The notes under the pieces: model-generated
Told to the model about the DNA's origin: nothing
The model's database searches: none
What the model saw: the letters and a program-made list of their open reading frames with translations, nothing else
Made by a program: the position numbers and the translations under genes
In this document: positions 1-64,000 of the stretch, one piece after another
Layout: the number at the start of each line of letters is the position of its first letter
Numbering within the stretch: the first letter of the stretch is position 1
Origin: Lachnospiraceae bacterium
GTDB lineage: Bacteria > Bacteroidota > Bacteroidia > Bacteroidales > UBA932
Length of the DNA stretch: 64,000 nucleotides
Direction: 5' to 3'
NCBI GenBank assembly: GCA_963654805.1
Contig: CAVKBL010000009.1
Span: forward strand, 868 to 64,867

Positions 1-329
1 AGAGCACCCGATTCTACAGAACTGATGTCATCATTGATTTCTTCTCTTAGTTTTGAGATAGCATCTGCGAGCTCCTTATCCACACCGTCAAGCCTGTCCG
101 CCTCTGTCATAAGCATATTTATGTATCCCGACAACTCTGCATCTGTATTCTGCAGTTTCTCAAGAGATGTCTGAATAGCTGCAATCTGTGCTGTAATAGG
201 TTGAATCTGATTAGATTTGATAGCATCAATCTGCTCTTGCAGATTTACAATGTCAGATTTCTTTGCGCATGAGACTACCAAAGCCCCGACCGCTAAGAAA
301 GTCACAAAAAATCTGTAAAAAACTTTCAT
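1..329 (-). CDS. Lipoprotein with coiled-coil N-terminus (DUF4988 / PL29-N-terminal-like); partial, runs off the window start
   Basis: Read manually from ATG at 329: MKVFYRFFVTFLAVGALVVSCAKKSDIVNLQEQIDAIKSNQIQPITAQIAAIQTSLEKL...; lipobox VVSC followed by a heptad-like helix; frame open to position 1. Confidence 0.7.
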   Translation of the reverse strand, partial: MKVFYRFFVTFLAVGALVVSCAKKSDIVNLQEQIDAIKSNQIQPITAQIAAIQTSLEKLQNTDAELSGYINMLMTEADRLDGVDKELADAISKLREEINDDISSVESGA

Positions 330-446
330 GTCAATATAAGAGGTTAGTGGATTCTTGGCCAATATAACAATTAATTTTTATTTTTGTGTCTTCTTCGATA
401 AGCGGCTACAGCCGCTAAAAATTGGCAAATCTTCATTTGATACATT

Positions 447-1310
447 ATGACAGGGAAAAAATACTCTTTAGGAATAGCGTTCGGCGGCGGCGGAGCGAAG
501 GCCGGAGCGCATTGCGGTGCACTTCAAGCACTTAAGGAATTCGGCATAAAACCGGACGTGGTAAGCGGAACCAGCGCCGGATCGCTCGTGGCGGCGTTCT
601 ACTCCGCAGGATTCACGCCAGTGCAGATGATTCGCATGTTCCTCAAAATGAATTTCTTCAAGGACATAGTGGAGGTATCCAAACCGGGCGGCGGACTTTT
701 CGACTCATCTCCGCTGATGAAGATAATTGAGACGCAGATGCCTTACGAGAACATAGAAGACCTGCCAATCCCCGTATATATAGTGGCTTCAGATATGGAC
801 CAGGGCAAAGTCAAAGTGTTCTCCAAGGGCAAATTGGCCCCGCGGCTGGTGGCCTCCTGCTCCATACCCATAGTCTTCAAGCCAATGGTTATAAACGGGA
901 TGCACTATATAGACGGCGGCGTGTTCCAAAATCTTCCTGTGCCTGCTATCAGGCCTCTCTGTGACAAGGTCATAGCCTTCAGCGTAAGGCGCCTGGAGAA
1001 GGAAACCTATAAGAACACCCTGCTTCATACTGCCACCAGGGCTTACAGCATGATGTTCATGTCCAATATCATGGCCGATTCCAAATTGGCAGATACCTAT
1101 ATAGAGCTTGACACTTCCGGCTGCGGGGTTTATGACATCGCATGCATCACGGATCTTTTCCACAGAGGATACAGAGATGCTTGCGCCGCTCTCGAGGCCG
1201 ACGGATACAAGCGAGTCCTGCCTGCGGAGAAGATAGACCTTCCGAGCAAGGAAGAACTCATAAGTGCCAAGAAGAAGGAACTCCTCGCGCGCGGCCGCTT
1301 CCGCAGATAA
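447..1310 (+). CDS. Patatin-like phospholipase
   Basis: GGGGAK glycine loop, GTSAG nucleophile motif, DGG motif. Confidence 0.92.
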   Translation: MTGKKYSLGIAFGGGGAKAGAHCGALQALKEFGIKPDVVSGTSAGSLVAAFYSAGFTPVQMIRMFLKMNFFKDIVEVSKPGGGLFDSSPLMKIIETQMPYENIEDLPIPVYIVASDMDQGKVKVFSKGKLAPRLVASCSIPIVFKPMVINGMHYIDGGVFQNLPVPAIRPLCDKVIAFSVRRLEKETYKNTLLHTATRAYSMMFMSNIMADSKLADTYIELDTSGCGVYDIACITDLFHRGYRDACAALEADGYKRVLPAEKIDLPSKEELISAKKKELLARGRFRR

Positions 1311-1337
1311 CGCACGAGACTTTTCGCGACAGCAGTC

Positions 1338-1375
1338 ACTACCCTTCAGCCTGGCGGATCTGCGCGGAGTAGATG
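1338..1375. repeat. Direct repeat copy 1 of the nadD 3' end (35/38 identical to 4215-4252)
   Basis: actacccttcagcctggcggatctgcgcggagtagatg versus actacccttcagcctggcggatctgcgtggaggaaatg; first 27 nt identical. Confidence 0.9.
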
Positions 1376-1392
1376 AGACACTTGTTAAAGGA

Positions 1393-2739
1393 TTACAGCG
1401 TCTGGGTATCTTGCAAAAATCGTTTAAGAAATGGAGCCAGGAAGTAAGGAAATGTGTAGAACTTTCCGTTCCATCCGATGTTCTTATAACCTAACTTAAT
1501 TCCATAATGAACATCAGGATAAGATTTCCAATCTATCAAGTTATTAAGCGAAGCTGTCGCTCCGTCAGTTGCCTTCACCTCAACCGGGACAAGAGAATCA
1601 CTATCCCGCACGAAAAAGTCCATTTCAACGGACGGATTATCGTGTCTATAGAAATACAGCTGAGCATATCCGGATTTAATCAGCATTTCGCCCACGACAT
1701 TTTCGTAAATGGCGCCCTTATATGTCCCGAAATTCCTGTTTGCCCGAAGGTCTTCCTGCGCTTCATCATCCAGTGATGCAATCAAGAGTCCTGTATCATG
1801 GTAATAAAGTTTGTAGTTGAGCGCATCATAATTCCCCTTCAGCGGAAGTTCCACATTGCTCAGGCAATATGCCGCATTGATAACTCCGGCTTCCTTAAGC
1901 CACTCCACGCTTCCGATATAGTCCCGACTCCGTGCATTTTTCGCCACCTTTGTGATCTGGAATTTTTTATTCTCCTTGGCCAAAAATGTGGATATGTGGC
2001 TATACACAGCCAAAATCTTCGCCTTGTCCGTCTCTTTCGCGTATTTTGTAATGTCTTCCGCATAGTCTCTGAGAAGCTGTCGCTGGAGCCCCAAAGTACC
2101 GCTGAAATTTCCGTTGTCTACGTACATTTTGACAACCTCCGGCATTCCCCCAATCGTCATATAATCTCGAAAAATGCCCATCATAGTATCAAATTCAATT
2201 TTGGTAAACGGCTTGAGAGCAAGCATATTCGAATACAGACTATCCACCTGTTCACCTGAATACCCCTTTGCCCAAAGAAATTCCTCGAAATCCATCGAAT
2301 ACATATCGTAGTCATCCTTGAAGCCGACGGCATTGGACTCGATTTCCTCGTAATATATACCCATTAATGAACCTGAACAGATAACGTCATATCGCCTGTC
2401 CTGACAGAATGATTTGAGAGAAGTCGCGCAGTCAGGACATTTTTGAAGTTCATCAAAGAAAATCAGCGTCTTCTGGGGAATGAAATGCCAAGACGGTTCA
2501 AGAAGTGAAATGTTCTTAACTATGGTGTCGACATCGTATCCGTCATCGAATATAGCCCGAAATTTCTTCTGCAACACGAAGTTAATCTCAATGACAGACT
2601 CATAATTGGCCAATCCGAAAGCACGTATGGATTGAGTCTTCCCGATCTGCCTCGCCCCTTTGACTATCAGCGGCTTCCTTTTTGAATTTCCCTTCCATGA
2701 TTTAAGGAAACTATCTATTTTTCTATCAAGTAGTTCCAT
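1393..2739 (-). CDS. AAA_14 / DUF4143 family ATPase
   Basis: Walker A GARQIGKT, Walker B FFDELQ, GGMPE, KLYYHDTGLL, C-terminal EMDF...PVEVK (PD-(D/E)xK-like). Confidence 0.9.
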   Translation of the reverse strand: MELLDRKIDSFLKSWKGNSKRKPLIVKGARQIGKTQSIRAFGLANYESVIEINFVLQKKFRAIFDDGYDVDTIVKNISLLEPSWHFIPQKTLIFFDELQKCPDCATSLKSFCQDRRYDVICSGSLMGIYYEEIESNAVGFKDDYDMYSMDFEEFLWAKGYSGEQVDSLYSNMLALKPFTKIEFDTMMGIFRDYMTIGGMPEVVKMYVDNGNFSGTLGLQRQLLRDYAEDITKYAKETDKAKILAVYSHISTFLAKENKKFQITKVAKNARSRDYIGSVEWLKEAGVINAAYCLSNVELPLKGNYDALNYKLYYHDTGLLIASLDDEAQEDLRANRNFGTYKGAIYENVVGEMLIKSGYAQLYFYRHDNPSVEMDFFVRDSDSLVPVEVKATDGATASLNNLIDWKSYPDVHYGIKLGYKNIGWNGKFYTFPYFLAPFLKRFLQDTQTL

Positions 2740-2744
2740 TTACA

Positions 2745-2820
2745 TTTCACATTTTTCGATGTAAAATTAAGCAAATTTTCACATTTTTCGATAGCTTTCT
2801 GGGTGCATTTTGCACATTTT
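2745..2820. repeat. Direct repeats tttcacatttttcgat upstream of the AAA ATPase (two exact copies, one degenerate)
   Basis: Exact copies at 2745-2760 and 2777-2792; partial ttgcacatttt at about 2810-2820. Confidence 0.7.
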
Positions 2821-3022
2821 ACCCCGAACCTTGTACCGGACGTGAACTGAACGGAGAAAGTAGACGCGGAAAATAATTTTTAGATGTTATTATTTTACAA
2901 AGTAGACATTCTATTAAAATCTATAAGGATATATGACTCATGTTCATTCTTCGCAAACTCTTCCACAATGGTTGCCTCAAAACCAGATTTCCCCACGAAA
3001 TAAGAGTATAACCGAAGAAATC

Positions 3023-3054
3023 CTTGCAAATCATAAAATCAGATTTTAAATTTG
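3023..3054 (+). promoter_or_regulatory. Bacteroidetes sigma-A-type promoter of the second AAA ATPase
   Basis: -7 element TAAATTTG at 3047-3054 with (C)TTG about 20 nt upstream. Confidence 0.55.
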
Positions 3055-3070
3055 CATAAAATTAAGACTT

Positions 3071-4213
3071 ATGATTGCACGTGAACTGAAGGATAAGGCC
3101 ATCGCGCTTTCAAAACAATACCCGTTTGTGGTGATTACAGGCCCCAGACAGTCAGGAAAGACCACATTGGCCAAAAGCACATTCCCGGATTACAGAAAAG
3201 TATCTTTGGAAGATCTTGACAACAGGGAATTCGCCCGGGAGGATCCGCGCGGGTTCATCTCCACATATCCTGACAAGACTATTATAGATGAGGTTCAAAG
3301 AGTTCCGTCACTTCTGTCATACCTTCAGACGCATTGCGACGATGCTGGCAGAGATGGGATGTATATCCTTACCGGCTCACAGGACCTGCAGTTGATGGAG
3401 GCGGTGGACCAGAGTCTTGCCGGAAGAGTCGGAATTCTTCACCTTCTGCCTTTTTCCAAATCGGAGATGCTTTCAGGGAGCATACTGCCATCAAATACGG
3501 ATGAACGGATACTTAGCGGCTGCTATCCCCGATTGTACGACAAAGGCATATCTCCTGCTGACTACTACCCCAACTATATAAATACATATATCGAACGCGA
3601 TGTCCGCAATCTCAAAAACATCAGCGATCTCGGACGATTCTCGCGATTTCTGAAACTATGCGCCGCAAGAGTAGGACAACTGCTGAACAAGTCTTCTCTT
3701 GCCAATGACTGTGGAATAACTGTTCCGACTGTAGACTCGTGGCTTTCGATATTGGAGTCCAGCTATATCACTTTTTTTCTCAGACCGGACTATAACAACT
3801 ATTCCAAAAGGATAGTGAAAGCGCCAAAGCTGTATTTCTACGATACGGGGCTTGTTTGTTCGCTTCTGGAGATAAAAACGCCCATACAGATGAACACGCA
3901 TTATCTGCGAGGAAACCTGTTCGAAAATATGGTTATCTCTGATTTCATCAAAAATGACTTCAATAAAGGGATTCTGGAACCGACTGCATCATTCTGGAGG
4001 GACAGTGTCGGGAATGAAGTCGATCTTATCCGTCGCGATGGCGACAAGGTTGATGCATATGAAATCAAATCCGCGGAAACATTCAATGAATCTTTTCTCC
4101 ACGGTCTTAAATATTGGTCGAAACTCTCCGGGACAGACGCTTCCAGACTGCATCTGATCTATGGAGGTGACACTTCAATGCAACGATCCGACATCTCCGT
4201 CGAACCTTTCTAA
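3071..4213 (+). CDS. AAA_14 / DUF4143 family ATPase
   Basis: GPRQSGKTT, IIDEVQ, KLYFYDTGL, EVDLI...YEIK. Confidence 0.9.
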   Translation: MIARELKDKAIALSKQYPFVVITGPRQSGKTTLAKSTFPDYRKVSLEDLDNREFAREDPRGFISTYPDKTIIDEVQRVPSLLSYLQTHCDDAGRDGMYILTGSQDLQLMEAVDQSLAGRVGILHLLPFSKSEMLSGSILPSNTDERILSGCYPRLYDKGISPADYYPNYINTYIERDVRNLKNISDLGRFSRFLKLCAARVGQLLNKSSLANDCGITVPTVDSWLSILESSYITFFLRPDYNNYSKRIVKAPKLYFYDTGLVCSLLEIKTPIQMNTHYLRGNLFENMVISDFIKNDFNKGILEPTASFWRDSVGNEVDLIRRDGDKVDAYEIKSAETFNESFLHGLKYWSKLSGTDASRLHLIYGGDTSMQRSDISVEPF

Positions 4214-4214
4214 G

Positions 4215-4252
4215 ACTACCCTTCAGCCTGGCGGATCTGCGTGGAGGAAATG
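4215..4252. repeat. Direct repeat copy 2, overlapping the last codons and stop of nadD
   Basis: Matches 1338-1375. Confidence 0.9.
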
Positions 4253-4740
4253 TCCACTAAAGGCATATCACTGAGGCGAATGCGGTAATGAGGGTTTTCA
4301 CGCAGCAGGGCGTCCCTGTCCGAGTGCATGTCGAACCCTCGTCGCGGAAACACTTCCACGCCATAATCAAGCAGGATTTCGGAATAGTTGCGCCAGCGTG
4401 AAAGGCCGTTAAGATTATCAGCGCCCATTATAAGAGTAAGAGAATCAGACGGATATATCTCCTTCAAGATGCCGAGTGTTCTATAGGTGTACTGGGGCGC
4501 ACTGAGGGAGAACTCCACATCGCACACCTCCACCCGGTCAAGATCCGTACTCTCGGATATGACTTTTTCTGCCTGCTCCAAACGCAAACGGGCATTGTAC
4601 GCCTTAGCCTGCTCCTTGAAAGGATTCTGAGGCGAGACTACCAGCAAGACCTTATCATAAGATCTGTTAAGGCAGGAAAGTATCGCCAGATGCCCCTCGT
4701 GCAGAGGGTCGAAACTTCCTGAATAAACGGCTATCTGCAT
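4216..4740 (-). CDS. nadD: Nicotinate-nucleotide adenylyltransferase
   Basis: GSFDPLHEGH (HxGH), SPQNPFK, MGADN, ISSTQIR; adjacent to gmk as is usual in Bacteroidetes. Confidence 0.93.
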   Translation of the reverse strand: MQIAVYSGSFDPLHEGHLAILSCLNRSYDKVLLVVSPQNPFKEQAKAYNARLRLEQAEKVISESTDLDRVEVCDVEFSLSAPQYTYRTLGILKEIYPSDSLTLIMGADNLNGLSRWRNYSEILLDYGVEVFPRRGFDMHSDRDALLRENPHYRIRLSDMPLVDISSTQIRQAEG

Positions 4741-5303
4741 AGGAAAGAGTCTATCTGAGCGTAAGTCTGCTCCAGCGCCGTATCCAGATCGTCGTTGACC
4801 ACCTCCACGTCACACTTTCCCCGTCCATAAGAAATCTCGCTTTCGGCCTTGGCCAGACGCGTGCGTATGTCCTCCTCGCTGTCCGTTCCGCGGCCGCGAA
4901 GCCTCTTCTCAAGAATCCCCATGCTCGGAGGGACAATCAGGAACGACAGGGCGTTGGCGCCGAAATATTTTTTAAGATTATACGCTCCTTTGACGTCCAC
5001 GTCGAATATTATGGTCTTGCCATCGTTCCAGATACGCTCAACTTCTGATTTGAGAGTACCGTAAAAGCGGTCCTTATATACTTCCTCGTGCTCCACGAAC
5101 GCATCCTGGGCGATAAGTTCCCGAAAACGCCCTGCCTCTATGAAATAATAATCCACCCCGTCTTTTTCGCTGCCACGGGGAGAACGCGAAGTGGCGCTTA
5201 TCGAGAACTCGAAGACCCCCGGATAATGCGCCAATATATGTCTTACTATAGTACTTTTACCTGCTCCGGACGGAGCGCAGAAGATGACTGTTTTTCCTTG
5301 CAT
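4731..5303 (-). CDS. gmk: Guanylate kinase
   Basis: APSGAGKST, SATSRSPR, DGVDYYF, YGT; start taken at MQGKT (5303). Confidence 0.95.
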   Translation of the reverse strand: MQGKTVIFCAPSGAGKSTIVRHILAHYPGVFEFSISATSRSPRGSEKDGVDYYFIEAGRFRELIAQDAFVEHEEVYKDRFYGTLKSEVERIWNDGKTIIFDVDVKGAYNLKKYFGANALSFLIVPPSMGILEKRLRGRGTDSEEDIRTRLAKAESEISYGRGKCDVEVVNDDLDTALEQTYAQIDSFLCR

Positions 5304-5418
5304 ATCTATAATTGCTCTTTTCACGATACTTCCGTGAAATGCACTGCAAATATAGCAATCTTTTCTCCATTCATCCTTTTCACACCGTCATATTCCGAGG
5401 CCAAGTCCGATAAGCGGC

Positions 5419-5757
5419 TTATTTCGTATAAGGTTTATCATTGATGCTCGTTATGCGCGCTTCTTCTCCGTAGCACGGAAGAGGCTGACACACGACGACC
5501 TCCACCTTCTTTTTATTAGCATCGACACACTCAAAGCGATAATTCGTGCCTGCAACGATCTGACGCGCCACCTTGAGAGGCTTCAGCTTCAAACCCTCGC
5601 GTTGCAGCACGACAGCGGTGAAAAGCGAATCTTCCTGCGCAGTCAATCTACTTGCCTTTCCATATCCACCCACCATTACATCCCTTCTGTGGTTACACGC
5701 ACAAGCTGCCATCAAAACAGTCATCAGTGCCAATGTCATCATTTTCAAATATTTCAT
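5419..5757 (-). CDS. Small lipoprotein with cystatin-like motifs
   Basis: Signal MKYLKMMTLALMTVLMAAC; N-terminal VGGY and QIVAGTNY (QxVxG). Confidence 0.65.
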   Translation of the reverse strand: MKYLKMMTLALMTVLMAACACNHRRDVMVGGYGKASRLTAQEDSLFTAVVLQREGLKLKPLKVARQIVAGTNYRFECVDANKKKVEVVVCQPLPCYGEEARITSINDKPYTK

Positions 5758-5845
5758 ATTCCAACCAAATTTCATTTCACAATAACACGCACCCTTCCCA
5801 AATAATGAAGTGCAAATGTAGCGCGGCTTCATTTCGAAGCGTCAC

Positions 5846-5974
5846 CTACATTTGCACAAATATAAGGAAGAATATTGGGGTTGTTATATTTGTTGTCGTA
5901 TCATTGTTCTTGTTGCAAGATGCCAATGCTAATGCTGTACAAGCAGCCAGTGCTGCAAATTTTAAAGACTTCAT
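5846..5974 (-). pseudogene. Truncated lipoprotein remnant or 42-aa small lipoprotein
   Basis: MKSLKFAALAACTALALASCNKNNDTTTNITTPIFFLIFVQM*; clean lipobox LASC, tail runs through a promoter-like TATATTTG. Confidence 0.45.
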
Positions 5975-6244
5975 TTTCAAAATTAAATTTTTGAGATTAT
6001 GTGCCGATTCTTCAGGATGCGTCCATTCTCAAGCCCTGCACGACTACTTTTTGAGTACTCTCGCTTTATTAAATACACCTCACAGCGCAATCTTGCCTGA
6101 CAGACGCTATTTTTACATCACACCGACTGTTTCTGAGCGCAAAACGAAGGATTGGCATTTGCGTAAATTTTTATTAAATTTGCGCCGGCTTTGAAAAGCC
6201 CCCAAAAAAGAAATTTTAACGAATACTAAATACATACATTTATT

Positions 6245-7246
6245 ATGGTATCATTCAAAGAACTTGGCCTTGTAAACACCCGCGAGATGTTCGCCAAGGC
6301 AGTGAAAGGCGGCTATGCCATTCCGGCTTTCAACTTCAACAATATGGAGCAGCTCCAGGCTATCATCCAGGCCGCAGCTGAAACCAAATCCCCTGTTATC
6401 CTTCAGGTAAGCAAGGGAGCCCGCAACTATGCTAACCAGACTCTTCTGCGCTATATGGCAGAGGGAGCAGTAGCTTATGCCAAGGAACTTGGCTGGGAGA
6501 AGCCTCAGATCGTGCTTCACCTCGATCACGGTGACAGCTTCGAACTCTGCAAGAGCTGCGTGGATATGGGATTCTCTTCAGTAATGATCGACGGTTCCGC
6601 ACTTCCATACGAGGACAACATCGCTCTTACCAAGAAAGTCGTAGAATATGCTCACCAGTACGATGTTACCGTAGAAGCTGAGCTCGGAGTGCTCGCCGGT
6701 GTAGAGGATGAGGTCGCTGCAGAAGAGTCTCATTACACAAAGCCTGAGGAAGTTATCGATTTCGCTACACGCACAGGTTGCGATTCACTCGCCATCTCTA
6801 TCGGTACTTCACACGGCGCATACAAATTCAAGCCTGAGCAGTGCACACGTGACCCTAAGACAGGCCGTCTCGTTCCACCTCCACTTGCATTCGACGTTCT
6901 CCACGAGGTTGAGAAGAAACTCCCAGGATTCCCTATCGTTCTCCACGGTTCTTCATCAGTTCCACAGGAGTATGTAGATATTATCAACGCTAACGGAGGC
7001 AAACTCCCAGATGCAGTAGGTATTCCTGAGGAACAGCTCCGCGAAGCTGCCAAGAGCGCTGTCTGCAAGATCAACATCGACTCAGACTCACGTCTTGCCA
7101 TGACTGCCGCAGTCCGTAAGGTATTCAACGAGAAACCGGGCGAATTCGACCCTCGTAAATATCTCGGACCAGCTCGCGATGAGATGAAGAAACTCTACAT
7201 CCACAAGATCGTGAACGTTCTCGGTTCAGACGGAAAAGCCGCCTAA
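6245..7246 (+). CDS. fba: Class II fructose-1,6-bisphosphate aldolase
   Basis: HLDHG, SVMIDGS, GTSHGAYK, VLHGSS, KINIDSD, FDPRKYL; upstream TAAATTTG at 6175-6182. Confidence 0.96.
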   Translation: MVSFKELGLVNTREMFAKAVKGGYAIPAFNFNNMEQLQAIIQAAAETKSPVILQVSKGARNYANQTLLRYMAEGAVAYAKELGWEKPQIVLHLDHGDSFELCKSCVDMGFSSVMIDGSALPYEDNIALTKKVVEYAHQYDVTVEAELGVLAGVEDEVAAEESHYTKPEEVIDFATRTGCDSLAISIGTSHGAYKFKPEQCTRDPKTGRLVPPPLAFDVLHEVEKKLPGFPIVLHGSSSVPQEYVDIINANGGKLPDAVGIPEEQLREAAKSAVCKINIDSDSRLAMTAAVRKVFNEKPGEFDPRKYLGPARDEMKKLYIHKIVNVLGSDGKAA

Positions 7247-7265
7247 TCGCAGCCCTCATATATTT

Positions 7266-7300
7266 AAGAAGACGCCTCGTATCGGGGTGTCTTCTTTTTA
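7266..7300 (+). terminator. Intrinsic terminator after fba
   Basis: aagaagacgcc...ggtgtcttctt stem followed by a T run. Confidence 0.8.
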
Positions 7301-7367
7301 TTTCTTCCTGCCGGACATAAATCCGAACATTTTTCATAAATTCGCTAGGAAAAAATCAAACATAACC

Positions 7368-8456
7368 ATGTACACTAAAGACTACCTTAAGCAAATAGCT
7401 TCAGCTTTTGAAGTAGATTCCGATATCACGGACATATGCCCGCTTGGAGAAGGGCTTATCAATGACACATTTAAGGTCAGCACCGCGCACGGACATTACG
7501 CCCTGCAGCGCATCAACAACGCCATATTCCAGGACGTGGAACTGCTTCAGCACAATATAGAGGCCGTGACCGCTCACATACGTGAGAAACTCACCGCCCG
7601 TGGCGAGACGGACATAGACCGCAAAGTACTTACCTTCATTCGCTCTAAAGAAAGCAAAAAGACATATCACATAGACCAGGAGGGTAAATATTGGCGCATG
7701 TCAGCCTTTATAGAAGGCAGCCGTAACATAGATGAAGTAAATGAAGAATCGTCCCGTCTGGCCGGACAGGCCTTCGGACAGTTTGAGGCGGAGCTTTCGG
7801 ACCTTCACGAAGAAATAGGCGAAACCATACCGGACTTCCATAATATGCCGCTCCGTCTCCGGCAGCTCCGGCAGGCCGTAAAAGACAACCCCAAAGGACG
7901 GGTCTGGGAAGTAAGGGATCTTCTGGACATAATAGACAGGCACGCCGAGAAGATGTGCGCCGCCGAGACACTTCACGCCGAAGGCAAACTTCCCAAACGC
8001 ATCTGCCACTGCGACACGAAGGTCGGCAACGTCCTGTTCGACAAAGACGGCAAAGTACTGTGCGTCATAGACCTGGACACGGTGATGCCGTCATTCGTAT
8101 TCTCGGATTTCGGAGATTTCATGCGCACCGCAGCCAATCCTGTATCGGAAGACAGTCCTGAGTACGACAAGATAGAGTTTAAGATGGACATTTTCAAAGC
8201 GTTCACGAAAGGGTATCTTTCTACGGCCGGGGAGTTTCTCACTCCGCTTGAGATAGAAATGCTCCCCTACGCCGTGCAGTTGTTCGCCTTCATGCAGGCC
8301 GTTCGTTTCCTCACCGACTACATTAACGGAGACACCTATTATAAAATCAAATACCCCGAGCACAATCTCGTTCGCACACGCAACCAGATAACCCTCTTCC
8401 AAAGCGCTTTAAGCAAAGAAGATGAGATGCATCGATTCATAAAAACTCTTATTTGA
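7368..8456 (+). CDS. APH/choline-kinase-fold sugar kinase (N-acetylhexosamine 1-kinase / MdsC-like)
   Basis: GEGLINDT, LQRIN, HCDTKVGNVLF, IDLDT, DFGD, RFLTDYINGDTYYK; start at MYTKD. Confidence 0.8.
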   Translation: MYTKDYLKQIASAFEVDSDITDICPLGEGLINDTFKVSTAHGHYALQRINNAIFQDVELLQHNIEAVTAHIREKLTARGETDIDRKVLTFIRSKESKKTYHIDQEGKYWRMSAFIEGSRNIDEVNEESSRLAGQAFGQFEAELSDLHEEIGETIPDFHNMPLRLRQLRQAVKDNPKGRVWEVRDLLDIIDRHAEKMCAAETLHAEGKLPKRICHCDTKVGNVLFDKDGKVLCVIDLDTVMPSFVFSDFGDFMRTAANPVSEDSPEYDKIEFKMDIFKAFTKGYLSTAGEFLTPLEIEMLPYAVQLFAFMQAVRFLTDYINGDTYYKIKYPEHNLVRTRNQITLFQSALSKEDEMHRFIKTLI

Positions 8457-8523
8457 AGCGGGAATTGCCATAATTTCACAAGTTATCACTATTTTTGCAC
8501 CACTTACCGATAAAAATGCGTTT

Positions 8524-9288
8524 ATGAAAGTAATAAACGAAAGAAGACAGGACATTATCAATACTATACTTAATCAGGGAGTGGTGAAAGTCTCACTTCT
8601 GGCCGAAAAGTACAATGTCACTCAGACAACGATACGCAAAGACCTTAACTATCTGGAGAAAAAGGGACTGCTGCACCGCTCATACGGTAATGCAGTGGCT
8701 GCCTCGGCTCCGGTAAAGGATATCTCGCTCGGCAAGAAAAAGCTCATTAACTTCAATGCCAAATTCCGCATCGCAAAAGCCGCCGCCGAACTGATAGAAG
8801 AGAACGACTCCATATTCATAGCTTCCGGCTCCACCATAGCCATCTTTGCGGACAATCTCAAACCTAAAGGCCGTCTCAATGTAGTCACCATCTCCGTGAA
8901 CATCTCCACGATGCTCGGTGAGAACGACAGCATATCGGTAATGCAGGTGGGAGGGATGCTCTACAGCAATACCCTTTCCGTCTACGGAAGCGATGCCATT
9001 CAATCCGTCAAAAACGTATTCTGTTCGAAACTTTACTTCGGTATCGATGGTATGTCACTCGAACACGGCATCACCTGCGCCACCAGAGAAGAAGCTGAAC
9101 TAACCCAAGAGATGATGCGCTCCGCAGAGAAAAAGATAGTTCTGTGCGATTCGAGCAAACTCGGGAAAAGAGGGTTTGCCCGAATCTCAGACATCTCCGA
9201 CATAGACATACTTATCACTGACTCCTCCTTTCCGCGAGAAGCCAAAGAGCAGTTTGAAAATGCCGGAGTGCAGATAATTATGGTCTAG
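8524..9288 (+). CDS. DeoR/GlpR (AgaR-like) transcriptional regulator
   Basis: ERRQDI...VTQTTIRKDL HTH, SGST, CDSSK, LITD. Confidence 0.93.
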   Translation: MKVINERRQDIINTILNQGVVKVSLLAEKYNVTQTTIRKDLNYLEKKGLLHRSYGNAVAASAPVKDISLGKKKLINFNAKFRIAKAAAELIEENDSIFIASGSTIAIFADNLKPKGRLNVVTISVNISTMLGENDSISVMQVGGMLYSNTLSVYGSDAIQSVKNVFCSKLYFGIDGMSLEHGITCATREEAELTQEMMRSAEKKIVLCDSSKLGKRGFARISDISDIDILITDSSFPREAKEQFENAGVQIIMV

Positions 9289-10129
9289 GCGAGTGATATT
9301 TCACAAGTCCTTCGATAGGAGACTTGATGATATTACCCAAACTCATACCGAACTCTGAAGCTACCTCGGCGAGAATGTCCCTATGACAATAGCCTACGGA
9401 GCCTACGCAATTGAGGCTATACTTTCTGTAATCAGGATAAAGAGTTACGATATTCCGGAAAAAATCCCTGAAAGCGCCTACCATCAGATCGTGGCAATAA
9501 GGGATAGTATGTCTATTTTGTCCCACCCATGTGCAGAACTGCGCGCAGTAGCGGTTAGCCTTAGGTTTACGATACACCTGCTCAATTATCTCTTCAGCGT
9601 TCTTGCCGACAAGAGCCTTGACCTTTTCATAAACATCCGAAGGCATGTTTTTTCTCGCATAATCACGCAGCAAAGTTTTTCCTATATATCCTCCACTGCC
9701 CTCGTCTCCCAAGATGAAACCCAGAGAATCGATATTGAGCGTCACCTGAGCTCCATCATAAAGGCAGCTGTTGGTACCCGTTCCAAGAATAGCTGCAAAA
9801 CCGGCGCTGTCACCAAGCAAGGCGCGTGCCGCTGCCAGTAAATCCATAGCTACAAACACCGTATCCGCATTAGGGAATACACCCAGGAGCGTCTCGCGCA
9901 TAAAATCATAGTCGAGTTCACTTACTCCGGCTCCATAAAAATACACTTCCTTTACTTCCCCCGGATTGAAACCGGCAGGAAGATTGGCACGGATGTCGCT
10001 TTGAATGTCAGGACCTGAAATAAAATTAGGATTATAGCCGAGGCTGTTGAAATATGCCGGAACGCCTCCTTCTTTCGGAATATAGGCCCAGTCTGTCTTG
10101 GTGGACCCGGAATCTGCAATCAGTATCAT
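9278..10129 (-). CDS. BadF/BcrAD-family N-acetylhexosamine kinase (MurK-like)
   Basis: MILIADSGSTKTDW, FYGAG, ILGTGTNS, LGFILGDEGSG. Confidence 0.85.
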   Translation of the reverse strand: MILIADSGSTKTDWAYIPKEGGVPAYFNSLGYNPNFISGPDIQSDIRANLPAGFNPGEVKEVYFYGAGVSELDYDFMRETLLGVFPNADTVFVAMDLLAAARALLGDSAGFAAILGTGTNSCLYDGAQVTLNIDSLGFILGDEGSGGYIGKTLLRDYARKNMPSDVYEKVKALVGKNAEEIIEQVYRKPKANRYCAQFCTWVGQNRHTIPYCHDLMVGAFRDFFRNIVTLYPDYRKYSLNCVGSVGYCHRDILAEVASEFGMSLGNIIKSPIEGLVKYHSPRP

Positions 10130-10185
10130 TTTGAAATTATTTTTAATTATTCTTGTCCGTAGCACAATAAAGGTGCCTGCAAAAC

Positions 10186-11388
10186 TTATTTTCTTATTCT
10201 ATAGCCGATGTAGGCGTAATAGAAAATAAAAAGATAGCACGGCAAGCATATCCAGTAGGCAGCCTGATTGCCTATCCCGTCCTTAAGAAACCCGAAAACG
10301 AGCGGAATCAGCGCACCTCCACCGAATGATGCTACCACCAGCGAAGATCCCACCTTTGTAAAACGTCCGAGATCCGTAATGGCCAACGGCCAGATGGCAG
10401 GATTCATCAGTGAACACGCCAGTGCGATGAAAGCCACGCACCAGATGGACACCCGGGCCGGAGTCAGGACAATGAGCAGCGTACCTGTCACCGCAAGCCA
10501 GCAGCATATACGCAGAGCCTTCACCTGTGACATAAAGCGTGGAATGAGAATAATTCCGAGCACATAACCTACCGCCATGCCTATACTTGGCCACAATGCA
10601 TATATCTGAGGATTAGGAAGATGCAGACAAGCGGCATAATCCACGACAGAAGACAGCGCAAGGGTCTCGACTCCGGTATAGAAGAACATGGCCAATGCCC
10701 CCAGAATAAGATGCGGGAACTGCCAGATGCTCGTCTTGCCGGCGGCGTAAGGACAATCCTCTGTCTCGCTTTCATCTTCACCGGCCGCCTTCACCTCCTG
10801 GAGAGGCGCGAAAAGAGTAAGAATGCCCAGAACCACGAAAATTCCGATTATTATTATGAAAGGCGTGGTGATATCGACAAGCTCCGCTTCATCTATGCTC
10901 TTGCCTATGACAGCCGCCAGAAAGACAGGTGCCGCAGCCCAAGCCATGGAATTGCAGATTCCCATCAGACTCATCCTCCTGGCGCCGCTCTCCATAGGTC
11001 CAAGTATGGTAACATATGGATTGATGGCCGTCTGCAGGACAGTATTGGCCACTCCGCTAAGAAACGAAGCGAAGATGAAAAGAGGAAGACTTTCCCCTTT
11101 GGCCGAAGGTATGAACAGGCAGAAAGCGATGGCGAAAAGGGCGAACGAGAGCGACATGGTCCGGCGGTATCCTATCCTGCCTATAATCTTGGCCGCAGGA
11201 TAACTGAACAGCAGAAAGGCGCAGAAAGTGGAGGCTATCAGAAGATACGACATCCCCGAAGACACTTCGAGAGTAGATTGGAGAAGCGGAATAAGATAAC
11301 TGTTGATGCCAAGGGCAAACCCCACGATAAAGAACATCGAACCTATTATCGCGAGAGGAAGGGCATAATTATGGGGTTTATTCATCAT
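10186..11388 (-). CDS. MFS sugar transporter (FucP/GluP/NagP family)
   Basis: About 12 hydrophobic segments; LQTAINPYVTILGP, YTGVE, PAIWPLAITDLG. Confidence 0.88.
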   Translation of the reverse strand: MMNKPHNYALPLAIIGSMFFIVGFALGINSYLIPLLQSTLEVSSGMSYLLIASTFCAFLLFSYPAAKIIGRIGYRRTMSLSFALFAIAFCLFIPSAKGESLPLFIFASFLSGVANTVLQTAINPYVTILGPMESGARRMSLMGICNSMAWAAAPVFLAAVIGKSIDEAELVDITTPFIIIIGIFVVLGILTLFAPLQEVKAAGEDESETEDCPYAAGKTSIWQFPHLILGALAMFFYTGVETLALSSVVDYAACLHLPNPQIYALWPSIGMAVGYVLGIILIPRFMSQVKALRICCWLAVTGTLLIVLTPARVSIWCVAFIALACSLMNPAIWPLAITDLGRFTKVGSSLVVASFGGGALIPLVFGFLKDGIGNQAAYWICLPCYLFIFYYAYIGYRIRK

Positions 11389-11407
11389 TCAAATACATTA
11401 AGCCATG

Positions 11408-12502
11408 TCAGAACGGAAGTTCGGCATAGAGGCCGTTAAAAGTCTGCATCCCTTTCCATACAGGAGTGCCGAAAAGAGCGTTATCGTTGGTCGGGTCACA
11501 TATATACCACTGCCCATCCACATAAATGTGCGGAATGACATGCCCTATTACTGATGAAGAGAAATAGCACTGACCGTGAACATAACGGGCAGGTATACCG
11601 GCAGCGCGGCACATGGCCACCACGGCATGGGCCATATCACAACAGTTTCCCGCCTTGTCCTTTATCGTACCCACGGCGCCCTTCCTGGTATTATAATAGT
11701 TCTCCCACTCCCATTTGTCTCGGGCATATTCGAATATGGCTTCAGCCTTCTCTCTGTCGGCAGTCTTTCCGGAAATGGCCTCCTGCATGGCAGAAACTAC
11801 CGTCCCGTCATCAATCGGGCAATTTTTGGCGCTTCGAAGATAATCTGAACACCACACGCTCACGCTTTCAGGAAGAGCGCTATAATGACGATAATGATCC
11901 ATCACTCTTGCCACACAGACGAGTGCCTGAGCAAAAAGAAGATTTCCCACATACTGCTCACCTTCAGAAGTGTAATTGTACTCTACTGAAGAATCTCCGC
12001 TACGATCATCTTTCCACGTTCGCGTGCCGAAACAGCAATAATTAGGATACGCTCCTACCTTTGCGGCATAGGCATTCATCTTTTCAATGGCCCATTTCAG
12101 AGCCGGAAGAGAGATTTCGTCCTGTTCGAAAGTATTCCACGCCATGGACGAGGCGGAAGAATATTTCGGAATCTCCACATCACTGCATTCCTGCCAGCTG
12201 TCGGGATACTGCTCTATCAGCGAGATTATGGAACAGGCTGCTGAAAAATACTTGGCCTGACTATAATCTACGCCCTCCACATTGACGTAAAGGGGCATCT
12301 CATCCGTCTCGACAAAAGTCTCATAAGCCTGCGATACCGCCTGCAGGAACTCTCCATTCCATGAAGAAGGTGTAAATTCTTGGGGTGACGGTTCATTGCC
12401 TTTTCCGCTGTTTTTAGTGCATGCGCAACCGGCCAAGAGCAAAACGGCTGTCATAAGTATGGCATTGGCACAAAATACAGGATTAAAAAATCTATGATTC
12501 AT
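11408..12502 (-). CDS. Lipoprotein with three pseudomurein-binding-repeat-like units and a transglutaminase-like Cys peptidase domain (methanogen-type)
   Basis: Lipobox LAGC; repeats FVETDEMPLYVNVEG, MNAYAAKVGAYPNY, ARVMDHYRHYSALPESVSV; triad motifs GNCCD, GHV, DPT; AGIPARYVHG; C-terminus LYAELPF. Confidence 0.8.
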   Translation of the reverse strand: MNHRFFNPVFCANAILMTAVLLLAGCACTKNSGKGNEPSPQEFTPSSWNGEFLQAVSQAYETFVETDEMPLYVNVEGVDYSQAKYFSAACSIISLIEQYPDSWQECSDVEIPKYSSASSMAWNTFEQDEISLPALKWAIEKMNAYAAKVGAYPNYCCFGTRTWKDDRSGDSSVEYNYTSEGEQYVGNLLFAQALVCVARVMDHYRHYSALPESVSVWCSDYLRSAKNCPIDDGTVVSAMQEAISGKTADREKAEAIFEYARDKWEWENYYNTRKGAVGTIKDKAGNCCDMAHAVVAMCRAAGIPARYVHGQCYFSSSVIGHVIPHIYVDGQWYICDPTNDNALFGTPVWKGMQTFNGLYAELPF

Positions 12503-12534
12503 ACTGAAGGTTATTAGATGTTGGTTTTCTGGCA

Positions 12535-12562
12535 GACACGGGAGCGGTCAGGCTCCCGTGTC
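12535..12562. other. Intergenic perfect stem-loop without U-tract
   Basis: gacacgggagc-N6-gctcccgtgtc (11-bp stem). Confidence 0.75.
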
Positions 12563-12578
12563 CAATAGATTCTTACTA

Positions 12579-14939
12579 TCAGAAAGTCTCTCCCTGATGA
12601 TACATGTCGAAGTCGAACTGCTGATCCTTGAGCGCGGTGTAAACATTCTCGGTGATATCATTGTCGAGGATGTATTTGTAAGCTCTTGCAAGAATGTAAA
12701 GCTCACGTACCGGTGAGATGAGGCCCACATAACCGTCAAGAACTATGGTACTTCCCGTATCGGTACCGAACTGCTGGAAGTTGCCTATCTTTCCGAGAGG
12801 AGAAGAACACCAGCCATTCTTCACGAACGCACGTCCAAGATGTATGGAAGTAGCCTTCACGATGAACTTAAGACCTACTGTAGAGATAGCTTCTCCATTA
12901 TATGTAACCAGAGAATTGCCGCTGTTATCATATTCATACCACGGAGTGACACCCCAATCACATCCCTTCGTAGCTGAAGGGATCTTGTCGCTAAGCTTGC
13001 ATCCGTCACCGTAAGTAAATTCATCGTTACGTTTCTTCATGGTCTCGATGAAACCTTCACCTTCTTCCGTTACAAGATTAAGGAACGCGCGAACCGCTAT
13101 TTCCCACGCCTGTGCCGAGGTATATTCCGTATCGCCTACCTTGACTGACCATACGCCCCACTTAGGGTCATACTGGTTACCGTCATGACCATAAGGGTTC
13201 CCCGACGGCTCGCCGATAGGAATGAAATGAACATTCTCCCATGCGCTGTTGTTGTCAGTACAATGAACGCCTTCGGCATCCACTTTACCCATACATTCTT
13301 CCCAAAGAGGAAGACACTTTACGAATTCGATGGCGAAATCACGGATGGTAGCTTCGGAAGGCACAACATATTCTGCCTGTTTAACGACTATTTCAAGACC
13401 GTCCGTAACATTTCCGCCCTTGATGATCACCTTGCCTTCACGAGCTTCTCCTGTATTGGACTTCACGCTGACAGTGATTTTTGCAGGAGATGCAGCTTCG
13501 CCTGATACAGGAGAAACTGTAATCCAGTCTGCATTTGCTTCAGCTGTCCAAGCTTTCTTGGCGATAAATGATGCGTCCGTGCTCTTGGCGTCAGCCGAAA
13601 ATTCAAGAGTCTTGGTCTGAAGTTCTATATCCGGCATTTCAACACCATAGAGGTCATAGTCCAATTTAAGATTCTTGACTGCGTCATAGACATTTTCCGT
13701 GATATTGTTCTTGAGAAGATAATCATAGAAACGGCAGAGAACGAGGAACGCACGCATAGAACTGATATATCCGTGGTAAGGTTCCATAACGACAGAGCTG
13801 TCAGGATCTTTTTCAAAATTAAGGAAATTACCTATCTTGCCCAGTTCCGGAGCTCTCTTGAGGAACCAAGGAATAGCACGTACCATAAACGCGATATCGC
13901 ACGGATTTTCTTCAGAGAAATTCATAGGCCCGATTTCTCCGTCATTCGTGCTTTCATACCAAGGATACAATCCCCAGACAGCCCATTCTTCGGTAGCAGG
14001 AATCTTTTCATTAAGCGCCTTTCCGTTACCGAGGGAATGTACAGGAGTATTACGTTCCACTTGCTTGGTTACAGATCCTTCAGGTGTTACAAGATCAAGG
14101 AAGCCTTTGGCTGCCACCACGAAGCATTCTGCGGCAGTATATTCGGTACCTGCCACGGTAATGGTGTGATATGGCTGATATTTGGCGTCATACTGATCCT
14201 TGCCGTCAGCATAAGCTCCACCGCTGTGAGGAATAGGAATGAAATGGACATTCTCCCATACATCACCATTGTCAGTACAGTGGCTGGCGTCGGCGCTGAC
14301 ATTACCGACAGTCTTTTCCCAAATATCAAGATAAGACACCAGAGCCTCGGCGAAGCCCTTCAGCGTAGCTGCTGAGCCCAGATAATCGGTAGATACCGTC
14401 GCAGGAAGTTTGCCGTCTTTCTTATATAGAGCAAGAGTACGGGCAAGAGTAACGGTAGCACGGTTGGTAGAGAAAGCGATGGCGGAGCCGTCCTTATAGA
14501 ACACGGTCTGGTTAGGAATCTGTCCTTTCTCTTTAACGACTGCAAGAATATTGGCGGCTATAGCCTGCACACTCTCATCTCCGGTTACGGCGATGGTCTC
14601 AGCCTCATAACTGTCTCTGTCAGGATGTTCGGCAGCCTTGTAATTGAAAACTTCTACGTCGCCGGAAGTCGTTCCTGCGATAATATTGGATACTACCTTA
14701 CACAGAGCATACTGATACTGAGGCTGTGTAAGTGTCACATCCCCTACATTAAGAGAAGACGGGATGGCCGTAGTGGTCTCCCACTCAGAATACATAGTCG
14801 AAAAGGCTTCGACCAGAGTCTGCTGCGCGATGGTGGCAACAGGTTTAACATCAGATTCCGGTTTCTTTTCTTTATCGCAGGCTGCAAAAAGAGCAACTGC
14901 AGAAACCAGCACGATGAGATAATTCCAAATTTTTCTCAT
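12579..14939 (-). CDS. Surface lipoprotein: PMBR-like repeats plus two copies of an unknown ~250-aa domain separated by a BACON domain (putative surface glycan-binding protein)
   Basis: Lipobox FAAC; WETTTAIPSSLNVG, VKEKGQIPNQTVF, ARTLALYKKDGKLPATVS; duplicated HCTDN..WENVHFIPI; BACON WTAEANADWITVSPVSG...NTGEAREG. Confidence 0.72.
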   Translation of the reverse strand: MRKIWNYLIVLVSAVALFAACDKEKKPESDVKPVATIAQQTLVEAFSTMYSEWETTTAIPSSLNVGDVTLTQPQYQYALCKVVSNIIAGTTSGDVEVFNYKAAEHPDRDSYEAETIAVTGDESVQAIAANILAVVKEKGQIPNQTVFYKDGSAIAFSTNRATVTLARTLALYKKDGKLPATVSTDYLGSAATLKGFAEALVSYLDIWEKTVGNVSADASHCTDNGDVWENVHFIPIPHSGGAYADGKDQYDAKYQPYHTITVAGTEYTAAECFVVAAKGFLDLVTPEGSVTKQVERNTPVHSLGNGKALNEKIPATEEWAVWGLYPWYESTNDGEIGPMNFSEENPCDIAFMVRAIPWFLKRAPELGKIGNFLNFEKDPDSSVVMEPYHGYISSMRAFLVLCRFYDYLLKNNITENVYDAVKNLKLDYDLYGVEMPDIELQTKTLEFSADAKSTDASFIAKKAWTAEANADWITVSPVSGEAASPAKITVSVKSNTGEAREGKVIIKGGNVTDGLEIVVKQAEYVVPSEATIRDFAIEFVKCLPLWEECMGKVDAEGVHCTDNNSAWENVHFIPIGEPSGNPYGHDGNQYDPKWGVWSVKVGDTEYTSAQAWEIAVRAFLNLVTEEGEGFIETMKKRNDEFTYGDGCKLSDKIPSATKGCDWGVTPWYEYDNSGNSLVTYNGEAISTVGLKFIVKATSIHLGRAFVKNGWCSSPLGKIGNFQQFGTDTGSTIVLDGYVGLISPVRELYILARAYKYILDNDITENVYTALKDQQFDFDMYHQGETF

Positions 14940-14965
14940 AAATAAAACATTTTAGTGAATAGTGG

Positions 14966-16315
14966 TTATTGATTGAAATATTCCTTGATATCGGGAAACT
15001 CTCCGAGACCGTAGCGGAAAAGGACTATCCCGGCAGCCTTCGAATCCTTATAGACATTGCAGTCCTTTAGTATTCCTGCCGCATCCATAGGAGTAAGGCC
15101 GTCGTCAGTGCCTTTATAAGTGGTTGTTCCGGCCCAACATTCCGCTCCGTGAGCATTATCGGCAAATCTGTTCGCCACGTTCCGGCAAGCCTCATCGCTA
15201 TAGCCGTAAGAGTAGCGATAGATCATAGGCATCATAATATGGATATAACGTGTCATCTGATCTATGTTCTGCCCATAATAATAGCCGTTCGGAGTCTCAT
15301 CAGGCATAAGAGCGGCAGAAGTAACGAGCCCTTCGTCATAACTGTCACAAAGCTCACGAAGTTCCCTGCAGCAACGCGTTACAGCACCCACTGCATTGAC
15401 TTCAGCAGAAGGGTTATGCTTGGGAGCCGTACCTCCGAAACGGATATAATCCAGATGAAGGCCCTTTACGCCGTATTCTTCGATATAAGATTGGGCATTG
15501 GAGACTATCCTCTCGAACACCTCTTCTTTATAACGGTTGTTCTCGTCGTCTATGGGATTGATCCAACCTCCATTATAAAAGCATTGTATCCACGCATGCA
15601 CGGCAATGCCTTCTCTTTCAGCCGCCTCCAGAAACTTTATCGTAGTCTTTTTTGAGGACTGATTGAAAGCGGCATAATTGAGAATTATGTGATCATAGCC
15701 TTTGGCCTTGAGAGACTTCAGCTCTGCACAATCATCCGCCATAAGGCTCGGGATATGACTGCTCCAGGTCCATACGCCGGCACGGACAGTACCTTCAAGG
15801 CTGAATATGGCATTCTCAGCCGCTTTGCTGGAATAAGTAAGAGCACGCCACTGCGCTCCGCCGTCAGGAATTCTCTGATAACTGCCACGTGCCGTCAACG
15901 CATGGGCTTTCGTAAATTCTGCGTCTCTCGTGAATTCATCTATGGCCTTGCCCGTAGCGCTTGCGGCGAGTTTGAGCGTAAAGTCTGCGTCCGATGACAT
16001 GCCGGTAAGCAGCGTCTCATCTTCAGTAGAAAGTACCAGACGTTCTCCTGCGGCAAGGGATGTGCCTTCCGGAGCGGTATAAATGCACTTGCGTGAAAAA
16101 TACTGGTCGCTGAGATATAGTCCGACCCCCGACAGATCGACGCTTCCGGAGCCGGAGTTCAGAAGTTCCACCCAGCTGTTGGCGTCAGTGATCTCGTCAT
16201 GGGCGGCTATCTCGTTAATGACCAGGCCCTCCCATTTGGCGATATCGTTCTTCGAATCCTGACCGCAGGCTGCAAGCAGAAGTACAGGGAGAAGATATGA
16301 TAGGTTCCTGCGCAT
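14966..16315 (-). CDS. Lipoprotein: lamin-tail-like domain plus putative TIM-barrel glycoside hydrolase (GHL10/DUF4015-like, methanogen-type)
   Basis: Lipobox LAAC; LVINEI..WVELLN (LTD); VHAWIQCFY, GLHLDYIRF, SAALMP, YYYGQ, MPMIY, GIVLFRYGL. Confidence 0.78.
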   Translation of the reverse strand: MRRNLSYLLPVLLLAACGQDSKNDIAKWEGLVINEIAAHDEITDANSWVELLNSGSGSVDLSGVGLYLSDQYFSRKCIYTAPEGTSLAAGERLVLSTEDETLLTGMSSDADFTLKLAASATGKAIDEFTRDAEFTKAHALTARGSYQRIPDGGAQWRALTYSSKAAENAIFSLEGTVRAGVWTWSSHIPSLMADDCAELKSLKAKGYDHIILNYAAFNQSSKKTTIKFLEAAEREGIAVHAWIQCFYNGGWINPIDDENNRYKEEVFERIVSNAQSYIEEYGVKGLHLDYIRFGGTAPKHNPSAEVNAVGAVTRCCRELRELCDSYDEGLVTSAALMPDETPNGYYYGQNIDQMTRYIHIMMPMIYRYSYGYSDEACRNVANRFADNAHGAECWAGTTTYKGTDDGLTPMDAAGILKDCNVYKDSKAAGIVLFRYGLGEFPDIKEYFNQ

Positions 16316-16318
16316 AAC

Positions 16319-17149
16319 TTAAGCCTTTATGACGCCTTCCTCGCGAAGCCCTTTTTCAGCCTCGGTCAATCCGCCGTATTTCTTTATCGCCGCTTCGCAC
16401 ACTTCGTAGGTAAGAGCCGGATTACGCTCCACCATAGTACGTGTAAGACGGTCGATGACCTTGTTGTTGATAAGATGGGCGTGAACCATCCTGTTGCCCT
16501 CGACTCTGCCGAGGCGGCACATTATGGTGGTGCTTATCATGTCACAGATAAGCTTCTGTGAAGTGCCGGACTTCATTCGCGTGCTTCCCGTTATGAATTC
16601 AGGACCGGTGATGACCTCTACAGGATAATCGGAATAATCAGAAATGGGGGATCCCGGGTTATTGACGAAAGAGCCTGTAGGAATACCATGTTCGCGACAT
16701 GCTTTGAGCGTGGCCAGCACATAAGGAGTGTTACCGCTCGCGGAGATGCCCACCACGATATCTTTCGGACAGATGTTCTTCTCCTGCAGAAGCCTCCATC
16801 CTTCCTGTACATCATCTTCCATCTCTTCCAGGTCGAGAACCAGATTCTCCACCCCGCCTGCAAGAATGCACTGAATCATATCAGGAGACACACCATAAGT
16901 ATTCGGAATCTCCAGCATATCCAGAACGGCGAGCTTGCCGCCTGTTCCGGCCCCGCAATAAAACATTCTTCCTCCCTCGCGCAACTGCCCTTCAATGGCG
17001 CTTACCAGCTTTTCAAGTTCCGGAAGCACCTTCTCTATCGCAAGAGGGACCTTCTTGTCCTCCTCATTAATTTCGCGCAACAGTTCCGCTACGCTTTTTT
17101 TCTCCAAATGGTCGTGCAATGACGGCTGTTCTGTAAGTCTTAATGCCAT
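16319..17149 (-). CDS. murQ: MurQ-family sugar-phosphate etherase (divergent)
   Basis: TEQ, GGRMFYCGAGTGG, VVGISASGNTPYV, GPEFITGSTRMKSGTSQKL, RLGRVEGNRMV. Confidence 0.85.
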   Translation of the reverse strand: MALRLTEQPSLHDHLEKKSVAELLREINEEDKKVPLAIEKVLPELEKLVSAIEGQLREGGRMFYCGAGTGGKLAVLDMLEIPNTYGVSPDMIQCILAGGVENLVLDLEEMEDDVQEGWRLLQEKNICPKDIVVGISASGNTPYVLATLKACREHGIPTGSFVNNPGSPISDYSDYPVEVITGPEFITGSTRMKSGTSQKLICDMISTTIMCRLGRVEGNRMVHAHLINNKVIDRLTRTMVERNPALTYEVCEAAIKKYGGLTEAEKGLREEGVIKA

Positions 17150-17161
17150 AAATATCTAATT

Positions 17162-18994
17162 TTAAAATCTTTTACTTTTAATATCTCCTATCCGCTTGCC
17201 TCCCCTTACAAGCACCGCTTTCACTTCCTGCGAGCGGTTGATGACGAAAGGCTGAGTGTAAAGCGCCGATTCGGGCCCCGGGATGTTCCCGTCGAGGGTG
17301 TAACGTATCTCAGAATCCGGAAGGTCGGACGTGATGGTAACCACCTTGTCATATTCGGTGTCCTTGTGAAACTCTATATATGGGCTGAAGAAGTTGCGGC
17401 AAGCCCCGACTCCGAGAGCATCGAGCCTGTCGAAATGTGTTTCGAGTCTTCGCGTGAAGCCGTCCCAATCTTTGGGAGCCGTCGTCCATCCGCTCTCGGC
17501 GATGGCGCACATTCTCGGCCATGCCATATACTCGACCCTACCCGGAGTAGGCATATATTCCGTCCACACGCAGCCTTCAACTCCGAGTATATACCTCTGC
17601 TCTTCAGCACTCAATACGTCCGGCACAGGATTATATTCATACATGGTGCGCAGCATCGTCGGTCCTCCCATAGCGAGAGGCTCGCTGTCGGGGTCTCCCT
17701 GCCAATAGTCAAGATAATATTTCGGATACGGCGCCATGACTGCATAATGATGCATCTTGGCGGCCTTTATCCCGCCTTCCTCTCCAAGCCAGGACATCAC
17801 CTGAGCATTAGGAGCAAGACCTCCCTGAAGGATTTCGTCCCAACCTATGATCTCGCGGCCGCGGGAATTGAGGTATTTTTCTATCCGCTGCACGAACCAA
17901 CTCTGCAATTCAAACTCATCCTTAAGGCCAAGCCTGCGGATAAGAGCCTGACAGTGCGGGCATTTCTTCCAGCTGGCCTTGGGACATTCGTCCCCTCCGA
18001 TATGAATCACCTTGGAAGGGAAAAGTTCCATCACCTCGTCCAGCACATCTTCCAAAAACTTAAATGTCTCCTCCTTAGGACAATATACCTGACGGAAAAT
18101 GCCCCATTTGGTGGCGGTCTCGTAATGGTCCTCAAGTCCGCAGCTGAGCTCCGGATAGCAGGCTATAGCAGCCAGGGCGTGCCCCGGCATCTCTATCTCC
18201 GGGATAATGGTCACATAACGCTGCGCGGCATATTCCACAAGTGAGCGGACCTGCTCCTGCGTATAATATCCTCCATAAGGCTTTCCGTCATATATGCCGG
18301 AAGCGAGCGAACCGATCACGGTCTCGCGACGCCATTGGCCCTTTTCTGTCAGAAGCGGGTATTTCTTGATCTCCAATCGCCACCCCTGGTCTTCGGTCAG
18401 ATGCCAATGAAACCTGTTGACCTTATGAAGAGCCATAAGGTCTATATACCTTTTCAAAAAATCAATATCGAAGAAGTGCAGGCAACAGTCAAGATGCATT
18501 CCCCGATAAGCGAATCGCGGCGAGTCTTCTATCGTGCAGCACGGCACGGTCCAAGCCCTGACGGACTTTCTCACGGAAGAAAAAATATCCGTATCCAAGA
18601 GCTGCAACAGTGTCTGAAGCCCATAAAATGCTCCGGCACCGTCGCCATATTCGATGACGATGCGGCCCGGCTCCACATGCAGGGCATAAGCCTCGGAAGG
18701 AAAACCCGCATCAAGAAAGAAGATACCTTCATTCTGCGAGAAATCCACATCTGCGATCTTGAGGGAGAAGCCTGATACGGTCTGCAGGCGCTCGTTGAGA
18801 AAGCCTGCGGTACGCAGAATCTCCTCCCCGGCGGCATATATCACGGTATTCTTCGTGATGCTGAAATAACCTTCCCCGCGCTGCACATGCGAAGGCTGAG
18901 GAATGACGCAGATCGCCTCCGCCTCCCGGTTCCCGGACTGTCTGCATCCGAGAACCAGGGCGAGGACTATAATTATACTAACCACTCGTCTCAT
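17162..18994 (-). CDS. GH20 beta-N-acetylhexosaminidase (lipoprotein)
   Basis: DSPRFAYRGMHLD, FHWHLTEDQGWR, IHIGGDE catalytic motif, C-terminal Fn3-associated domain (IRYTLDG). Confidence 0.93.
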   Translation of the reverse strand: MRRVVSIIIVLALVLGCRQSGNREAEAICVIPQPSHVQRGEGYFSITKNTVIYAAGEEILRTAGFLNERLQTVSGFSLKIADVDFSQNEGIFFLDAGFPSEAYALHVEPGRIVIEYGDGAGAFYGLQTLLQLLDTDIFSSVRKSVRAWTVPCCTIEDSPRFAYRGMHLDCCLHFFDIDFLKRYIDLMALHKVNRFHWHLTEDQGWRLEIKKYPLLTEKGQWRRETVIGSLASGIYDGKPYGGYYTQEQVRSLVEYAAQRYVTIIPEIEMPGHALAAIACYPELSCGLEDHYETATKWGIFRQVYCPKEETFKFLEDVLDEVMELFPSKVIHIGGDECPKASWKKCPHCQALIRRLGLKDEFELQSWFVQRIEKYLNSRGREIIGWDEILQGGLAPNAQVMSWLGEEGGIKAAKMHHYAVMAPYPKYYLDYWQGDPDSEPLAMGGPTMLRTMYEYNPVPDVLSAEEQRYILGVEGCVWTEYMPTPGRVEYMAWPRMCAIAESGWTTAPKDWDGFTRRLETHFDRLDALGVGACRNFFSPYIEFHKDTEYDKVVTITSDLPDSEIRYTLDGNIPGPESALYTQPFVINRSQEVKAVLVRGGKRIGDIKSKRF

Positions 18995-21900
18995 TAAAAC
19001 GGTATTTCTACAAGTTCACCGACCTTTTCTCCATTATATTTTATTCCCTGCGCTTTCACGACGGTTCCCTTTTCAGGAACGAAAGGACGGGTGAATATAG
19101 GAGATGAGAGTTCAGGAATACTGCCGTCCACAGTATAGTGTATGGCCGCTTCCGGATAGTCAAGCATCATATCCGCATCTTCCGGACGCGTGAGGTTGAC
19201 GCTGTCGTAATCGAAAATCACGTTCCAATATGCCTTGGAATATCCTACTCTTTCGGCCTCTATCCGCTGCATTTCCTTTTCCATTCTGCATCGGAAAGAC
19301 CACCAGTCCTTGTTGGAGCGAAGCGTCCAGCCGCTTTCTGCCAATGCCGAGGTGCGAGGGAATGCATTATATTCCACTTTACCGCTTTCCGGTGCATATT
19401 CTCCCCACAGACAGCCTTCTACACCTATGATGTATTTCTTGCTGAGCTCCGGAAGAGAATCGACCGCCGGATAGTAATTGGCTATCTTTTTCAGAGGCAG
19501 GAAGCGCGGCTGATTGGCCGGCTCACGCAGAGGCCCCTCCTGATAATAGTTGAAATAGCACCAGCGGTCAGGCGAGAGTATTACTCTATGTCCCGAACGT
19601 ATGCCTTTGGCCGCAGGACCGTGTCCGCGATAAGACTGCGCTATCATCTGTCCGTTGACTCCCTTACCGTCGAGGATCTCATCCCAGCCTATGACCTGCT
19701 TGCCATGAGCACGCAGATATTCACTTATACGGTTCACGAAATAGGACTGAACCTCGTCGTAACTCTTGAGACCGAGCTGTCTCATTATCTTACGGCAATA
19801 AGGGCTGTTTCTCCACGCATCCTGCGGACATTCATCTCCTCCTATGTGATAATATTTGGACGGGAAAAGCGGAAGAAGTTCCGCGAAGACGTCTTCGAGA
19901 AAAGTGAGCGTGGCTTCGCTCGGACAATACACGTCCTTCTTGACTCCCCAGTCGGTAGATACGCTATAAGTCCTGGTCGTATCGCAGGAGAATCTCGGAT
20001 AAGCGGCAAGAGCGGCCGTTGAATGCCCCGGAATCTCTATCTCCGGAACCACCTCTATCTGACGCAGACGCGCATATTCCACGACCTCACGCACATCATC
20101 CTGCGTATAGAATCCGCCGTGAGGCTTTCCATCAGGATTTTTCCCGTTATAATCGGAGGTAAACGGACGTTTCGAGCCTATCTCCGTAAGAAGCGGATAT
20201 TTCTTGATCTCTATTCTCCAGCCCTGATCTTCCGTCAGATGCCAATGGAATTTGTTCAGCTTACGGATAGACATATAGTCTATGAACTCCTTGACAAAAT
20301 CTTTGGAATAAAAATATCTTCCGCAGTCAAGCATCATCGAGCGGTACGGCAGTGCCGGGCGGTCGCTGATACGGCAGCATGGAGCGCTCCATTTCACGCC
20401 GTGAACTCTGTCCGGAGAATAAATCTGAGCCGGCAGCAGCTGTAGAAGAGATTGCAGACCATAGAATGCTCCTGCAGAAGTCGAAGCCTCTATCTTCACT
20501 CTCTTGGGGCTTACTTCCATTCTGTACTCCTCCTCTCCGAGACCTTCCACCTGACGCAGCAGAATATCTGACCCGCGGCCTTTGGAAAGATCTATCCCGG
20601 TGGAAGCCTGCACTTTCTCCATGAAGACGACGGAAGCCTGAGCAAAGGTAGGCTCAACGCTTTCGACACTGAGGTGAGAGCCGGATTTGAGAGTAAATTC
20701 CCCGGGGAGGGGCTCCAGCGAGGCCGGCTCGGGAATTATCCCGTAACAACGCCAATCCTTCTGTGGTTCAGCATTTTCCGAGCGGATCGCATCGGAGAGT
20801 ATCTTCTTCACGCCTTCGGCATAGACAGCCGGAGCCGCCGGAGAAATAGGATAAGGGGCCTTTATGTAAATATGCATCTGTTCAGTCTCATACTCATAGC
20901 CCTTGCGTACCTTATATGCACGCTCCGAAGGCAGGTATGAGTTCTGTCCGTTAGTATATCCGGCGAAAAATATGGTCTTCTGCGGGAAAGCCTCACGAGC
21001 CTCGGACTGATATTCACAGAACGGCTCACCGTCCGAGAAAAAGAACAGCACACCGTCAAGATCCACCACGTGCAGACTGTAGCGCAACTTGCTAGGAACT
21101 GGTCCGGCTTTGAAGCGTTCGAGGATTTCGCCTTCCCATCTGCGTACATCATCACCGAAAGTGGACGACACGGCAGAAGAACAGCGCGCAAGCGAATCGG
21201 CATGATGACGCACGTCCGCAGCGGTTATCTCATCTTTCTGATAAGGAAGATCCACCTTTTCATTTATAAGACGAAGCAGTCCGCGGCTTTTGACCGCAGT
21301 GAACTGCACACCGGAAAGGTCATCGGCAAGTTCACGCCCGCAAGTTTCGGCATAAGCTGCGTCCTGCGGGCCGCGGGCAGGGTCCATGTTGCCGGCAGCA
21401 CCGGTAAGGAAGAACACCTCACCGCCCCATTTTTCGGAAAGAATGCCGGAGCATACTCCGGGATAGTCCGAAGACACGGCCTTGCTGCGAGGACCCATAC
21501 ATACCGGATGACAAGCAAGATTGACTATGCTTACCGTAGGAGCACCCTTGCGGATAAACCGTGCCACATACACATCGTGGTCCACAGGACCGCCTTTTTC
21601 GCATCTGTTCGCGTTGATGAATGTCCTCCCCTTCCCTGTCTGCAGGGTAAAAGGCTTGAACTCAGCATCGGATACGATGGTCTTGACGGCATTGTCCACC
21701 AAAGTCTCCATCATACGGAGCTTCCACGCCAGATTGGTCCCCCCGGCCGTAACGGACGCGCCTCCGCTACGTGGAGCGGAGTGCGTGTGGATGTTATGCA
21801 TCAATATCCTTCCCAGATCAAGGCCCGACCTTTCGGCTATCATAGTCCTTATGGTATCCGAGATGGAAGGTGATATCTCCATCAGATCATTGGAGATGAT

Positions 21901-22128
21901 GCACACCTTCTGACCTTCGGCGTCCCTTATTACAAGACAGTGAGAGCGCAGATTCTGATGCAGTCCGTCAGAAAGGCCCTGTCTTGCCGCAAATCCAGCC
22001 AGCACGACGTGCTCATCCAGTGTCGTGGAGATGTCACACGACCGGTAGTTCATCTCCAGGCGGGAGGATTGGCATCCCACCGCCAGGAAAAGTACAGCTA
22101 CATATTTTATATTTTTCAAAAAATTCAT
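18994..22128 (-). CDS. Neutral/alkaline-ceramidase-like amidohydrolase fused to GH20 hexosaminidase
   Basis: N-terminal LAGF..R, HNIHTHSAP, NLACHP, VSSDYPG, TGAAGNMDP, GEPF, YLPS; C-terminal FHWHLTEDQGWR and YHIGGDE. Confidence 0.85.
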   Translation of the reverse strand: MNFLKNIKYVAVLFLAVGCQSSRLEMNYRSCDISTTLDEHVVLAGFAARQGLSDGLHQNLRSHCLVIRDAEGQKVCIISNDLMEISPSISDTIRTMIAERSGLDLGRILMHNIHTHSAPRSGGASVTAGGTNLAWKLRMMETLVDNAVKTIVSDAEFKPFTLQTGKGRTFINANRCEKGGPVDHDVYVARFIRKGAPTVSIVNLACHPVCMGPRSKAVSSDYPGVCSGILSEKWGGEVFFLTGAAGNMDPARGPQDAAYAETCGRELADDLSGVQFTAVKSRGLLRLINEKVDLPYQKDEITAADVRHHADSLARCSSAVSSTFGDDVRRWEGEILERFKAGPVPSKLRYSLHVVDLDGVLFFFSDGEPFCEYQSEAREAFPQKTIFFAGYTNGQNSYLPSERAYKVRKGYEYETEQMHIYIKAPYPISPAAPAVYAEGVKKILSDAIRSENAEPQKDWRCYGIIPEPASLEPLPGEFTLKSGSHLSVESVEPTFAQASVVFMEKVQASTGIDLSKGRGSDILLRQVEGLGEEEYRMEVSPKRVKIEASTSAGAFYGLQSLLQLLPAQIYSPDRVHGVKWSAPCCRISDRPALPYRSMMLDCGRYFYSKDFVKEFIDYMSIRKLNKFHWHLTEDQGWRIEIKKYPLLTEIGSKRPFTSDYNGKNPDGKPHGGFYTQDDVREVVEYARLRQIEVVPEIEIPGHSTAALAAYPRFSCDTTRTYSVSTDWGVKKDVYCPSEATLTFLEDVFAELLPLFPSKYYHIGGDECPQDAWRNSPYCRKIMRQLGLKSYDEVQSYFVNRISEYLRAHGKQVIGWDEILDGKGVNGQMIAQSYRGHGPAAKGIRSGHRVILSPDRWCYFNYYQEGPLREPANQPRFLPLKKIANYYPAVDSLPELSKKYIIGVEGCLWGEYAPESGKVEYNAFPRTSALAESGWTLRSNKDWWSFRCRMEKEMQRIEAERVGYSKAYWNVIFDYDSVNLTRPEDADMMLDYPEAAIHYTVDGSIPELSSPIFTRPFVPEKGTVVKAQGIKYNGEKVGELVEIPF

Positions 22129-22149
22129 ATTCTACGAGTAAAAACAGGT

Positions 22150-24147
22150 CTAGTATCCGGGATTCTGAACCAGAGTACCGTTGGATTTGGTCATCTCATT
22201 GGCAGGGATTGGCATAAGATAATTAGGCCATTCTCCATTTTTCTTGTAAAAATGCTTCTGGGTAGGAGGGATGTTCAGGCAGCAGTCGCCGTAATCCACC
22301 CAATAGTCTTTCCCGAGCCAACTGTATTTGATGCAGGAGCCCTGTATCTGAACAGCACCTTCGGAGTCTATCTGCGCCTGCTCGAACATGTCCCTGCCGT
22401 TGGCAGTTATGTAATCCGTCCTTTCCTTGGAATTGAGCCAATAGTAGCAGGTATTGTTCAGGCTCTCGTCATAGGTGCGCGCCACACGGTAGATGGTCTC
22501 CGTAGATGAACCGTTCTGCAGTATCATGGTCCTCATACCTATGATAGGGATATTCTCATAGAATGGAGCCGTCTTCCACCGGCGGACATCGAAGTAGCGG
22601 AAGGTCTCGAATGCAAGTTCCACCCTGCGTTCATTGACAAGCCTGTCCCAAAGAGACTCGCCGCTTTCAGTTACTTCCGGCATACCGGCACGTGCGCGTA
22701 TCTTGTTGATATACTGGCGGCACAAAGCCTCGTCACCTGTCATATACGCACACTCAGCATAATTGAGATACATCTCGGCCAATCTGAACCAAGGATAAAG
22801 AAGCGAACCCGTCTCCGATTCGGTTATAGGAGAAGTAGGGATATACCACTTCATCATCTCAAGCCCGGTGGCGCCGGTGGCCGCCCAAAGATGCTTGGCC
22901 TTGGATGTATAGGTAGGCTCCGTATTGCCTTTTGCAAAATCACTTTTCTGTTTGCCTTCGTAGTAGAGCGCCAGATCAAGCGTATTCACATGATAACCCG
23001 AGCCGTCGGTGTTAGGATATTCGCCTCCGTGATAAGCGATGCTCTGATAAAAACGCGGGTCGCGTCCGTCAAAAGGCTTCTGCGGATCATATCCTGAACC
23101 ATCCTCGAAGATTTTTTTGCCGTTGGCCATCTCGTAATCTATGAACATAGCCTGCGTAGGCTCGAAAGCAGTCCATCCGTTGAAATACACTATGGAATAA
23201 AGAAGCTGGGCTTTCTTCATCGAGTTGTCATTGGCATCGGAATTTGAAATGAAATACTTGGCCCAGATAAGTTCCGGAGAATCGGTGTTTTTCCACATCC
23301 CGTCATAAGTCTTGTCCAGACTGTATGCAGCATCCACGTCGGCCCTGTCGATGATGAGTTTGGTAGCGTCAAGAGCACGTTTCCATTTGTCTGCGCTATA
23401 TGTCCCGCGAAAGATTCCGCCTTCCGGACGGTCAGGATCGTTGAAAAGAGGCGACGCGGCCACGAGAGTAAGACGGCTGCGCAGCGCGAGAACCACATCC
23501 TTGTTGATTCTACCCTTGAGTGCGTTCTCTTTAGAAGGAAGAAGCTGATAAGCCTTGTCCAAGTCTTCAAGAATGAAATCCACACAGTCATCGAAATTCG
23601 CCCTTTGCGCGTCATAGACATCCGTCAGATTATATGCCTTGGTGACGATAGGCACACCGGCATAACGCTCTATGAGATTGAAATATGTCCAGGCACGAAG
23701 AAAATACACCTCACCCTTAAGTCTGGTCAGATCATCCTGAGAGATCTTGGTGCCCTTTTCGTCCACATATGCCAGAAAATAATTTATCCTGTATATGCGC
23801 TCGTAAGCTCGGTTCCAGATGTTCAGTATGGTAGTTCTGGTACTATGTGCCGGACCGCCTTCGCTCATATACATGATATTGTCCGGAGTCATGGTGCCTG
23901 AAGCTATGTATCTGGTGGAAGTGCCGCCGTAGCGGAAATATCCCTCGTCCGTAATGCACCCTATGTTTCCCTCCTGGAAAGGATCGGGAAGTACGGTGTA
24001 TATGGCGTTGATATAATTTTCTGCCAATGCGGCGCTGTTGAAGACAGCATCTTCCGAAAGTTTGTCCAGAGGAGTCTTGTCCAGAAAACCGTCGTTACAC
24101 GAAAGTGCGAGCGAAGCAGTGGCAATTATTGCAAATATCTTTTTCAT
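22150..24147 (-). CDS. susD: SusD/RagB family lipoprotein
   Basis: LSCNDGFLDKTP, GEVYFLRAW.YF, RDPRF, FRLAEMYLNYAE, NERRVELAFE, QNPGY. Confidence 0.93.
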   Translation of the reverse strand: MKKIFAIIATASLALSCNDGFLDKTPLDKLSEDAVFNSAALAENYINAIYTVLPDPFQEGNIGCITDEGYFRYGGTSTRYIASGTMTPDNIMYMSEGGPAHSTRTTILNIWNRAYERIYRINYFLAYVDEKGTKISQDDLTRLKGEVYFLRAWTYFNLIERYAGVPIVTKAYNLTDVYDAQRANFDDCVDFILEDLDKAYQLLPSKENALKGRINKDVVLALRSRLTLVAASPLFNDPDRPEGGIFRGTYSADKWKRALDATKLIIDRADVDAAYSLDKTYDGMWKNTDSPELIWAKYFISNSDANDNSMKKAQLLYSIVYFNGWTAFEPTQAMFIDYEMANGKKIFEDGSGYDPQKPFDGRDPRFYQSIAYHGGEYPNTDGSGYHVNTLDLALYYEGKQKSDFAKGNTEPTYTSKAKHLWAATGATGLEMMKWYIPTSPITESETGSLLYPWFRLAEMYLNYAECAYMTGDEALCRQYINKIRARAGMPEVTESGESLWDRLVNERRVELAFETFRYFDVRRWKTAPFYENIPIIGMRTMILQNGSSTETIYRVARTYDESLNNTCYYWLNSKERTDYITANGRDMFEQAQIDSEGAVQIQGSCIKYSWLGKDYWVDYGDCCLNIPPTQKHFYKKNGEWPNYLMPIPANEMTKSNGTLVQNPGY

Positions 24148-24159
24148 ACTCGTTTATTC

Positions 24160-27100
24160 TTAGAAAGTCAGTTTAACACCGGTATTGAAAATTCTCATCT
24201 GCGGATAAGTCTGATATGACTCGTCACTTGTCTCCGGATCGACGTTCTTCAGAGGAGAGAATGTAAGAAGGTTATAACCTGCTATATAGAAGCGGAGATT
24301 CTTGATGTTCAGCTTCTGTGTAAGGAAACTGTTGGTAAGGTTGTATCCTATCTCCACGTTCTTGAGTCGGAGGAAAGATGCGTCACGATAATAGAATGAT
24401 GAACTGTTCACTCCGCCGTTGCTGACATTGGACCCAAGCCTAGGATAGTTGGAGTCCGTATTCGTAAGTGTCCAAGCCTTCTCGGCGGCTTCCTTCTCCA
24501 CGTTTCCTGAAAGAGGATCCATCAGAGGAGCATAGTAGAAGCGTGCCCTGGCCTGTCCCTGGAAAAGCACTGAGAAATCCAGATTCTTCCAATGTCCGTC
24601 GAAAGTGAGGCCATAGACTATCTCAGGAACGGCCGTAAGATCGCACCTCTTTCTGTCGTAAGAAGTTATCTTTCCGTCGCCGTCAAGATCCGCGAATATG
24701 AAATCTCCCAGGGTGGCACCCGACATCTGAGGATATTTCTCAAGGTCTTCCTGAGTCTTGTTTATGCCAATTACCTGATAATAAAGCTGAGAGCCCATAG
24801 GATGACCGGTAAGGTTCATATATTCGTGACCTTCGCCCCAAGGGGTCTCGTCCATATATTTGATACGGTTACGGGCGAACATGAAGTTCCCGCTGAGATG
24901 ATAGGCGAAATCGCTGCCGTGAACTTTGTTCTCATGATGAAGCTGGAGTTCGAAACCCTTGTTGGTCACGATGCCTATGTTTTCGTCCGGAAGGCTGTTG
25001 GTAAGTCCCGTATAATATGGAATGGAAGCATTTCTGGTACAGAGAATATTGGAACGTTCGGTGCTGAAATATTCAACTTCCCAGCCGAAAAGACCATTGT
25101 TCACGCTTCCGTCCAATCCAAGATTCCAAGTCTCGGCCACTTCCCAGGTAATGTTCTGGTTAGGCACTTTGCCTGGAATGATGAAACTTACGTCCTTGTC
25201 GTCGAGACGGAGCTTATATGAAGAACCTGAGGTATATTCATAGGTGGTCATATACTGGAAAGCGTCCACCTGATCGTTACCCTGCTGCCCGTAAGAGCCG
25301 CGGAGCTTGAGGTTGGTAAGCCAAGGAACGTTCTCTTTCACGAACGATTCCTCTGAAAGTCTCCATCCTAAAGACACGCCCGGGAAGAAACCCCAGCGCT
25401 TGTCTGAAGGGAAATTCTCCGATCCGTCAAAACGTCCTATGAACTGGAACATATAGCGGCTTTTCCAGTCATAGCCTATACGGGTGAAATAGCTTCGGCG
25501 TGCAGTCTCGGTAGCGTAACCTCCTATGCTGTACCAGCTCTTGTCGGCAGAACCGGCGAAGAATTCGTCGAGTATGTCGGAATCGTATTTGTTGATGCCG
25601 GCACGGAAATAGTCAAGCCTGTAGGAAGCCTGTTCGAAACCGAGAAGACCAGTGAAGTGATGTCCGTCGAAATCACGGTCATAGTTAAGGTTTACGTTGA
25701 CGGTCGTCTTGCCGCTGTTACGCTGATATTCGTGAAGTACAGGGGTGCTCCAGTAAGATGCGGTCTTCTCCTCGAACGTCTCGGTTACCTCGTCGTAAGA
25801 CCAGTACTGCCAGTTCTTCTGCCAGTTCTTCTGGAAATTACCTATGACATCGTATGCCAGGGTTCCGTTGACGGACAGACCCTTGGTAAGAGCGCCGAGA
25901 TCCCAGTTCAGGGTGAAGGTGGAGTTGATGGTGTTGATGGTGGTCCTGTCATATCCGGTGAGGTCCTGCACTAGAACTGCAGGATTGGACCCTCCGCGAA
26001 GATATCCGTTAGGATAATATGCGGCTCCCGTAGGTTTCAGGCGGGTGGCTATGTAGAAAATACCGTAGCTGTCAGAAGGGAAAGCCGAGTAGTTCTTATG
26101 CTGCTGACGGGCATTCAGGTTGACACCGAGTTTAAGGGCGTCTGTGACCTTGATGTCGATGTTGGTACGGATGTTATACTGGTCGTAATTGGTGGCGGAC
26201 TTCTTATATATACCGTCCTGATACTGTCCGTTAAGCTCGACAAAGTATGCTACATTCTTCCCCCCCCCACTGAAATTCACGCCGTATTTGTGCTGCAGTG
26301 AGACAGGCTTGATAATCTCGTCGAACCAGTTCGTGTTAGGATAATTTATGAGATCATCCCCGTCACGGTAGTGCGCAAGCTGTGTCTCATTATATACAGG
26401 AGCGGCACCGGTAATAGCGAGCTCGGCGTTATATGCGTTAGTGTAAAGAACGGCATCCGCCATCTCCACCAGTCGAGTAGGCTGCTGAAGACCGAGATCG
26501 TAATTGAAAGTGACAGTCGTGCCTTCACCGAACTGTCCGCGCTTGGTGGTGACAAGTATGACTCCGTTAGCGGAGCGTGCACCATAGATGGCACCTGACG
26601 CATCCTTAAGGACATTGACGCTCTCGATCTCATCTCCGGACAGACGGCTGAACTCCTCGTTGCTTCTCGGCACACCGTCTATTACTATAAGAGGGCTGTT
26701 GTCTCCCAAAGTGCTGCGACCACGGATGAACATGGTAGCATCATCCTTTCCAGGTTCACCTGTACGATTACTGATAATGACACCCGACAGACGTCCTGCA
26801 AGACCCTGCGAGATGTTCACTCCGGAATTCTTCGTAAGTTCACGCCCGGAAGTCTGGGTAACGGAACCGGTAAGAGTGAGCTTGCTCTGCGTACCGTAAC
26901 CGACTACCACGGCATCACTCAAGAAAGTGGATTCAGTAACAAGGACAAAGTTCACGGTCTGCCTCCCCTCTACGGCCTGCTCCTGATCCTCAAAACCGAG
27001 AAGGCTGGCTACAAGCACGGCTCCTTCCGGCACTGTAAGGGTATAACGGCCGTCTATATCTGTCATAGCACTGGACATGTTCGTGGCGGCCTGCCCTTTT

Positions 27101-27276
27101 ACATAGACTATGACTCCAGTCAGAGCTTCGTTTTCCGTATCTGTTACGATTCCGGAAACGGTAACAGTTTTGCGATTCTGCGGATATTCACCAGCTCGAG
27201 CCGAAGGAATACCGGATGCGAAGGTCACCGCACAAAGCAAGGCCATCGCAATAAGATGCTTGGTAACAATTCCCAT
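24160..27276 (-). CDS. susC: SusC/RagA TonB-dependent transporter
   Basis: VVVGYGTQ, PLIVIDGV, VLKDASGAIYGARSANGVILVTTKRG, terminal Phe. Confidence 0.95.
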   Translation of the reverse strand: MGIVTKHLIAMALLCAVTFASGIPSARAGEYPQNRKTVTVSGIVTDTENEALTGVIVYVKGQAATNMSSAMTDIDGRYTLTVPEGAVLVASLLGFEDQEQAVEGRQTVNFVLVTESTFLSDAVVVGYGTQSKLTLTGSVTQTSGRELTKNSGVNISQGLAGRLSGVIISNRTGEPGKDDATMFIRGRSTLGDNSPLIVIDGVPRSNEEFSRLSGDEIESVNVLKDASGAIYGARSANGVILVTTKRGQFGEGTTVTFNYDLGLQQPTRLVEMADAVLYTNAYNAELAITGAAPVYNETQLAHYRDGDDLINYPNTNWFDEIIKPVSLQHKYGVNFSGGGKNVAYFVELNGQYQDGIYKKSATNYDQYNIRTNIDIKVTDALKLGVNLNARQQHKNYSAFPSDSYGIFYIATRLKPTGAAYYPNGYLRGGSNPAVLVQDLTGYDRTTINTINSTFTLNWDLGALTKGLSVNGTLAYDVIGNFQKNWQKNWQYWSYDEVTETFEEKTASYWSTPVLHEYQRNSGKTTVNVNLNYDRDFDGHHFTGLLGFEQASYRLDYFRAGINKYDSDILDEFFAGSADKSWYSIGGYATETARRSYFTRIGYDWKSRYMFQFIGRFDGSENFPSDKRWGFFPGVSLGWRLSEESFVKENVPWLTNLKLRGSYGQQGNDQVDAFQYMTTYEYTSGSSYKLRLDDKDVSFIIPGKVPNQNITWEVAETWNLGLDGSVNNGLFGWEVEYFSTERSNILCTRNASIPYYTGLTNSLPDENIGIVTNKGFELQLHHENKVHGSDFAYHLSGNFMFARNRIKYMDETPWGEGHEYMNLTGHPMGSQLYYQVIGINKTQEDLEKYPQMSGATLGDFIFADLDGDGKITSYDRKRCDLTAVPEIVYGLTFDGHWKNLDFSVLFQGQARARFYYAPLMDPLSGNVEKEAAEKAWTLTNTDSNYPRLGSNVSNGGVNSSSFYYRDASFLRLKNVEIGYNLTNSFLTQKLNIKNLRFYIAGYNLLTFSPLKNVDPETSDESYQTYPQMRIFNTGVKLTF

Positions 27277-27325
27277 ATTGTTAATTTTAGTGTTCTTGTA
27301 ATCTGGTTAGCGAATTTCAATAGGA

Positions 27326-27446
27326 CAAATGTATAAATTAATTTCGTTTAATGAAAACTTTTTACAAAAAATTATTGCGATTTTATTTACAAAATGTTTC
27401 GTTCGTACATCAAACAAAACATTTTAATGGCAAATCGTTCGTTCTA
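27326..27446. promoter_or_regulatory. Divergent susC/GH109 control region: -7 element and TTCGTT-type repeats
   Basis: TACATTTG on the minus strand at 27326-27333; tttcgttt near 27342, aaatgtttcgttcgt near 27392, aaatcgttcgttct near 27432. Confidence 0.5.
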
Positions 27447-27562
27447 AGCAAACACCCTTATGACGTCACAGGGGAAAAATTCATATCTCACCCGAAAGTT
27501 TGCTGACAAATCGAAATCCGAATTTTTTTCATAAATTTACGGGCATTTTAACTACATCCACC

Positions 27563-28930
27563 ATGAGAACAATAACCAAACTCCTCTTAGGACTCTCCCT
27601 TTTTCTTACATTCGCTCCGTCGTGCAGAAAAACGGACGAGTACGCCTATTATAAAAAAGACGGCAAGATCATCTACCCTACTCCGCAGCGGCCGAAAGAT
27701 CAGCAATCGATGCTCGGATATGCAGCAGATCCGATAGAAACCATACGCGTGGGATTCATAGGTCTGGGGATGAGAGGACCTGGCGCGGTGGAGCGGTTTA
27801 CCTACCTGGAGCACACACGTATCGTGGCACTCTGCGATCTTCTGGAAGACAGAGCCACAAAGCAGCAAGCCTTTCTTAAAACCAAGGGAATAAATGACGT
27901 GGACACTTACTGGGGAGAAGACGCATGGAAAGAAGTCTGCGAAAGGGACGATATAGACCTTATCTATCTGGCCGTTCCTTGGCAATACCACACCTCTATG
28001 GCGGTCTATGCCATGGAGCACGGCAAACACGTGGCCGTGGAAGTTCCGGCGGCCACCAGCATAAAAGAGTGCTGGGACCTGGTCAACACATCCGAGCGCA
28101 CCCGGAAGCACTGCATTATGCTCGAGAACTGCATCTATGACGACTTCGAGCTTACCACGCTAAATATGGCGCAGCACGGCCTGTTTGGAGAAGTATATCA
28201 CGTGGAAGGCGCTTACATCCACAATCTCGATCCATATTGGGAGCTATACCAGGGAGACTGGCGGATGATATACAACCGCGAGCATCACGGAGACGTCTAC
28301 CCTACACACGGGATAGGACCCGTAGCCATGGTGCTTGGCATACATCGCGGTGACAGGATGACCACCCTCGTATCTATGGACACAGACTCTTTCCACGGAA
28401 AAGCTCTCGCACAAGCGAAATACAAAGACGACACCTATGCCAATGGCGACCACACCTCCACACTTATCCGCACCCGGAAAGGTCGTACGCTCGAAATTCA
28501 GCATAACACATATGCCGTGCGACCTTACAGCCGTATGTTCCAAGTTACAGGAACTGAAGGATTCGCGAATAAATATCCTTCAGAGGGCTTTTCAATAGAA
28601 AGCATCAACGGAGAAGAATTTGTGTCTTCCCAGGAAAAAGACGCTCTTATGAAAGAGTACCAGCATCCAATCACGAAAGAGATACTTGCCCTGGCAAAGA
28701 AAGTCGGAGGGCACGGCGGCATGGATTTCATCATGGACTACCGCCTGGTATACTGCCTGCATAACGGACTTCCTATGGATATGGACGTATATGATGCTGC
28801 GGAATGGAGCAGTCTGGTCGAACTCACCGAAGTATCCATTCTCAACGGAAGCGCACCGGTTCAGATGCCAGATTTCACCCGTGGCGAATGGAACAAACTG
28901 CAAAAGGTAGAATTCCACCTTTGCAATTAA
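27563..28930 (+). CDS. GH109 / Gfo-Idh-MocA NAD-dependent N-acetylhexosaminidase (lipoprotein signal)
   Basis: GFIGLGMRG, GKHVAVEVPAA, MLENCIY, YPTHGIGP, GGHGGMDF; start at MRTITK. Confidence 0.9.
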   Translation: MRTITKLLLGLSLFLTFAPSCRKTDEYAYYKKDGKIIYPTPQRPKDQQSMLGYAADPIETIRVGFIGLGMRGPGAVERFTYLEHTRIVALCDLLEDRATKQQAFLKTKGINDVDTYWGEDAWKEVCERDDIDLIYLAVPWQYHTSMAVYAMEHGKHVAVEVPAATSIKECWDLVNTSERTRKHCIMLENCIYDDFELTTLNMAQHGLFGEVYHVEGAYIHNLDPYWELYQGDWRMIYNREHHGDVYPTHGIGPVAMVLGIHRGDRMTTLVSMDTDSFHGKALAQAKYKDDTYANGDHTSTLIRTRKGRTLEIQHNTYAVRPYSRMFQVTGTEGFANKYPSEGFSIESINGEEFVSSQEKDALMKEYQHPITKEILALAKKVGGHGGMDFIMDYRLVYCLHNGLPMDMDVYDAAEWSSLVELTEVSILNGSAPVQMPDFTRGEWNKLQKVEFHLCN

Positions 28931-28937
28931 CACAAAA

Positions 28938-28965
28938 CTGCCTGCCAGAAATCTCTGACAGGCAG
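28938..28965. terminator. Hairpin between convergent genes (probable terminator)
   Basis: ctgcctgccaga...tctgacaggcag, with aaaa to its left (U-tract on the minus strand). Confidence 0.7.
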
Positions 28966-28986
28966 CAATCAAAACAATTCTGAAAC

Positions 28987-29634
28987 TTAAAATTTATAAG
29001 TAAAACCTATCTTGATCTGACCAACTGCACCAAGAGCATCTGTACTGTTTGCTCCGAATGCGAATGCGCCTGCATTGGTCTCGTGGTTCTTATCCTTGTC
29101 TGCAGTGTATGAACCCTCGTATCCTAAAGTAAGGAAGCTGAGTGATGTCTCCAGACTGAGATGATCGTTGATAGAATAAGTAAGAACCGGAAGTACGTGA
29201 ACACCCCATGCAAGTGTAGGGTCAGTGTCTGTCGTATTGTCACCGATTTCAGTTTTTCCTGTAGTTCTGCCTATAGTGGCATTGACTTCACTCCAGAGGC
29301 CGAATTTATTCCACTGCGCAAAGCAGTAACGTGCATAAGGTTCTACGGCCCAGGTAAATTCCTTCTTTACGGTGTCATTAATCAGACCAGGAGTAACGCC
29401 TTTGTCATAAGCAAGGCCAAGACGTGCACCGGCGAGGAAATTGTCTGAGAAATAATAGCCGACGTTAGGCGCGATGGTAAAGCCGAATTCTGACGGACTG
29501 TCTGTCTTGCTTCCGTCTGCTACGGTGTTGCCTCCATTGTAATTAAGTCCGGCTGCTCCGCCGACAAATACCTGCGCATTGGCGCTAAGTGCGATAGCTG
29601 CAAGAGCTACGATAGATGTAATGATCTTTTTCAT
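28987..29634 (-). CDS. Outer-membrane beta-barrel protein
   Basis: Signal peptide ending ANA-Q, alternating beta-strand pattern, C-terminal GFTYKF. Confidence 0.85.
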   Translation of the reverse strand: MKKIITSIVALAAIALSANAQVFVGGAAGLNYNGGNTVADGSKTDSPSEFGFTIAPNVGYYFSDNFLAGARLGLAYDKGVTPGLINDTVKKEFTWAVEPYARYCFAQWNKFGLWSEVNATIGRTTGKTEIGDNTTDTDPTLAWGVHVLPVLTYSINDHLSLETSLSFLTLGYEGSYTADKDKNHETNAGAFAFGANSTDALGAVGQIKIGFTYKF

Positions 29635-29670
29635 GATAATTTATTCTTAATAGTGTGTTTTAAAGTGTTT

Positions 29671-30789
29671 TTATTCTATGACAGTACGACCTTCCTTATG
29701 TTTGGCGACCTCGTCTATCACATATGCAAGCGTAGCATAGACAGCGAACTGGATCACCAGACCCATAACCTGAGGACGTATCATGGAGAGAGTACAAGCA
29801 GCGTTGTTGATATTGTTGAATCCCTGTATCATGAAGGTAGAAGGGAAGAGGTAAGAAACCGCCTTCCAGAATGGAGGGAAAGAACTTACAGGCCAAGCGC
29901 AACCGCTCAGGAAGAAACAGAGCGAAGACATAAAGAGAAGGACCACGAACACAGTCTCCCTATGACGTACAAAACGACTGAATGTAAAGCTGAACGCTAC
30001 ACAAGTAACGATAAAGAGCAATATCAGCACAAGTAACTGAACCATTTCTCCCCTTTGCGGCATTCCGAATATCATAGGAACCAGCATAAGACCGTAAATG
30101 GCGATTCCCACATATATCATGGCATAAGCTGCGGCTCTTCCCAGAAGAGATCCGCCGTTCACCACGTTGTTCTCACGAAGCGAACCGTTGACCACACTGA
30201 TTCCGTAGAACATTGTCTGCTGTACGACCAATATCAAAGCCGCAGACAGGAAGAAAATCAAGAACGACATGTTCGTATTGAACGGAATCTGCTCTTCAGA
30301 CGGGATAGCGTTGATAAGCTCCTTGATATTTTCTTCGCTCATACCCTTGGCTGCGTATCTGGACGCCTCGATCTGTCCCATCTCATCCAGCATCACGTGA
30401 TTGACGGCCATAGTCAAGTCCTTATAATAAAGGAAGCTGGACATATCGGCATAAGTGGAGATGGTAGCCTGTTCCAGATTTGCCAAGCGCTCCGAATAAT
30501 CTTTCGGGAAAAGGATGATACCGTGAACTTTGCGTGATTTCATCAATTCCTGCGCCTGCTCCATGGTGGCACAATTATAAGCCACCTCCGCTTCGCGCGT
30601 CGCATCAATCTTCTGAATGAAACGACGGCTTTCTGACGTGCCGCTCATGTCGACTATCGCCACCGGCATATCATCCACTGTACCTATGTGATATACAAGA
30701 CCATAGATAAGAGGATATATCAAACCTCCGAGAAGGAAGATGATAGCCACATACGAGTCGGCGAATATTCTTTTAATTTCCTTGATCAT
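29671..30789 (-). CDS. ABC-2 type permease
   Basis: PVAIVDMS..SESRRF, FFLSGCAWP. Confidence 0.88.
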   Translation of the reverse strand: MIKEIKRIFADSYVAIIFLLGGLIYPLIYGLVYHIGTVDDMPVAIVDMSGTSESRRFIQKIDATREAEVAYNCATMEQAQELMKSRKVHGIILFPKDYSERLANLEQATISTYADMSSFLYYKDLTMAVNHVMLDEMGQIEASRYAAKGMSEENIKELINAIPSEEQIPFNTNMSFLIFFLSAALILVVQQTMFYGISVVNGSLRENNVVNGGSLLGRAAAYAMIYVGIAIYGLMLVPMIFGMPQRGEMVQLLVLILLFIVTCVAFSFTFSRFVRHRETVFVVLLFMSSLCFFLSGCAWPVSSFPPFWKAVSYLFPSTFMIQGFNNINNAACTLSMIRPQVMGLVIQFAVYATLAYVIDEVAKHKEGRTVIE

Positions 30790-31943
30790 TTCGCAAAATT
30801 CTCATTAACCCAAGCTCCTTTCAATCTCCTGCATACGCAAAGAGGACCTACCAGGAAAACAAGCAAACAGATAATATAAGGGCACATGGCACCGAATCCG
30901 CCTCCGAAAATGGCCTCCTGCACATATGCCAGATAGTAAAACCTCAACGGGAACAGCACTGAGACGCCCTGCAAAGCCCTTGGCATAGCCTCTACCGGGA
31001 AAGTGAATCCGGAGAAAGAGAATGCCAATATGGTAAAGAGTGCCGCTATACTCAGCGCATAGCGCAGCGTAGGAAGCAGTCCTATCAAAGTCACGGCGAC
31101 AGCTTCATTGGCCAGAATGAACACTACCATCAGCAGCATCATATTCCCTATGCATCCGGCAAGAGGATAGCCGCATAGAGTGAAGAGAATCACATCCAGG
31201 CCAAGCCCCAAAAGCAGATAGAGAAGCGTGTATGGAAGTAACTTCCCCAAAAGAGCGGATGCCATGGAACCTCCGGCAGTCTCCATCAGTTCTTTCGAAG
31301 TACCATAACGGAGTTCTGAGCCTAAAGCGTAGATCAGCACGAAGATAATACTGAGAGCCAGCAATCCGGGAAGGATTATGTTATTGAGATAGACGCCGTA
31401 ATTCGTAGCGGCATTGCCTATCTTATGCTCGTCTATCACTATAGGCTGAATCAGTCCCATTATGGCACCGTCGCCATAGCCTTTGGCACGAAGGACTTCT
31501 CTCTGAACAGCACCGCCCGTGAGCGTCACCATGGTAAGTATGTCCTTGTAGCTGAGCGCACCGCCGATAAGGTAAAGCGAATTCACATAGTAAGTGAAAA
31601 CCGGACGGCGGGAAGCGTTGACATCCTCGTTCATGCCTTCAGGAATCACACACAGCGAGGTGATTTCACCCGTCTGCATAGCGTTGCGGGCTGTCGTGAA
31701 GTCTTCGTATTTCACGACCCTGCCAAGCTGCGTGGCGTCCAGTTGGGCACAGAAATTACGTGAAAGAGACGAATTGTCCAGATCCAGAACTCCTATCGGA
31801 AGGTTCTCCGGGAGGCCTGCCTTGAGAAATGTCAAGTAGAACAGGCAGCTGCAGAGCATTACTCCCACAGAACCGAGAAGGTAGACGGGCTCGTGAAGGA
31901 TTCTTCCTATCTCTCGACGCGCGACGTTTAAAATTCTGCTCAT
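30786..31943 (-). CDS. ABC-2 type permease
   Basis: LPIGVLDLDNSSLSR, GKLLPY, FSGFTFPVEAMP. Confidence 0.88.
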   Translation of the reverse strand: MSRILNVARREIGRILHEPVYLLGSVGVMLCSCLFYLTFLKAGLPENLPIGVLDLDNSSLSRNFCAQLDATQLGRVVKYEDFTTARNAMQTGEITSLCVIPEGMNEDVNASRRPVFTYYVNSLYLIGGALSYKDILTMVTLTGGAVQREVLRAKGYGDGAIMGLIQPIVIDEHKIGNAATNYGVYLNNIILPGLLALSIIFVLIYALGSELRYGTSKELMETAGGSMASALLGKLLPYTLLYLLLGLGLDVILFTLCGYPLAGCIGNMMLLMVVFILANEAVAVTLIGLLPTLRYALSIAALFTILAFSFSGFTFPVEAMPRALQGVSVLFPLRFYYLAYVQEAIFGGGFGAMCPYIICLLVFLVGPLCVCRRLKGAWVNENFAK

Positions 31944-32929
31944 TTTACAACTATAGCTGTCATGCCCGGGCGAAGTCCGTCAACCTGAGCTGCAGGAACC
32001 GCCCTTACTTCAAATGTCTTGGCATCGTATCCGCCAGTCTCGCTGGTAGCTCTCCACGTAGCGTATGACTCACGCACTGCGATATAATTGACTGTAGCTT
32101 CCACACGTTTGTTGTTAAGAGCAGGAATCTCAAGAGTGAGATGTGTTCCGTTCTTGATGCTGTTCATCTTATCCTCGCGGATATTGAAAGTGAACCACAT
32201 ATCGCTGAGATCAGTAATGGTATAGATAGGTGAACCTGTTCCCACGAGCTCTCCTTCGTGAGGATAACGTGCAGAGATAATTCCGTCCACAGGAGCGGTA
32301 AGCTTAAGTTCAGAGAGATAAGACTCAACCTCCATTACTGCTCCGTTAGCTCTGTTTACCAGTGCGATGGCAGCTTCCTTGTCTTCTTCACGTGCGCCCT
32401 TCACAGCCATGTCATATTGAGACTTGGCGGCCAGGACTGTAGCGCTGGCAGCATTGTACTGTGCAGTAGCCTCATCGAACTTCTGATCGCTTATCACATT
32501 CTGCTCGTGAAGACGTGTGGCGCGGTCGAGTGTCTTTTTGGCGATATCCTCTCCGACAAGAGCCTTCTGCCAAAGTTCATAAGCACCGGCTATTTCTTCC
32601 TTACGTGCACCCGCATTGGCTTTGTTGCGCTGAGCGGCAGCGGCATCATAAGCGGCGCGCGCCTGTGCCAATTTAGCTCTTACCTCAGGAGAATCGATAT
32701 CTACAAGCACATCTCCCTTGTGGACCATATCGCCCTGCTTGGCGTAAAATGTCTCTATTCTTCCCGGTACTTTTCCTGACACGCGATAGTCTGTAGCTTC
32801 AGCCTGTCCCTGGATCACTTCCGGTGCAGGTTTTGTGAATATGATTCCGAGTACAGCCACAGCTGCGATAAGTGCAACCAATACGATTATTCCGATTAGA
32901 AGGTTGCCGTTTTTCTGATTCTTTTCCAT
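31940..32929 (-). CDS. HlyD-family membrane fusion protein
   Basis: VSGKVPGRI, GDMVHKGD, LTAPVDG, LRPGM. Confidence 0.9.
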   Translation of the reverse strand: MEKNQKNGNLLIGIIVLVALIAAVAVLGIIFTKPAPEVIQGQAEATDYRVSGKVPGRIETFYAKQGDMVHKGDVLVDIDSPEVRAKLAQARAAYDAAAAQRNKANAGARKEEIAGAYELWQKALVGEDIAKKTLDRATRLHEQNVISDQKFDEATAQYNAASATVLAAKSQYDMAVKGAREEDKEAAIALVNRANGAVMEVESYLSELKLTAPVDGIISARYPHEGELVGTGSPIYTITDLSDMWFTFNIREDKMNSIKNGTHLTLEIPALNNKRVEATVNYIAVRESYATWRATSETGGYDAKTFEVRAVPAAQVDGLRPGMTAIVVK

Positions 32930-32959
32930 ATTATGTTTTTCTTTTTTATTATCAATTAA

Positions 32960-34447
32960 TTATAATCTTCCTTCCGCTTTGGCGAGGTTAACGCTGCACA
33001 TCTGCAGTTCCACACCGGCCTCTATCACTTGAGAATTGGCCTGAAGCCAAGCCGTCTGTGCCTGAAGGACCACATTTGAAGCTATCATTCCTTCATTCCA
33101 CCCGGCAGTAGCTACCCTGAGGTTCTCTTCCGCATTGGAAAGATTGCTTTCAGCGGTAGTGAGTTTTTCAAGAGCCTCCGTTTCCTGCTGGCGAAGCTGA
33201 GCGACCTGAAGAGATATCATCTGCTTGGCATCATCAAGCTTTATCTGATACATCTGCGCTTCCGCTTTGGCCTTACGCGTCTTGTTGATGTATTCTCCAC
33301 CGTGACAGATAGGAACTGACACTACCACACCTGCAGTCACGAAATCTCCGAACTTCTTCTGGTATCCGTTGAACACGCTCGGATTAGATACTATATAATT
33401 AGCGGTCAAAGCTACTGTAGGAAGCATATCCGCACGGGCGATATCCACCTTTCTCGCATAAATGTCCTGCGCGAGAGTAAGGCTCTTTATCTCCGGACGG
33501 GCATCGTAAATCTCCTCGTCTGAAAGAGCGACAGTCAGCTCCGGCTGCGGAATCCTGTCAAGAGTCTCGTCGGCAAGAGTAATCTCACTGTCAAGAGGCA
33601 GTCCGCATTCCTTGCAGAGAAGCATCTTGGCAAGGGCCAATCCGTTAGTGGCCTTGGTAAGAAGCATATCAGCTTCATTGGCCTTCACCTTGATGGTGAG
33701 AGCATCGGAAGGAGTCGCGAACCCTTCTGCGATAAGGGCATCGGTATCCTTTTCCATCTGATGCAGAAGATCGGCATACCCCTGAGCCAAGCGCTGTTTG
33801 CCGGCAATGGATACTATCTGCCAATAAGCCTGTTCTATATCCACTATTACCTGAGAATGCTGTTGGTCGTACTGAGCCTGTGCCAATTGGTTCGCATCTG
33901 AAGCCATCTTATTGGCAGCCAATATCTTTCCCCCCATATAAACTGGCTGCTGTACAGAGACAACCCCTATCGTGCTATGACTTATGTCTATATTGAAAGC
34001 ATCGCTGACCTGAGAGCCGATGGCATTGATAGGAGTAGCGATATCCGCAGCCTTGAGATAACCGACAAGTTTCTGCAAAGCCGGGTCGGAAGCCACCTTC
34101 GCGAAAATCGTAGGGTCAGAAAGGATAGCCGTCAACTGATTGGTCAGCTCGCCCTGAAGAGCGGTTCCCGCATTGGAAAGCTGAGCGGACTGTTCGTCAC
34201 TGATAAGCTGCAGATTCTTGTTCGTATACATATAAGTGCCCGTGGCCGTCACCTTAGGAAAATAATTGGCTGCCGCGATCTTCATATCATACTTTGACAT
34301 CTGCACTTGCTGCTCAGCTGTCTTCAGAGCATTGCTGTTGTCTATGGCGAGCTGCTTGCACTCGTCAAGTGTCAATACCTGCTGAGCATATCCCCGAGAA
34401 GGAAGCACAGCGAGCATGGCAATTAGGATAACGATGTTTTTTTTCAT
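32960..34447 (-). CDS. TolC-family outer membrane efflux protein
   Basis: Signal peptide, LTLDECKQLAIDN, QPVYMGGKI; start at MKKNIV. Confidence 0.88.
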   Translation of the reverse strand: MKKNIVILIAMLAVLPSRGYAQQVLTLDECKQLAIDNSNALKTAEQQVQMSKYDMKIAAANYFPKVTATGTYMYTNKNLQLISDEQSAQLSNAGTALQGELTNQLTAILSDPTIFAKVASDPALQKLVGYLKAADIATPINAIGSQVSDAFNIDISHSTIGVVSVQQPVYMGGKILAANKMASDANQLAQAQYDQQHSQVIVDIEQAYWQIVSIAGKQRLAQGYADLLHQMEKDTDALIAEGFATPSDALTIKVKANEADMLLTKATNGLALAKMLLCKECGLPLDSEITLADETLDRIPQPELTVALSDEEIYDARPEIKSLTLAQDIYARKVDIARADMLPTVALTANYIVSNPSVFNGYQKKFGDFVTAGVVVSVPICHGGEYINKTRKAKAEAQMYQIKLDDAKQMISLQVAQLRQQETEALEKLTTAESNLSNAEENLRVATAGWNEGMIASNVVLQAQTAWLQANSQVIEAGVELQMCSVNLAKAEGRL

Positions 34448-34615
34448 ATAACTATTTTTTGATTTTTCAACGTACGGCCCTTCACTATCCAAATACTTTA
34501 CCAAAAGAGGCGAAAGTTGCATAACAAAAAGGGTAATTTATATTACATTTAGGATAAAAAAGCGACATTTTAATATTTTATGCGTAAATTTGAACAATTT
34601 TAAAAACCGTTTGAG

Positions 34616-35527
34616 ATGCAGAATTATAAAGAAGTAGACATACGGGAACTGCGCAGACACTTCCCCGCCGCCATGACATGTGACGATTTGTCAGACGACC
34701 TGTTCATAACTGAACTTCAATACAATACGGAGATGAGTGTAATACGTTATCCCTGCAGATTCAACGGATACATGGCCTTTTTCTGCCTTCAGGGACATTT
34801 TGACGTCGAGATGAACCTGAGGACTTTTCAAGTCAAGGAAGGTTCCCTTTTCATATACACCCCTGGCAACATCGTAAGAGTGTCCAGTGTATCAAAAAAA
34901 GAAATCCAGAATGTCAAGTTCGTGGCTATCGCGGTGTCCAACAATCTTATGCTTCAAACGCATTTCGATTTCAACAAACTCTACGACGAAAGCCTCCGTC
35001 TGCTTGAAAACCCATGTGTGATAATAAACGGACAGGAAAGGGAAATATGTAAAAAATATGTGGATCTCATCAAGGAAATTTCTTCCGCTCGAGTGCCCAA
35101 CACGAAAGAGGCCATAGCCTCACTGATTTCATCCACCTTTTATATGATGGGCGCGCTGTGGGCTGACAGACTGTCAGTTGCACGTAAACAAAACGAGAAC
35201 CGCTCGGTTCGTTCCAAAGCGGTTCTCGAAGATTTTCTCGCCCTTGTCAGGGACAATCATAACAAAGAGCGCAACCTGTCCTTCTATGCGGAAAAGCTTT
35301 ACCTGACTCCGAAGTACCTGTCAAAACTGGTAAAAACCGTCAGCGGCAAATCAGCACACGAATGGATAGACTCCTTTGTGATATCAGAAGCGATGAACAT
35401 GCTCAAATATTCTGACATGAGCATCAAATCCATAGTATGGGAGTTGAATTTCCCGAATCAGACTACATTCTACAGATTTTTCAAGGCCAATACCGGGATG
35501 ACCCCGTCGGAATACCGCAAGAGTTAA
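34616..35527 (+). CDS. AraC-family transcriptional regulator
   Basis: FYAEKLYLTPKYLS, LNFPNQTTFYRFFK..TGMTPSEYR; promoter TAAATTTG at 34585-34592. Confidence 0.93.
   Translation: MQNYKEVDIRELRRHFPAAMTCDDLSDDLFITELQYNTEMSVIRYPCRFNGYMAFFCLQGHFDVEMNLRTFQVKEGSLFIYTPGNIVRVSSVSKKEIQNVKFVAIAVSNNLMLQTHFDFNKLYDESLRLLENPCVIINGQEREICKKYVDLIKEISSARVPNTKEAIASLISSTFYMMGALWADRLSVARKQNENRSVRSKAVLEDFLALVRDNHNKERNLSFYAEKLYLTPKYLSKLVKTVSGKSAHEWIDSFVISEAMNMLKYSDMSIKSIVWELNFPNQTTFYRFFKANTGMTPSEYRKS
35174..35236. repeat. 63-bp hairpin-containing direct repeat, copy 1 (inside the araC-family CDS)
   Basis: 60/63 identical to 52433-52495; stem cgagaaccgct...agcggttctcg. Confidence 0.9.
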
Positions 35528-36033
35528 TCGCTTTCGTTTGACTTTTCTTCAGTGAAAGGCCCGCTATAATTCAATTTCAACGGAGTTCCATCCTTAAACA
35601 CCACATCCAGAGCCACAGAAAAATCTACTTCAGATTTGCGGTGAACCAGAACAGATCCACTCTGCGGGGCTATTGTCTCCGGGTAAAGCCATTTTGGGCT
35701 CTCGTAGCGGAGCACATAGTCATAATTTTTGAAATAATCATCAACATCCAAAGTCACATTATCGTGATCTCGCAGCACGGCAAGCATCAAGACAGTGGTC
35801 TTTTCGTCTTGAGGGCGAAGGGGCGAAAACATCAGAATATAATATGACTCATCGGCCAGATAATATGTGGAGTAGATGTCGTAGGTCCTGTCCTTGAAAA
35901 AGTACTCTCCCAATTTTTCCACCTCAGGACCATCAGGGCTGTCAGGTGTATGATTTTCAACAGTTTTCTTAGTGCAAGAAAGCATCGCGAGCACCGATAC
36001 GGACAAAAGAAAACACACAATATTCTTTTTCAT
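35524..36033 (-). CDS. Hypothetical lipoprotein
   Basis: Lipobox MLSC; last gene of a tightly packed operon. Confidence 0.75.
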   Translation of the reverse strand: MKKNIVCFLLSVSVLAMLSCTKKTVENHTPDSPDGPEVEKLGEYFFKDRTYDIYSTYYLADESYYILMFSPLRPQDEKTTVLMLAVLRDHDNVTLDVDDYFKNYDYVLRYESPKWLYPETIAPQSGSVLVHRKSEVDFSVALDVVFKDGTPLKLNYSGPFTEEKSNESD

Positions 36034-36041
36034 CTTCCCTC

Positions 36042-37418
36042 TTATTTAAGTACGGTCACCTTCCCCATCCACTCGAATGAGATATCGGCATTGTTCCAGA
36101 ATTTGACATAGTAGACATCATCACCCATATCCTTAAGCATGGCCGTCCCTATGGCTCCGGACGCATAATCCCAAGTGTGCCCGTCATAAGAGACAGACAT
36201 GGATTTATTAGCGGAAAAACCCGCATAATATTCATTCTGGGCATCGCCTATCCATCGGAGGGGATATGAACTCAACTCCACGGGCGAACTCTCCCGCATA
36301 GCCTCGATATCCTGTACACCCTCAGCATGGCATATCCATACGTCTACCTCGCCGCTGCTCTGTTTTGAAAGCCTGTCCACGATGACGGAACCGATAGAGA
36401 AAGTCTCACCGGCGTAAGTGACGGAATTGTCATAAACAATATCCGGCTTATCTTCGACGCTCTTGCAGCAGCCTGTGTAATTGGCAGCGAAATGTTCACC
36501 TTCCACCGTCAGATCCGCTATGACATCATAACTGTTCTCCCCTTCCGCGCGGCTTACAGAGATATAGCCCTCCGCCTTGTCAGCATTATCTTTTGTTATC
36601 TTGATGACCAAGGGATTATTGATATCTTTCTCCCTGTTCATATACACCACGACGAAATCCTCATCGTAAGTCTTTATATCCTGCAGAGATTCAGGCAGTT
36701 TATTTTCAGGCACATAAATACAGAGATACGACACCACGTCATTAATGTCATTATATCCCACATGACCGACTTCGAACCAGTCTATGGCACTTGGCGTTAG
36801 CCAGATACCCAACATCCCATCCTGCGTGTCGTCATAAAAGGCTGCATTGACAGGTTTCTTGGCATCATAACCCATAATATAGTTCCCGGCCACATCCGGA
36901 AGTTTAAGAGAGCACGCCAGACTGTCATATACGGCAAGCTCGCGACCATCCTCACACTCCACTTTGTAATCCACTACCAGATAACCTTTTTCTTCATTCA
37001 GCACCACGCGGCAATGCCCGGAAGACACACCTTCATTATCCCCCGGCGCGGCATACAGATCATAATCCCGTACAGAAGAATCATAGCTGGCCACTGCGAA
37101 TGTCGATTTCTCCTGCAGGATATCGAACTCATGGCCAAGCAACACCGGAATCAATGCCACCGTGCAGTATGAATGCTCACTCAAATCGTCAATGGAAGAT
37201 ATTTCCTCCGAAGACATATATACACAAAGTCTGTTTGAGCGGAATTCGTACAAGGTTGAAGATATCTCCTTCTCAAATCCGTTTTTTATTATGGTATTCT
37301 CCTTTTTATCCGTATCAGGCGCGACATCAGGATTATCGTGTTTCTCAGTGCAGCCGCCCATCAGCAGCAGATATGCCAATCCCGTCGCAATCAGAATAGT
37401 TTTACTCGCGCAATTCAT
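36042..37418 (-). CDS. Hypothetical acidic lipoprotein
   Basis: Lipobox MGGC; tandem beta-rich domains. Confidence 0.75.
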   Translation of the reverse strand: MNCASKTILIATGLAYLLLMGGCTEKHDNPDVAPDTDKKENTIIKNGFEKEISSTLYEFRSNRLCVYMSSEEISSIDDLSEHSYCTVALIPVLLGHEFDILQEKSTFAVASYDSSVRDYDLYAAPGDNEGVSSGHCRVVLNEEKGYLVVDYKVECEDGRELAVYDSLACSLKLPDVAGNYIMGYDAKKPVNAAFYDDTQDGMLGIWLTPSAIDWFEVGHVGYNDINDVVSYLCIYVPENKLPESLQDIKTYDEDFVVVYMNREKDINNPLVIKITKDNADKAEGYISVSRAEGENSYDVIADLTVEGEHFAANYTGCCKSVEDKPDIVYDNSVTYAGETFSIGSVIVDRLSKQSSGEVDVWICHAEGVQDIEAMRESSPVELSSYPLRWIGDAQNEYYAGFSANKSMSVSYDGHTWDYASGAIGTAMLKDMGDDVYYVKFWNNADISFEWMGKVTVLK

Positions 37419-37429
37419 ATGTTTTTCTT

Positions 37430-38557
37430 TTAAATTTTAATACTTCCCTTTATGTTCTTTGGCTTCTCGCCACAGTCTGTCAGATTAAATGTCAGCACAG
37501 TGCTTCCATTCTCTACACTGACCCTGATGGTTCCGCCCGCGATTCTGCCATACCTGCTCCACTCTCCGTCCCTGACATCCACATACCAGCTTCCGCTCTG
37601 CTTGCCAAATACATCAGGCACACCAGCCTGAAAACGGAAAGGCACTATGTCCTCACGCGGAACGCCTCCATATTCATTAGTCTGAGCCATTGTGTATTCC
37701 CCTTCCGGAATGGAAGATATGGTAGCGTCATAATTGACCAGAAGCCCTATTTTAAGGTATTGGCCTGTTCCGGACAAAACATATTTAGCTGTCGTAAGGT
37801 CGATGTCTCTTCGCACATCTCCGCTGGAGAACAGAATCTCGAAATACCGGTATGTCGTCACATCACTATTATACTCATCCTTGACGTAGAAGTAGTTGCC
37901 CAAATCACGAATCTTAAGAAGAGACATATCCTCAAGAATGACATCCGAGGTGAGATTGGTGTTGGGATATCCCCTGTAGCGGACTGGCACCGTCCGTACA
38001 GACCCCGTGAAAGTGAACACCCTCTTGAGAAAATCCTCCCCGACAAGCGTACCCTTAATTCCATCCTGCGAAAGATTGGCCATTCCCATAAAGAGATAAT
38101 CCACAAGGGTTTCTCCCGACTCGCCGTGATATTGATAGTATGTACCGAGAGGAATGGTGACTACTTTGCCCGGAGCATCCAAAGAATACGGGTCTCCATA
38201 ACAATAGGTTCCTTCAGAAAAATCCCCGTTATTCTGCGGCGCATGATAAGTGCCATACAGGTATGAGAAATCGGCAGTCTGCGCCGGGTTATATTTGGAA
38301 TTGAGTTCTAGACCGAGAGTATCGCCTTGTTCGTTGCTGAGCTCTACAATCCAGTGATCAGAAACCCCTGCATATACATCATCCCCCACATACTGAGCCT
38401 CGGCTTTCGTAAACTCCAAAAGAGTGACCTCATCTTCGTCGAAACTCCATTTATCTTCCGGAGTAACTTCCGGAGCAGTTTTCTGCACACAGCCCGCACA
38501 TAACACGAAAGCCGCGGCGGAGCATAACAGCATATTAATCTTCATATCAAAAATCAT
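37430..38557 (-). CDS. Hypothetical lipoprotein
   Basis: Lipobox CAGC; beta-rich, IPEGEY motif. Confidence 0.75.
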   Translation of the reverse strand: MIFDMKINMLLCSAAAFVLCAGCVQKTAPEVTPEDKWSFDEDEVTLLEFTKAEAQYVGDDVYAGVSDHWIVELSNEQGDTLGLELNSKYNPAQTADFSYLYGTYHAPQNNGDFSEGTYCYGDPYSLDAPGKVVTIPLGTYYQYHGESGETLVDYLFMGMANLSQDGIKGTLVGEDFLKRVFTFTGSVRTVPVRYRGYPNTNLTSDVILEDMSLLKIRDLGNYFYVKDEYNSDVTTYRYFEILFSSGDVRRDIDLTTAKYVLSGTGQYLKIGLLVNYDATISSIPEGEYTMAQTNEYGGVPREDIVPFRFQAGVPDVFGKQSGSWYVDVRDGEWSRYGRIAGGTIRVSVENGSTVLTFNLTDCGEKPKNIKGSIKI

Positions 38558-38982
38558 TCGTTGTCAAAAAGACCTCTGCGCACTTCCTCGGGGATTTCCG
38601 TCCGCTCATACACACTCTCCACCTGCAGCTCATCACAGGAGATGAGAGTAAGCCTATTGTCGGAATTACCTAAAGAACAGATATAGCTGCAAGCCCACGC
38701 GGTGCCGTCCTCGTATGTTCCATTCAAAATGCCTCCCGACAAGATGTAATCTCCACCAAGATGTTCGTATGCGGAACTGCTGACCTTCTGATAAAGATTG
38801 AATGCCCCCCAGGGAAAAAGTTCAAGATAAACGTCAAAACTCTCCGGAGCCTTTCCGTTCCACTTTACAAGATGCCACTCGCCAGATTCAGCGCCGACCA
38901 GGACAGGTTCCTGCTTACGGCATCCCGAAAGTAAGAAAAAAACAGCCAATGACAAAAGAAAATAATATCCGTGTCTTTTCAT
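38554..38982 (-). CDS. Lipocalin-like lipoprotein
   Basis: Lipobox LSGC; GEWHLVKW lipocalin-type N-terminal motif. Confidence 0.65.
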   Translation of the reverse strand: MKRHGYYFLLSLAVFFLLSGCRKQEPVLVGAESGEWHLVKWNGKAPESFDVYLELFPWGAFNLYQKVSSSAYEHLGGDYILSGGILNGTYEDGTAWACSYICSLGNSDNRLTLISCDELQVESVYERTEIPEEVRRGLFDNE

Positions 38983-40988
38983 TATAACCATCCTCCATTT
39001 GAAGCCACTACCTGACGTGCGACGATAAAGAATTCGCGGGTAATCTCCATCCCGCCGAGTATGCTTCCATTATTGATTCTGTCGCCTCCGGCTATAGCTT
39101 TCACTTTCACCCTGGCGCTCCCGGCCCTGGTGCATTTCAACATCAATTTACCGTTATACATCTTAGGCGCCTCCACCATGCCCAGACTGACGAGGTCCTC
39201 ATCCGACATTGACACCTCCGTATATGTCAGAGACTGAGCCGAACCTCCGAAATAATCTTCCAGAGAAAGCAGCTGCACCTTTCCAGTCTGTACGGTAAGA
39301 CAAGGCGTCCCCTCCACCGCCATCAGAAGTCGCGTGGCGTCGACAAGTCCGGAGCCCATCTTCCCTTCAGTATAATTCTCGAGATAAACAGTTCCTGATG
39401 TTTTCTTGGTCCCTATAAAACGGGATTCTATCTCGCTTACCGATGAAAGCAACAGCGACATATACTCTTCGCGGGTAAATGTCCGCCCTCTTTTCAAAGC
39501 ATAGGACAAGCCCAATGCAGCCACTCCGGAAACATGAGGACAAGCCATGGAAGTTCCCTGCATATATCCGTAATCCTGTCCGTCACTCCATTCAGAACAT
39601 ACGGTCGAAAGCACACCGGCTTTCTCTGCTCCGGAAAAACCGGCAGTCTCCCCACCGGGCGCTGCGATATTGCAGCCCAGTCCATAACAAGTATAATACG
39701 CCGGTAGTCCGTCCGGGCCTATTGAAGTCACGGAGATGCAATGACGATAAGCACCTGGATAATTCGAGAAAGATTTCGACTCGTTGCCGGCCGCATAAAT
39801 GGCAATCCCCCCCTGCAGAGCGTCACAGTTCTGCTTGGCAAAGAAATAATTCAAAGCATCGCAGAGCAGCGGGGCCTGATGCTCAAACGAATAATCCGAA
39901 GTAATCTCCGTCCCTTCGTACCCATATGAGCACTGAAGTATGCACGCACCATTATCGGCAGCATATTTTACCGCCCTTGCGGTGTTATAATCAGTAGCGG
40001 ATTGTCCGCCGGAGAATATCTGACAGGACATTATCTTCACACCGTCGTCATTACCGGTCCCGCCTGCGACACCGCACACACCTATTCCGTTATTGTTGAC
40101 AGCTGCCACGGTTCCTGCCACATGCGTTCCATGCCCTGAATCCGAAGTCTTCTTTCCGCTTGTCACAACCGACTTGGTCCAAGTGATAGGGCCATCATCG
40201 ACGAAGTTATATCCGTGAATATCATCCACATATCCGTTCCCGTCATTATCCAGCCCGTCACCGTCCTTCTCTGCAGGATTAGTCCACATATTGGCCGCAA
40301 GGTCAGGATGCGTGTATTTTACTCCCTCATCCAGAACAGCCACTATCACGCGGCTGTCTCCACCCGTAAGCGACCACGCAGATGACACATTGATATCCAT
40401 TCCCTGTCGAGTCTGAGTTCCTATCGCCTGGTCGGCATTGTTGATATAATGCCACTGCCAGAAAAGATTCGGGTCATCATATGGTCCTTTTATCATGGAT
40501 TTCGTAGTAACTCCCGGATAAAACGGATAAATCCTATCATCCGAAGCCTTGCAAAGCTTGGCGCTGTACTGAAGCATGCTTATCTGAGAGATTTCCGCAA
40601 GTCTTGCGGCGGCATTCTCGAGATTCTCTTCAGCGGGAAACCTTAACAGATACCACCGGTGCAATCCAGCCGCGCGTGCGCTTTTTTCATTTTGTTTATC
40701 CACGGGAAATACCCTTTCAATCGAATTCACGCGAAGTTCCTGCAAAATGCCGTCAAGTTCCTCCATGCCTGAAAGGCCAACCTCGGACCCGCCTTGCCAA
40801 TTGGCATCTATCCGTAAAGCCGTAGCGTCATCAAACTTCACTATCAGCACCCCTTCCGCAGCATGTCTTGCTGTATTGCGTATCTTTTTCTGCACCAGCA
40901 CCTCATGCTCCTGCGCGAGATTCTGCTCGGAGGTACAGGAGGCCAATGCCAGAGCAAGCAATATTATAAAAGCTCTATTTTTCATCAT
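38982..40988 (-). CDS. S8 subtilase-family serine protease (lipoprotein)
   Basis: Lipobox LASC; triad motifs VAVLDEG, GHGTHVAG, GTSMACPHV; AAGN. Confidence 0.93.
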   Translation of the reverse strand: MMKNRAFIILLALALASCTSEQNLAQEHEVLVQKKIRNTARHAAEGVLIVKFDDATALRIDANWQGGSEVGLSGMEELDGILQELRVNSIERVFPVDKQNEKSARAAGLHRWYLLRFPAEENLENAAARLAEISQISMLQYSAKLCKASDDRIYPFYPGVTTKSMIKGPYDDPNLFWQWHYINNADQAIGTQTRQGMDINVSSAWSLTGGDSRVIVAVLDEGVKYTHPDLAANMWTNPAEKDGDGLDNDGNGYVDDIHGYNFVDDGPITWTKSVVTSGKKTSDSGHGTHVAGTVAAVNNNGIGVCGVAGGTGNDDGVKIMSCQIFSGGQSATDYNTARAVKYAADNGACILQCSYGYEGTEITSDYSFEHQAPLLCDALNYFFAKQNCDALQGGIAIYAAGNESKSFSNYPGAYRHCISVTSIGPDGLPAYYTCYGLGCNIAAPGGETAGFSGAEKAGVLSTVCSEWSDGQDYGYMQGTSMACPHVSGVAALGLSYALKRGRTFTREEYMSLLLSSVSEIESRFIGTKKTSGTVYLENYTEGKMGSGLVDATRLLMAVEGTPCLTVQTGKVQLLSLEDYFGGSAQSLTYTEVSMSDEDLVSLGMVEAPKMYNGKLMLKCTRAGSARVKVKAIAGGDRINNGSILGGMEITREFFIVARQVVASNGGWL

Positions 40989-43312
40989 TTCAATTGTTTA
41001 ACTGGCATCCCGGCCTTCATAAAAAACTCTGCCCCGCCTCTCTTGCCTACAGAAAATTGGCTTACATTCACTTCTGAAATCCCCGCCGGGCTCAACGGAA
41101 GTCCGCCCAGGTCTTTTTCGGGGTCTACCAGAATAATCTGTGTCATAAGCGAATAGAGAATATTGGAGGAAGCCGTGTAAAGATACCTGCAGGTATATCC
41201 CTGACTTTGCATTATAGGAGACGGCACTCCATAAAGAAATCCGTCACTGACCTCACCGAAAAAGAATCCCCACGACATATATATGTGCTGAGGGTCTTCA
41301 TCGGTAATATATCCCGTGTAGACGGTCTCTCCGTCTTTCTTTCCTATGGTATTCGAATCGTCGACATAGACGGCGAATGTCCCGCTATAGCCTTGAAACG
41401 CGGAAGAACCCGGAATATACGCTCCCAGCAGCACTCCGCCACTATCATACTCAACTCCTGTCAGACCTTCGATATTGATCGCCTGGATACCGTTCCCCGA
41501 GAATGCCTCATTATCGGAGAAATTGACTTTGCCTATAAAACGTCTCACAGGCTTGTCATCGGCCAGATTAAGGGCATAACAATTCCACGATGTCGAAAGA
41601 AGCTTGTCTTTGGTAGGATTGGAACTGAGAAAGCTTGAATAGACATAATCCGTCTCCAGGACAGGATTGAAAACGCCTGTGGTCTTATAGTCCTGTGTCA
41701 GCAACACAGTATTATATCCGTTGCTTGCACGAAGGACAAGAGTATAATCACTGTTTCCGTTCAAACCGGTAAGCATTACGCTATAACACTTATCGTTAAC
41801 CTTTTTGAGTTGTTCCTCCGTGAAAGACTTACCGCTTTCATCGAGCAAGGATGCAGGATCACTCTGTGCCTGACTTTTCTTATACAATCCGAAACATAAC
41901 GATTCTATGTCTTCTCCATATACATAGAACCTGCCGGCATTGTCCGTGCTCACTCCCTGACCGGCATATTCATTAGTGCCTTCCAATCCGAAATGAATAT
42001 CCACCGGAACATCTTCCCCTTCAGCCATATAGCCGAATGAGATGAAGACATAGTCTCTGAATACGCCCTTTGAGTCGTATACGCAGCCGACGAAAGTATA
42101 TTTACCCGTCTGCGGGCAAAAAAGCGGTATCGTAGCGCTTAACGATATCTCACCTTCGAAACTGCTTACGCCAGAATCCAGATCCTGGGCCCTCATATTG
42201 GCGGCATTGTCATCGAGCACGCCATCAAAAACAGCATACCTGACCACAGCCACATCCGATGCCAATTCAGCCGTAATCTTCACTATTCCGTTCTCCGACT
42301 GAGATTTGGTCAAAGTCACACCATAATCCGGAACGGTATATCCGGGAAGGATGAGTCTGGTCGCGCCGTTAGTGTTGACATTATAATATCCTCCGCCAAG
42401 ACTCTCCATCGTGAACATTATACTTGAGACAGGAAAGGTGATGACCCCGTCCTGCAAGGTTCCGTACTGGGCGGCGGTTTCATCCATAGAAAAATTCTCA
42501 GGTACATAAGAGCCGAAAGATATCTCGCCATAAGACGAGCTGAAAGTCAGGCCGGTGCCTTGAAGAGGCAGATAAACTTTTTGCGGATCACGGGCATCAA
42601 CATAGGTATAAGCATCGGTATTCTCCGCCACATTCACTTCTCCGGCTCCTCCCGCCAAAGCATTGAGAAAAGTCTTCCCGCCATAAACCTTCATCCTGTA
42701 ATAACCGGGCATATCATCCCGCTCGTATATTTCAACTTCTATCTCCGGATTACGGTTAAAGGAAGCCGTATTAAGCGAAAACACGTCTCCTATGATATCG
42801 TCACGCCATTTCCCCTTTGTGGACTTGCCGTCAGCGCTTTTAATCAGATTCCATCCGGCCCTGACCACAGTAAAAGACAAGGATTTCTCAACCGGGCTGT
42901 ATATTTTCACATAACGCGGGTCATTGACCACGACAGTACAGTTATATGTCCTTCCCACCTCTGCCGAAGGGAAACTCACCTTGAATGTCGTCTCCTTATC
43001 TCCGGCCGCAAAATGAATGGGCTCTATATCGAATATCCCCTCTTCACTTACAGTTATCTCCACCGGCACGGTAATCTCGTCCAGATAATTTGTCCTGCGT
43101 ACCCTGTATGTCACCTCAGTAGGATCCTGCGGGTCCAGTTCGAGGGTTGTCGCACTCGTCTGAGAAGGAAAATACACGCCATATGTATCCGCCAGTTCCT
43201 CTTCACCCTTTTGATACAAAGACTCTTGCGTGCAGGCGCCCAACATCGCCAGCACGGCAAAAGCCGATATTATATTTCTTACAATCTTCATATAGTCTTC
43301 CCGTACAATCAA
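40985..43312 (-). CDS. Large surface lipoprotein downstream of SusD
   Basis: Lipobox LGAC; SusE-like position; Ig/Calx-like N-terminal segment. Confidence 0.75.
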   Translation of the reverse strand: MIVREDYMKIVRNIISAFAVLAMLGACTQESLYQKGEEELADTYGVYFPSQTSATTLELDPQDPTEVTYRVRRTNYLDEITVPVEITVSEEGIFDIEPIHFAAGDKETTFKVSFPSAEVGRTYNCTVVVNDPRYVKIYSPVEKSLSFTVVRAGWNLIKSADGKSTKGKWRDDIIGDVFSLNTASFNRNPEIEVEIYERDDMPGYYRMKVYGGKTFLNALAGGAGEVNVAENTDAYTYVDARDPQKVYLPLQGTGLTFSSSYGEISFGSYVPENFSMDETAAQYGTLQDGVITFPVSSIMFTMESLGGGYYNVNTNGATRLILPGYTVPDYGVTLTKSQSENGIVKITAELASDVAVVRYAVFDGVLDDNAANMRAQDLDSGVSSFEGEISLSATIPLFCPQTGKYTFVGCVYDSKGVFRDYVFISFGYMAEGEDVPVDIHFGLEGTNEYAGQGVSTDNAGRFYVYGEDIESLCFGLYKKSQAQSDPASLLDESGKSFTEEQLKKVNDKCYSVMLTGLNGNSDYTLVLRASNGYNTVLLTQDYKTTGVFNPVLETDYVYSSFLSSNPTKDKLLSTSWNCYALNLADDKPVRRFIGKVNFSDNEAFSGNGIQAINIEGLTGVEYDSGGVLLGAYIPGSSAFQGYSGTFAVYVDDSNTIGKKDGETVYTGYITDEDPQHIYMSWGFFFGEVSDGFLYGVPSPIMQSQGYTCRYLYTASSNILYSLMTQIILVDPEKDLGGLPLSPAGISEVNVSQFSVGKRGGAEFFMKAGMPVKQLK

Positions 43313-44967
43313 TTATTCCATAAAGGCACCACCCCGGAAGGATCCGGATTGTTCTGAGTGGCTATTACCGGATTATTCTGCGTCTCTCCTCTCGATATGA
43401 CAAAATTCCAATATGGAGCACGCCCGTCACAATTGAGCCTGTAAGAAGCAGGAGCATTTGTCCCCACATACCCTCTCTTGGAAGAAATGTCAAGACGCTT
43501 CATATCAAACATCACTATTCCCTCTCCCCAGAATTCAATTCTCTTCTGCAGAATAAGCTCGTTGATGAATCCTTTAAGAGAAGCGGACTTGGCAGAACAA
43601 TCGTACCTTACACCATCAGTCATTCTGTAATTGTTCATAAACTCATTAAGCAGACGCACACCTTCGTCCAGATCCACATGTGCGGCAGCCTCAGCCTCTA
43701 TGAAATACATCTCCTCCACTCGCATCAAAGGATGGTCAGCCGCGCCGCCTGTCTTATATTCTTTATAATTGCCCTGTGCAGGGCGGAATTTGATATTGGC
43801 ATAATCCTTAAGTGTCTCCTTGAAATAAGTCTTACCGTCTTCCCTGCAGCTCTGGTAATCATAGACGCTCCTGTCAGGATTGAGCCACGAGTGCTTACGA
43901 AAATCATAATCACTTATACTGTTATAAAGATTACGGTTAATGGAGCGGCACACATCATAGCCATAGGCACTCCAGGAGTTCTCCGTGCTCATATGCGCAG
44001 TGAAACAGAGCAGATTAGATACGCTCTCGCTTGGAAGCGCAAGTCCCCAGATCCACGAATTGTTCACCGTAGCATCGTTAAATCCGGTCTTGGGGTCCTC
44101 CCATTGCTGCTGTGTCAAAGGTTCGCATGCACTTGAATTTATCGACTTGCGTGCATACTCCGACGCCTTCTCATAATACTCCGAAGACAAAGTCTCGTCT
44201 CCTGCCTGCTCTATAGAGGCAGCTCTCTCCAGAAAAGCACGAGCCTTGAGCCCATATACTGCAGCCAGACTTATGCTGTATCTGTTTGGTGCCGAGTAAT
44301 TGGCCAAAAGACTCTGGGCCAGATCAAGATCGGGGAAAATAACCTCATCGTAAATGTCAGACACTTTGGCGCGCGGATTGTTCTTGGCCTGAGCTTCAGT
44401 AGTCTGAGGAAGAACGACAGGCACGCCAAGCCCGATAAGCTCCGGAGCACTGGTGTACTTATTCTCCTTGAATTCATATAGGCGCACAAGATCAAGATAA
44501 AACATCGCCCTATATGTATATGCAAACCCGAGATATGCCCTTGAAGTGGCATCTAGCGTCGAGGCGTCCTTCTCTCCGATCAAAGAGATCACGCTGTTTG
44601 CCGACATTATCCACTTGTAATAATTGTTCCATGTAAGCACTCCAACAGCATACTCGGAGCCAAGAGCGATATTGGAACCCCACTGGGAGAACCAGTCATA
44701 TCCCGTATTTCCGGCGATTACGAGATCTCCTGTCATGGATTCTGTAGCAAGATGTATGGCAGGAAGAGAAAAATCCCACGGACTGCCATAACCGGTAGAA
44801 CCTGCCTGAACAAGCGAAGCCGGGATACCTTCTATGTTGGTAGCCACACTCACCTGGTCAGAAGTCGCTCCCGATGTCAGAACGGCCTCCTTGATACAGC
44901 CGCAAAACGCCATACACAAAAAGGCGGCGGATAATGTTTTCAGCATTGTATTCTTCTTCATAATCAC
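43309..44967 (-). CDS. susD: SusD/RagB family lipoprotein
   Basis: YRAMFYLDLVRLY, LMRVEEMYFIEAEA, QKRIEFWGEG...DMKR. Confidence 0.92.
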   Translation of the reverse strand: MIMKKNTMLKTLSAAFLCMAFCGCIKEAVLTSGATSDQVSVATNIEGIPASLVQAGSTGYGSPWDFSLPAIHLATESMTGDLVIAGNTGYDWFSQWGSNIALGSEYAVGVLTWNNYYKWIMSANSVISLIGEKDASTLDATSRAYLGFAYTYRAMFYLDLVRLYEFKENKYTSAPELIGLGVPVVLPQTTEAQAKNNPRAKVSDIYDEVIFPDLDLAQSLLANYSAPNRYSISLAAVYGLKARAFLERAASIEQAGDETLSSEYYEKASEYARKSINSSACEPLTQQQWEDPKTGFNDATVNNSWIWGLALPSESVSNLLCFTAHMSTENSWSAYGYDVCRSINRNLYNSISDYDFRKHSWLNPDRSVYDYQSCREDGKTYFKETLKDYANIKFRPAQGNYKEYKTGGAADHPLMRVEEMYFIEAEAAAHVDLDEGVRLLNEFMNNYRMTDGVRYDCSAKSASLKGFINELILQKRIEFWGEGIVMFDMKRLDISSKRGYVGTNAPASYRLNCDGRAPYWNFVISRGETQNNPVIATQNNPDPSGVVPLWNN

Positions 44968-44979
44968 TTCCCCCTTTTT

Positions 44980-47900
44980 CTAGAATTGCACAGTCAAACC
45001 TCCAGAAACGGTACGCACCGGCGAATAGGTAGCCTGTGAAGTGGTTCCGGTATATGATTGGCGCGGATCAAAGCCTCTTCTTCTAGACCAATACCAGAGA
45101 TTCTCACACGAAAGATAGAACCTGACCTTCTCTATCTTCACCTTTCTGGTGTATCTGGCCGGAACGGTATAACCCAGATTGACATTCTGAATATTCAGAT
45201 AACCGGCATCCGTAAGAAACCTGTCCGAAGTGGCATTCTGGTTCTGGTCTTCATACTGGAGCCTCGGAATATCAGAAGAGGAATTAGTCTTGCTCCATGC
45301 TTTCAGAATATCTTTATGCCAATTCATTCCCGTCGTTTTGTTCGCCGGTGAATACATAGACTCGGCATAACCGGAATCGTATGCCTTTCCTCCTATCTGG
45401 TAGTTGAAAGCCACGCTGAAATCAAATCCATGAAAGCAAACATCCGTACTGAATCCGCCATAAAGATCCGGAATCGGACTGCCACAGATATAATCTGTAG
45501 CCGACGTATATTCGGTAGTGGTGGTTCTGCCCGTAATGTTGCCTTGCTCATCTGTCGTATCCATGTACCACATCGAAAGTCCATCATCCGACACGCCGGC
45601 ATACTTTTTCATATAGAAAGTATACATAGGAAGACCCTGTGCATAAAAAGTCGACCCGCTTACAAATCCGCTATATCCTTCGGCTGTCTTAGTCTTGCGT
45701 TCAGACGGAAGCATGGTTATCCTGTTACGCAGATGCGTCATATTCAAGCTCACATTCCACTGAAAATCATCCATTTGCACTGGAGAATAACTAATTTCGA
45801 GTTCCACACCCTGGTTTCGCATATCACCGACATTGGCATAATAAGAAGAATAGCCCATAGAAGGCGCGACAGGGAAGGAAAGAAGCATGTCCGTGGTGTT
45901 TCTTACGAAATATTCCACCCCGCCGGATACTTTTCCGCGCCACAGTCCGAATTCAGCGCCTGCATTGATGTTGGTATTGGTCTCCCAAGTAATGTCTTCC
46001 GCGCCCTTGGTACTGAACACGGTAGATACGCTGCCATTAGCATTCTCTATGGAATACACGTCCGTATATCGGAAATTGCCTATATTGTCATTACCCTGCG
46101 AGCCGATCGACGCCTTTAATTTGAGGATGTCCAGCCAGCCGTAGGTCTGTTCCATGAACGCCTCTCGGTTTAGCACCCACGCACCGCCCAAAGACCAGAA
46201 ATTGCCCCACCGGTGTTTGGGATGGAACCTGGAAGATGCGTCTCGTCTGAAAGAAGCGGACATAAAATACCTGCTTTCGTAATCATATTGGGCGCGGGTG
46301 AACCATCCTTCGTTATAATAGTCTGTACGATACGAATTGGCGCTCTGTCTGTCTATAATGGCGCCGGCAAGTTCATCGTTCGATTGTGTGAGCATATTGC
46401 TCTTGCTGGCAGAAAGCGTATAATACTTGGACTGATAGTATTCGTGACCTGCCATCACATTTATATTATGGCGGCCAATTTGTTTGGTATAATTAAGTAT
46501 CTGCTGGGCGTTGGCATCAAGTGTGCGGCCGTGAGCTTTTGACACTATGCCTTTTTCACTTGCGAATTGGCCGAAATAGGGATTCAGAACAGATGTGGCA
46601 CGAGATTCGTCAAGTGATACGCCGACATTGGCGGTAAATTTAAAGTCTTTCAAAAAAGTTATGTCCATGTAGGCGGTCCCGTTAAACGCATTGCCTTCTG
46701 AACTGGAAGTATTCAACCTCGAATCAGAGAGCGCGTTACTGTTGGGAAAAAGCGAACGGCTCATTCCTGCGTTTTCTCCGTTTCCATAGTCATAACGCAT
46801 GATCCCGTCTTTCGTATACAGAATATTTCCGTCTGCGTCTCTTATATAGAGAGGATAAATCGGGCCCATCGTCGAAGTGTAGGCGAACACGTTACCGGAC
46901 GAACCGCTCTCCCCGCTGTCAGAAATCTGATTATAAGTATAATGCGAGTAATTTGAATTGACTCCCACACGAAGCCATGAAGTAGCGTCGTAATCGAACC
47001 TGGCCCTGGCGGTATAGCGCTGCATATCAGAATTATAAGCTATACCTTCATTATTTAGATAGCCCAACGACACATATACTGAGCTTTGATCACTTGAACT
47101 TGCCAAGCTCGCGTTATATTCTTTACGCAGAGAGTTTCTGAAGGCTGCATCCACCCAACTGTCCGGCTGAATCCAGTATTCCTCTCCTTTATATACCACG
47201 CTGCGGCCAAGAACGGCGAGCGGGTTAACCTTACCGTTACTGCCTATGAAATCCTGTCCGTCAGGCACGGTAAACACCTGATAACCCAATCCGCCTTCAT
47301 CAGTCGAGCCGGCGACTACACTGCTTGCTTTCTGATGCGAGGCCGACTCGCTCATACCACTGCTCAAATAATAATTTTTCAGTGCAGTGTATTGAAGTTC
47401 ATAGAATTGCGCCGGGTCGGTTATATACTCGTAGTCCTGGGTAGCACGCGAGTTTACACCCCACTTGGCATCAAAAGTTATTATGGTCTTACTTGATTTG
47501 GCTTTCTTGGTCGTCACCATCACAACTCCGTTAGCACCTCTTGCGCCATAAAGCGAGTTGGATGCGGCATCCTTCAGCACAGTAATAGATTCTATGTCCG
47601 ATGGATTCAGATTGCCCAAATCTCCCGAATACGGCATTCCGTCCACCACCCAGAGAGGGTCATTCCCCGCGTTAAGAGAACTGAATCCTCGCACTCTTAT
47701 GGAAGGGGACGAGCCGGGCTGGCCTGACGAATTGGTCAACTGCACACCGGCCACCTTACCGGCAAGAGATTGAGCTATATTGCTTTGTTGGCTTTTGGCT
47801 ATGTCATCAGCCTTCACGACGGTAGCGGATCCTGTGTAGGCGTCTTTCTTCGCCGTACCGAATGCCACGACTATCACATCGTCCAGCGCCTGTGTATCCG

Positions 47901-48186
47901 GGTTAAGTATAATATTTATAAGGGTTTTTCCCTGTACGGGAACCGAGACTGTCTCAAAACCGACGGATGAAAATTGAAGAATACCGTCAGAGGCGACATT
48001 GATGGCATATTTTCCATCCAGATCTGTAGGTACGCCGACAGATGTCCCTTCAACTATTACATATACTCCCGGAACAGGTTCACCTTCCGGATCAGTAACA
48101 GTTCCCTCCACTCGCAAAGTCTGCGCAGAAGACGGGAATATGACTCCGATGACAAAAATAAAAGCTAATAGAATCTTTCGTGACAT
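44980..48186 (-). CDS. susC: SusC/RagA TonB-dependent transporter
   Basis: LAGKVAGVQ, PLWVVDG, VLKDAASNSLYGARGANGVVMVTTKK, terminal Phe. Confidence 0.95.
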   Translation of the reverse strand: MSRKILLAFIFVIGVIFPSSAQTLRVEGTVTDPEGEPVPGVYVIVEGTSVGVPTDLDGKYAINVASDGILQFSSVGFETVSVPVQGKTLINIILNPDTQALDDVIVVAFGTAKKDAYTGSATVVKADDIAKSQQSNIAQSLAGKVAGVQLTNSSGQPGSSPSIRVRGFSSLNAGNDPLWVVDGMPYSGDLGNLNPSDIESITVLKDAASNSLYGARGANGVVMVTTKKAKSSKTIITFDAKWGVNSRATQDYEYITDPAQFYELQYTALKNYYLSSGMSESASHQKASSVVAGSTDEGGLGYQVFTVPDGQDFIGSNGKVNPLAVLGRSVVYKGEEYWIQPDSWVDAAFRNSLRKEYNASLASSSDQSSVYVSLGYLNNEGIAYNSDMQRYTARARFDYDATSWLRVGVNSNYSHYTYNQISDSGESGSSGNVFAYTSTMGPIYPLYIRDADGNILYTKDGIMRYDYGNGENAGMSRSLFPNSNALSDSRLNTSSSEGNAFNGTAYMDITFLKDFKFTANVGVSLDESRATSVLNPYFGQFASEKGIVSKAHGRTLDANAQQILNYTKQIGRHNINVMAGHEYYQSKYYTLSASKSNMLTQSNDELAGAIIDRQSANSYRTDYYNEGWFTRAQYDYESRYFMSASFRRDASSRFHPKHRWGNFWSLGGAWVLNREAFMEQTYGWLDILKLKASIGSQGNDNIGNFRYTDVYSIENANGSVSTVFSTKGAEDITWETNTNINAGAEFGLWRGKVSGGVEYFVRNTTDMLLSFPVAPSMGYSSYYANVGDMRNQGVELEISYSPVQMDDFQWNVSLNMTHLRNRITMLPSERKTKTAEGYSGFVSGSTFYAQGLPMYTFYMKKYAGVSDDGLSMWYMDTTDEQGNITGRTTTTEYTSATDYICGSPIPDLYGGFSTDVCFHGFDFSVAFNYQIGGKAYDSGYAESMYSPANKTTGMNWHKDILKAWSKTNSSSDIPRLQYEDQNQNATSDRFLTDAGYLNIQNVNLGYTVPARYTRKVKIEKVRFYLSCENLWYWSRRRGFDPRQSYTGTTSQATYSPVRTVSGGLTVQF

Positions 48187-48197
48187 GAAATTTTAAA

Positions 48198-48236
48198 TAA
48201 AAGGACGGCAGGCCCTCATAAATGGGTCGCCGTCCT
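48198..48236 (-). terminator. Terminator-like hairpin just upstream of the second susC
   Basis: aggacggc...gccgtcct stem followed by TTTATTT on the minus strand. Confidence 0.65.
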
Positions 48237-48244
48237 GCATAGTA

Positions 48245-50221
48245 CTAATAATCCTCGTCCGTGAGGTCGTTCTTCTTCGAACCGGTATACTTGGTTGCCG
48301 GCCCTCTCCATTCTATGGTAACAACATTTTTGGTTCCGGACAATGTGGTAGGTGCACCGGAGAAAGAGGTGCCGAATGCGCCCCAGTCCTTGAAGACAAG
48401 CTTGAACGTCCAGTCCTTATCCTCTTTCTTTACGGTAAGTTTCACATCATCAGGACATCTGTATATGCCATATTTTGAAGCATTCGTCACATCGCCATAG
48501 CTGGTTTGCGAGAAGTTGGAATTCTGGAAACTCAAACTCCATACAACATCCGACCCATTAAGCTGTTTCTCGTCAAGCGTATTGACACATGATTCAGCCA
48601 AAGAGAAAACAGGCGTAGCATATTCAGAATCTACACCGCTGGACTCCGTATTCTTATTGATGAAATAGAATGAATAAGCACTTACCGCCAGCTTGCTTCC
48701 ACCGGCGTCTCTGATATCACTTTTAGCCGGCTGATGACGAACTTGCATAGCGGTGACATCCCAGTCGAGAAGAGTCTCACCTGCCTCTGAAGTGATGGTA
48801 ATCTTAGGACTGAAAGGTTTTACCGGAGTAAGGTCAGGGATAGTTGTGTCGACTACATCCAGATAAGCGGTCATATAGATATTGATCTCTTCGCCTTCAG
48901 TGTCCGTGAATATAAGGTCGTAACGGATGTACACTTTATCATCTTTCCCGTTAGGCTCGCTCTTTACTACTATACGGCTGTAGTCATCGGCATCGTCAAC
49001 ACTCCATTCATAAGTGGTATAAGTCTCATAGTCATACAGATATGCCTTAAATCCTTCTGGGAAAGTAAAGTTATCCTCATCGATTTCGGTATCCACGGCA
49101 CTTTGAGGAACTTCGAGGAAAAGAGCATAATGCCCATCCTTAAGCTCGTCCGGTGTCTCGGCGTTGAAATTCGAACCGAATGCATAATAATACGAAGCGT
49201 TGCCATATTTCTCACGGAATACGCTGAACAGTTCTACAGAGCTGTCATCCGGCTGATAGAAAGAATTGTCGCTGTAATATGTATAGGTGATCGGGCCTTC
49301 ATACTTAACTCGCAGAGTCTGACCTGACTCATCCACACCGTTTCCGGAAAGAGTCAGTTTATTGCTTTCTGCCTTAAGGACAATCTGTCCTGAAGCAGCT
49401 TCGCCCCAGCCTTCCACTACTACCTCATATCCTTCTGCAAGAGAAGACAAGTCCAAAGTCTCATCATCCCCCGGAGTTACTATCGTGATCACCGGCTCGT
49501 AATCCTCACTATATTCTTTAATGCCTTCTTCCTGATAGAAAAGCCAATATTTCAATCCGTATTCTTCGAAGTCAAGACCTACAACGCTCTGAAGATACAC
49601 TGCTTTTTCCTCATCTTCGGCCAATATATACTGATTGTCAAGTTCCACGAGAGGAACGCAGGCATTGGCAGACCCGGTATAGCGGGCGAAGAAATACTGC
49701 TCGGCGTTATCGATATAATCAACATTTATGGTCAGGCCGTCATACACCTTATATGCCCATTCAGTCTTCGTGCCTACGGCATCTTCCCATGACACAGTTA
49801 TCTTCACCTTATGCTCGCTACCGGTAAGAGTGCTGTTCGTCACTTTAAGATCCTTATAAGAGAGCTCAAAAGTACCGGTAGTGTCCACCTCTGTCTGGTC
49901 GTCAGAAAGGAACGGCGTTTTAACATAGAGATAATCGTTTGTCGCGAGGACCTCTTCCAATGTGGTTATACCCTCTACAGGAGAAAGATAGAACTCCGCT
50001 ATCTCCGTCTCTGCATTTTCCGTACACACCACCGACTTAATGTCTATAAGTTCTGCGCTGTTGTACTGCAATTGATTGTTGATACCTTCCACAGGTTCCG
50101 GATCCGGAACCACAACCGGTTCATCCGGCGTGTTTTGAGTTTTGTTACAAGACACGAAAAGTCCTGCAACGGCTGCGGACACGAAAACCTTCCACAGCGT
50201 AGAAAATCTTACGCTTTTCAT
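48245..50221 (-). CDS. Hypothetical acidic surface lipoprotein
   Basis: Lipobox FVSC; D/E-rich, beta-rich. Confidence 0.78.
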   Translation of the reverse strand: MKSVRFSTLWKVFVSAAVAGLFVSCNKTQNTPDEPVVVPDPEPVEGINNQLQYNSAELIDIKSVVCTENAETEIAEFYLSPVEGITTLEEVLATNDYLYVKTPFLSDDQTEVDTTGTFELSYKDLKVTNSTLTGSEHKVKITVSWEDAVGTKTEWAYKVYDGLTINVDYIDNAEQYFFARYTGSANACVPLVELDNQYILAEDEEKAVYLQSVVGLDFEEYGLKYWLFYQEEGIKEYSEDYEPVITIVTPGDDETLDLSSLAEGYEVVVEGWGEAASGQIVLKAESNKLTLSGNGVDESGQTLRVKYEGPITYTYYSDNSFYQPDDSSVELFSVFREKYGNASYYYAFGSNFNAETPDELKDGHYALFLEVPQSAVDTEIDEDNFTFPEGFKAYLYDYETYTTYEWSVDDADDYSRIVVKSEPNGKDDKVYIRYDLIFTDTEGEEINIYMTAYLDVVDTTIPDLTPVKPFSPKITITSEAGETLLDWDVTAMQVRHQPAKSDIRDAGGSKLAVSAYSFYFINKNTESSGVDSEYATPVFSLAESCVNTLDEKQLNGSDVVWSLSFQNSNFSQTSYGDVTNASKYGIYRCPDDVKLTVKKEDKDWTFKLVFKDWGAFGTSFSGAPTTLSGTKNVVTIEWRGPATKYTGSKKNDLTDEDY

Positions 50222-50247
50222 AACGATTTTTATAATTTTTGGTTAAA

Positions 50248-52206
50248 CTAATTAATCTCAACAGGACCTGTCCAGACGCCAGTTATCTTGTGTCCACGAA
50301 CATCATAGGTCTCGATATTTATAGAATATTCTCCATTTTCGGCTTCCGATATGGTAATGGTGCCATTATAAAAAGCGGCATGCGCATCCATATAATAATA
50401 CCATCGGCCGGACTCTCCCTGCCCGCCATAGTAATGTTTGAAGGTCGTTCCATTAAGTTCTCCGCCTTCATAGAAAGAGCCCTTCACGGCCCAGCCAGGT
50501 ATAAAGTAGGCAGGATGACGCTCCGGAGTGATTTCATATTTACCCACGTTCACCTGATTTTCCTGTCCCGGCTGCGTGAGGAGCTCCAGACGAACGGAAT
50601 CACCCTCAGGTCCGTTACCGTTGAATCCGCCTATGTCGATAAACTGATGGCCGCATCCATAATCGGATACAGGCTTGAATGTGCCATAGCCGATTACGAA
50701 TATCTGGTCGTCAGAGTGCAGGGAAGCGGATTTGACTCCGCTGAGGTCAAGCACATAATCTTTTTCAAGCGTAGAAGTACCGTCATCGTGTGTATCATCG
50801 TCAGACTGATCCTCAACCGGAATCGTACCGGTATATTCTCCCTTTATGCTATATCCATAACCGGAGACAAGGTCCCATTCCACGTGAAGGCCTTCGTTGA
50901 CCTCGCTTATAGTCACGCTTCCGCTCACGGCATATGAGAATTGGCCGTTACGGGAGCCGTCATTATATACGCCGTAAGTACCAAGAGGGAACACGCTACC
51001 GCTATAATTCACCTCACGAGTAGGCATCCACGACATATATGTAAAGTCGGTTTTCATCGTATACTCGCCAGGCATGACCCTTATGTTGCGGGAATTGGTG
51101 AACAAATCGGCAAAAACTACAAGCAGCACGCCCTGTCCCCCTATATTGTCATCGACATAATCCTGATCATAAATGGAAATCTGCATCATGCCGGCAGCTC
51201 CTTGAAGCAGATTGCCCATATATATGCCGGTCGCTTTAGCTCCTGTGAATGTAATGTCTCCTTCCACCTGCGGCAAAGAATACGATGGGCGGGTCAAATC
51301 CAGAGGGGAAGGAAGAGTACCAGTATAACTAAGCGTATCTATCTTATAATCTGCGTTTTGAAATGGCACTTTCAAGCTATACGCCCCGTCTTTTTCTACC
51401 AATTCTATCTTATCGTCTGCCACCTGATACACTGAACGGGACAGTTTTTTATCATAATACTCGATCAGTGTATTGCTTGTCTTCCACGTATGGTCCGATA
51501 GTATGGTCGAACGCGTATATACTCCGTCCGGGAGATGCTTCTTATTCTGAGCATCCACTTCGGCATAGAAATCTATGCAGACAAGGTATCCTTCTTCCGT
51601 CAAAGCGGCCTGCGCTGCAGAATCTCCAGTATAGGAAGCATTGGCAAGCACAAGATAGAACTCGTGAACCGAAGGGTCAGCGGTAGGGCCGGCATAATAG
51701 AAGAACGGAACCCTATCCAAAGAATAGGTCTCTCCCTTGGCTTCCTTTTCTTCTGGCCACTTGCTGCAGAATCCGCGATAGTCCGCTTTCAGCCCCTTCC
51801 CTTCTTTAGGCGAAATGACAGTCTTGAATTCCACGACATTGTCCGACTCGAGATTCACATAAAGTTCAGTGCTGGAGAAATTATCTATAGTTGATGAATT
51901 GACAAGCGTAGTGCCGTAACTGAGGCTCGTGGTCTTCGAAGTAAAAACATAATCCGAAGACGGCTTACCCTCGGAAGTGAGCTGCACACAGATGAAATCA
52001 TCAGAGAGCAACATCCCCTGCCTGTCGGTCAGGCCTTCAGTGGGAGAAAACCAAAAAGTATATTTATCCCCCTCGACATTCCACACGGCAGAGCGAATCT
52101 GCAAATTCTCATAGTCCGCCTCTTCTGTTTTTTCCGTTTTATCACACGATCCGACAAGACACAAAGCAGCCGACAACAAAGCCGGCAACAGCACTGATTT
52201 TTTCAT
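50248..52206 (-). CDS. Hypothetical surface lipoprotein
   Basis: Lipobox VGSC; repeated P(D/G)GxY modules; promoter TACCTTTG at 52292-52299 on the minus strand. Confidence 0.78.
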   Translation of the reverse strand: MKKSVLLPALLSAALCLVGSCDKTEKTEEADYENLQIRSAVWNVEGDKYTFWFSPTEGLTDRQGMLLSDDFICVQLTSEGKPSSDYVFTSKTTSLSYGTTLVNSSTIDNFSSTELYVNLESDNVVEFKTVISPKEGKGLKADYRGFCSKWPEEKEAKGETYSLDRVPFFYYAGPTADPSVHEFYLVLANASYTGDSAAQAALTEEGYLVCIDFYAEVDAQNKKHLPDGVYTRSTILSDHTWKTSNTLIEYYDKKLSRSVYQVADDKIELVEKDGAYSLKVPFQNADYKIDTLSYTGTLPSPLDLTRPSYSLPQVEGDITFTGAKATGIYMGNLLQGAAGMMQISIYDQDYVDDNIGGQGVLLVVFADLFTNSRNIRVMPGEYTMKTDFTYMSWMPTREVNYSGSVFPLGTYGVYNDGSRNGQFSYAVSGSVTISEVNEGLHVEWDLVSGYGYSIKGEYTGTIPVEDQSDDDTHDDGTSTLEKDYVLDLSGVKSASLHSDDQIFVIGYGTFKPVSDYGCGHQFIDIGGFNGNGPEGDSVRLELLTQPGQENQVNVGKYEITPERHPAYFIPGWAVKGSFYEGGELNGTTFKHYYGGQGESGRWYYYMDAHAAFYNGTITISEAENGEYSINIETYDVRGHKITGVWTGPVEIN

Positions 52207-52432
52207 CGTTTTTTTTACACTACTATTTTTTCACAGTCACGAAGTTCAGTAAAATTAGGTTTTCTAATCTGACTAAGTTCTTCAACGAAAACAAAGGTAT
52301 GAATAAATTTTATTTAACTTACACTTTTTAAGATACTTTTTATAAAAATTTTATAATTAACTTTCAATTAGCCCACTGCCCTTCAAAAAATCATAAGCGC
52401 AATTTCGCCAACAATTCGCTTTCAACATACCA

Positions 52433-52495
52433 TCAGTTGCACGAAAACAAAACGAGAACCGCTCGGTCAGTTCCAAAGCGGTTCTCGAAGATTTT
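52433..52495. repeat. 63-bp repeat copy 2; terminator of the 52504-53958 gene
   Basis: 11-bp perfect stem followed by TTTTGTTTT on the minus strand, just past the stop codon; 60/63 identical to 35174-35236. Confidence 0.88.
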
Positions 52496-52503
52496 AGCTG
52501 ACT

Positions 52504-53958
52504 CTATTCAGCGACACAACGGACATTCATTCCCTGTGAACGGACGTCCTTATTGACCTTGAAGGTTCTCTTGCTATTTATGATAAACATATACTGGCCG
52601 TAAAGCGAAGGATATGTATCCAGATCCGAACTTGCCTTACCGGCAGTTCCTATCCACATTCCCGAATATGGATTAGCCTGCGGATAATTAAGTCCGCCTG
52701 ACGCATAGACACGTGTACCTATGGTAGGGAACCACTGTCCGTTCATGGTCGCGCCGTAATTCTCCGTATCCCATACCATTTCCTTATAGACCATCCAAGC
52801 ATAAGGAGTATTACCGTCGGCATCGCATACAGGGACCTTATATCCTACCGGACACGGATCATATACGCTCTTTTTCTGGGATACTCCGCCCCATGCATCA
52901 TCATCTGAAACATCTGACCAGTCAGAAGAACGCGGAACATTTTCATAAATATCCTCGTCATACTCATCCTTCTTTCCGGTGTTTACTGAAACCACCTTAT
53001 AGAACACGTCCGGATTAGCTATGCCAAGCGCGATGGTTCCATTGGCTGAAGCCTTGCTGCTGATCTTGGGAAGTTCGTTGCCCTCAATATCATAAAGCAC
53101 AGGCTCACCGTCCGCTTCATAAGAATAGTCGTCATTCTGCACGGTAAAAGACACTGCTGACGGAAACGGATCCTTACGGCCCCACTGATAGATAAGGCCG
53201 GCATTCTTGTCGAAAGTACCTTTCTCGGTAGATATGGCACCCAGATTCCTGTCCATAAAGGACCACGAAGTACCTGACGCATTAGCCTCGGTCTTGTAAA
53301 GTGACTCCTCCGGGGCATAATCCACTACCCACAAATGCCAGCTCCAAAGAATCTCCCCGGCATCTGTTACGGCAACCACTGCATTACCGGAATTCTCCCC
53401 ACACTCTACAAGTACTGCATTGTCTGTGGCTTTCAACGAGAGGCTCTTTATCAAACCCTTCTCGGACTGCCATACCAGTTTTACTCCGTTCACATCACCT
53501 ACGCTCTCGGTGGAATTTCCCTTGACATTGCACGTAAAATATGCCTTAGAGCCAGGAGCGACAATATAGCTGTTAGCCGTACCCTCCGCGCTCAGATTAA
53601 CCGCTTCAGAAAGAGGATCATACGAAGTCTGGGTCACTTTAAACTGCGCGGTGGCGTTTTTACAGGAGAACGTAACCACTGCAGTGCGCGCCTCTTCTAC
53701 AGTATTTTTCGCAACAGTAAGAACTACATTCACATTCTCCCCAGCCTCGCCGCTTTCAGGAGATACCGTAAGCCAATCAACTCCCTGTTCCACAACTGCG
53801 GACCAGGTTCCGTTCGATGTGAGTGCAACCGGGACTTCATGAGCCCTGAAATCCACAGAGACTTCTCTTGCAACAAGAGAAATAGTGCCTTCAGCTTCTT
53901 TTTGACAAGATGCAAAAGCCAAAACGGCAGCTGCCGCTGCCCATAAATAATTTTTCAT
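52504..53958 (-). CDS. BACON-domain lipoprotein with fimbrial-tip/Mfa-like C-terminal domain
   Basis: Lipobox FASC; BACON DWLTVSPESG; TANSYIV, ILWSWHLW, FMDRNLGA, YQWGRKDPF, DPCPVGYKVP, VRCVAE. Confidence 0.8.
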   Translation of the reverse strand: MKNYLWAAAAAVLAFASCQKEAEGTISLVAREVSVDFRAHEVPVALTSNGTWSAVVEQGVDWLTVSPESGEAGENVNVVLTVAKNTVEEARTAVVTFSCKNATAQFKVTQTSYDPLSEAVNLSAEGTANSYIVAPGSKAYFTCNVKGNSTESVGDVNGVKLVWQSEKGLIKSLSLKATDNAVLVECGENSGNAVVAVTDAGEILWSWHLWVVDYAPEESLYKTEANASGTSWSFMDRNLGAISTEKGTFDKNAGLIYQWGRKDPFPSAVSFTVQNDDYSYEADGEPVLYDIEGNELPKISSKASANGTIALGIANPDVFYKVVSVNTGKKDEYDEDIYENVPRSSDWSDVSDDDAWGGVSQKKSVYDPCPVGYKVPVCDADGNTPYAWMVYKEMVWDTENYGATMNGQWFPTIGTRVYASGGLNYPQANPYSGMWIGTAGKASSDLDTYPSLYGQYMFIINSKRTFKVNKDVRSQGMNVRCVAE

Positions 53959-54056
53959 ACACTACTATAAATTAAAAAAGAAATAGTCTCTAAGCGAAGT
54001 AAAGTTAAGAAAAATATTAATAAATCCGAAGGTTTTCTTACCTTTATGCCTTGTCT

Positions 54057-54902
54057 ATGTTTTCTCAGAAACTCAGCACCATAGTCTCCTGCACTGCACT
54101 GGAAGAAAAGATAAGTCTTAGGGACGATATCACTCTTCTGGGCAGTTGTTTTGTGGACAACATGGCAGGAAAACTTCTGGAAGCGGGCTTCATGGTCCAT
54201 GCCAATCCTTTCGGCACTCTCTATAATCCGGCATCCATAGCCGAGGCCGTACAGATTCTCGATTCCGATGAGTTTTTCAGCGAAAAAGACTGCGTGCAGA
54301 TGGGCTCCGGAGCAGAAAAATTCTGCTCATTCCACCACCATACCAGCTTTGCCCGCCCCACGGAAGAAGAGTTTCTTCAGAATGCCAATAAGGCTCTTGC
54401 CCTGGCGCGTGAGAATTGGCATAAAAGCAGATGGGTGATAATCACGCTGGGAACGGCTTGTATGTGGACCCGTGACGGGAAAGTGGTAAGCAATTGTCTT
54501 AAAAGACCGGCCAAGGAGTTCGAGCACTTCATGCTTTCAGTTGAAAATGTAAAGGAATACTTGACAAAGATAGTTTCCTTCCACAGCGATAAAAAATTCA
54601 TCTTCACGGTGAGCCCCATAAGGCATATGGGAGAAGGCGCGCACGCCAATACACTGAGCAAGAGTACGCTACACTTAGGGCTGAGCGGAATTGACACCCA
54701 TTATTTCCCCGCATACGAGATCCTTCAGGATGAACTTCGTGACTACCGCTTCTATGCCGACGACCTGGTTCACCCAAGCACATTGGCAGTGAACATCATA
54801 TGGGAGGAATTCAAAGCATATGCGTGCAGAGAGGACGAGATGACACAGATCGAGACAAACGAAAAATCAAGCAGAGCAGCAAAACATGTCAGAAGAACTT
54901 AA
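54057..54902 (+). CDS. GSCFA-family (SGNH-like) protein
   Basis: LGSCFVD, NPFGTLYNP, TVSPIRH, YFPAYEI..DELRDYRFYADDLVHP. Confidence 0.88.
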   Translation: MFSQKLSTIVSCTALEEKISLRDDITLLGSCFVDNMAGKLLEAGFMVHANPFGTLYNPASIAEAVQILDSDEFFSEKDCVQMGSGAEKFCSFHHHTSFARPTEEEFLQNANKALALARENWHKSRWVIITLGTACMWTRDGKVVSNCLKRPAKEFEHFMLSVENVKEYLTKIVSFHSDKKFIFTVSPIRHMGEGAHANTLSKSTLHLGLSGIDTHYFPAYEILQDELRDYRFYADDLVHPSTLAVNIIWEEFKAYACREDEMTQIETNEKSSRAAKHVRRT

Positions 54903-57132
54903 CTTGGTTCGCGACCTGGCGGTAATCCTTATCTCCGCCGGGATCTTCACCATCATATCAAGGGCTCTCAAACAGCCACTCATATTAGGATACATAGTAG
55001 CGGGATTCCTTATTGGCCCGAGCATAGGCTTTTTCCCGGGAATAACCAGCATGGAGAGTGTGCACCAATGGTCCGAGATCGGTATCATCTTCATGATGTT
55101 CGGTCTGGGATTGGAATTCAGCTTCAAAAAACTCATGAAAAGCGGCAGCTCCTCCATCATAACTTCCGCATGCAAGCTCCTGGGTATGTTCCTTATAGGC
55201 TATGTGATAGGCCAGGCCCTGGGTTGGACCACGATGGAGAGCATCTTTCTGGGTGGCATGCTTCCTATGTCCTCCACCATGGTCGTGGCCAAGTCCTATG
55301 AAGAAATGGGGCTGAAAAACAAGCCGTACGCAGGGATTGTGTTCGGAACACTTATAATTGAGGATATCGTGGGCATCATCCTTATGGTCCTTTTCTCCAC
55401 CATGGCCGTCTCGGCCAAATTCTCCGGAGGGGAACTCATAGGAGCGCTCAGCAAATTGGCATTCTGTCTGATACTGTGGTTCCTGGTAGGCATCTACATC
55501 ATCCCGACCTTGCTTAAAAAGGCCAAGCGCTTCCTCAATGACGAGATACTTCTGATAGTCAGCATAGGCCTGTGTTTCGGGATGGTGGCATTGGCCGAAA
55601 GCATGGGCTTCTCTTCGGCTCTGGGAGCGTTCATCATGGGTTCCATCCTGGCCGAAACCATAGAGAGTGAACATATAGAAAAGCTTGTATGCCCTATTAA
55701 GGACCTGTTCGGAGCCATCTTCTTCGTATCGGTAGGAATGATGGTATCTCCGGACGTAATCGCCCATAACTGGGGCGTGATTCTTCTTCTGGTAGTCGTG
55801 CTGCTGGTATTCGACAGCATATTCGTCACGGCGGGCGTGCTTCTGGCAGGACGCGGACTTAACAACGCCATACACACGGGCCTGAGCCTTGCCCAGATGG
55901 GTGAATTCGGATTCATCATAGCGAGCGTAGGTGTAGGTCTGGGCGTAGTGAGCGACTTCATCTACCCGGTCATAATAGCGGTGTTCGTGATAAGCAATCT
56001 TATAGCTCCGTTTGTCATAAAATCCGCCACCCCTCTCTATAATATTTTGGAGAAGAAACTTCCGGAAAGCGTCCTTGCCAAAGTAGAAGAAGACCAAAGC
56101 CAGAATCCGGTGAGCACTAACGCGGAAACGGGCGAATGGAAAACGCTTCTCAAGGCATATTTCACACGCATAATCATATATGGCGTAGTGATCATCGCCA
56201 TCAATATGCTCTCGCGACACCTATTGGAGCCGTTTGTCAACAATTTCCTGTCTTCGTGGAGCGAACTCCTGCGTTCTCTGATAGTTACAGTCATAACGCT
56301 TCTTGCCATGGGACCTTTCCTGTACGGCATGGGAATAAGTTCCGGTTCCATCAACACCTCAGCGCGCAAGCTTCTAAAGGCCAAGCCGTCCAACAAATGG
56401 CCTGTCATTACGCTCACACTTCTCAGGACATTTCTGGTCGTAGGCATCATCATATCCGTGATAGCCAGCCATTTCGACCTGGCCGGATGGACCGCGATTC
56501 TTCTGCTTCTGGGCGGCGCTGTGTTTATCCTGATAGGAAGAAACTACCTCAAACAGAGCAACAATATAGAGAAGAACTTCTTCAACAACTTCAACGGGAA
56601 GGAAATCCAGGAGCGCAAAAACGCCGCCGTACAGACCTCGGTACAGAACACATTGGCAGGATACGACGTACATCTCGAACAGTTCGAAGTGCCGGCCGAT
56701 TCATCTCTTGTAGGTCAGAAGCTTAAAGATATACCTATACGTCAAAGCAGCGGAGCCAACATCATAGAGATTCATCGCGGCAAGCGCAGCATAATCATTC
56801 CGAAATCCGACGAGACCATTTATCCTTACGACAAGCTGCTGGCCGTAGGAAGCAGCCAGCAGATACACCTGTTGAAGGACATGTTTACCCAGACGCCTGC
56901 CGCCGAGAGCCATATGGACGAATTCAAAGTGACCTGCATAACGGTGGACAAAGACTCTCAGCTCTACGGCAAGACTCTTCGCGGAGCCTCTCTCAGAGAC
57001 TATAAATGTATGGTGATAAGCGTACTGAGAGGCGAAGACTTCATAACAAACCCTAAGGCGGACTTCCATTTCGAACCGGGTGACAAAGTATGGCTTGCGG
57101 GAGAGAAGAGCGCCTGCGAATGGATTAAATAG
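54886..57132 (+). CDS. CPA2 cation:proton antiporter with C-terminal TrkA-C domains
   Basis: LKQPLILGYIVAG, GLEFS, ALGAFIMG, IKDLFGAIFFVSVG, two RCK-C-like domains. Confidence 0.9.
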   Translation: MSEELNLVRDLAVILISAGIFTIISRALKQPLILGYIVAGFLIGPSIGFFPGITSMESVHQWSEIGIIFMMFGLGLEFSFKKLMKSGSSSIITSACKLLGMFLIGYVIGQALGWTTMESIFLGGMLPMSSTMVVAKSYEEMGLKNKPYAGIVFGTLIIEDIVGIILMVLFSTMAVSAKFSGGELIGALSKLAFCLILWFLVGIYIIPTLLKKAKRFLNDEILLIVSIGLCFGMVALAESMGFSSALGAFIMGSILAETIESEHIEKLVCPIKDLFGAIFFVSVGMMVSPDVIAHNWGVILLLVVVLLVFDSIFVTAGVLLAGRGLNNAIHTGLSLAQMGEFGFIIASVGVGLGVVSDFIYPVIIAVFVISNLIAPFVIKSATPLYNILEKKLPESVLAKVEEDQSQNPVSTNAETGEWKTLLKAYFTRIIIYGVVIIAINMLSRHLLEPFVNNFLSSWSELLRSLIVTVITLLAMGPFLYGMGISSGSINTSARKLLKAKPSNKWPVITLTLLRTFLVVGIIISVIASHFDLAGWTAILLLLGGAVFILIGRNYLKQSNNIEKNFFNNFNGKEIQERKNAAVQTSVQNTLAGYDVHLEQFEVPADSSLVGQKLKDIPIRQSSGANIIEIHRGKRSIIIPKSDETIYPYDKLLAVGSSQQIHLLKDMFTQTPAAESHMDEFKVTCITVDKDSQLYGKTLRGASLRDYKCMVISVLRGEDFITNPKADFHFEPGDKVWLAGEKSACEWIK

Positions 57133-57140
57133 TCGACGCC

Positions 57141-57992
57141 ATGTGGTTATACCTCGCACTTGCCTCCGCCCTGCTGCTTGGCCTTTATGATATAGCCAAG
57201 AAAAAGTCCTCCCAAAACAATGGGGTGCTTCAGATTCTTCTGGTAGCCACCGCTCTATCGACACTTTTTCTTTCGCCCTGGCTTTTCAAATACCATATTG
57301 ATGCGCATGGGCACCTGCTCCTGCTGCTCAAGGCTGCGATAGTCACATCTTCGTGGATAAGCGGCATGGTTGCACTCAAATACCTTCCCATCACCACGGT
57401 CAGCACACTTAAGGCCACCAGACCCTTTCTGGTAGTGCTCTTTTCCATACTTCTTTTCGGCGAGCGCCTTAATCTATGCCAATGGGGCGGTGTACTCGCA
57501 GCTTTCGCAGCGCTTATGCTCCTGAGCCGCTCGAGCCGGATGGAGGGAGTCACATTCAAAAGCAACAAGGGGTTGCTGGCCATGACGATATCCATCATCA
57601 CCGGAGTAGTATCAGCTCTTTATGACAAACATATAATCACCGGATTCGAGCCTTTGAGTGTGCAGAGCTGGGCCAATTTCTATATTACCATTCTGCTGGC
57701 CCTCTGCGTGCTCGTATATGGCAAGGTTTCGGGATGCAGGCAAAAATTCCGCTGGGACTGGACGCTGCTTCTCATCGCCGTGCTTATAACAGGAGCTGAC
57801 GCTCTTTACTTTTTTGCCATCAAACAGGATGGAGCTCTGCTGAGTGTCGTATCGATTCTACGAAGATGTTCAGTTCTGGTAACATTTGCAGTGGGAGCCA
57901 TCTTCTTTAAGGAGAAGAACATGGGACGCAAGAGCCTTAACATTCTGGTTCTGATGCTCGGAATGGCCCTTCTTATCATCGGTTCAAAATGA
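57141..57992 (+). CDS. DMT/EamA family transporter
   Basis: About 10 TM segments in two repeats; LLFGER, IFFKEK. Confidence 0.85.
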   Translation: MWLYLALASALLLGLYDIAKKKSSQNNGVLQILLVATALSTLFLSPWLFKYHIDAHGHLLLLLKAAIVTSSWISGMVALKYLPITTVSTLKATRPFLVVLFSILLFGERLNLCQWGGVLAAFAALMLLSRSSRMEGVTFKSNKGLLAMTISIITGVVSALYDKHIITGFEPLSVQSWANFYITILLALCVLVYGKVSGCRQKFRWDWTLLLIAVLITGADALYFFAIKQDGALLSVVSILRRCSVLVTFAVGAIFFKEKNMGRKSLNILVLMLGMALLIIGSK

Positions 57993-58624
57993 CGGAATTC
58001 ATACTGCTATCCACCACAAAAGTGGGCGACAACTCACTGGTTCTGCATACTTTAAGTAAAGAGTACGGCAGACACAGTTTCATAGTCAAGGTCGGGAAAA
58101 ACACAGGAGCTTTTCTTCCGCTTAACATCCTGAGTGCCGAGGTAAAGGAAAGCACCAGGACCGATTTGTGGAAAGCCACCGATGTAGCCATAGAATATCC
58201 GCTGAGCGATACCAGAGGCAACATCCACAAGAACACCATTACACTTTTCCTGAGCGAAGTGCTTTACAGAAGCCTTCGGGACGGATGTAACGAAGAGGAG
58301 CTTTACCCTTGGTGCAAAAAAATGATTCTCACGCTCAACTCCCTTGAACGCGACTATGCCTCGTTTCATCTAAGATTTCTTCTGGAATATGCCGCCGTTC
58401 TGGGATTCAGAGCCGACAGGCTTGGAATTGAGCCTTTTGCCGGAGAGAGACTCGAAGATCTGGAAAAACTTCTGACGCTCGATTTCAGCGAATTCCTGCT
58501 GTATCCTCTCGACGGAGCGCGCCGAAATGAAATAGCCGGCATCCTTCTGGAATACTTGGCCTACCACCTCGACTGCCGCCTGGAGGTCCAATCTCTTAGA
58601 GTTCTGCGAGAACTCTACGCATAG
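57989..58624 (+). CDS. recO: DNA repair protein RecO
   Basis: GDNSLVLHTLSKEYGR, LFLSEVL, YLAYHL..SLRVLRELY. Confidence 0.85.
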   Translation: MTEFILLSTTKVGDNSLVLHTLSKEYGRHSFIVKVGKNTGAFLPLNILSAEVKESTRTDLWKATDVAIEYPLSDTRGNIHKNTITLFLSEVLYRSLRDGCNEEELYPWCKKMILTLNSLERDYASFHLRFLLEYAAVLGFRADRLGIEPFAGERLEDLEKLLTLDFSEFLLYPLDGARRNEIAGILLEYLAYHLDCRLEVQSLRVLRELYA

Positions 58625-59183
58625 AGTCCAACGCCTGATAGCGGTGCGAAAAAGTGTTTTTCACATCTTCTCCCACCTCGGCGAGAGTTTTTGAAGGAAA
58701 CGCGTCCGGAATGAAGACCGGATCATAGCCGAAACCTTCCGTTCCTTTTCGCTCAAGAGCGATACGCCCTTCCATGCATCCGGTAAATACCTGCGTACAT
58801 CCCGGCGAAATGAGAGTCACCACACATTTGAACCTGGCCGTGCGCCGCTCCATAGGAACGCCGCTTAGTTCATAAAGAAGTTTATTGATATTATCCTCAA
58901 AGCTGCAGTCCGGGCCTGCATAACGCGCCGTATATACTCCCGGAGCACCGCCCAACGCATCTACTTCCAATCCGGAATCATCTGCAAAACAAACCGCCCC
59001 GCCAGCCCTTTCATAGATATACTCCGCCTTCAAAAGACTGTTTCCTTCCAGCGTAGAGGCAGTTTCCTCAGCTTCAGAGGCTATCCCTATGTCGAAAGGC
59101 GAAATCAATTCATAGCCGGGACCCAGAATCTGGGACGCCTCTCTTAATTTGCCTTTATTATGAGTCGCGAAAACCAGTCTCAT
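58596..59183 (-). CDS. rdgB: Non-canonical purine NTP pyrophosphatase
   Basis: ATHNKGK, ADDSGL, APGVYTARYAG, FGYDPVF, SHR. Confidence 0.93.
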   Translation of the reverse strand: MRLVFATHNKGKLREASQILGPGYELISPFDIGIASEAEETASTLEGNSLLKAEYIYERAGGAVCFADDSGLEVDALGGAPGVYTARYAGPDCSFEDNINKLLYELSGVPMERRTARFKCVVTLISPGCTQVFTGCMEGRIALERKGTEGFGYDPVFIPDAFPSKTLAEVGEDVKNTFSHRYQALDSMRRVLAEL

Positions 59184-60673
59184 AGAACAGGGTCTTTACT
59201 TAAAGCCTCGCGAAGTTCGTCATCGTAACGAAGACGCAACCTTACGCCCTCCTGTTGATAATAATAACGCGTCACTATCTCCTCCTCTATGAACGGAATA
59301 ATCTGAGTGCGGTCAAGCTTTTCCAGGTCCGATATGGCTTCCGGGGTGAGAGAAGGCTTCACATAAGCGACAAATCCATCATAATCATCAAAATGGAAAT
59401 TATCCACATCGGGGATGGACGGATGTTCTATCTTATACTGAAGAGCATACTGCCCCACCAGACCGCTGAGAACAAGGGAGGCCGTTATGTCATCATATTC
59501 CGGAACCGTGAGGGTTATATCCGGCGTGATACCGCCTCCGTCACGTACCGTGCGGCCCTTAAGCGTCTTGAATTCATGGGTAAGCGAATCAGGAATATCC
59601 CCCACACTTCCGTCTTCATTACGGTGGCTGTAATCCTTAATCTGCACACAACGTCCTGACGGAGTATAATATTTAGCCGTAGTAACCTTCAGCTGGCCTC
59701 CGTAAGGAAGGCTTTTCACACTCTGCACCAGACCCTTGCCGAAAGTTCTGGTGCCCATTATGGTGGCACGGTCCAGGTCCTGAAGCGCACCGCTCACTAT
59801 CTCGGCCGACGAAGCCGTACCCCCGTCCACGAGCACCACCACGGTGAGTTTCTCGTCAAGCGGAGCCTCCTGAGTTCTGTGCACATCCAATTCCTTACCG
59901 TCACGACCACGCGAGATGACCACGAGCGAATTCTTAGGCACGAAGATGGACACTATCTTAACCGCCTCAGAAAGAAGACCTCCTCCGTTGCCGCGAAGGT
60001 CGAGCACAAGCTTCTCCATCCCCTGACTTTTAAGTTCGGCGACCTTGCGGCGCATCTCATCGCCTACGCCCTCGGTAAAACCCGTCTGAAGAATATATCC
60101 GGTCTTGTCGGAAATCATGGCCGCGTACTCTATGTCCGGAAAGTGTATCTGCTCGCGGCGCACCTTAATCTTCAGTGTATCAGAAGTATAAACCTTCTTT
60201 ACCAAGAACTCGACTATAGTTCCCGGCTGTCCTTTCATCTTCTCCGAACAGGTCTTGGAATCAAGCGGGCGCACGTCTTCACCGTTAATCTCCAGTATCT
60301 CGTCGCCCGATTCCAGTCCGCTTTTCACACAAGGCGCGAACCAGTACGGCTCATTGATGACTACGTTCTTTCCCTCCTGCTTATAGATTATGGCTCCCAC
60401 TCCGGCATACATTCCGCTGAGCTGCATCGAAAAATCCTCCAGTTCCTCCTCAGGCACATAGACCGTATAAGGGTCCAACTGGGCAAGCATAGCCTTAATC
60501 CCCGCCTTCTCCATTCTGTCAAGCGGAAGCGTGTCCACATAAGATCTGTCCAGCTCCTTGAGGATGGCATTCTGTATCTCCACCCATTTGCCCATCTTAT
60601 AATTCTTCGACTGGGCCAATGCTCCCACTCCCACGAGGGCGCACATCAAAACTGCCAATATCTTCCTTCTCAT
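59180..60673 (-). CDS. S41 C-terminal processing peptidase
   Basis: LDPYT, PDZ domain, DLRGNGGG, ASSAEIV, TFGKGLVQ, YYTPSGR. Confidence 0.92.
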   Translation of the reverse strand: MRRKILAVLMCALVGVGALAQSKNYKMGKWVEIQNAILKELDRSYVDTLPLDRMEKAGIKAMLAQLDPYTVYVPEEELEDFSMQLSGMYAGVGAIIYKQEGKNVVINEPYWFAPCVKSGLESGDEILEINGEDVRPLDSKTCSEKMKGQPGTIVEFLVKKVYTSDTLKIKVRREQIHFPDIEYAAMISDKTGYILQTGFTEGVGDEMRRKVAELKSQGMEKLVLDLRGNGGGLLSEAVKIVSIFVPKNSLVVISRGRDGKELDVHRTQEAPLDEKLTVVVLVDGGTASSAEIVSGALQDLDRATIMGTRTFGKGLVQSVKSLPYGGQLKVTTAKYYTPSGRCVQIKDYSHRNEDGSVGDIPDSLTHEFKTLKGRTVRDGGGITPDITLTVPEYDDITASLVLSGLVGQYALQYKIEHPSIPDVDNFHFDDYDGFVAYVKPSLTPEAISDLEKLDRTQIIPFIEEEIVTRYYYQQEGVRLRLRYDDELREALSKDPVL

Positions 60674-61920
60674 ATATTTTCTTCCCATTTATAGATTTTA
60701 TCACCTCTTTTCAGTTTTCCGGGAGCGGGAACTGCCACGGAGCACCGTTCTCCCTTGCCTGTAAGTTGCGCTCCCTGGAAATTCACTCTCATATCCTCCA
60801 CTGTGAATTCTTCCACACCTGTGCTCTGCCCAATGGCCATAACTTTATCGCCAAGAGAAAGAGGTGCGCTTTCCACCAGAATCTCCGCCACGCCTATCTT
60901 GTCAAACCAATTGGTAACCTTTCCCACATAGACCTTTTTCAATTTGGCCTGACTGCCATATACCTCACTCCACTCTCCCAGATAAGCGCCCTGATAATAT
61001 CCGTCCCAAAATCCACGGTTAAACACTTCGGAGAGAGACTCCTTCAAGCCGGATGCCAATTCGGCGGTGTACCTGCCTTCGCACACGGCATCGGCGGCCT
61101 GACGGTAGCACTGCGCGCAACGCTTGACATACTCGGCGCTGCGGGCCCGGCCCTCTATCTTGAACACCTTCACCCCGGACTCTATGATCTTATCCATAAA
61201 CTCTATGGTACACAGATCCTTAGGAGACATTATATATTTGTTGTCTATGTTCAGTTTATTGCCCGTTTCTAGGTCCGTTACCTCATAGCCGCGACGGCAA
61301 ATCTGATAACAGGCGCCACGATTGGCCGAGGCCCCGTATGTGTGAAGGCTGAGATAGCATTTGCCGCTGATGGCCATGCATAAGGCTCCGTGAGCGAACA
61401 TCTCTATTCTTACAAGCTCTCCGGAAGGTCCCTTTATCTGCTCGCGACATATCGTGTCATAAATCTCTTTGACCTGTCCCAGATTAAGTTCTCTGGCCAG
61501 CACCACGACATCGGCCCACTGCGAATAGAACTTCAGCGCAGCGGCGTTGGATATGGAAAGCTGCGTAGAGATATGAACCTCCAGCCCCAATTCGCGACAC
61601 ATCAGTATGGCCGCCATATCGGAAGCTATCACGGCGCTCACCCCGGCCTTACGGGCCGCCTCAAGCGCAAGACGTGTATCTTCCATATCCTCGGGATAAA
61701 GGCATATGTTCAATGTCAAATAAGACTTTACACCCGCCTCACGGCATATCCGCACCACTTCATCCAAGTCCTGAGGAGCGAAATTATTAGCCGAATGACT
61801 GCGCATATTCAGTCTTCCGACTCCGAAATACACCGAATCGGCACCCCCTTGTATAGCGGCCCGCAGACATTCGAAATTGCCCGCCGGGGCCATTATCTCC
61901 AATTCCTTCTTATCCATCAT
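60670..61920 (-). CDS. U32-family protein (tRNA hydroxylation TrhP/PrtC-like)
   Basis: EIMAPAG, GADSVYFG, HISTQ, HGALCMAISGKC, KIEGR. Confidence 0.9.
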   Translation of the reverse strand: MMDKKELEIMAPAGNFECLRAAIQGGADSVYFGVGRLNMRSHSANNFAPQDLDEVVRICREAGVKSYLTLNICLYPEDMEDTRLALEAARKAGVSAVIASDMAAILMCRELGLEVHISTQLSISNAAALKFYSQWADVVVLARELNLGQVKEIYDTICREQIKGPSGELVRIEMFAHGALCMAISGKCYLSLHTYGASANRGACYQICRRGYEVTDLETGNKLNIDNKYIMSPKDLCTIEFMDKIIESGVKVFKIEGRARSAEYVKRCAQCYRQAADAVCEGRYTAELASGLKESLSEVFNRGFWDGYYQGAYLGEWSEVYGSQAKLKKVYVGKVTNWFDKIGVAEILVESAPLSLGDKVMAIGQSTGVEEFTVEDMRVNFQGAQLTGKGERCSVAVPAPGKLKRGDKIYKWEENI

Positions 61921-62864
61921 CTGACCCTTCCTACCAGGCTGTCCGCGAACTCTCTGAGCGACTCCGTGCTCTCCGGAGCAAAATGCGCATTCTCGAGTGC
62001 CAGGATAGCCCTGTCATTATAATACTTGATCTTTTCTATCGCGTCCTTATCCACGCCAAGTCTTTTATATTCAGCCTTCACTTTCTCGACATCACGCGAA
62101 CGGAACACCTGTACGAACGCAGACTTGTCTTCGCTCTTCTCGAAACCTCTTATCGTAAGCCAACTCTTCTTCTGCTGCAGGATATCTCCACCTATAGGCT
62201 TTCCGAACACTTTTTCATCACCGAAAGCATCCAGGTAATCGTCGCACACCTGAAAGGCCAGACCCAACTGATATCCATACTCATAAAGCGCATCGCAAAG
62301 ATCCTGCCCGGCGCCCGCTATGAGAGCACCCATTTTTGCCGAACAAGCGAGTAACACGGCTGTCTTCAGGCCAATCATAGCCTCGTACTCGTCCATAGAC
62401 ACATCCTCTCTCTGTTCGAAATCCATATCGTACTGCTGTCCCTCACATACCTGGGCCGCCGTGGTCGAGAAAAGTTCAAGGGTCTGCCGTTCACATTCAC
62501 GCGGAGCAGAAGCTATTCTCTTGTAAGCTTCTATCAGCATCACATCACCGCTGAGAATGGCCGTATCTTCACTCCATTTCTTCCACACGGTGGTTTTTCC
62601 GCGACGCAGAGACGAACGGTCCATTATGTCGTCGTGTATAAGCGTAAAAGTATGGAACACCTCAAGCGCCTCGGCCGGATATTTCACACTGTCGGGACAG
62701 TCGTCCTTGAAAAGCGAATATGCCAACAGGCAAAGCGTGGGACGTATCCTCTTTCCGCCTATCTCTATCATGTAGCGAAGCGGATCATACAGCCCCGAAG
62801 GCTCCGAAGGAAAATGAGTGGAAAAAAAAATCTGCTCCACCTGCTCTTTTACTTTGCTCAACAT
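61917..62864 (-). CDS. Polyprenyl diphosphate synthase
   Basis: GGKRIRP, LIHDDIMD, RRG, GQQYD, KTA, FQVCDDYLD. Confidence 0.93.
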   Translation of the reverse strand: MLSKVKEQVEQIFFSTHFPSEPSGLYDPLRYMIEIGGKRIRPTLCLLAYSLFKDDCPDSVKYPAEALEVFHTFTLIHDDIMDRSSLRRGKTTVWKKWSEDTAILSGDVMLIEAYKRIASAPRECERQTLELFSTTAAQVCEGQQYDMDFEQREDVSMDEYEAMIGLKTAVLLACSAKMGALIAGAGQDLCDALYEYGYQLGLAFQVCDDYLDAFGDEKVFGKPIGGDILQQKKSWLTIRGFEKSEDKSAFVQVFRSRDVEKVKAEYKRLGVDKDAIEKIKYYNDRAILALENAHFAPESTESLREFADSLVGRVR

Positions 62865-62867
62865 ATA

Positions 62868-63824
62868 TTATCTGAATTTATTGTCGTCTTCAAGCATTCC
62901 CAGATAAGAAGAATAGCGCGAAGCGGATATCCTTCCGTCTTCCACTGCCTGCTTCACCGCGCATCCGGGCTCATGAGTATGCGTACACGGCACGAAGCGG
63001 CATTGGTCCGCAAGCGAAAGCATCTCAGGGAAATATTTGCCAATCTCTTCTTTCTCAAGGCCATAAAGCCCGAACCCGCGAAGTCCCGGGGTATCTATCA
63101 TATAACCGCCGCTCTCCAGAGGATACATCTCATAAAGCGAAGTGGTGTGCCTTCCCTGCAGGTGCGAAAGGCTTATCTGCGCCACCTTAGGGTCAAGTGA
63201 AGGATCCAATGCCTTGATAAGGGAGGATTTGCCTACTCCCGACTCTCCGCTGATAAGATTGACCTGCGGCGCTCCCTGCTGTCCGCGACACTTTTCCCGT
63301 AACGCTTCTATTCCTTCTCCCGTCTTTACCGAAGTAAGCAGAACTTCATATCCGGCGGTGCGATAAGTCCGCACAAATTCTTCCACCTGATCCGGGGCCT
63401 CATCGCGGTAAAGATCCACTTTATTAAGAACTATGGTTACGGGTATCTTGAACATCTCGCAGCTGACGAGCTGTCTGTCCAAAAAAGGAAGCTTAATCTC
63501 CGGGAAATACAGCGTGCAGACCAGAAAGGCGCGGTCAATATTGGCAGCGATAACATGTGACTGGCGTGAAAGATTGGTAGAGCGGCGTATGAGATGATTA
63601 CGTCTGTCCAGAATCCTCACGATCTGCGCCGGCTGCTTTTCGCTTGGCTCTTCGCTCCATTCATATTCGACCCTGTCGCCTACCGCCACAGGATTGGTGG
63701 ACAAAGACTGATCCATACGGACCTTGCCGCGGAGCACGGCAGGAAAAGGCTGCCACTGCGGAAGACAAGTCAATAAAAAGTGACTTCCCGCATTCTTTAC
63801 TACTATGGCCTCTCCCTTTTGCAT
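62868..63824 (-). CDS. rsgA: Ribosome small subunit-dependent GTPase A
   Basis: AVGD, NKVDL, GESGVGKSS, GRHTT, DTPG, CRF..CTHTHEPGC; start at MQKGE. Confidence 0.94.
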   Translation of the reverse strand: MQKGEAIVVKNAGSHFLLTCLPQWQPFPAVLRGKVRMDQSLSTNPVAVGDRVEYEWSEEPSEKQPAQIVRILDRRNHLIRRSTNLSRQSHVIAANIDRAFLVCTLYFPEIKLPFLDRQLVSCEMFKIPVTIVLNKVDLYRDEAPDQVEEFVRTYRTAGYEVLLTSVKTGEGIEALREKCRGQQGAPQVNLISGESGVGKSSLIKALDPSLDPKVAQISLSHLQGRHTTSLYEMYPLESGGYMIDTPGLRGFGLYGLEKEEIGKYFPEMLSLADQCRFVPCTHTHEPGCAVKQAVEDGRISASRYSSYLGMLEDDNKFR

Positions 63825-63885
63825 ACCCGAATCCACAAAGATAACAAAAATGACTATCTTTGCGTGCGAAAAAGCAGATACAAGT

Positions 63886-64000
63886 ATGTTACAGAAGAAA
63901 AAACGCAAACCGGGAAGAAAAGTTTTCCCTTCATTCGTAGGAAAAGCACAGATGACGCGCGAGGGGTTCATCTTCGTAAGCGTGGAAGGGAATCCGGACG
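63886..64000 (+). CDS. rnr: Ribonuclease R, N-terminal fragment (runs off the window end)
   Basis: Read manually: MLQKKKRKPGRKVFPSFVGKAQMTREGFIFVSVEGNPD, resembling the RNase R cold-shock domain; TATCTTTG at 63855-63862. Confidence 0.55.
   Translation, partial: MLQKKKRKPGRKVFPSFVGKAQMTREGFIFVSVEGNPD

What the first reader, a model, noticed from the sequence alone, without database searches (positions are those of the whole stretch)
7368..28930. Candidate PUL for foraging methanogen cell wall (pseudomurein), built with archaeal-type modules
Seen: one minus-strand run of susC, susD, ceramidase-like/GH20, GH20, murQ-like, LTD+GH, repeat lipoprotein, repeat+transglutaminase, MFS and BadF kinase, with mostly short gaps or overlaps. 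It is flanked by a NahK-like kinase, DeoR and GH109. Established: SusC/D loci import the products of their co-encoded surface enzymes; pseudomurein of Methanobacteriales contains GlcNAc/GalNAc and isopeptide cross-links; pseudomurein-binding repeats (PMBR, PF09373) and transglutaminase-fold Cys peptidases (PeiW/PeiP) act on it. Recognised from memory, not searched: the three consecutive surface lipoproteins (11408-16315) resemble Methanobrevibacter/Methanobacterium wall-associated proteins, fitted with Bacteroidetes lipoprotein signals. Inference: a full bind, cut, import and catabolise pathway for archaeal cell wall, possibly assembled by archaea-to-bacteria transfer. I know of no described PUL with this substrate. 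It would matter for methanogen turnover in gut or rumen. Alternative: the target is bacterial peptidoglycan, since MurQ plus a MurK-like kinase fits MurNAc salvage.
Basis: partly seen in the sequence, partly recalled or inferred. Interest (0 to 1): 0.95.

Follow-up and report, generated by a model that had tools for sequence, protein, structure and literature searches.

The report
Gut bacterial locus built from methanogen wall-enzyme parts
A nutrient-harvesting gene cluster of gut and rumen Bacteroidales carries three surface proteins whose working parts come from the cell-wall proteins of methanogenic archaea, so it may be the first bacterial system for eating methanogen cell walls.

Summary
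Ten co-directional minus-strand genes (9278-27276) run SusC, SusD, two GH20 lipoproteins, a MurQ-like etherase, three surface lipoproteins, an MFS transporter and a MurK-family kinase. NahK-like, DeoR and GH109 genes flank them.

The recalled archaeal resemblance passed its tests.
- The (beta/alpha)8 domain of the LTD lipoprotein matches 109 of 121 Methanobacteria genomes (E to 2e-50). It matches none of 300 other Bacteroidota or 250 same-order genomes.
- The transglutaminase domain matches 121 of 121 Methanobacteria (40-55% identity). The best hit among 300 other Bacteroidota is E 4e-11.
- Both repeat N-termini align with archaeal PMBR pairs (hhalign 95-98%).
- In Methanobacteria the three modules are fused in one wall protein, in the same order as the genes here.
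- The family has only 385 clusters among 1.84 billion representatives. The Bacteroidales copies group together among archaeal ones.

The substrate is not shown. The MurQ and kinase genes argue for bacterial murein. However, the genome has a canonical murT-K-Q operon elsewhere, and the locus copies are divergent paralogues seen only with this cassette.

My odds are pseudomurein about 0.5 and murein about 0.3. I found no such locus in the papers searched.

The parts
24160..27276 (-). SusC-type TonB-dependent outer-membrane importer
   Evidence: TIGR04056 874.4 bits (cut-off 368) and the SusC signature TIGR04057. Plug and CarboxypepD_reg domains.
22150..24147 (-). SusD-type lipoprotein lid
   Evidence: PF07980 E 7e-51 and PF14322 E 2e-26.
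18994..22128 (-). Lipoprotein of 1044 aa: N-terminal neutral-ceramidase-like (amidase-type) domain plus GH20 beta-N-acetylhexosaminidase
   Evidence: PF04734 39.3 bits (cut-off 32.1) at aa 40-227. PF00728 E 5e-111 at aa 594-935. PDB GH20 6q63 E 2e-116 over aa 461-1016 only. Lipobox A-V-G-C. The ceramidase-like part is kept in only 16 of 66 related loci.
17162..18994 (-). GH20 beta-N-acetylhexosaminidase lipoprotein
   Evidence: PF00728 E 2e-119 and PF02838. Lipobox V-L-G-C. Present in 48 of 66 loci.
16319..17149 (-). MurQ-family sugar-phosphate etherase, locus-specific paralogue
   Evidence: NF003915 subfamily 291.6 bits (cut-off 168), but below the equivalog cut-offs (TIGR00274 240.7 < 302; NF009222 248.5 < 255). 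It is 46% identical to the genome's second MurQ on contig C6, which does pass TIGR00274. It is 68-97% identical among cassette-bearing loci, but at most 52% in 250 same-order genomes without the cassette.
14966..16315 (-). Surface lipoprotein: lamin-tail domain (aa 30-129) plus a (beta/alpha)8 glycanase-like domain (aa ~175-449) of Methanobacteria type
   Evidence: PF00932 36.7 bits; PF13200 21.9 bits, below cut-off 27. AF2 pLDDT 92.3, pTM 0.88. PgaB GH153 domain Z 21.9 and Cwp19 Z 21.8. Matches 109 of 121 Methanobacteria genomes against 0 of 300 and 0 of 250 Bacteroidota controls.
12579..14939 (-). Surface lipoprotein of 786 aa: two-PMBR-like unit (aa 28-188), unknown module (aa ~190-432), BACON (aa 434-527), second copy of the module (aa ~530-786)
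   Evidence: hhalign to an archaeal 4xPMBR region gives probability 98.1 and 97.5. Only aa ~11-219 match Methanobacteria, in 45 of 121 genomes. BACON PF13004 48.8 bits. AF2 pLDDT 86.7. Fold hits cover BACON only. The module is fused to the glycanase-like domain in other Bacteroidales proteins.
11408..12502 (-). Surface lipoprotein of 364 aa: two-PMBR-like unit (aa ~53-217) plus a transglutaminase-fold Cys-His-Asp peptidase domain (aa ~218-364)
   Evidence: PF01841 80.6 bits. hhalign to archaeal PMBR gives probability 95.5. C287/C288, H321 and D336 are invariant in 34 sequences. 37% identity, E 4e-35, to ORF35 of Methanobacterium virus Drs3. Matches 121 of 121 Methanobacteria genomes.
10186..11388 (-). 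MFS sugar:cation symporter of the GluP/NagP type
   Evidence: TIGR01272 211.8 bits (cut-off 202.55). NagP_SO3503 260.8 bits, below cut-off 625. Present in 58 of 66 loci. It is a different transporter class from the SSS-type transporter of the genome's canonical murTKQ operon.
9278..10165 (-). MurK-family (BadF-type ASKHA) sugar kinase, locus-specific paralogue
   Evidence: PDB T. forsythia MurK 8oqw E 5e-56 and K1058 8oqk E 9e-52. 35% identity to the kinase of the C6 operon. The pocket reads D-S-L where MurK has S133-P134-L135. All 59 locus orthologues read D-S-[C/L].
27277..27499 (.). Divergent intergenic region between SusC and GH109; likely holds the locus promoter
   Evidence: Read from the ORF coordinates only; not scanned.
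7287..9288 (+). Flanking NahK-like N-acetylhexosamine 1-kinase and DeoR/AgaR-like regulator; not conserved with the locus
   Evidence: PDB 4ocu E 4e-62. AgaR NF040755 217 bits, below cut-off 260. Found in 9 and 4 of 66 loci.
27500..28930 (+). Flanking GH109-like NAD-dependent glycosidase; not conserved with the locus
   Evidence: PF21252 115 bits. Found in 0 of 66 loci within the flank fetched.

Best explanation
This is a polysaccharide-utilisation locus shared by a scattered set of gut, rumen and digester Bacteroidales. It has captured a three-gene cassette derived from the multi-domain cell-wall proteins of Methanobacteria. The cassette has three kinds of module: a DUF4015-type (beta/alpha)8 glycanase domain, two-motif pseudomurein-binding (PMBR) units, and a transglutaminase-fold Cys-His-Asp peptidase domain. 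Each module was refitted with a Bacteroidota lipoprotein signal and with LTD or BACON domains. The most likely function is foraging of pseudomurein, the wall polymer of Methanobacteriales.

Proposed sequence of events:
1. The PMBR units hold wall fragments at the cell surface.
2. The transglutaminase-fold enzyme opens peptide cross-links.
3. The barrel enzyme cuts the glycan.
4. SusC/D imports the fragments.
5. Two GH20 lipoproteins remove terminal beta-GlcNAc or beta-GalNAc.
6. An MFS carrier, a MurK-family kinase and a MurQ-family etherase bring the remaining 3-O-substituted amino sugar into GlcNAc-6-phosphate metabolism.

Shown: gene content, conservation, homology and domain order, restricted phyletic distribution, a conserved catalytic triad, and the fold of the barrel.
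Inferred: every binding and catalytic activity, the direction of transfer, and the substrate.
For: Archaeal affinity against controls:
- The barrel domain matches 109 of 121 Methanobacteria genomes (E to 1.8e-50, 30-37% identity over about 245 aa) and 136 of 151 in a second draw. It matches 0 of 300 other Bacteroidota, 0 of 250 same-order genomes and 3 of 36 same-genus genomes.
- The transglutaminase protein matches 121 of 121 Methanobacteria (E 3e-27 to 4e-42). The best hit among 300 other Bacteroidota is E 3.7e-11.
- It also matches the PMBR-plus-transglutaminase protein of Methanobacterium virus Drs3 (37% identity, E 4e-35).
- PMBR relation: hhalign probability 98.1/97.5 (786-aa protein) and 95.5/95.4 (364-aa protein) to an archaeal 4xPMBR region. 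27 of the 120 listed homologues carry a precomputed PF09373 hit. Six of seven that I rescanned reach the cut-off.

Fused archaeal form: ORFs of 1312 and 1339 aa read Ig domains, DUF4015, 4-5 PMBR repeats, then Transglut_core. This is the order of the three genes here. Same-ORF co-hits occur in at least six further genomes.

Restricted family: 385 clusters with E <= 1e-3 among 1.84 billion representatives. Of the top 150, 80 carry archaeal accessory domains and 36 are Bacteroidales lipoprotein types.

Trees: all 29 Bacteroidales-type barrel rows lie in one 41-row group (SH-aLRT 93) among archaeal rows. The 40 transglutaminase rows form one side of a branch (99.9).

Negative control: the locus MurQ gives only 3 marginal hits in 61 Methanobacteria genomes.

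Fold: the closest chains act on HexNAc polymers. They are PgaB GH153 (Z 21.9), the murein lytic transglycosylase Cwp19 (Z 21.8), and GH18 enzymes and SleL (Z 19-20).

Locus paralogues:
- A canonical SSS-kinase-MurQ operon lies on contig C6.
- The locus MurQ is 46% and the locus kinase 35% identical to those copies.
- Locus-type MurQ at 68% identity or more appears only with the cassette.
- All 59 locus kinases read D-S-[C/L] where MurK has S-P-L, the residues that make room for the lactyl group (PMC10465942, passages).
Against: - MurQ is a MurNAc-6-phosphate etherase family and MurK a MurNAc kinase family. Pseudomurein has no MurNAc. The MurQ-like gene is present in 44 of 48 loci that span its position, and the kinase in 60 of 66.
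- The window's own proteins fail the Pfam thresholds for PMBR (no hit) and DUF4015 (21.9 < 27).
- The transglutaminase domain is not of the characterised PeiW/PeiP type. PF12386 gives no hit, and BLASTP against PeiP of psiM2 finds nothing significant.
- PMB domains were reported to bind lysozyme-treated bacterial wall fragments as well, with two motifs sufficing. Three motifs were needed for pseudomurein (PMC3124540, passages). Each protein here has one two-motif unit.
- Cwp19, one of the two closest solved barrels, acts on bacterial murein.
- No gene for the catabolism of N-acetyltalosaminuronic acid is recognisable.
- What the archaeal homologues do is itself unknown.
- The trees have no outgroup, so the direction of transfer rests on distribution rather than on a root.
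Confidence: 0.5

Rival explanations
1. The locus forages bacterial peptidoglycan (murein). The modules of archaeal origin have been re-tuned, or were never specific. The transglutaminase-fold enzyme cuts stem-peptide bonds as NlpC/P60 enzymes do, the barrel cuts GlcNAc-MurNAc strands as Cwp19 does, and GH20 removes GlcNAc. The MFS carrier, kinase and etherase then run the known route from MurNAc through MurNAc-6-phosphate to GlcNAc-6-phosphate plus D-lactate.
For: - The MurQ subfamily model scores 291.6 bits.
- The kinase matches T. forsythia MurK at E 5e-56.
- Both genes are conserved in the locus.
- The barrel scores Z 21.8 against Cwp19, a murein lytic transglycosylase (PMC6016235, search listing only).
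- Two-motif PMB constructs bound bacterial wall fragments but not pseudomurein (PMC3124540, passages).
- Murein is far more abundant than pseudomurein in gut and rumen (general knowledge).
- T. forsythia can use intact peptidoglycan (PMC7670621, passages).
Against: - The genome already has a canonical murT-K-Q operon whose MurQ passes the equivalog cut-off.
- The locus copies are divergent: 46% and 35% identity, a different transporter class, and D-S-L in place of the S-P-L lactyl pocket in all 59 orthologues.
- No Amidase_2 or Amidase_3 MurNAc-L-Ala amidase and no L,D-carboxypeptidase was found in the window's locus.
- This reading does not explain why a murein system would be built from modules otherwise confined to pseudomurein-bearing archaea.
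Confidence: 0.3
2. The locus is a general scavenger of cell-wall debris. It accepts both murein and pseudomurein fragments by recognising the shared beta-GlcNAc and peptide features. The archaeal cassette was added to an older muropeptide-salvage locus to widen its range.
For: - The cassette lies as one block between the MFS/kinase genes and MurQ.
- Variants exist that have the cassette and SusC/D but lack MurQ and the kinase (L044, L070).
- PMB domains were reported to bind both kinds of wall material (PMC3124540, passages).
- Rumen-type loci add peptide-handling genes: an AAT-like Ntn hydrolase in 36 of 66, GltS in 30, and an M20 plus Peptidase_C1_2 fusion in 28.
Against: - No cassette-free version with the locus-type MurQ was found. 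The best MurQ identity in 250 same-order genomes is 52%, and in the genus only cassette-bearing genomes have it.
- Dual specificity of such enzymes has no precedent that I know of (recalled).
Confidence: 0.12
3. The target is another HexNAc-rich glycan, such as host mucin or glycosphingolipid glycans, chitin, or poly-N-acetylglucosamine. The likeness to methanogen proteins would then be historical only.
For: - The window has two GH20s, a ceramidase-like domain, and flanking GH109, NahK-like and AgaR-like genes.
- The best structural match of the barrel is the PgaB GH153 domain, Z 21.9.
Against: - The flanking genes are not conserved with the locus: NahK 9, DeoR 4 and GH109 0 of 66.
- The ceramidase-like part is kept in 16 of 66 loci.
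- A peptidase, PMBR units and a MurQ-family etherase have no role in those substrates.
Confidence: 0.06

Closest known systems
Pseudomurein endoisopeptidases PeiW and PeiP (peptidase family C71) of Methanothermobacter phages psiM100 and psiM2
   Same: The architecture is the same: N-terminal PMBR motifs followed by a C-terminal cysteine peptidase of the transglutaminase-like fold class. PeiP shows 4 PMBR repeats (133.9 bits) plus PF12386.
   Different: - There is no detectable pairwise similarity to PeiP and no PF12386 hit.
- The window protein belongs to the generic Transglut_core branch (PF01841).
- It has one two-motif unit instead of four motifs.
- It carries a bacterial lipoprotein signal.
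- It sits in a SusC/D locus rather than in a phage lysis module.
Multi-domain wall proteins of Methanobacteria (Ig domains, DUF4015, PMBR x4-5, Transglut_core) and ORF35 of Methanobacterium virus Drs3
   Same: These are the direct homologues of all three cassette modules, in the same order. Identities are 34% over 250 aa for the barrel (E 9e-48), 40-55% for the transglutaminase domain, and 37% to Drs3 ORF35. Even the C-terminal motif is shared (...YSELGF against ...YAELPF).
   Different: - The archaeal forms are single polypeptides of about 1000-1500 aa anchored to their own wall by 4-5 PMBR repeats.
- Here the modules are split over three genes, have lost the Ig domains, have gained LTD, BACON and a new module of about 240 aa, and are lipoproteins.
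- The function of the archaeal proteins has not been described in the papers I could search.
murT-murK-murQ MurNAc salvage operon and peptidoglycan-scavenging cluster of Tannerella forsythia
   Same: The locus has a kinase of the MurK family and an etherase of the MurQ family next to a sugar transporter. The window's genome also has an operon of that exact type on contig C6.
   Different: - The locus copies are paralogues: 35% and 46% identity to the C6 copies.
- They use an MFS GluP/NagP-type carrier instead of an SSS carrier.
- They have D-S-[C/L] in place of the S-P-L lactyl pocket.
- The MurQ falls below the equivalog cut-off.
- They are embedded in a SusC/D locus with surface enzymes.
Classical Bacteroidota polysaccharide-utilisation loci (Sus-like systems)
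   Same: The locus has a SusC/SusD pair, surface lipoprotein enzymes and binding proteins with BACON, exo-glycosidases, and an inner-membrane carrier and kinase in one co-directional run.
   Different: - The surface enzymes include a peptidase and come from another domain of life.
- The presumed substrate is a peptide-cross-linked wall polymer, not a plain glycan.
- No hybrid two-component, SusR or ECF/anti-sigma regulator lies in the run.
Cwp19 of Clostridioides difficile (murein lytic transglycosylase) and the GH153 domain of PgaB (PNAG hydrolase)
   Same: These are the closest solved folds to the barrel: Z 21.8 (rmsd 3.9, 265 aa) and Z 21.9 (rmsd 3.1, 260 aa). Both cut HexNAc polymers.
   Different: - Sequence identity is only 11-14%.
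- GH18 chitinases follow closely (Z 19-20), and rank 50 still scores Z 17.3, so the fold does not fix the family or the substrate.
- There is no sequence-level PDB match.

Membership tests
Polysaccharide-utilisation locus (Sus-like) | Adjacent SusC-type TonB-dependent transporter and SusD-type lipoprotein | tested here: met
   TIGR04056 874 bits over cut-off 368. PF07980 and PF14322. The genes lie 12 bp apart.
Polysaccharide-utilisation locus (Sus-like) | Co-directional glycan-active enzymes and surface lipoproteins next to the SusC/D pair, conserved across genomes | tested here: met
   Two GH20s and three lipoproteins are present. 39 of 66 related loci hold all seven core genes.
PMBR, pseudomurein-binding repeat (PF09373) | Pfam gathering score (24.9 bits) reached by the protein itself | tested here: not met
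   No PF09373 hit for either window protein at E up to 10. The best hit anywhere in the genome is 12.7 bits.
PMBR, pseudomurein-binding repeat (PF09373) | Homology of the domain to bona fide PMBR arrays by profile comparison or through relatives | tested here: met
   hhalign probability is 98.1/97.5 (aa 28-188 of the 786-aa protein) and 95.5/95.4 (aa 53-217 of the 364-aa protein) against an alignment of 12 archaeal 4xPMBR regions. Six of seven homologues, picked because they were flagged, score 25.2-29.1 bits.
PMBR, pseudomurein-binding repeat (PF09373) | Binding to pseudomurein | not testable with these tools
   This needs a binding assay with sacculi.
Peptidase C71 (PeiW/PeiP pseudomurein endoisopeptidase, PF12386) | Match to the C71 catalytic domain | tested here: not met
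   No PF12386 hit. BLASTP against PeiP of psiM2 gives a best E of 0.44. The Drs3 and archaeal relatives reach only 20-22 bits against cut-off 22.
Transglutaminase-like cysteine peptidase superfamily (PF01841) | Domain match and a conserved Cys-His-Asp triad | tested here: met
   PF01841 scores 80.6 bits over cut-off 23. C287/C288, H321 and D336 are invariant in 34 aligned family members. Assigning these residues as the triad rests on recalled knowledge of the fold.
DUF4015 putative glycosyl hydrolase (PF13200) | Pfam gathering score (27 bits) | tested here: not met
   The window protein scores 21.9 bits. The archaeal fused homologues score 39.1 and 32.3 bits. Many Bacteroidales homologues carry a precomputed PF13200 hit.
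DUF4015 putative glycosyl hydrolase (PF13200) | (beta/alpha)8 barrel fold like HexNAc-polymer hydrolases | tested here: met
   AF2 pLDDT 92.3. Z 21.9 to PgaB GH153, 21.8 to Cwp19 and 19-20 to GH18 enzymes and SleL.
MurQ, N-acetylmuramic acid 6-phosphate etherase | Subfamily model NF003915 over cut-off | tested here: met
   291.6 bits against cut-off 168.
MurQ, N-acetylmuramic acid 6-phosphate etherase | Equivalog models over cut-off (TIGR00274 at 302; NF009222 at 255) | tested here: not met
   The locus copy scores 240.7 and 248.5 bits. The genome's other copy on contig C6 scores 303.5 and 320.5 bits.
MurK, MurNAc 6-kinase of Bacteroidota | Homology to T. forsythia MurK | tested here: met
   8oqw E 4.7e-56 over the full length.
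MurK, MurNAc 6-kinase of Bacteroidota | Small S133-P134-L135 patch that makes room for the lactyl ether (PMC10465942) | tested here: not met
   The window kinase reads D-S-L at these positions, and all 59 locus orthologues read D-S-[C/L]. MurK, BT 1zxo and PG1100 read S-P-L.
GH20 beta-N-acetylhexosaminidase | Catalytic domain PF00728 together with domain 2 PF02838 | tested here: met
   E 2e-119 and 5e-111 for the two proteins. PDB GH20 matches reach E 2e-116.

The most novel reading that the evidence does not exclude
The locus is a complete pseudomurein-degrading system, and it exposes two missing enzymologies at once. First, the DUF4015-type barrel, universal and multi-copy in Methanobacteria, would be the long-sought hydrolase of the pseudomurein glycan. 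Second, the locus-type MurK/MurQ pair would open the remaining talosaminuronic acid-(1->3)-GlcNAc linkage without a glycosidase. It would phosphorylate C6 of the 3-O-substituted GlcNAc and then beta-eliminate the 3-O substituent, as MurQ does with the lactyl ether of MurNAc-6-phosphate. Bearers of the locus could then attack living methanogens as well as their debris, and so affect methane output in rumen and gut.
Probability: 0.2. Interest if true: 0.93.

Novelty: new variant of a known kind. Interest (0 to 1): 0.82.

Why it matters
- **No known bacterial pathway.** I know of no bacterial pathway for pseudomurein. The only described lytic enzymes are phage endoisopeptidases. A 2011 review states that no enzyme cutting the pseudomurein glycan is known (PMC3210951, passages), and my searches found nothing later.
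- **Concrete candidates to test.** If this locus does what its parts suggest, it names candidate enzymes for both bonds of the methanogen wall. That is directly testable and bears on methane mitigation in ruminants.
- **A finding independent of the substrate.** A coherent three-module wall-protein cassette has moved between the domains of life and been rewired into a Sus-like import system. A dedicated MurK/MurQ paralogue pair travels with it.
- **Functions for archaeal proteins.** The result gives candidate functions (autolysin or cross-linking enzymes) to a universal, multi-copy and undescribed protein family of Methanobacteria.

Tried and rejected
- **MurNAc auxotrophy, as in T. forsythia:** rejected. 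murA and murB are present over cut-off.
- **PF09373:** no hit on the window's proteins or genome at threshold.
- **Direct likeness to PeiP of psiM2:** none.
- **PDB by sequence:** nothing useful for the 449-aa and 786-aa proteins.
- **Fold of the ~240-aa repeated module:** Foldseek and VIA-align on the whole 786-aa model returned only BACON matches (aa 434-527). The ESM Atlas gave no usable hit for aa 190-432.
- **Sequencing runs:** none was listed for 11408-16315, and no RNA holder was listed.
- **Phylum-level draw around the archaeal genome:** meant as a control with methanogens that lack pseudomurein. It largely repeated the class sample and gave no group labels, so it serves only as a second positive count.
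- **Whether the MFS carrier is an orthologue of T. forsythia MurT:** not settled. The paper read calls MurT both a sodium symporter and an MFS protein (PMC5790795, passages), and the original paper is not held.
- **Papers that merely contained the search words:** PMC13289728 and PMC11375127 had nothing relevant.
- **Failed or closed calls:** the first paper search on pseudomurein plus polysaccharide utilisation failed on time.
- **P0341, a MurQ+LTD+DUF4015 fusion call:** set aside as a probable gene-calling artefact and not examined.

Full report
**1. What is in the sequence**

| Coordinates | Gene |
|---|---|
| 24160-27276 | SusC |
| 22150-24147 | SusD |
| 18994-22128 | 1044-aa protein: neutral-ceramidase-like N-terminus (PF04734, 39.3 bits) plus GH20 |
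| 17162-18994 | second GH20 |
| 16319-17149 | MurQ-family etherase |
| 14966-16315 | 449-aa protein: lamin-tail domain plus a weak DUF4015 match (21.9 bits, below cut-off 27) |
| 12579-14939 | 786-aa protein with one BACON domain and two copies of an unassigned ~240-aa module |
| 11408-12502 | 364-aa protein with Transglut_core (80.6 bits) |
| 10186-11388 | MFS carrier of the GluP/NagP type |
| 9278-10165 | BadF-type kinase |

Neighbouring genes are separated by -1 to 76 bp. The three middle proteins and both GH20s start with lipoprotein signals. PF09373 does not hit the window's own proteins even at E 10, and it gives nothing over cut-off anywhere in the genome.

**2. Conservation**

The three lipoproteins have hundreds of relatives in gut, rumen and digester metagenomes. 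The source names that are given are all Bacteroidales.

A scan of species-representative genomes with an alignment of the 364-aa family returned 66 bacterial loci plus one Methanobacteriota locus. The bacterial loci are mostly Bacteroidales MAGs. A few titles name Firmicutes, which I take to be mislabelled bins.

tblastn of the window's proteins on those 66 loci found each gene in this many loci:

| Gene | Loci of 66 |
|---|---|
| kinase | 60 |
| MFS | 58 |
| 786-aa protein | 53 |
| LTD-barrel protein | 59 |
| MurQ | 47 |
| GH20 | 48 |
| all seven core genes | 39 |
| NahK | 9 |
| DeoR | 4 |
| GH109 | 0 |

Many loci are cut by contig ends, so these are lower bounds. Of the 48 loci that hold both neighbours of MurQ, 44 hold MurQ. 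NahK, DeoR and GH109 are therefore local neighbours, not part of the conserved unit.

The locus is patchy in its distribution. The barrel domain is found in 3 of 36 other species of the same genus, at 43-71% identity. It is found in 0 of 250 genomes sampled across the order and in 0 of 300 across the phylum.

**3. The archaeal affinity, with controls**

- *Transglutaminase protein.* In the phage collection its best match is ORF35 of Methanobacterium virus Drs3, annotated as a pseudomurein-binding repeat protein (37% identity over 189 aa, E 4e-35). Against 121 genomes of the class that holds the one archaeal locus (Methanobacteria), it matches 121 of 121. There are 1-16 copies per genome, best E values run from 3e-27 to 4e-42, and identity is 40-55% over aa ~185/218-364. 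Several alignments run from aa 40-60 to the end. The same query against 300 other Bacteroidota matches 131 genomes, but never better than E 3.7e-11 (43 bits, about 100 aa).
- *Barrel domain (aa 190-449 of the 449-aa protein).* It matches 109 of 121 Methanobacteria genomes (E to 1.8e-50, 30-37% identity over about 245 aa) and 136 of 151 in a second draw. It matches none of the Bacteroidota controls.
- *786-aa protein.* It matches Methanobacteria only through aa ~11-219 (45 of 121 genomes, E 1e-3 to 6e-8).
- *PMBR relation.* Profile-profile comparison shows what that N-terminus is. It aligns with each half of an archaeal 4xPMBR region at probability 98.1 and 97.5. The N-terminus of the 364-aa protein aligns at 95.5 and 95.4. 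The two N-termini also match each other (E 1e-8). Each protein thus carries one two-motif PMBR unit. In addition, 27 of the 120 listed homologues of the 364-aa protein carry a precomputed PF09373 hit. Six of seven that I rescanned reach the cut-off, at 25.2-29.1 bits.
- *Negative control.* The locus MurQ gives only 3 marginal hits (18-20 bits) in 61 Methanobacteria genomes. The affinity therefore belongs to the cassette, not to the whole locus.

**4. The fused archaeal form, family size and trees**

In Methanobacteria the three modules sit in one ORF. Two examples of 1312 and 1339 aa read Big_1/Big_3_5 Ig domains, DUF4015 (39.1 and 32.3 bits), four or five PMBR repeats (107.5 and 121.1 bits), then Transglut_core. 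This is the order of the three genes in the window. Same-ORF co-hits of barrel, PMBR unit and transglutaminase are visible in at least six further genomes.

The barrel family is small. There are 385 clusters with E <= 1e-3 among 1.84 billion representatives, 295 with E <= 1e-10 and 90 with E <= 1e-30. I classified the top 150 by their other domains:

| Class | Clusters |
|---|---|
| archaeal PMBR, Ig or transglutaminase parts | 80 |
| Bacteroidales parts (LTD, the 786-aa protein's module, BACON) | 28 |
| bacterial lipobox only | 8 |
| nothing else | 34 |

Named members are Bacteroidales MAGs and Methanosphaera stadtmanae.

In a quick maximum-likelihood tree of 144 barrel domains, all 29 Bacteroidales-type rows fall in one group of 41 rows (SH-aLRT 93). 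That group holds a single archaeal row in an unresolved position, and it lies among archaeal rows. Both sides of the midpoint root contain archaeal rows. For the transglutaminase domain I used every third listed homologue plus the archaeal rows, and dropped rows aligning over fewer than 110 positions, among them vir080 and PeiP. The 40 Bacteroidales rows form one side of a branch against 28 archaeal rows and Drs3 (SH-aLRT 99.9).

Neither tree has an outgroup. The archaea-to-bacteria direction rests on three points. The family is universal and multi-copy in Methanobacteria but patchy in Bacteroidales. The Bacteroidales rows are nested among archaeal rows. The modules are tied to PMBR. GC content of the cassette (0.47-0.49) does not differ from the rest of the window, so the transfer is not recent.

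**5. Structures**

The 449-aa protein folds with high confidence (pLDDT 92.3, pTM 0.88) into a beta-sandwich LTD and a (beta/alpha)8 barrel. An all-against-representatives structure search gave these matches (Foldseek is consistent):

| Chain | Z | rmsd (A) | aligned aa |
|---|---|---|---|
| PgaB GH153 domain, 6au1_B | 21.9 | 3.1 | 260 |
| Cwp19 functional region, 5oq2_A | 21.8 | 3.9 | 265 |
| GH18 chitinases and the cortex-lytic SleL | 19-20 | - | - |

All of these cut HexNAc polymers. However, rank 50 still scores Z 17.3, so the fold supports the reading of a glycan-strand-cutting enzyme and no more.

The 786-aa protein also folds well (pLDDT 86.7), but the searches returned only its BACON domain. 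The repeated module remains unassigned. It is fused to the barrel in other Bacteroidales proteins (for example P0384, P0426 and P0430), which ties it functionally to that enzyme.

In the transglutaminase family C287/C288, H321 and D336 are invariant in 34 sequences and are shared with Drs3 ORF35.

**6. The MurQ and MurK problem**

These two genes are the strongest argument for bacterial murein. Four new observations bear on them.

1. The genome has a canonical operon on contig C6: an SSS-type transporter, a kinase, and a MurQ that passes the equivalog model (303.5 bits against cut-off 302). murA and murB are also present.
2. The locus copies are paralogues. MurQ is 46% identical to the C6 copy and falls below both stricter cut-offs. 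The kinase is 35% identical. The carrier belongs to a different class.
3. MurQ of the locus type is 68-97% identical among cassette-bearing loci. In 40 same-genus genomes, only two cassette bearers have it (91% and 68%), and the rest show 41-48%. In 250 same-order genomes without the cassette the best is 52%.
4. Stasiak et al. (PMC10465942, abstract and passages) attribute MurNAc specificity to S133-P134-L135 of T. forsythia MurK. The paralogue K1058 has R-A there and has an unknown natural substrate. In the alignments, MurK (8oqw), BT 1zxo and PG1100 read S-P-L, K1058 (8oqk) reads R-A-G, and the window kinase reads D-S-L. All 59 locus orthologues read D-S-C (45) or D-S-L (14), and the C6 kinase reads K-A-G.

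The locus pair is therefore a third, dedicated subtype. This does not show that it rejects MurNAc, but the inference from MurQ to murein is weaker than it looks.

One chemically reasonable alternative is my own inference and has not been tested. MurQ removes a 3-O substituent from GlcNAc-6-phosphate by elimination. In pseudomurein, GlcNAc is 3-O-substituted by talosaminuronic acid. A kinase-etherase pair could therefore open that linkage.

**7. Variants elsewhere**

Rumen-type loci extend beyond the MFS gene. They add an AAT-like Ntn hydrolase (36 of 66 loci), a GltS glutamate symporter (30), a fusion of an M20 peptidase with a Peptidase_C1_2 aminopeptidase (28), and a GHL10 protein (14). Often there is also a second barrel gene. 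These genes point to a glutamate-containing glycopeptide substrate. That fits both wall polymers. The aminopeptidase C and M20 types are usually active on L-amino-acid peptides (recalled), which would suit the all-L peptide of pseudomurein better. None of these genes is in the window.

**8. Mechanism and odds**

The best reading is surface capture by PMBR units, cross-link opening by the transglutaminase-fold peptidase and glycan cutting by the barrel. SusC/D import and GH20 trimming follow. The MFS carrier, kinase and etherase then feed the product into GlcNAc-6-phosphate metabolism. The substrate would be pseudomurein.

| Reading | Odds |
|---|---|
| pseudomurein | 0.5 |
| bacterial murein, with re-tuned modules | 0.3 |
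| both kinds of wall debris | 0.12 |
| another HexNAc glycan | 0.06 |

I put the archaeal origin of the cassette at about 0.85-0.9.

Four points count against pseudomurein, beyond MurQ and MurK:
- Two-motif PMB constructs were reported to bind lysozyme-treated bacterial wall fragments but not pseudomurein, which needed three motifs (PMC3124540, passages).
- The peptidase is not of the characterised C71 type.
- No talosaminuronic acid pathway is recognisable.
- The function of the archaeal homologues is itself unknown.

**9. Literature**

Full-text searches found no paper on such a locus. The term sets were:
- peptidoglycan + polysaccharide utilization locus + MurQ (0 papers)
- pseudomurein/Bacteroidetes/SusC
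- pseudomurein + transglutaminase + Bacteroid (2 irrelevant papers)
- DUF4015/PF13200/pseudomurein hydrolase or degradation (6 papers, none on bacteria or on this domain in archaea)

The library lacks most subscription journals, so this is not proof of absence. A 2011 review states that no enzyme is known that cuts the pseudomurein glycan and that PMB motifs were then known from four methanogen genera, two phages and five proteobacterial genera (PMC3210951, passages). What I take from T. forsythia work comes from passages of PMC5790795, PMC7670621 and PMC10465942. For Cwp19 I saw only the search listing (PMC6016235).

**10. Limits**

- Group labels for the archaeal genomes were not given, so "Methanobacteria" rests on the record title of the seed locus (L077) and on the PMBR content of the hits.
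- The trees are quick searches without bootstraps or an outgroup.
- The classes used in the barrel tree were defined by accessory domains, and 42 of 150 proteins had none.
- No expression data could be obtained.
- No activity was tested.

Noticed in passing
whole genome G000 (97.75% complete); contig C9 17354-17650 and contig C6 16760-17122 are the only weak hits: No glmS was found. The best TIGR01135 hits score 24 and 21 bits and are the SIS domains of the two MurQ paralogues. murA and murB are present. The organism may depend on imported amino sugars or on NagB working in reverse.
   Followed up: partly
L099 (G000 contig C6 8000-27000): 10350-11846, 9521-10420, 8689-9576, minus strand: A canonical murT-murK-murQ-like operon: an SSS symporter, a kinase with a K-A-G pocket (closer to T. 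forsythia K1058, 174 bits, than to MurK, 166 bits), and a MurQ that passes the equivalog cut-off. It lies next to uvrA.
   Followed up: yes
window 36042-53958, minus strand: A second SusC/SusD locus (SusC 44980-48186, SusD 43309-44967) with an S8 subtilase (38982-40988), a BACON protein (52504-53958) and seven ORFs of 145-775 aa without any Pfam match at E 1e-5. An AraC regulator lies at 34616-35527. The substrate is unknown, possibly a glycoprotein.
   Followed up: no
L095:1267-5205 (G031) and L096:1312-5331 (G036); protein P0361: Methanobacteria encode universal, multi-copy wall proteins that join Ig domains, a DUF4015 barrel, 4-5 PMBR repeats and Transglut_core. One metagenomic protein of 1537 aa has three barrel domains. 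These are candidates for the unknown pseudomurein autolysins or cross-linking enzymes.
   Followed up: partly
related loci L025-L076, for example L033:14023-20600: Rumen-type versions of the locus carry extra genes after the MFS gene: an AAT-like Ntn hydrolase, a GltS glutamate symporter, an M20 plus Peptidase_C1_2 fusion peptidase and a GHL10 protein. Some also carry a serpin (L027) or a PIG-L deacetylase/NagB fusion (L074).
   Followed up: partly
loci L011, L012, L013, L016, L019, L057: The closest relatives of the locus (72-90% identity) lie in records whose titles name Firmicutes taxa (Coprococcus, Bulleidia, Faecalibacillus, Anaerovoracaceae), although the genes are typical Bacteroidota (SusC/D, lipoboxes). 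The bins are probably mislabelled.
   Followed up: no
protein P0341 (736 aa): A gene call that fuses MurQ SIS domains with LTD and DUF4015. A cytoplasmic etherase fused to a lipoprotein is implausible, so this is probably a lost stop codon or a calling artefact between the two adjacent genes, which lie 3 bp apart in the window.
   Followed up: no
window 1393-2739 (-) and 3071-4213 (+); 29671-34522 (-): Two AAA_14/DUF4143 ATPase genes lie upstream. Downstream of GH109 there is an efflux set: two ABC-2 permeases, a HlyD-type adaptor and an outer-membrane factor. Both are ordinary and unrelated to the locus.
   Followed up: no

Follow-up and report, generated by a model that had tools for sequence, protein, structure and literature searches.

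The window analysed here, a stretch of 64,000 nucleotides, contains a row of ten genes on the minus strand separated by gaps of -1 to 76 bases. The row begins with genes for a SusC-type TonB-dependent transporter (24160..27276) and a SusD-family binding lipoprotein (22150..24147), both assigned by domain scan, and continues with genes for a lipoprotein in which a neutral-ceramidase-like amidohydrolase domain is fused to GH20 (18994..22128), a GH20 beta-N-acetylhexosaminidase lipoprotein (17162..18994) and a MurQ-like etherase paralogue (16319..17149). These are followed by a 449-aa lipoprotein (P0002; 14966..16315) composed of a lamin-tail domain and a methanogen-type DUF4015-like glycoside hydrolase with a conserved D289-Y-x-R292 motif, and by a 786-aa lipoprotein (P0003; 12579..14939), a putative surface binder with an N-terminal pseudomurein-binding (PMB) module, two copies of a domain of approximately 250 aa and a BACON domain. 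The eighth gene, an open reading frame at 11408..12502, encodes a 364-aa lipoprotein (P0001) with a PMB module and a transglutaminase-fold putative cysteine peptidase. The last two genes encode an MFS sugar transporter similar to GluP/NagP (10186..11388) and a BadF-family amino-sugar kinase (9278..10165), which is a paralogue of the kinase beside the housekeeping murQ on contig C6. A sequence-only reading had placed a bacterial lipoprotein at positions 11408-12502; the ORF was confirmed there, on the minus strand, and all 11 segments that it had quoted were located in P0001.

A DeoR/AgaR-like regulator gene (8524..9288, plus strand) is convergent with the row and only loosely tied to it: of the 40 loci whose downstream sequence extends for 9 kb or more, 3 have it. 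A match to a Bacteroidota promoter motif lies on the minus strand 50 bases upstream of susC (27326..27333); the motif occurs in the window at the frequency expected by chance, and a terminator scan was likewise at or near chance.

The tandem susC-susD pair with co-directional, closely spaced CAZyme genes was kept across genomes, and a locus of this type was found in 60 gut or digester genome records. Among 40 loci with at least 9.5 kb of upstream sequence, all 40 had the hydrolase and GH20 genes, 39 encoded the binding protein and 37 a MurQ-like enzyme, and the kinase and MFS genes were present in 38 and 37, respectively, of the 40 loci with at least 9 kb downstream. Downstream additions in 40 loci were a C45 hydrolase (28), a glutamate symporter (25), an M20 amidohydrolase (21) and a C1 peptidase (21); the first three are absent from the genome of the window, and the C1 peptidase lies elsewhere in it. 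The SusC/SusD pair, surface lipoproteins and GH20s are as in Bacteroidota polysaccharide-utilisation loci, and the inner-membrane transporter, BadF kinase and SIS-domain etherase are as in the kinase-MurQ cluster for MurNAc salvage. Unlike the usual Bacteroidota loci, the outer enzymes here are of methanogen type and the MurQ belongs to a separate subfamily.

Catalytic domain and PMB module of P0001

P0001 starts with a lipoprotein signal peptide (12425..12502, by pattern match) that ends at the lipobox Cys26, and a lipobox-like motif was present in 26 of 28 aligned family members. The catalytic domain, delimited by Pfam and alignment (residues 221-364; 11411..11842), matched Transglut_core over residues 240-337 with an E value of 1.3e-22. 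The Cys-His-Asp motifs, described as intact from the sequence alone, were indeed found at residues 285, 320 and 336, and the triad is formed by C287 (codon 11642-11644), H321 (11540-11542) and D336 (11495-11497). The three residues were invariant across a 31-sequence alignment of bacterial and archaeal proteins, and the triad was intact in 78 of 79 long homologues and in 118 of 120 listed near homologues, the other two of which stop short of the triad columns. N286 and G320, which flank the catalytic Cys and His, were fixed in 49 locus and methanogen rows and were also found in PeiP and PhiF1 Pei, but in no more than 1 of the 13 generic Bacteroidota domains compared. The AlphaFold model of P0001 had a mean pLDDT of 89, and a sequence search of solved structures returned only a generic Cytophaga protein.

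Pseudomurein is the wall of Methanobacteriales methanogens and resists bacterial wall hydrolases. The three helix-P-x-x-V units noted earlier were present at residues 59, 130 and 197, inside a three-motif pseudomurein-binding-type module (approximately residues 48-216; 11855..12361) defined by HMM, profile and structure matches. A Pfam PMBR scan of P0001 and the 786-aa lipoprotein gave no match, and neither did a genome-wide search with PF09373, in which the controls were equally silent and which was hence uninformative. At E<=0.1, 22 of 28 P0001 family members matched PF09373, and precomputed annotation places this domain on 27 of the 120 near homologues that were listed. An HMM was derived from 57 modules, all of them archaeal and 145 positions long, and run against the genome (12,320 reading frames). 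Just two frames scored below E 0.5, namely the 786-aa lipoprotein (5e-9) and P0001 (2.9e-4); the best of 1000 shuffles reached 7.0 bits, against 20.4 bits for P0001. The N-terminal region of P0001 aligned with the archaeal module at 97.4% probability in hhalign (E 1.4e-11), in an alignment that keeps the three helix-proline motifs in register. Folded by itself, the module had a pLDDT of 93 and matched PeiP first in Foldseek (E 5e-4, the sole match under 1e-3). In VIA, among 48,161 chains, the N-terminal domains of PeiP and PeiR ranked first and second, with modest scores (Z 5.8 over 75 residues at rmsd 2.8, and Z 5.1 for the second). The three units of P0001 are one folded module rather than three independent repeats. 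The PMB domain of MTH719, described as a 143-residue domain with three motifs that binds methanogen walls (PMC3124540), is of the same size.

The charge of the module is the clearest result against wall binding by the bacterial PMB modules. In P0001 the module is acidic (pI 4.3 over residues 45-222), and the median pI was 4.6 for bacterial modules (n=49) compared to 9.2 for archaeal modules (n=57). According to PMC3124540, the MTH719 domain binds best near its own basic pI, so wall binding by the acidic bacterial modules may differ. The same source reports that PMB domains also bind lysozyme-treated bacterial cells (spheroplasts). This binding and the acidic turn of the bacterial modules both speak for a reading in which methanogen-derived enzymes were repurposed and now serve to digest bacterial murein or a different polymer of amino sugars and peptides.

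The likeness to PeiW and PeiP proposed by the sequence-only reading stood at the level of structure and fell at the level of sequence family. In PeiW and PeiP (MEROPS C71, PF12386; PDB 8jx4, 8z4f), an N-terminal PMB region precedes a C-terminal Cys-His-Asp domain, where P0001 has a PMB-type module before its triad domain, and the N-C-x-D and G-H patterns are common to PeiP and P0001. The full P0001 model had PeiP as its top Foldseek match (E 8e-10), and C287, H321 and D336 aligned with the PeiP triad on the transglutaminase fold; in VIA, the generic Cytophaga protein led (Z 14.4, rmsd 2.3, 140 residues) and PeiW stood behind it (Z 12.8, rmsd 2.7, 126 residues). Membership of P0001 in C71 was rejected, with no PF12386 match at E<=0.1 and an hhalign probability to PeiP of less than 2%, and the PF12386 matches in three relatives were weak and under the cut-off. 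Identity to PeiW and PeiP in structure alignments was 13-14%, with no significant sequence match. There are four PMB motifs in PeiW and PeiP and three in P0001, and the Pei enzymes are soluble phage lysins whereas P0001 is a lipoprotein of a bacterium.

Relatives of the peptidase and of the neighbouring hydrolase

The near search returned 157 homologues of P0001, of which the 120 listed were 42-90% identical to it; two of these name an organism, both Bacteroidales. Residues 180-364 were matched by 79 longer proteins, 68 of them with PF09373, and all 12 that name an organism were from Methanobacteriales (Methanobacterium, Methanobrevibacter or Methanothermobacter). The ESM Atlas gave three Bacteroidota clusters followed by Methanobacteriota PMBR-transglutaminase clusters. 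A profile search of 1.84 billion representatives found 291 proteins at E<=1e-30; the archaeal module was detected by HMM on 111 of the best 150, and many of the other 39 were short or divergent bacterial members. A scan of 185,579 species genomes used patterns drawn from an alignment in which methanogen rows were present. Among the 517 stretches confirmed, the best 80 comprised 58 bacterial loci like the one described here, followed by 22 from Methanobacteriales. Candidatus Cryptobacteroides was named for 3 of the 58, and 7 were labelled Firmicutes or had no taxon label; these Firmicutes or blank labels clash with a near-identical Bacteroidota-type locus. Record titles of carriers that give a source named ruminant guts, chicken caecum, human faeces and similar habitats. 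The distribution was patchy, with members in 13 of 400 genomes of the family (2 of 37 genera) and in 1 of 300 genomes of the order.

In a tree of the catalytic domain (86 rows, 146 columns, LG+G4), for which the ingroup was picked by similarity and in which long branches meet, a branch with support of 95/96 parted 13 generic Bacteroidota transglutaminase-like domains from the locus, methanogen and phage proteins and a few other bacterial proteins. The nesting among generic bacterial transglutaminases that would have spoken against a methanogen-type origin was looked for in this tree and not seen. The locus clade (95/89) was sister to the archaeal rows, not nested among them, and a clostridial protein and one further protein branched outside both. 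Path lengths from P0001 were 1.4-1.9 to 29 Methanobacteriales domains, compared to 3.6-5.4 to the 13 generic Bacteroidota domains, and 4.6 to PeiP. A search for a parallel clostridial locus returned the source locus, the remainder being mostly N-terminal dockerin-region matches; no sugar-uptake operon was seen in that locus, and its genome gave no match to the DUF4015-like hydrolase. Among 301 genomes of the clostridial phylum, strong peptidase matches were confined to the source genome, and 3 others were weak. The methanogen-type ancestry and architecture claimed at the outset were supported.

Judged by sequence, the closest relatives of P0001 that carry a name, once its own bacterial family is set aside, are wall proteins of Methanobacteriales and a gene of a methanogen phage rather than generic bacterial transglutaminases. 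P0001 is assigned to the PMB+PF01841 family of cellular Methanobacteriales proteins, for which hydrolysis has been proposed as well as cross-linking, the latter in PMC11915815 and PMC10117817, where the transglutaminase genes of Methanobacteriales are treated as candidate pseudomurein cross-linkers and many are annotated as adhesins. Since the triad by itself does not separate hydrolysis from transfer, P0001 could on these grounds be a true transglutaminase or an adhesin that ties the bacterium to hydrogen-consuming methanogens. We regard this as very improbable, as it leaves the co-travelling glycoside hydrolase, GH20s, importers, kinase, etherase and peptidase module unexplained.

A single-protein search of 50,697 phage records ranked ORF35 of Methanobacterium virus Drs3 first (AXN53416.1, 'pseudomurein-binding repeat protein'). 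This protein, uncharacterised in its record, has one 145-aa module and a peptidase of the same family as P0001, to which it is 37% identical over residues 182-364, with the triad present; it lacks the lipoprotein anchor that P0001 has. That the best phage relative carries the same module and triad, that the Pei lysins share the architecture (PMC2989375), and that hydrolase copies are expanded to 2-3 in the loci of several relatives could all be explained if the surface enzymes lysed live methanogens on contact and the importers harvested the remains. Such predation, which could go together with utilisation of pseudomurein as a nutrient, seems to us improbable: P0001 is lipid-anchored, the locus showed no apparatus for secretion, delivery or contact, and the layout is that of a nutrient-uptake locus. 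The 'anti-methanogen lysin' of the sequence-only reading was not upheld as worded, P0001 being a membrane-anchored part of such a locus. The importers and cytoplasmic catabolic genes around P0001 point to foraging rather than to a stand-alone lysin, which fits less well than pseudomurein utilisation.

The hydrolase of P0002 showed the same affinity. In a search with the domain, it was found in 136 of 151 genomes of Methanobacteriota, the phylum of Methanobacterium, at E<=1e-8, and a full-length query at E<=1e-10 matched none of 400 other Bacteroidota genomes. It had no match in the phage collection, and a sequence comparison with solved structures gave nothing useful. As many as 49 of the 79 long peptidase homologues matched the P0002 hydrolase too (best E 1e-44), five methanogen-type proteins matched the N-terminus of P0003 through their PMB region, and a P0003-type binding protein was fused to the peptidase in two homologues. 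The approximately 250-aa domains of P0003 gave about 8% in hhalign against the PMB module and no match in the Atlas. The three parts of one methanogen wall protein, hydrolase, PMB module and peptidase, are thus encoded in the locus as separate lipoproteins.

In the DUF4015/GHL10-PMBR-transglutaminase fusions of Methanobacteriales (for example P0150, P0148 and P0133), all three modules are homologous to parts of the locus, with 33-48% identity in the peptidase region and about 24-36% in the hydrolase, and the C-terminal motif and triad are shared with P0001. The methanogen fusion is one protein, whereas here there are three lipoproteins with acidic modules in a bacterial uptake locus, in a host without pseudomurein. 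ArmA of M. smithii presumably has this same build; the hydrolase-peptidase fusion of ArmA is said to be confined to walled archaea. ArmA and PeiS have been named as archaeal-wall hydrolytic enzymes (bioRxiv 10.64898/2026.10.03.756221).

The 83 bacterial and 44 archaeal hydrolases had 32 positions conserved in both, including D289 and R292. A mixture-model tree was built from 36 of 69 rows and rooted on 5 other DUF4015-like proteins; in it, the bacterial hydrolase clade nested in the archaeal rows behind branches of 100/99 and 100/100 and shared a clade with Methanobrevibacter-type sequences; three rows counted as archaeal were proteins without an organism name. Archaeal monophyly was not rejected in the AU test (p=0.074). 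Transfer of the hydrolase from archaea is likely on this topology, though not statistically established at that p value.

The MurQ paralogue and the catabolic arm

The genome of the window has a canonical SSS transporter-kinase-MurQ cluster elsewhere, on contig C6, and a presumed NamZ-like gene, also elsewhere. Against the TIGR00274 cut-off of 302 bits, the MurQ of contig C6 scored 303.4 and that of the locus 239.8. When the locus MurQ and 42 locus copies were compared with 30 canonical MurQs, 70 conserved positions were kept, including E80 and E108, which we take to be the equivalents of the MurQ catalytic residues. In contrast, 36 positions conserved in the canonical enzymes differed in the locus subfamily; these clustered at 70-107, and several adjoin E80 and E108. 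Substitutions that remodel the active-site loop, S>G70, P>N83 and A>N102 among them, were fixed in all aligned locus copies, and the 15 locus copies tested formed their own branch in the MurQ tree (support 100).

MurQ removes the lactyl ether of MurNAc-6-phosphate (PMC6262408), and MurNAc is described as absent from archaeal walls (bioRxiv 10.64898/2026.10.03.756221). It follows that the MurQ-like enzyme acts on an amino sugar with a different C3 substituent, unless murein is what the locus processes. Of these two, the former is favoured, without being proved, by the remodelled site. For digestion of murein it can be said that murein salvage usually involves GH20s, a kinase of the MurNAc-kinase family and a MurQ homologue, as found here. 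This reading is nevertheless unlikely in our judgement, given the canonical kinase-MurQ cluster and presumed NamZ-like gene elsewhere in the genome, the alteration of conserved MurQ positions beside E80 and E108, the retention of methanogen-family residues by both outer enzymes, and the result of a Pfam search of 14 proteins, in which no amidase, LysM or lysozyme domain was found.

A motif scan for the MurQ subfamily returned 66 loci. After 17 were dropped, 49 were informative, having at least 3 kb on both sides, and 46 of these carried a hydrolase, peptidase or binding-protein gene. The remaining 3 had the catabolic core without archaeal-type genes, which again speaks for the murein reading; two were labelled Prevotella and one was an unrelated locus. 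The two Prevotella-labelled loci contain related SusC/SusD, amidohydrolase, GH20s, MurQ-like enzyme, kinase and MFS transporter. The hydrolase was found in 0 of 5 core-only genomes searched, and the peptidase query gave only a weak generic match in them. Carriers of the Prevotella-labelled loci may take up fragments by cross-feeding; alternatively, the core may be directed at a different substrate.

The pseudomurein stem is described in PMC10117817 as containing L-Glu and gamma and epsilon bonds. The C45 hydrolase, glutamate symporter, M20 amidohydrolase and C1 peptidase present in many relatives would suit such a stem.

A proposed pathway for pseudomurein utilisation

Taken together, the kinship of the three modules with methanogen proteins, the conserved uptake locus and the remodelled MurQ make it reasonably probable that this is a locus for utilisation of pseudomurein, the archaeal peptidoglycan, in which P0001 would cut the peptide cross-links. 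The PMB modules of P0001 and the 786-aa lipoprotein, which are homologous to the archaeal module, would bind the methanogen wall. The Cys-His-Asp domain of P0001 would hydrolyse isopeptide cross-links, as the Pei enzymes do at the Ala-epsilon-Lys bond, and the DUF4015-like hydrolase, of methanogen ancestry, would cut the pseudomurein glycan. By the established role of their families, SusD and SusC would take up the resulting glycopeptide fragments, from which the GH20s could free GlcNAc or GalNAc and the ceramidase-like domain could strip the amide-linked stem peptide, both substrates being predicted from family. The MFS transporter, the kinase and the divergent MurQ-like enzyme might then process a methanogen-specific amino sugar; more speculatively, MurQ-type chemistry might take off a C3 substituent other than lactate. 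In the relatives where they are linked to the locus, the C45 hydrolase, glutamate symporter, M20 amidohydrolase and C1 peptidase would recover the glutamate-rich peptide. The substrate is most likely dead or shed methanogen wall.

A fuller account, to which we give about an even chance, is that a lineage of gut and rumen Bacteroidales acquired a methanogen autolysin composed of a glycan hydrolase, a wall-binding module and an isopeptidase. The autolysin would have been divided among surface lipoproteins and surrounded by a full pathway for digestion, import and catabolism of archaeal peptidoglycan, with a new etherase for a methanogen-specific amino sugar. Methanobacteriales would then have dedicated consumers, perhaps even killers, in these bacteria, and a similar step may have been taken independently in a Clostridia lineage.

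Literature listings of incomplete coverage showed no report of a bacterial pseudomurein-utilisation locus. The locus is undescribed in the literature searched; loci for polysaccharide utilisation are a known kind, and a cross-domain substrate is the likeliest for this one. The pseudomurein lytic enzymes described in PMC2989375 and PMC3210951 come from methanogens and their viruses, and the latter, a 2011 review, states that no enzyme for the glycan bonds of pseudomurein was then known. PeiW and PeiP are reported as inactive at 37 C (PMC2989375). If the proposed reading is true, a bacterial locus for recycling of methanogen walls in guts and digesters would be a cross-domain food link, and a candidate enzyme would be named for each step in the breakdown of the methanogen-specific sugar and the isopeptide stem. 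It would also offer enzymes from gut bacteria with which the walls of the main methanogens of the rumen and the human gut could be taken apart for study or attacked.

Catabolic genes shared with related loci

In the Prevotella-labelled loci L290 and L291, related SusC/SusD, amidohydrolase, GH20, MurQ-like, kinase, MFS, C45 and C1 genes were retained, and the three methanogen-type genes, encoding the peptidase, the hydrolase and the binding protein, were absent from both; the bacteria carrying these two loci are possible cross-feeders. These MurQ-like, kinase and MFS genes were also found, alongside a ceramidase-like gene, in an unrelated SusC/SusD locus (L300:694-13863), where a putative aminotransferase and a putative oxidoreductase were recognized by eye. 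On contig C6 of the source genome, a canonical SSS transporter-kinase-MurQ cluster (G000:C6:16691-22822) is the housekeeping MurNAc salvage route; a gene near it is, judging by its motifs, presumably NamZ-like.

The related DNA records L001, L002, L004, L010, L018, L020 and L339 are Firmicutes-labelled, yet they contain genes of the present Bacteroidota-type locus with identity of up to 97%. Their labels or binning look wrong.

Genes surrounding the locus

Downstream of the locus lies a block of accessory genes for a C45 Ntn-hydrolase, a sodium/glutamate symporter, an M20 amidohydrolase and a C1 peptidase, each present in 21 to 28 of 40 loci (for example L034:13897-19052 and L053:8592-17117, with similar blocks elsewhere). 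In the same tally, a GHL10 gene was found downstream in 12 loci and a serpin gene in 2. The window also holds a GH109-family gene divergent from susC (27500-28930, + strand) and, downstream of the locus, an APH-family phosphotransferase (7287-8456, + strand) that was found again in 7 of 60 related loci. At 1393-2739 (- strand) and 3071-4213 (+ strand), two ORFs carry Walker-A-like motifs and, on inspection by eye, resemble AAA-family ATPases.

Repeated domain of the putative binding protein

The 786-aa putative binding protein (window 12579-14939) contains a domain of approximately 250 aa twice, at residues 191-436 and 528-784, and the copy number is further expanded in relatives. The domain had no match in Pfam or Atlas and resembled the PMB module only faintly.

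Peptidase family beyond the locus

Divergent members of the peptidase family (P0126, P0207, P0208, P0213, P0214, P0228 and P0233) were placed in the tree either close to the locus clade or outside it. Several have lipoprotein-like N-termini, and one of the seven has four repeated N-terminal modules. ORF35 of Methanobacterium virus Drs3 (L013:2608-3510), annotated in its record only as 'pseudomurein-binding repeat protein', has a full PMB module and an intact triad, and is a candidate endolysin of this virus.

The Clostridia-labelled genome G1129 gave five peptidase-family matches (L120:10001-11932; L281, L285-L288), several of them containing two to three PMB modules and one a dockerin. The hydrolase had no match in this genome, and no sugar operon adjoined the single copy whose surroundings were inspected. 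G1129 possibly represents a second bacterial lineage aimed at methanogen walls.

Follow-up and report, generated by a model that had tools for sequence, protein, structure and literature searches.

Pseudomurein, the archaeal peptidoglycan, resists lysozyme and other bacterial wall hydrolases, and the known enzymes PeiW and PeiP combine a binding module with a Cys-His-Asp triad in a transglutaminase fold (PMC4592898, as far as its accessible text goes). All pseudomurein-lytic enzymes retrieved in our literature search are of methanogen or methanogen-virus origin. ArmA, a recombinant hydrolase of archaeal peptidoglycan, has been used on the wall of Methanobrevibacter smithii and is cited as "Smith et al. 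in revision" in the accessible part of a preprint (bioRxiv 10.64898/2026.10.03.756221), which bears out the mention of such an M. smithii enzyme in the initial annotation; the accessible portions of PMC13642728, PMC13585281 and PMC12996149 do not mention it. In its classical form, pseudomurein contains TalNAc uronic acid and has neither MurNAc nor a lactyl ether (bioRxiv 10.64898/2026.10.03.756221, PMC12996149; accessible text of both). The reverse case, i.e., archaea carrying bacterial wall hydrolases, is on record (PMC12352652). A description of the PUL presented below or of bacterial pseudomurein digestion was not found in the literature search, which covered few subscription journals. On the bacterial side, Tannerella forsythia uses a BadF-family kinase (murK) and murQ, encoded in a murT-murK-murQ operon, for MurNAc (PMC5790795), Cwp19 is a lytic transglycosylase acting on bacterial peptidoglycan (PMC6016235), and the activity of the GH153 domain of PgaB depends on one essential Asp (PMC5933820; all three statements follow the accessible text).

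The window analyzed here (64,000 nucleotides of contig CAVKBL010000009.1, assembly GCA_963654805.1, Bacteroidales) contains ten co-oriented, closely spaced genes (Table 1) in the order susC, susD, ceramidase-like/GH20, GH20, murQ-like gene, the glycoside hydrolase (GH) gene studied here as the sixth, the genes for a 786-aa lipoprotein and a transglutaminase lipoprotein, MFS transporter and BadF kinase. With its adjacent susC-susD pair and co-oriented carbohydrate-active genes, which recur across genomes, this is a conserved PUL; the PUL setting claimed for the GH gene in the initial annotation was thus confirmed by gene order and Pfam, which locate it inside the SusC/SusD operon. No match to a lysozyme, amidase or NagZ family was found among the 14 locus proteins scanned. 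We propose that the sixth gene probably encodes the surface endo-glycanase of a PUL harvesting archaeal peptidoglycan.

Table 1. Features of the putative wall-degradation locus (positions within the window).
Feature	Position	Strand	Basis
SusC-like TonB-dependent transporter	24160..27276	-	Pfam Plug and CarbopepD_reg_2
SusD-like lipoprotein	22150..24147	-	Pfam SusD_RagB, 7e-51
Ceramidase-like amidase domain fused to GH20 beta-hexosaminidase	18994..22128	-	Pfam Ceramidase_alk 4e-10, GH20 5e-111
GH20 beta-hexosaminidase	17162..18994	-	Pfam GH20, 2e-119
Divergent MurQ-family etherase paralogue	16319..17149	-	NF003915, changed motifs
GH gene studied here: predicted lipoprotein, LTD and DUF4015/GHL-type (beta/alpha)8 GH domain	14966..16315	-	ORF, Pfam, model, alignments
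Codon of Asp289 (HLDY), predicted catalytic residue, end of barrel strand 4	15449..15451	-	Conservation and model
786-aa predicted lipoprotein, predicted surface wall-binding	12579..14939	-	Pfam, custom PMB-unit HMM
364-aa predicted lipoprotein, predicted Pei-like isopeptidase	11408..12502	-	Pfam, custom HMM, triad alignment
MFS sugar transporter, NagP/GluP-like	10186..11388	-	Domain and NCBIfam searches
BadF/BcrAD-family sugar kinase	9278..10132	-	Pfam; 35% identical to the genome's other copy
DeoR-family regulator, convergent, beyond kinase	8524..9288	+	Pfam; linked to the locus in several relatives

The GH gene starts with ATG and encodes 449 aa with the lipobox LAAC, the cysteine of which (Cys17) is invariant in 40/40 aligned homologues. 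The lamin-tail domain (Pfam LTD, aa 30-129) scores above the cut-off with an E value of 5.8e-9, and all six motifs listed in the initial annotation are present in the translation as well: VHAWIQCFYNG (239-249), GLHLDYIRF (285-293), SAALMP (333-338), YYYGQ (345-349), MPMIY (362-366) and LFRYGL (432-437). Family assignment by Pfam is less clear. The protein stays below the threshold for DUF4015 (PF13200; aa 260-373, 21.9 bits, gathering cut-off 27), which many homologues of the domain do clear. The catalytic motif of GH18 is DxxDxDxE; the protein reads GLHLDYIR, with no Glu, and has no Pfam GH18 match, so GH18 membership was rejected, as was GHL10 membership, since no match to Pfam GHL10 (PF02638, Cwp19-type) was obtained at E≤0.1. 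No PDB sequence matched with an E value lower than 0.12, NCBIfam and PHROGs contain no family for the GH, PMB-like or transglutaminase proteins, and INPHARED phages gave no match. The overall interpretation of the initial annotation is partly supported: the homology to methanogen proteins (see below) stands, pseudomurein as the substrate and the endo action are predictions, and Pfam provides a sub-threshold DUF4015 match and neither GH18 nor GHL10.

In the AlphaFold2 model, built from a 40-sequence alignment (mean pLDDT 91, pTM 0.88), a beta-sandwich leads into a barrel of alternating beta strands and alpha helices (about aa 176/179-449). Asp289 comes right after the strand at aa 285-288; in the domain alignment, it is conserved in 121/121 archaeal/viral-type and 54/55 bacterial domains. 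All domains of both groups have G285, R292, Y347 and Y366, and W242, Y290, M337, M364, Y400, F433 and R434 are nearly as constant; identity of the domain to the archaeal/viral set has a median of 31% and a maximum of 36%. In VIA-align, the top match of the model was Cwp19 (Z 22.5, rmsd 3.5, 257 aligned residues, 13-16% identity), tied for first place with PgaB GH153 (Z 22.4, 9% identity), and GH18 enzymes followed at about 20. Like this GHL10/GH153/GH18 barrel group (Z 20-22.5), the protein has an acidic residue after strand 4 of the (beta/alpha)8 fold. A BFVD search revealed only generic barrels (8-14% identity). The shared fold, as modelled, supports cleavage of a HexNAc polymer and says nothing on the substrate.

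The relatives of the domain are more informative. A profile of 33 bacterial GH domains, run against 1.84 billion representatives of 50%-identity clusters, retrieved 245 proteins at E≤1e-30. The initial annotation had pointed to Methanobacteriales as the source of homologues, and alignment and tree agree with that: the best 150 of the 245 matches, 8 fragments being dropped, comprise 99 methanogen/virus-type proteins, 40 Bacteroidota lipoproteins and 3 others (a T9SS protein, a possible eukaryotic protein and a lipoprotein of uncertain origin). From a set of 172 proteins, 9 with fewer than 200 profile positions were left out. Twenty further representatives that were looked up bear the names Methanobrevibacter, Methanoflexus, Methanobacteriaceae, Methanobacterium and Methanothermobacter, several being nameless; all organism names retrieved for non-bacterial members belong to Methanobacteriales. 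One bacterial GH cluster is named Bacteroidetes bacterium ADurb.Bin174.

In the methanogen relatives, the GH domain is fused to PMBR and often also to a transglutaminase domain. A search among longer proteins yielded 2 of 1,531 candidates, both built as Ig repeats-DUF4015-PMBR-transglutaminase. A search with one such protein returned 287 proteins, and all names among the 120 matches listed are Methanobrevibacter. As the barrel aligns with one of the PMBR- and transglutaminase-bearing proteins of this Methanobrevibacter-named family (BLASTP, 30% identity over 299 aa, E 6e-45), the motif string, described in the initial annotation as typical of Methanobrevibacter GH-PMBR-transglutaminase proteins, reflects verified homology and is not due to chance. 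According to a table in the accessible text of PMC11532034, a "putative glycosyl hydrolase domain", which is the Pfam description of DUF4015, is present in one adhesin-like protein of M. smithii. Furthermore, IMG/VR contains 13 loci with the GH domain, 11 of them strong (the weak loci L081 and L082 were left out), and 6 of the 9 ORFs from these viral contigs that were scanned combine it with PMBR; judging from PMBR, their hosts are likely methanogens. One representative combines a prophage-tail domain, the GH domain and Peptidase_C39_2 in a single protein. Several viral GH ORFs follow tail-like genes, and by eye their C-terminus resembles a C39 peptidase.

The two genes following the GH gene carry PMB-like and transglutaminase parts, which makes the case for a link to methanogens stronger than it was in the initial annotation. 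A custom HMM built from 175 methanogen PMB-bearing units matched, among 4,886 ORFs of the genome, only these two genes adjoining the GH gene (E 7.5e-13 for the 786-aa and 7.9e-6 for the 364-aa lipoprotein; next E 0.37). It has matches in 58/63 related loci and in 0/8 sister loci without the GH. Pfam PMBR matched nowhere in the genome; the control likewise remained without any match. The 786-aa lipoprotein is composed of a PMB-like module (aa ~40-185), two copies of a ~250-aa domain and BACON. The repeated domain gave a confident model (pLDDT 95) and no Foldseek match in the PDB at E≤0.001; it resembles the PMB unit only weakly (HHalign 34%, E 4e-4; controls 0.1-0.2%), and no relationship is claimed.

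The 364-aa lipoprotein has a weak PMB-like region and a transglutaminase-core domain with Cys-His-Asp, without a Pfam Peptidase_C71 or PMBR match. In the two methanogen-type proteins with Ig repeats described above, it matches the PMBR-transglutaminase end (E 2e-27 and 6e-30), and the alignment extends to the final residues, i.e., to the same C-terminal end. The triad (C288, H321, D336) is intact in 43/43 copies. Against 108 methanogen-type proteins, pre-selected for carrying the GH domain, the transglutaminase domain scores 67-128 bits with up to 48% identity, whereas scores in 300 Bacteroidota genomes do not exceed 47 bits; by these scores, it is closer to the methanogen than to the sampled Bacteroidota copies.

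Similar clusters can be found in other genomes. The GTDB genome scan gave 63 related loci with the GH at 46-81% identity, 53 of them under Bacteroidota names (many from the rumen, others from human and chicken gut), 3 named "bacterium" and 7 under Firmicutes/Flexilinea names; the last are probably mislabelled, since these names conflict with the SusC/SusD-type gene content. Where at least 6 kb downstream is available (n=44), the PMB-like 786-aa gene is present in 42 and the transglutaminase gene in 39 loci; where at least 8 kb upstream is available (n=44), SusC/SusD are present in 41 and the MurQ-like gene in 40. A second GH copy occurs in 26/63 loci. The distribution of the GH gene is patchy: full matches were found in 10/300 genomes of the family and in 1/400 of the order sample (same genus), and the phylum sample contained only weak partial matches (E≥3e-7, 28/400).

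Two metagenome (digester) contigs possess a different PUL, with unrelated SusC/SusD (24-25% identity) and an LTD-LTD-GH homologue. Besides the latter, it holds a ceramidase-like gene, GHL10, a heparinase-like gene and two GH20s, and no match to the PMB unit or the transglutaminase domain. In a tree of 56 rows with GHL10-like outgroups, the bacterial rows are nested in a clade with Methanobrevibacter-type rows (SH-aLRT 98). Because the AU test did not reject a single archaeal plus viral clade (p=0.165), transfer from archaea to bacteria is not established and no donor is claimed.

The intracellular end of the pathway needs a separate consideration. The operon MurQ passes NF003915 (291.6, cut-off 168) and not the equivalog TIGR00274 (240.7, cut-off 302), and its counterparts of the canonical motifs GTSGR, DASE-PPT and EGAED are altered. 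In 59/59 locus copies (some genomes being counted twice), GTGG replaces GTSG and PNT replaces PPT, with both Glu positions retained, which we take to be the catalytic residues. These changes suggest another 3-O-substituted sugar as the substrate of the paralogue. A second murQ, on another contig of the same genome, has canonical motifs and lies beside the second BadF kinase (murK-murQ), flanked by symporter-like and NamZ-like genes (both labelled by eye); with this canonical pair and the symporter gene, ordinary MurNAc salvage appears to be covered elsewhere in the genome. A second, more distant murQ copy is also present in 3/5 relatives, with canonical motifs seen for two of them.

That the divergent MurQ proves an archaeal sugar was considered and then discarded, as the same paralogue was found in sister PULs. 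It is present in 16/300 family genomes, 7 of which lack the GH; in these 7, it occurs with the kinase and ceramidase-like/GH20 gene, beside GH18-GHL10, an AAT-C1B peptidase or GH89. The sister PULs have unrelated SusC/SusD and no PMB-unit match in 8/8 stretches. Because it also occurs in these PULs, the MurQ/kinase/GH20/ceramidase-like module is no specific pointer to pseudomurein; by its gene content, it appears to be a reusable cytoplasmic module for wall-like HexNAc glycans, and specificity must therefore be read from the surface enzymes. In fact, the classical pseudomurein structure would offer no obvious substrate for a 6-kinase and an etherase, which speaks against this substrate. The structure has reportedly been revised in the ArmA study to include a succinyl-bearing sugar; if present in the archaeal wall, such a sugar might be handled by an amidase and a paralogous etherase.

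Our reading of the GH as a surface endo-glycanase is based on homology, Asp289 and the cleft residues, the neighbours, the SusC/SusD operon and the separate canonical MurNAc locus. The absence of lysozyme, amidase and NagZ matches among the locus proteins scanned and the closest solved folds, which are barrels that cleave HexNAc polymers, also speak for it. As the nearest relatives outside Bacteroidota are methanogen wall-associated and likely viral proteins, the cluster is likely devoted to feeding on archaeal walls, and the GH most likely works like the glycan-cutting half of methanogen wall hydrolases. The 786-aa lipoprotein and SusD would bind sacculus material of lysed, or possibly live, methanogens, the GH would cut the HexNAc-containing backbone internally via Asp289, and the transglutaminase-type neighbour would cut peptide cross-links as PeiW and PeiP do. 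Wall fragments would enter through SusC, the GH20s would take off terminal GlcNAc/GalNAc, and the ceramidase-like domain would release an amide-linked peptide or acyl group. Finally, monosaccharides would be imported by the MFS transporter, and the kinase and divergent MurQ would turn a 3-O-substituted HexNAc into GlcNAc-6-phosphate; the substrate of this last step is the weakest link of the mechanism. Further observations stand against pseudomurein as the target: the top structural match, Cwp19, cuts bacterial peptidoglycan, Pfam PMBR (like its control) has no match in the genome, and the digester PUL has this type of GH without a PMB-unit match.

The strongest alternative is that the PUL harvests bacterial, possibly modified, peptidoglycan, with its methanogen-related GH and peptidase redirected to MurNAc-containing walls or cutting both kinds of wall. 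The operon does encode a MurQ-family protein and a MurK-like BadF kinase, the pair used for MurNAc in Tannerella (accessible text of PMC5790795), the closest solved fold acts on bacterial peptidoglycan (PMC6016235, likewise), this cytoplasmic module is accompanied by GH18-GHL10 and peptidases in sister PULs, and the bacterial wall is far commoner in gut and rumen. However, the domain is 13-16% identical to Cwp19 and up to 36% identical to methanogen domains, which share its cleft residues. Each of three neighbouring surface genes has its counterpart in some part of the same methanogen proteins, the MurQ paralogue falls short of the equivalog threshold and has changed motifs in all locus copies, and canonical murK-murQ genes are present separately. 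We therefore regard this alternative as unlikely, though worth keeping in mind.

Still less probable is that the PUL targets another HexNAc-rich glycan (an archaeal secondary wall polysaccharide, e.g., methanochondroitin, or else PNAG, a glycan resembling chitin or one of the host) and that the likeness to methanogen proteins reflects ancestry only. In structure, PgaB GH153 and GH18 chitinases come level or almost level with Cwp19, the two GH20s are generic, and the digester PUL pairs the GH with a heparinase-like lyase and lacks PMB and transglutaminase matches; yet the Pei-like triad, intact in 43/43 copies, and the PMB-like modules beside the GH would be left unexplained. That the main task of the three surface proteins is to hold the bacterium to methanogens (e.g., for hydrogen transfer), the barrel serving for binding and having little or no catalytic activity, fits the annotation of methanogen homologues as adhesin-like proteins (PMC11532034) and a barrel with one fully invariant acidic residue, but is very improbable, as PgaB GH153 is active with a single essential Asp (PMC5933820; accessible text of both) and the operon also has an importer, exo-glycosidases and catabolic enzymes.

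Returning to pseudomurein harvesting, a wider evolutionary scenario can be put forward tentatively, as one that may equally turn out to be wrong. Bacteroidales of gut and rumen may have acquired the wall-remodelling toolkit of Methanobacteriales, namely the glycan hydrolase, the pseudomurein-binding module and the isopeptidase, divided it among surface lipoproteins and given it a PUL of its own, becoming consumers, perhaps active lysers, of methanogens, with the MurQ paralogue serving an archaea-specific wall sugar; in the digester lineage, another PUL may have formed independently around this hydrolase. If pseudomurein is indeed the substrate, a bacterial PUL for it would be the mirror image of archaea attacking bacterial walls (PMC12352652, accessible text). 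It would identify recyclers of methanogen walls in rumen, gut and digesters, equip archaeal wall chemistry with a compact glycan hydrolase of a single domain and with a peptidase, both also candidates for use in methane mitigation, and give, with the kinase, amidase and MurQ paralogue, a direct handle on archaeal wall-sugar catabolism. ArmA homologues are reportedly restricted to wall-bearing archaea; the bacterial members of the GH family would be an exception to this.

How does the locus compare with known systems? Closest are the Ig-GH(DUF4015)-PMBR-transglutaminase proteins of Methanobacteriales, probably the family of M. smithii ArmA, judging from the architecture. The barrels are homologous and have D289, R292, Y347, Y366 and the cleft aromatics in common. 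In methanogens, the PMB and transglutaminase parts belong to one polypeptide, whereas in Bacteroidales they are encoded by two adjacent genes; LTD and BACON are found in the Bacteroidales lipoproteins where the methanogen proteins have archaeal Ig repeats. The methanogen version is a single protein, anchored in the membrane and presumed to remodel the wall of its own cell. The Bacteroidales version comprises three predicted lipoproteins, made by a bacterium that has no pseudomurein, and is linked to an importer.

PeiW and PeiP resemble the 364-aa lipoprotein in the predicted succession of a binding module and a Cys-His-Asp transglutaminase-type domain (accessible text of PMC4592898), but are of the viral lysin type rather than bacterial lipoproteins; furthermore, they are peptidases, whereas the product of the GH gene itself is a predicted glycan hydrolase. 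GHL10 (C. difficile Cwp19) and GH153 (C-terminal domain of PgaB) share the barrel (Z 22.4-22.5) and, according to the accessible text of PMC6016235 and PMC5933820, act on HexNAc polymers, as predicted for the GH here. They differ in sequence (8-16% identity, no GHL10 Pfam match), and Bacteroidota GHL10-like proteins give partial matches only (E≥3e-7) and fall outside the GH family in the tree. The Tannerella operon (PMC5790795, accessible text) is alike in bringing together a BadF-family kinase, a MurQ-family gene and a transporter, which is a sodium symporter there and an MFS protein in the PUL. Unlike it, the PUL has a MurQ that does not reach the equivalog cut-off and carries altered motifs, as well as the full SusC/SusD system around these genes, and a Tannerella-like MurNAc set is encoded in the same genome on a contig other than that of the PUL.

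The glycoside hydrolase (GH) family also occurs outside the main PUL. In two loci, L067 and L068, it belongs to a separately assembled Bacteroidota PUL, which also includes GHL10, two GH20s, and one gene each of ceramidase-like and heparinase-like type. The motifs of a stand-alone Bacteroidales GH (L114) appear more methanogen-like, and this protein was placed apart from the other bacterial rows; a separate acquisition is possible for this gene. Three representative GH-domain proteins (P0296, P0323 and P0374) belong to neither main group: one is a T9SS protein carrying the GH domain twice, another a secreted protein that is possibly eukaryotic, and the third a lipoprotein of unknown origin.

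Furthermore, the GH domain is encoded on viral contigs (L070-L080), fused to pseudomurein-binding repeats (PMBR) in six of the nine scanned, and these proteins are candidate glycan-cutting lysins of methanogen viruses. The GH part of the two viral proteins scanned against PHROGs corresponded to no PHROG.

Several related loci (L001-L003, L009-L011, L014) are labelled Firmicutes or Flexilinea, yet bear the Bacteroidales-type cluster; they are probably mislabelled bins.

The 786-aa lipoprotein adjoining the GH contains a repeated domain of ~250 aa, present in 1-5 copies per related locus. A confident predicted model gives it a four-helix fold, for which a Foldseek search against the PDB returned no match, and its likeness to the pseudomurein-binding (PMB) unit is weak only. 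As for the other genes of the window, the APH-family kinase was found again in 4 of the 63 related loci; the GH109-like gene was seen in none of them, most of their flanks ending too early to reach it.

Features of the window and of related loci (positions without prefix refer to the window; G000, own genome; C6, another contig of it; L, loci from other sources)
Feature	Position	Strand	Remarks
APH-family kinase	7287-8456	+	near deoR
Repeated ~250-aa domain	within 12579-14939 (aa ~190-434 and 527-786)	-	
GH109-like oxidoreductase	27500-28930	+	divergent from susC
Second SusC/SusD-type cluster	35524-53958	-	many uncharacterised lipoproteins; labels from motif inspection only
Subtilisin-like lipoprotein	38982-40988	-	in second cluster; motif inspection only
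Stand-alone Bacteroidales GH	L114:178-1068	-	297 aa; outside PUL
Sister PUL with divergent MurQ module	L106, L107, L108, L112, L113		
Divergent MurQ module	L110:471-15820		two GH89 alpha-N-acetylglucosaminidases adjoining
Canonical murQ, BadF kinase, symporter-like gene	G000:C6:16691-22822		outside window; NamZ-like gene close by; symporter and NamZ labels by eye

As scanned in L106, the sister PUL encodes two fusion proteins, GH18-GHL10 and AAT/C1B peptidase, besides an FGase-like protein and one of ceramidase-GH20-GH20 architecture; its target is possibly spore cortex or a bacterial wall of modified type. The canonical murQ locus on contig C6 is an ordinary MurNAc salvage locus.
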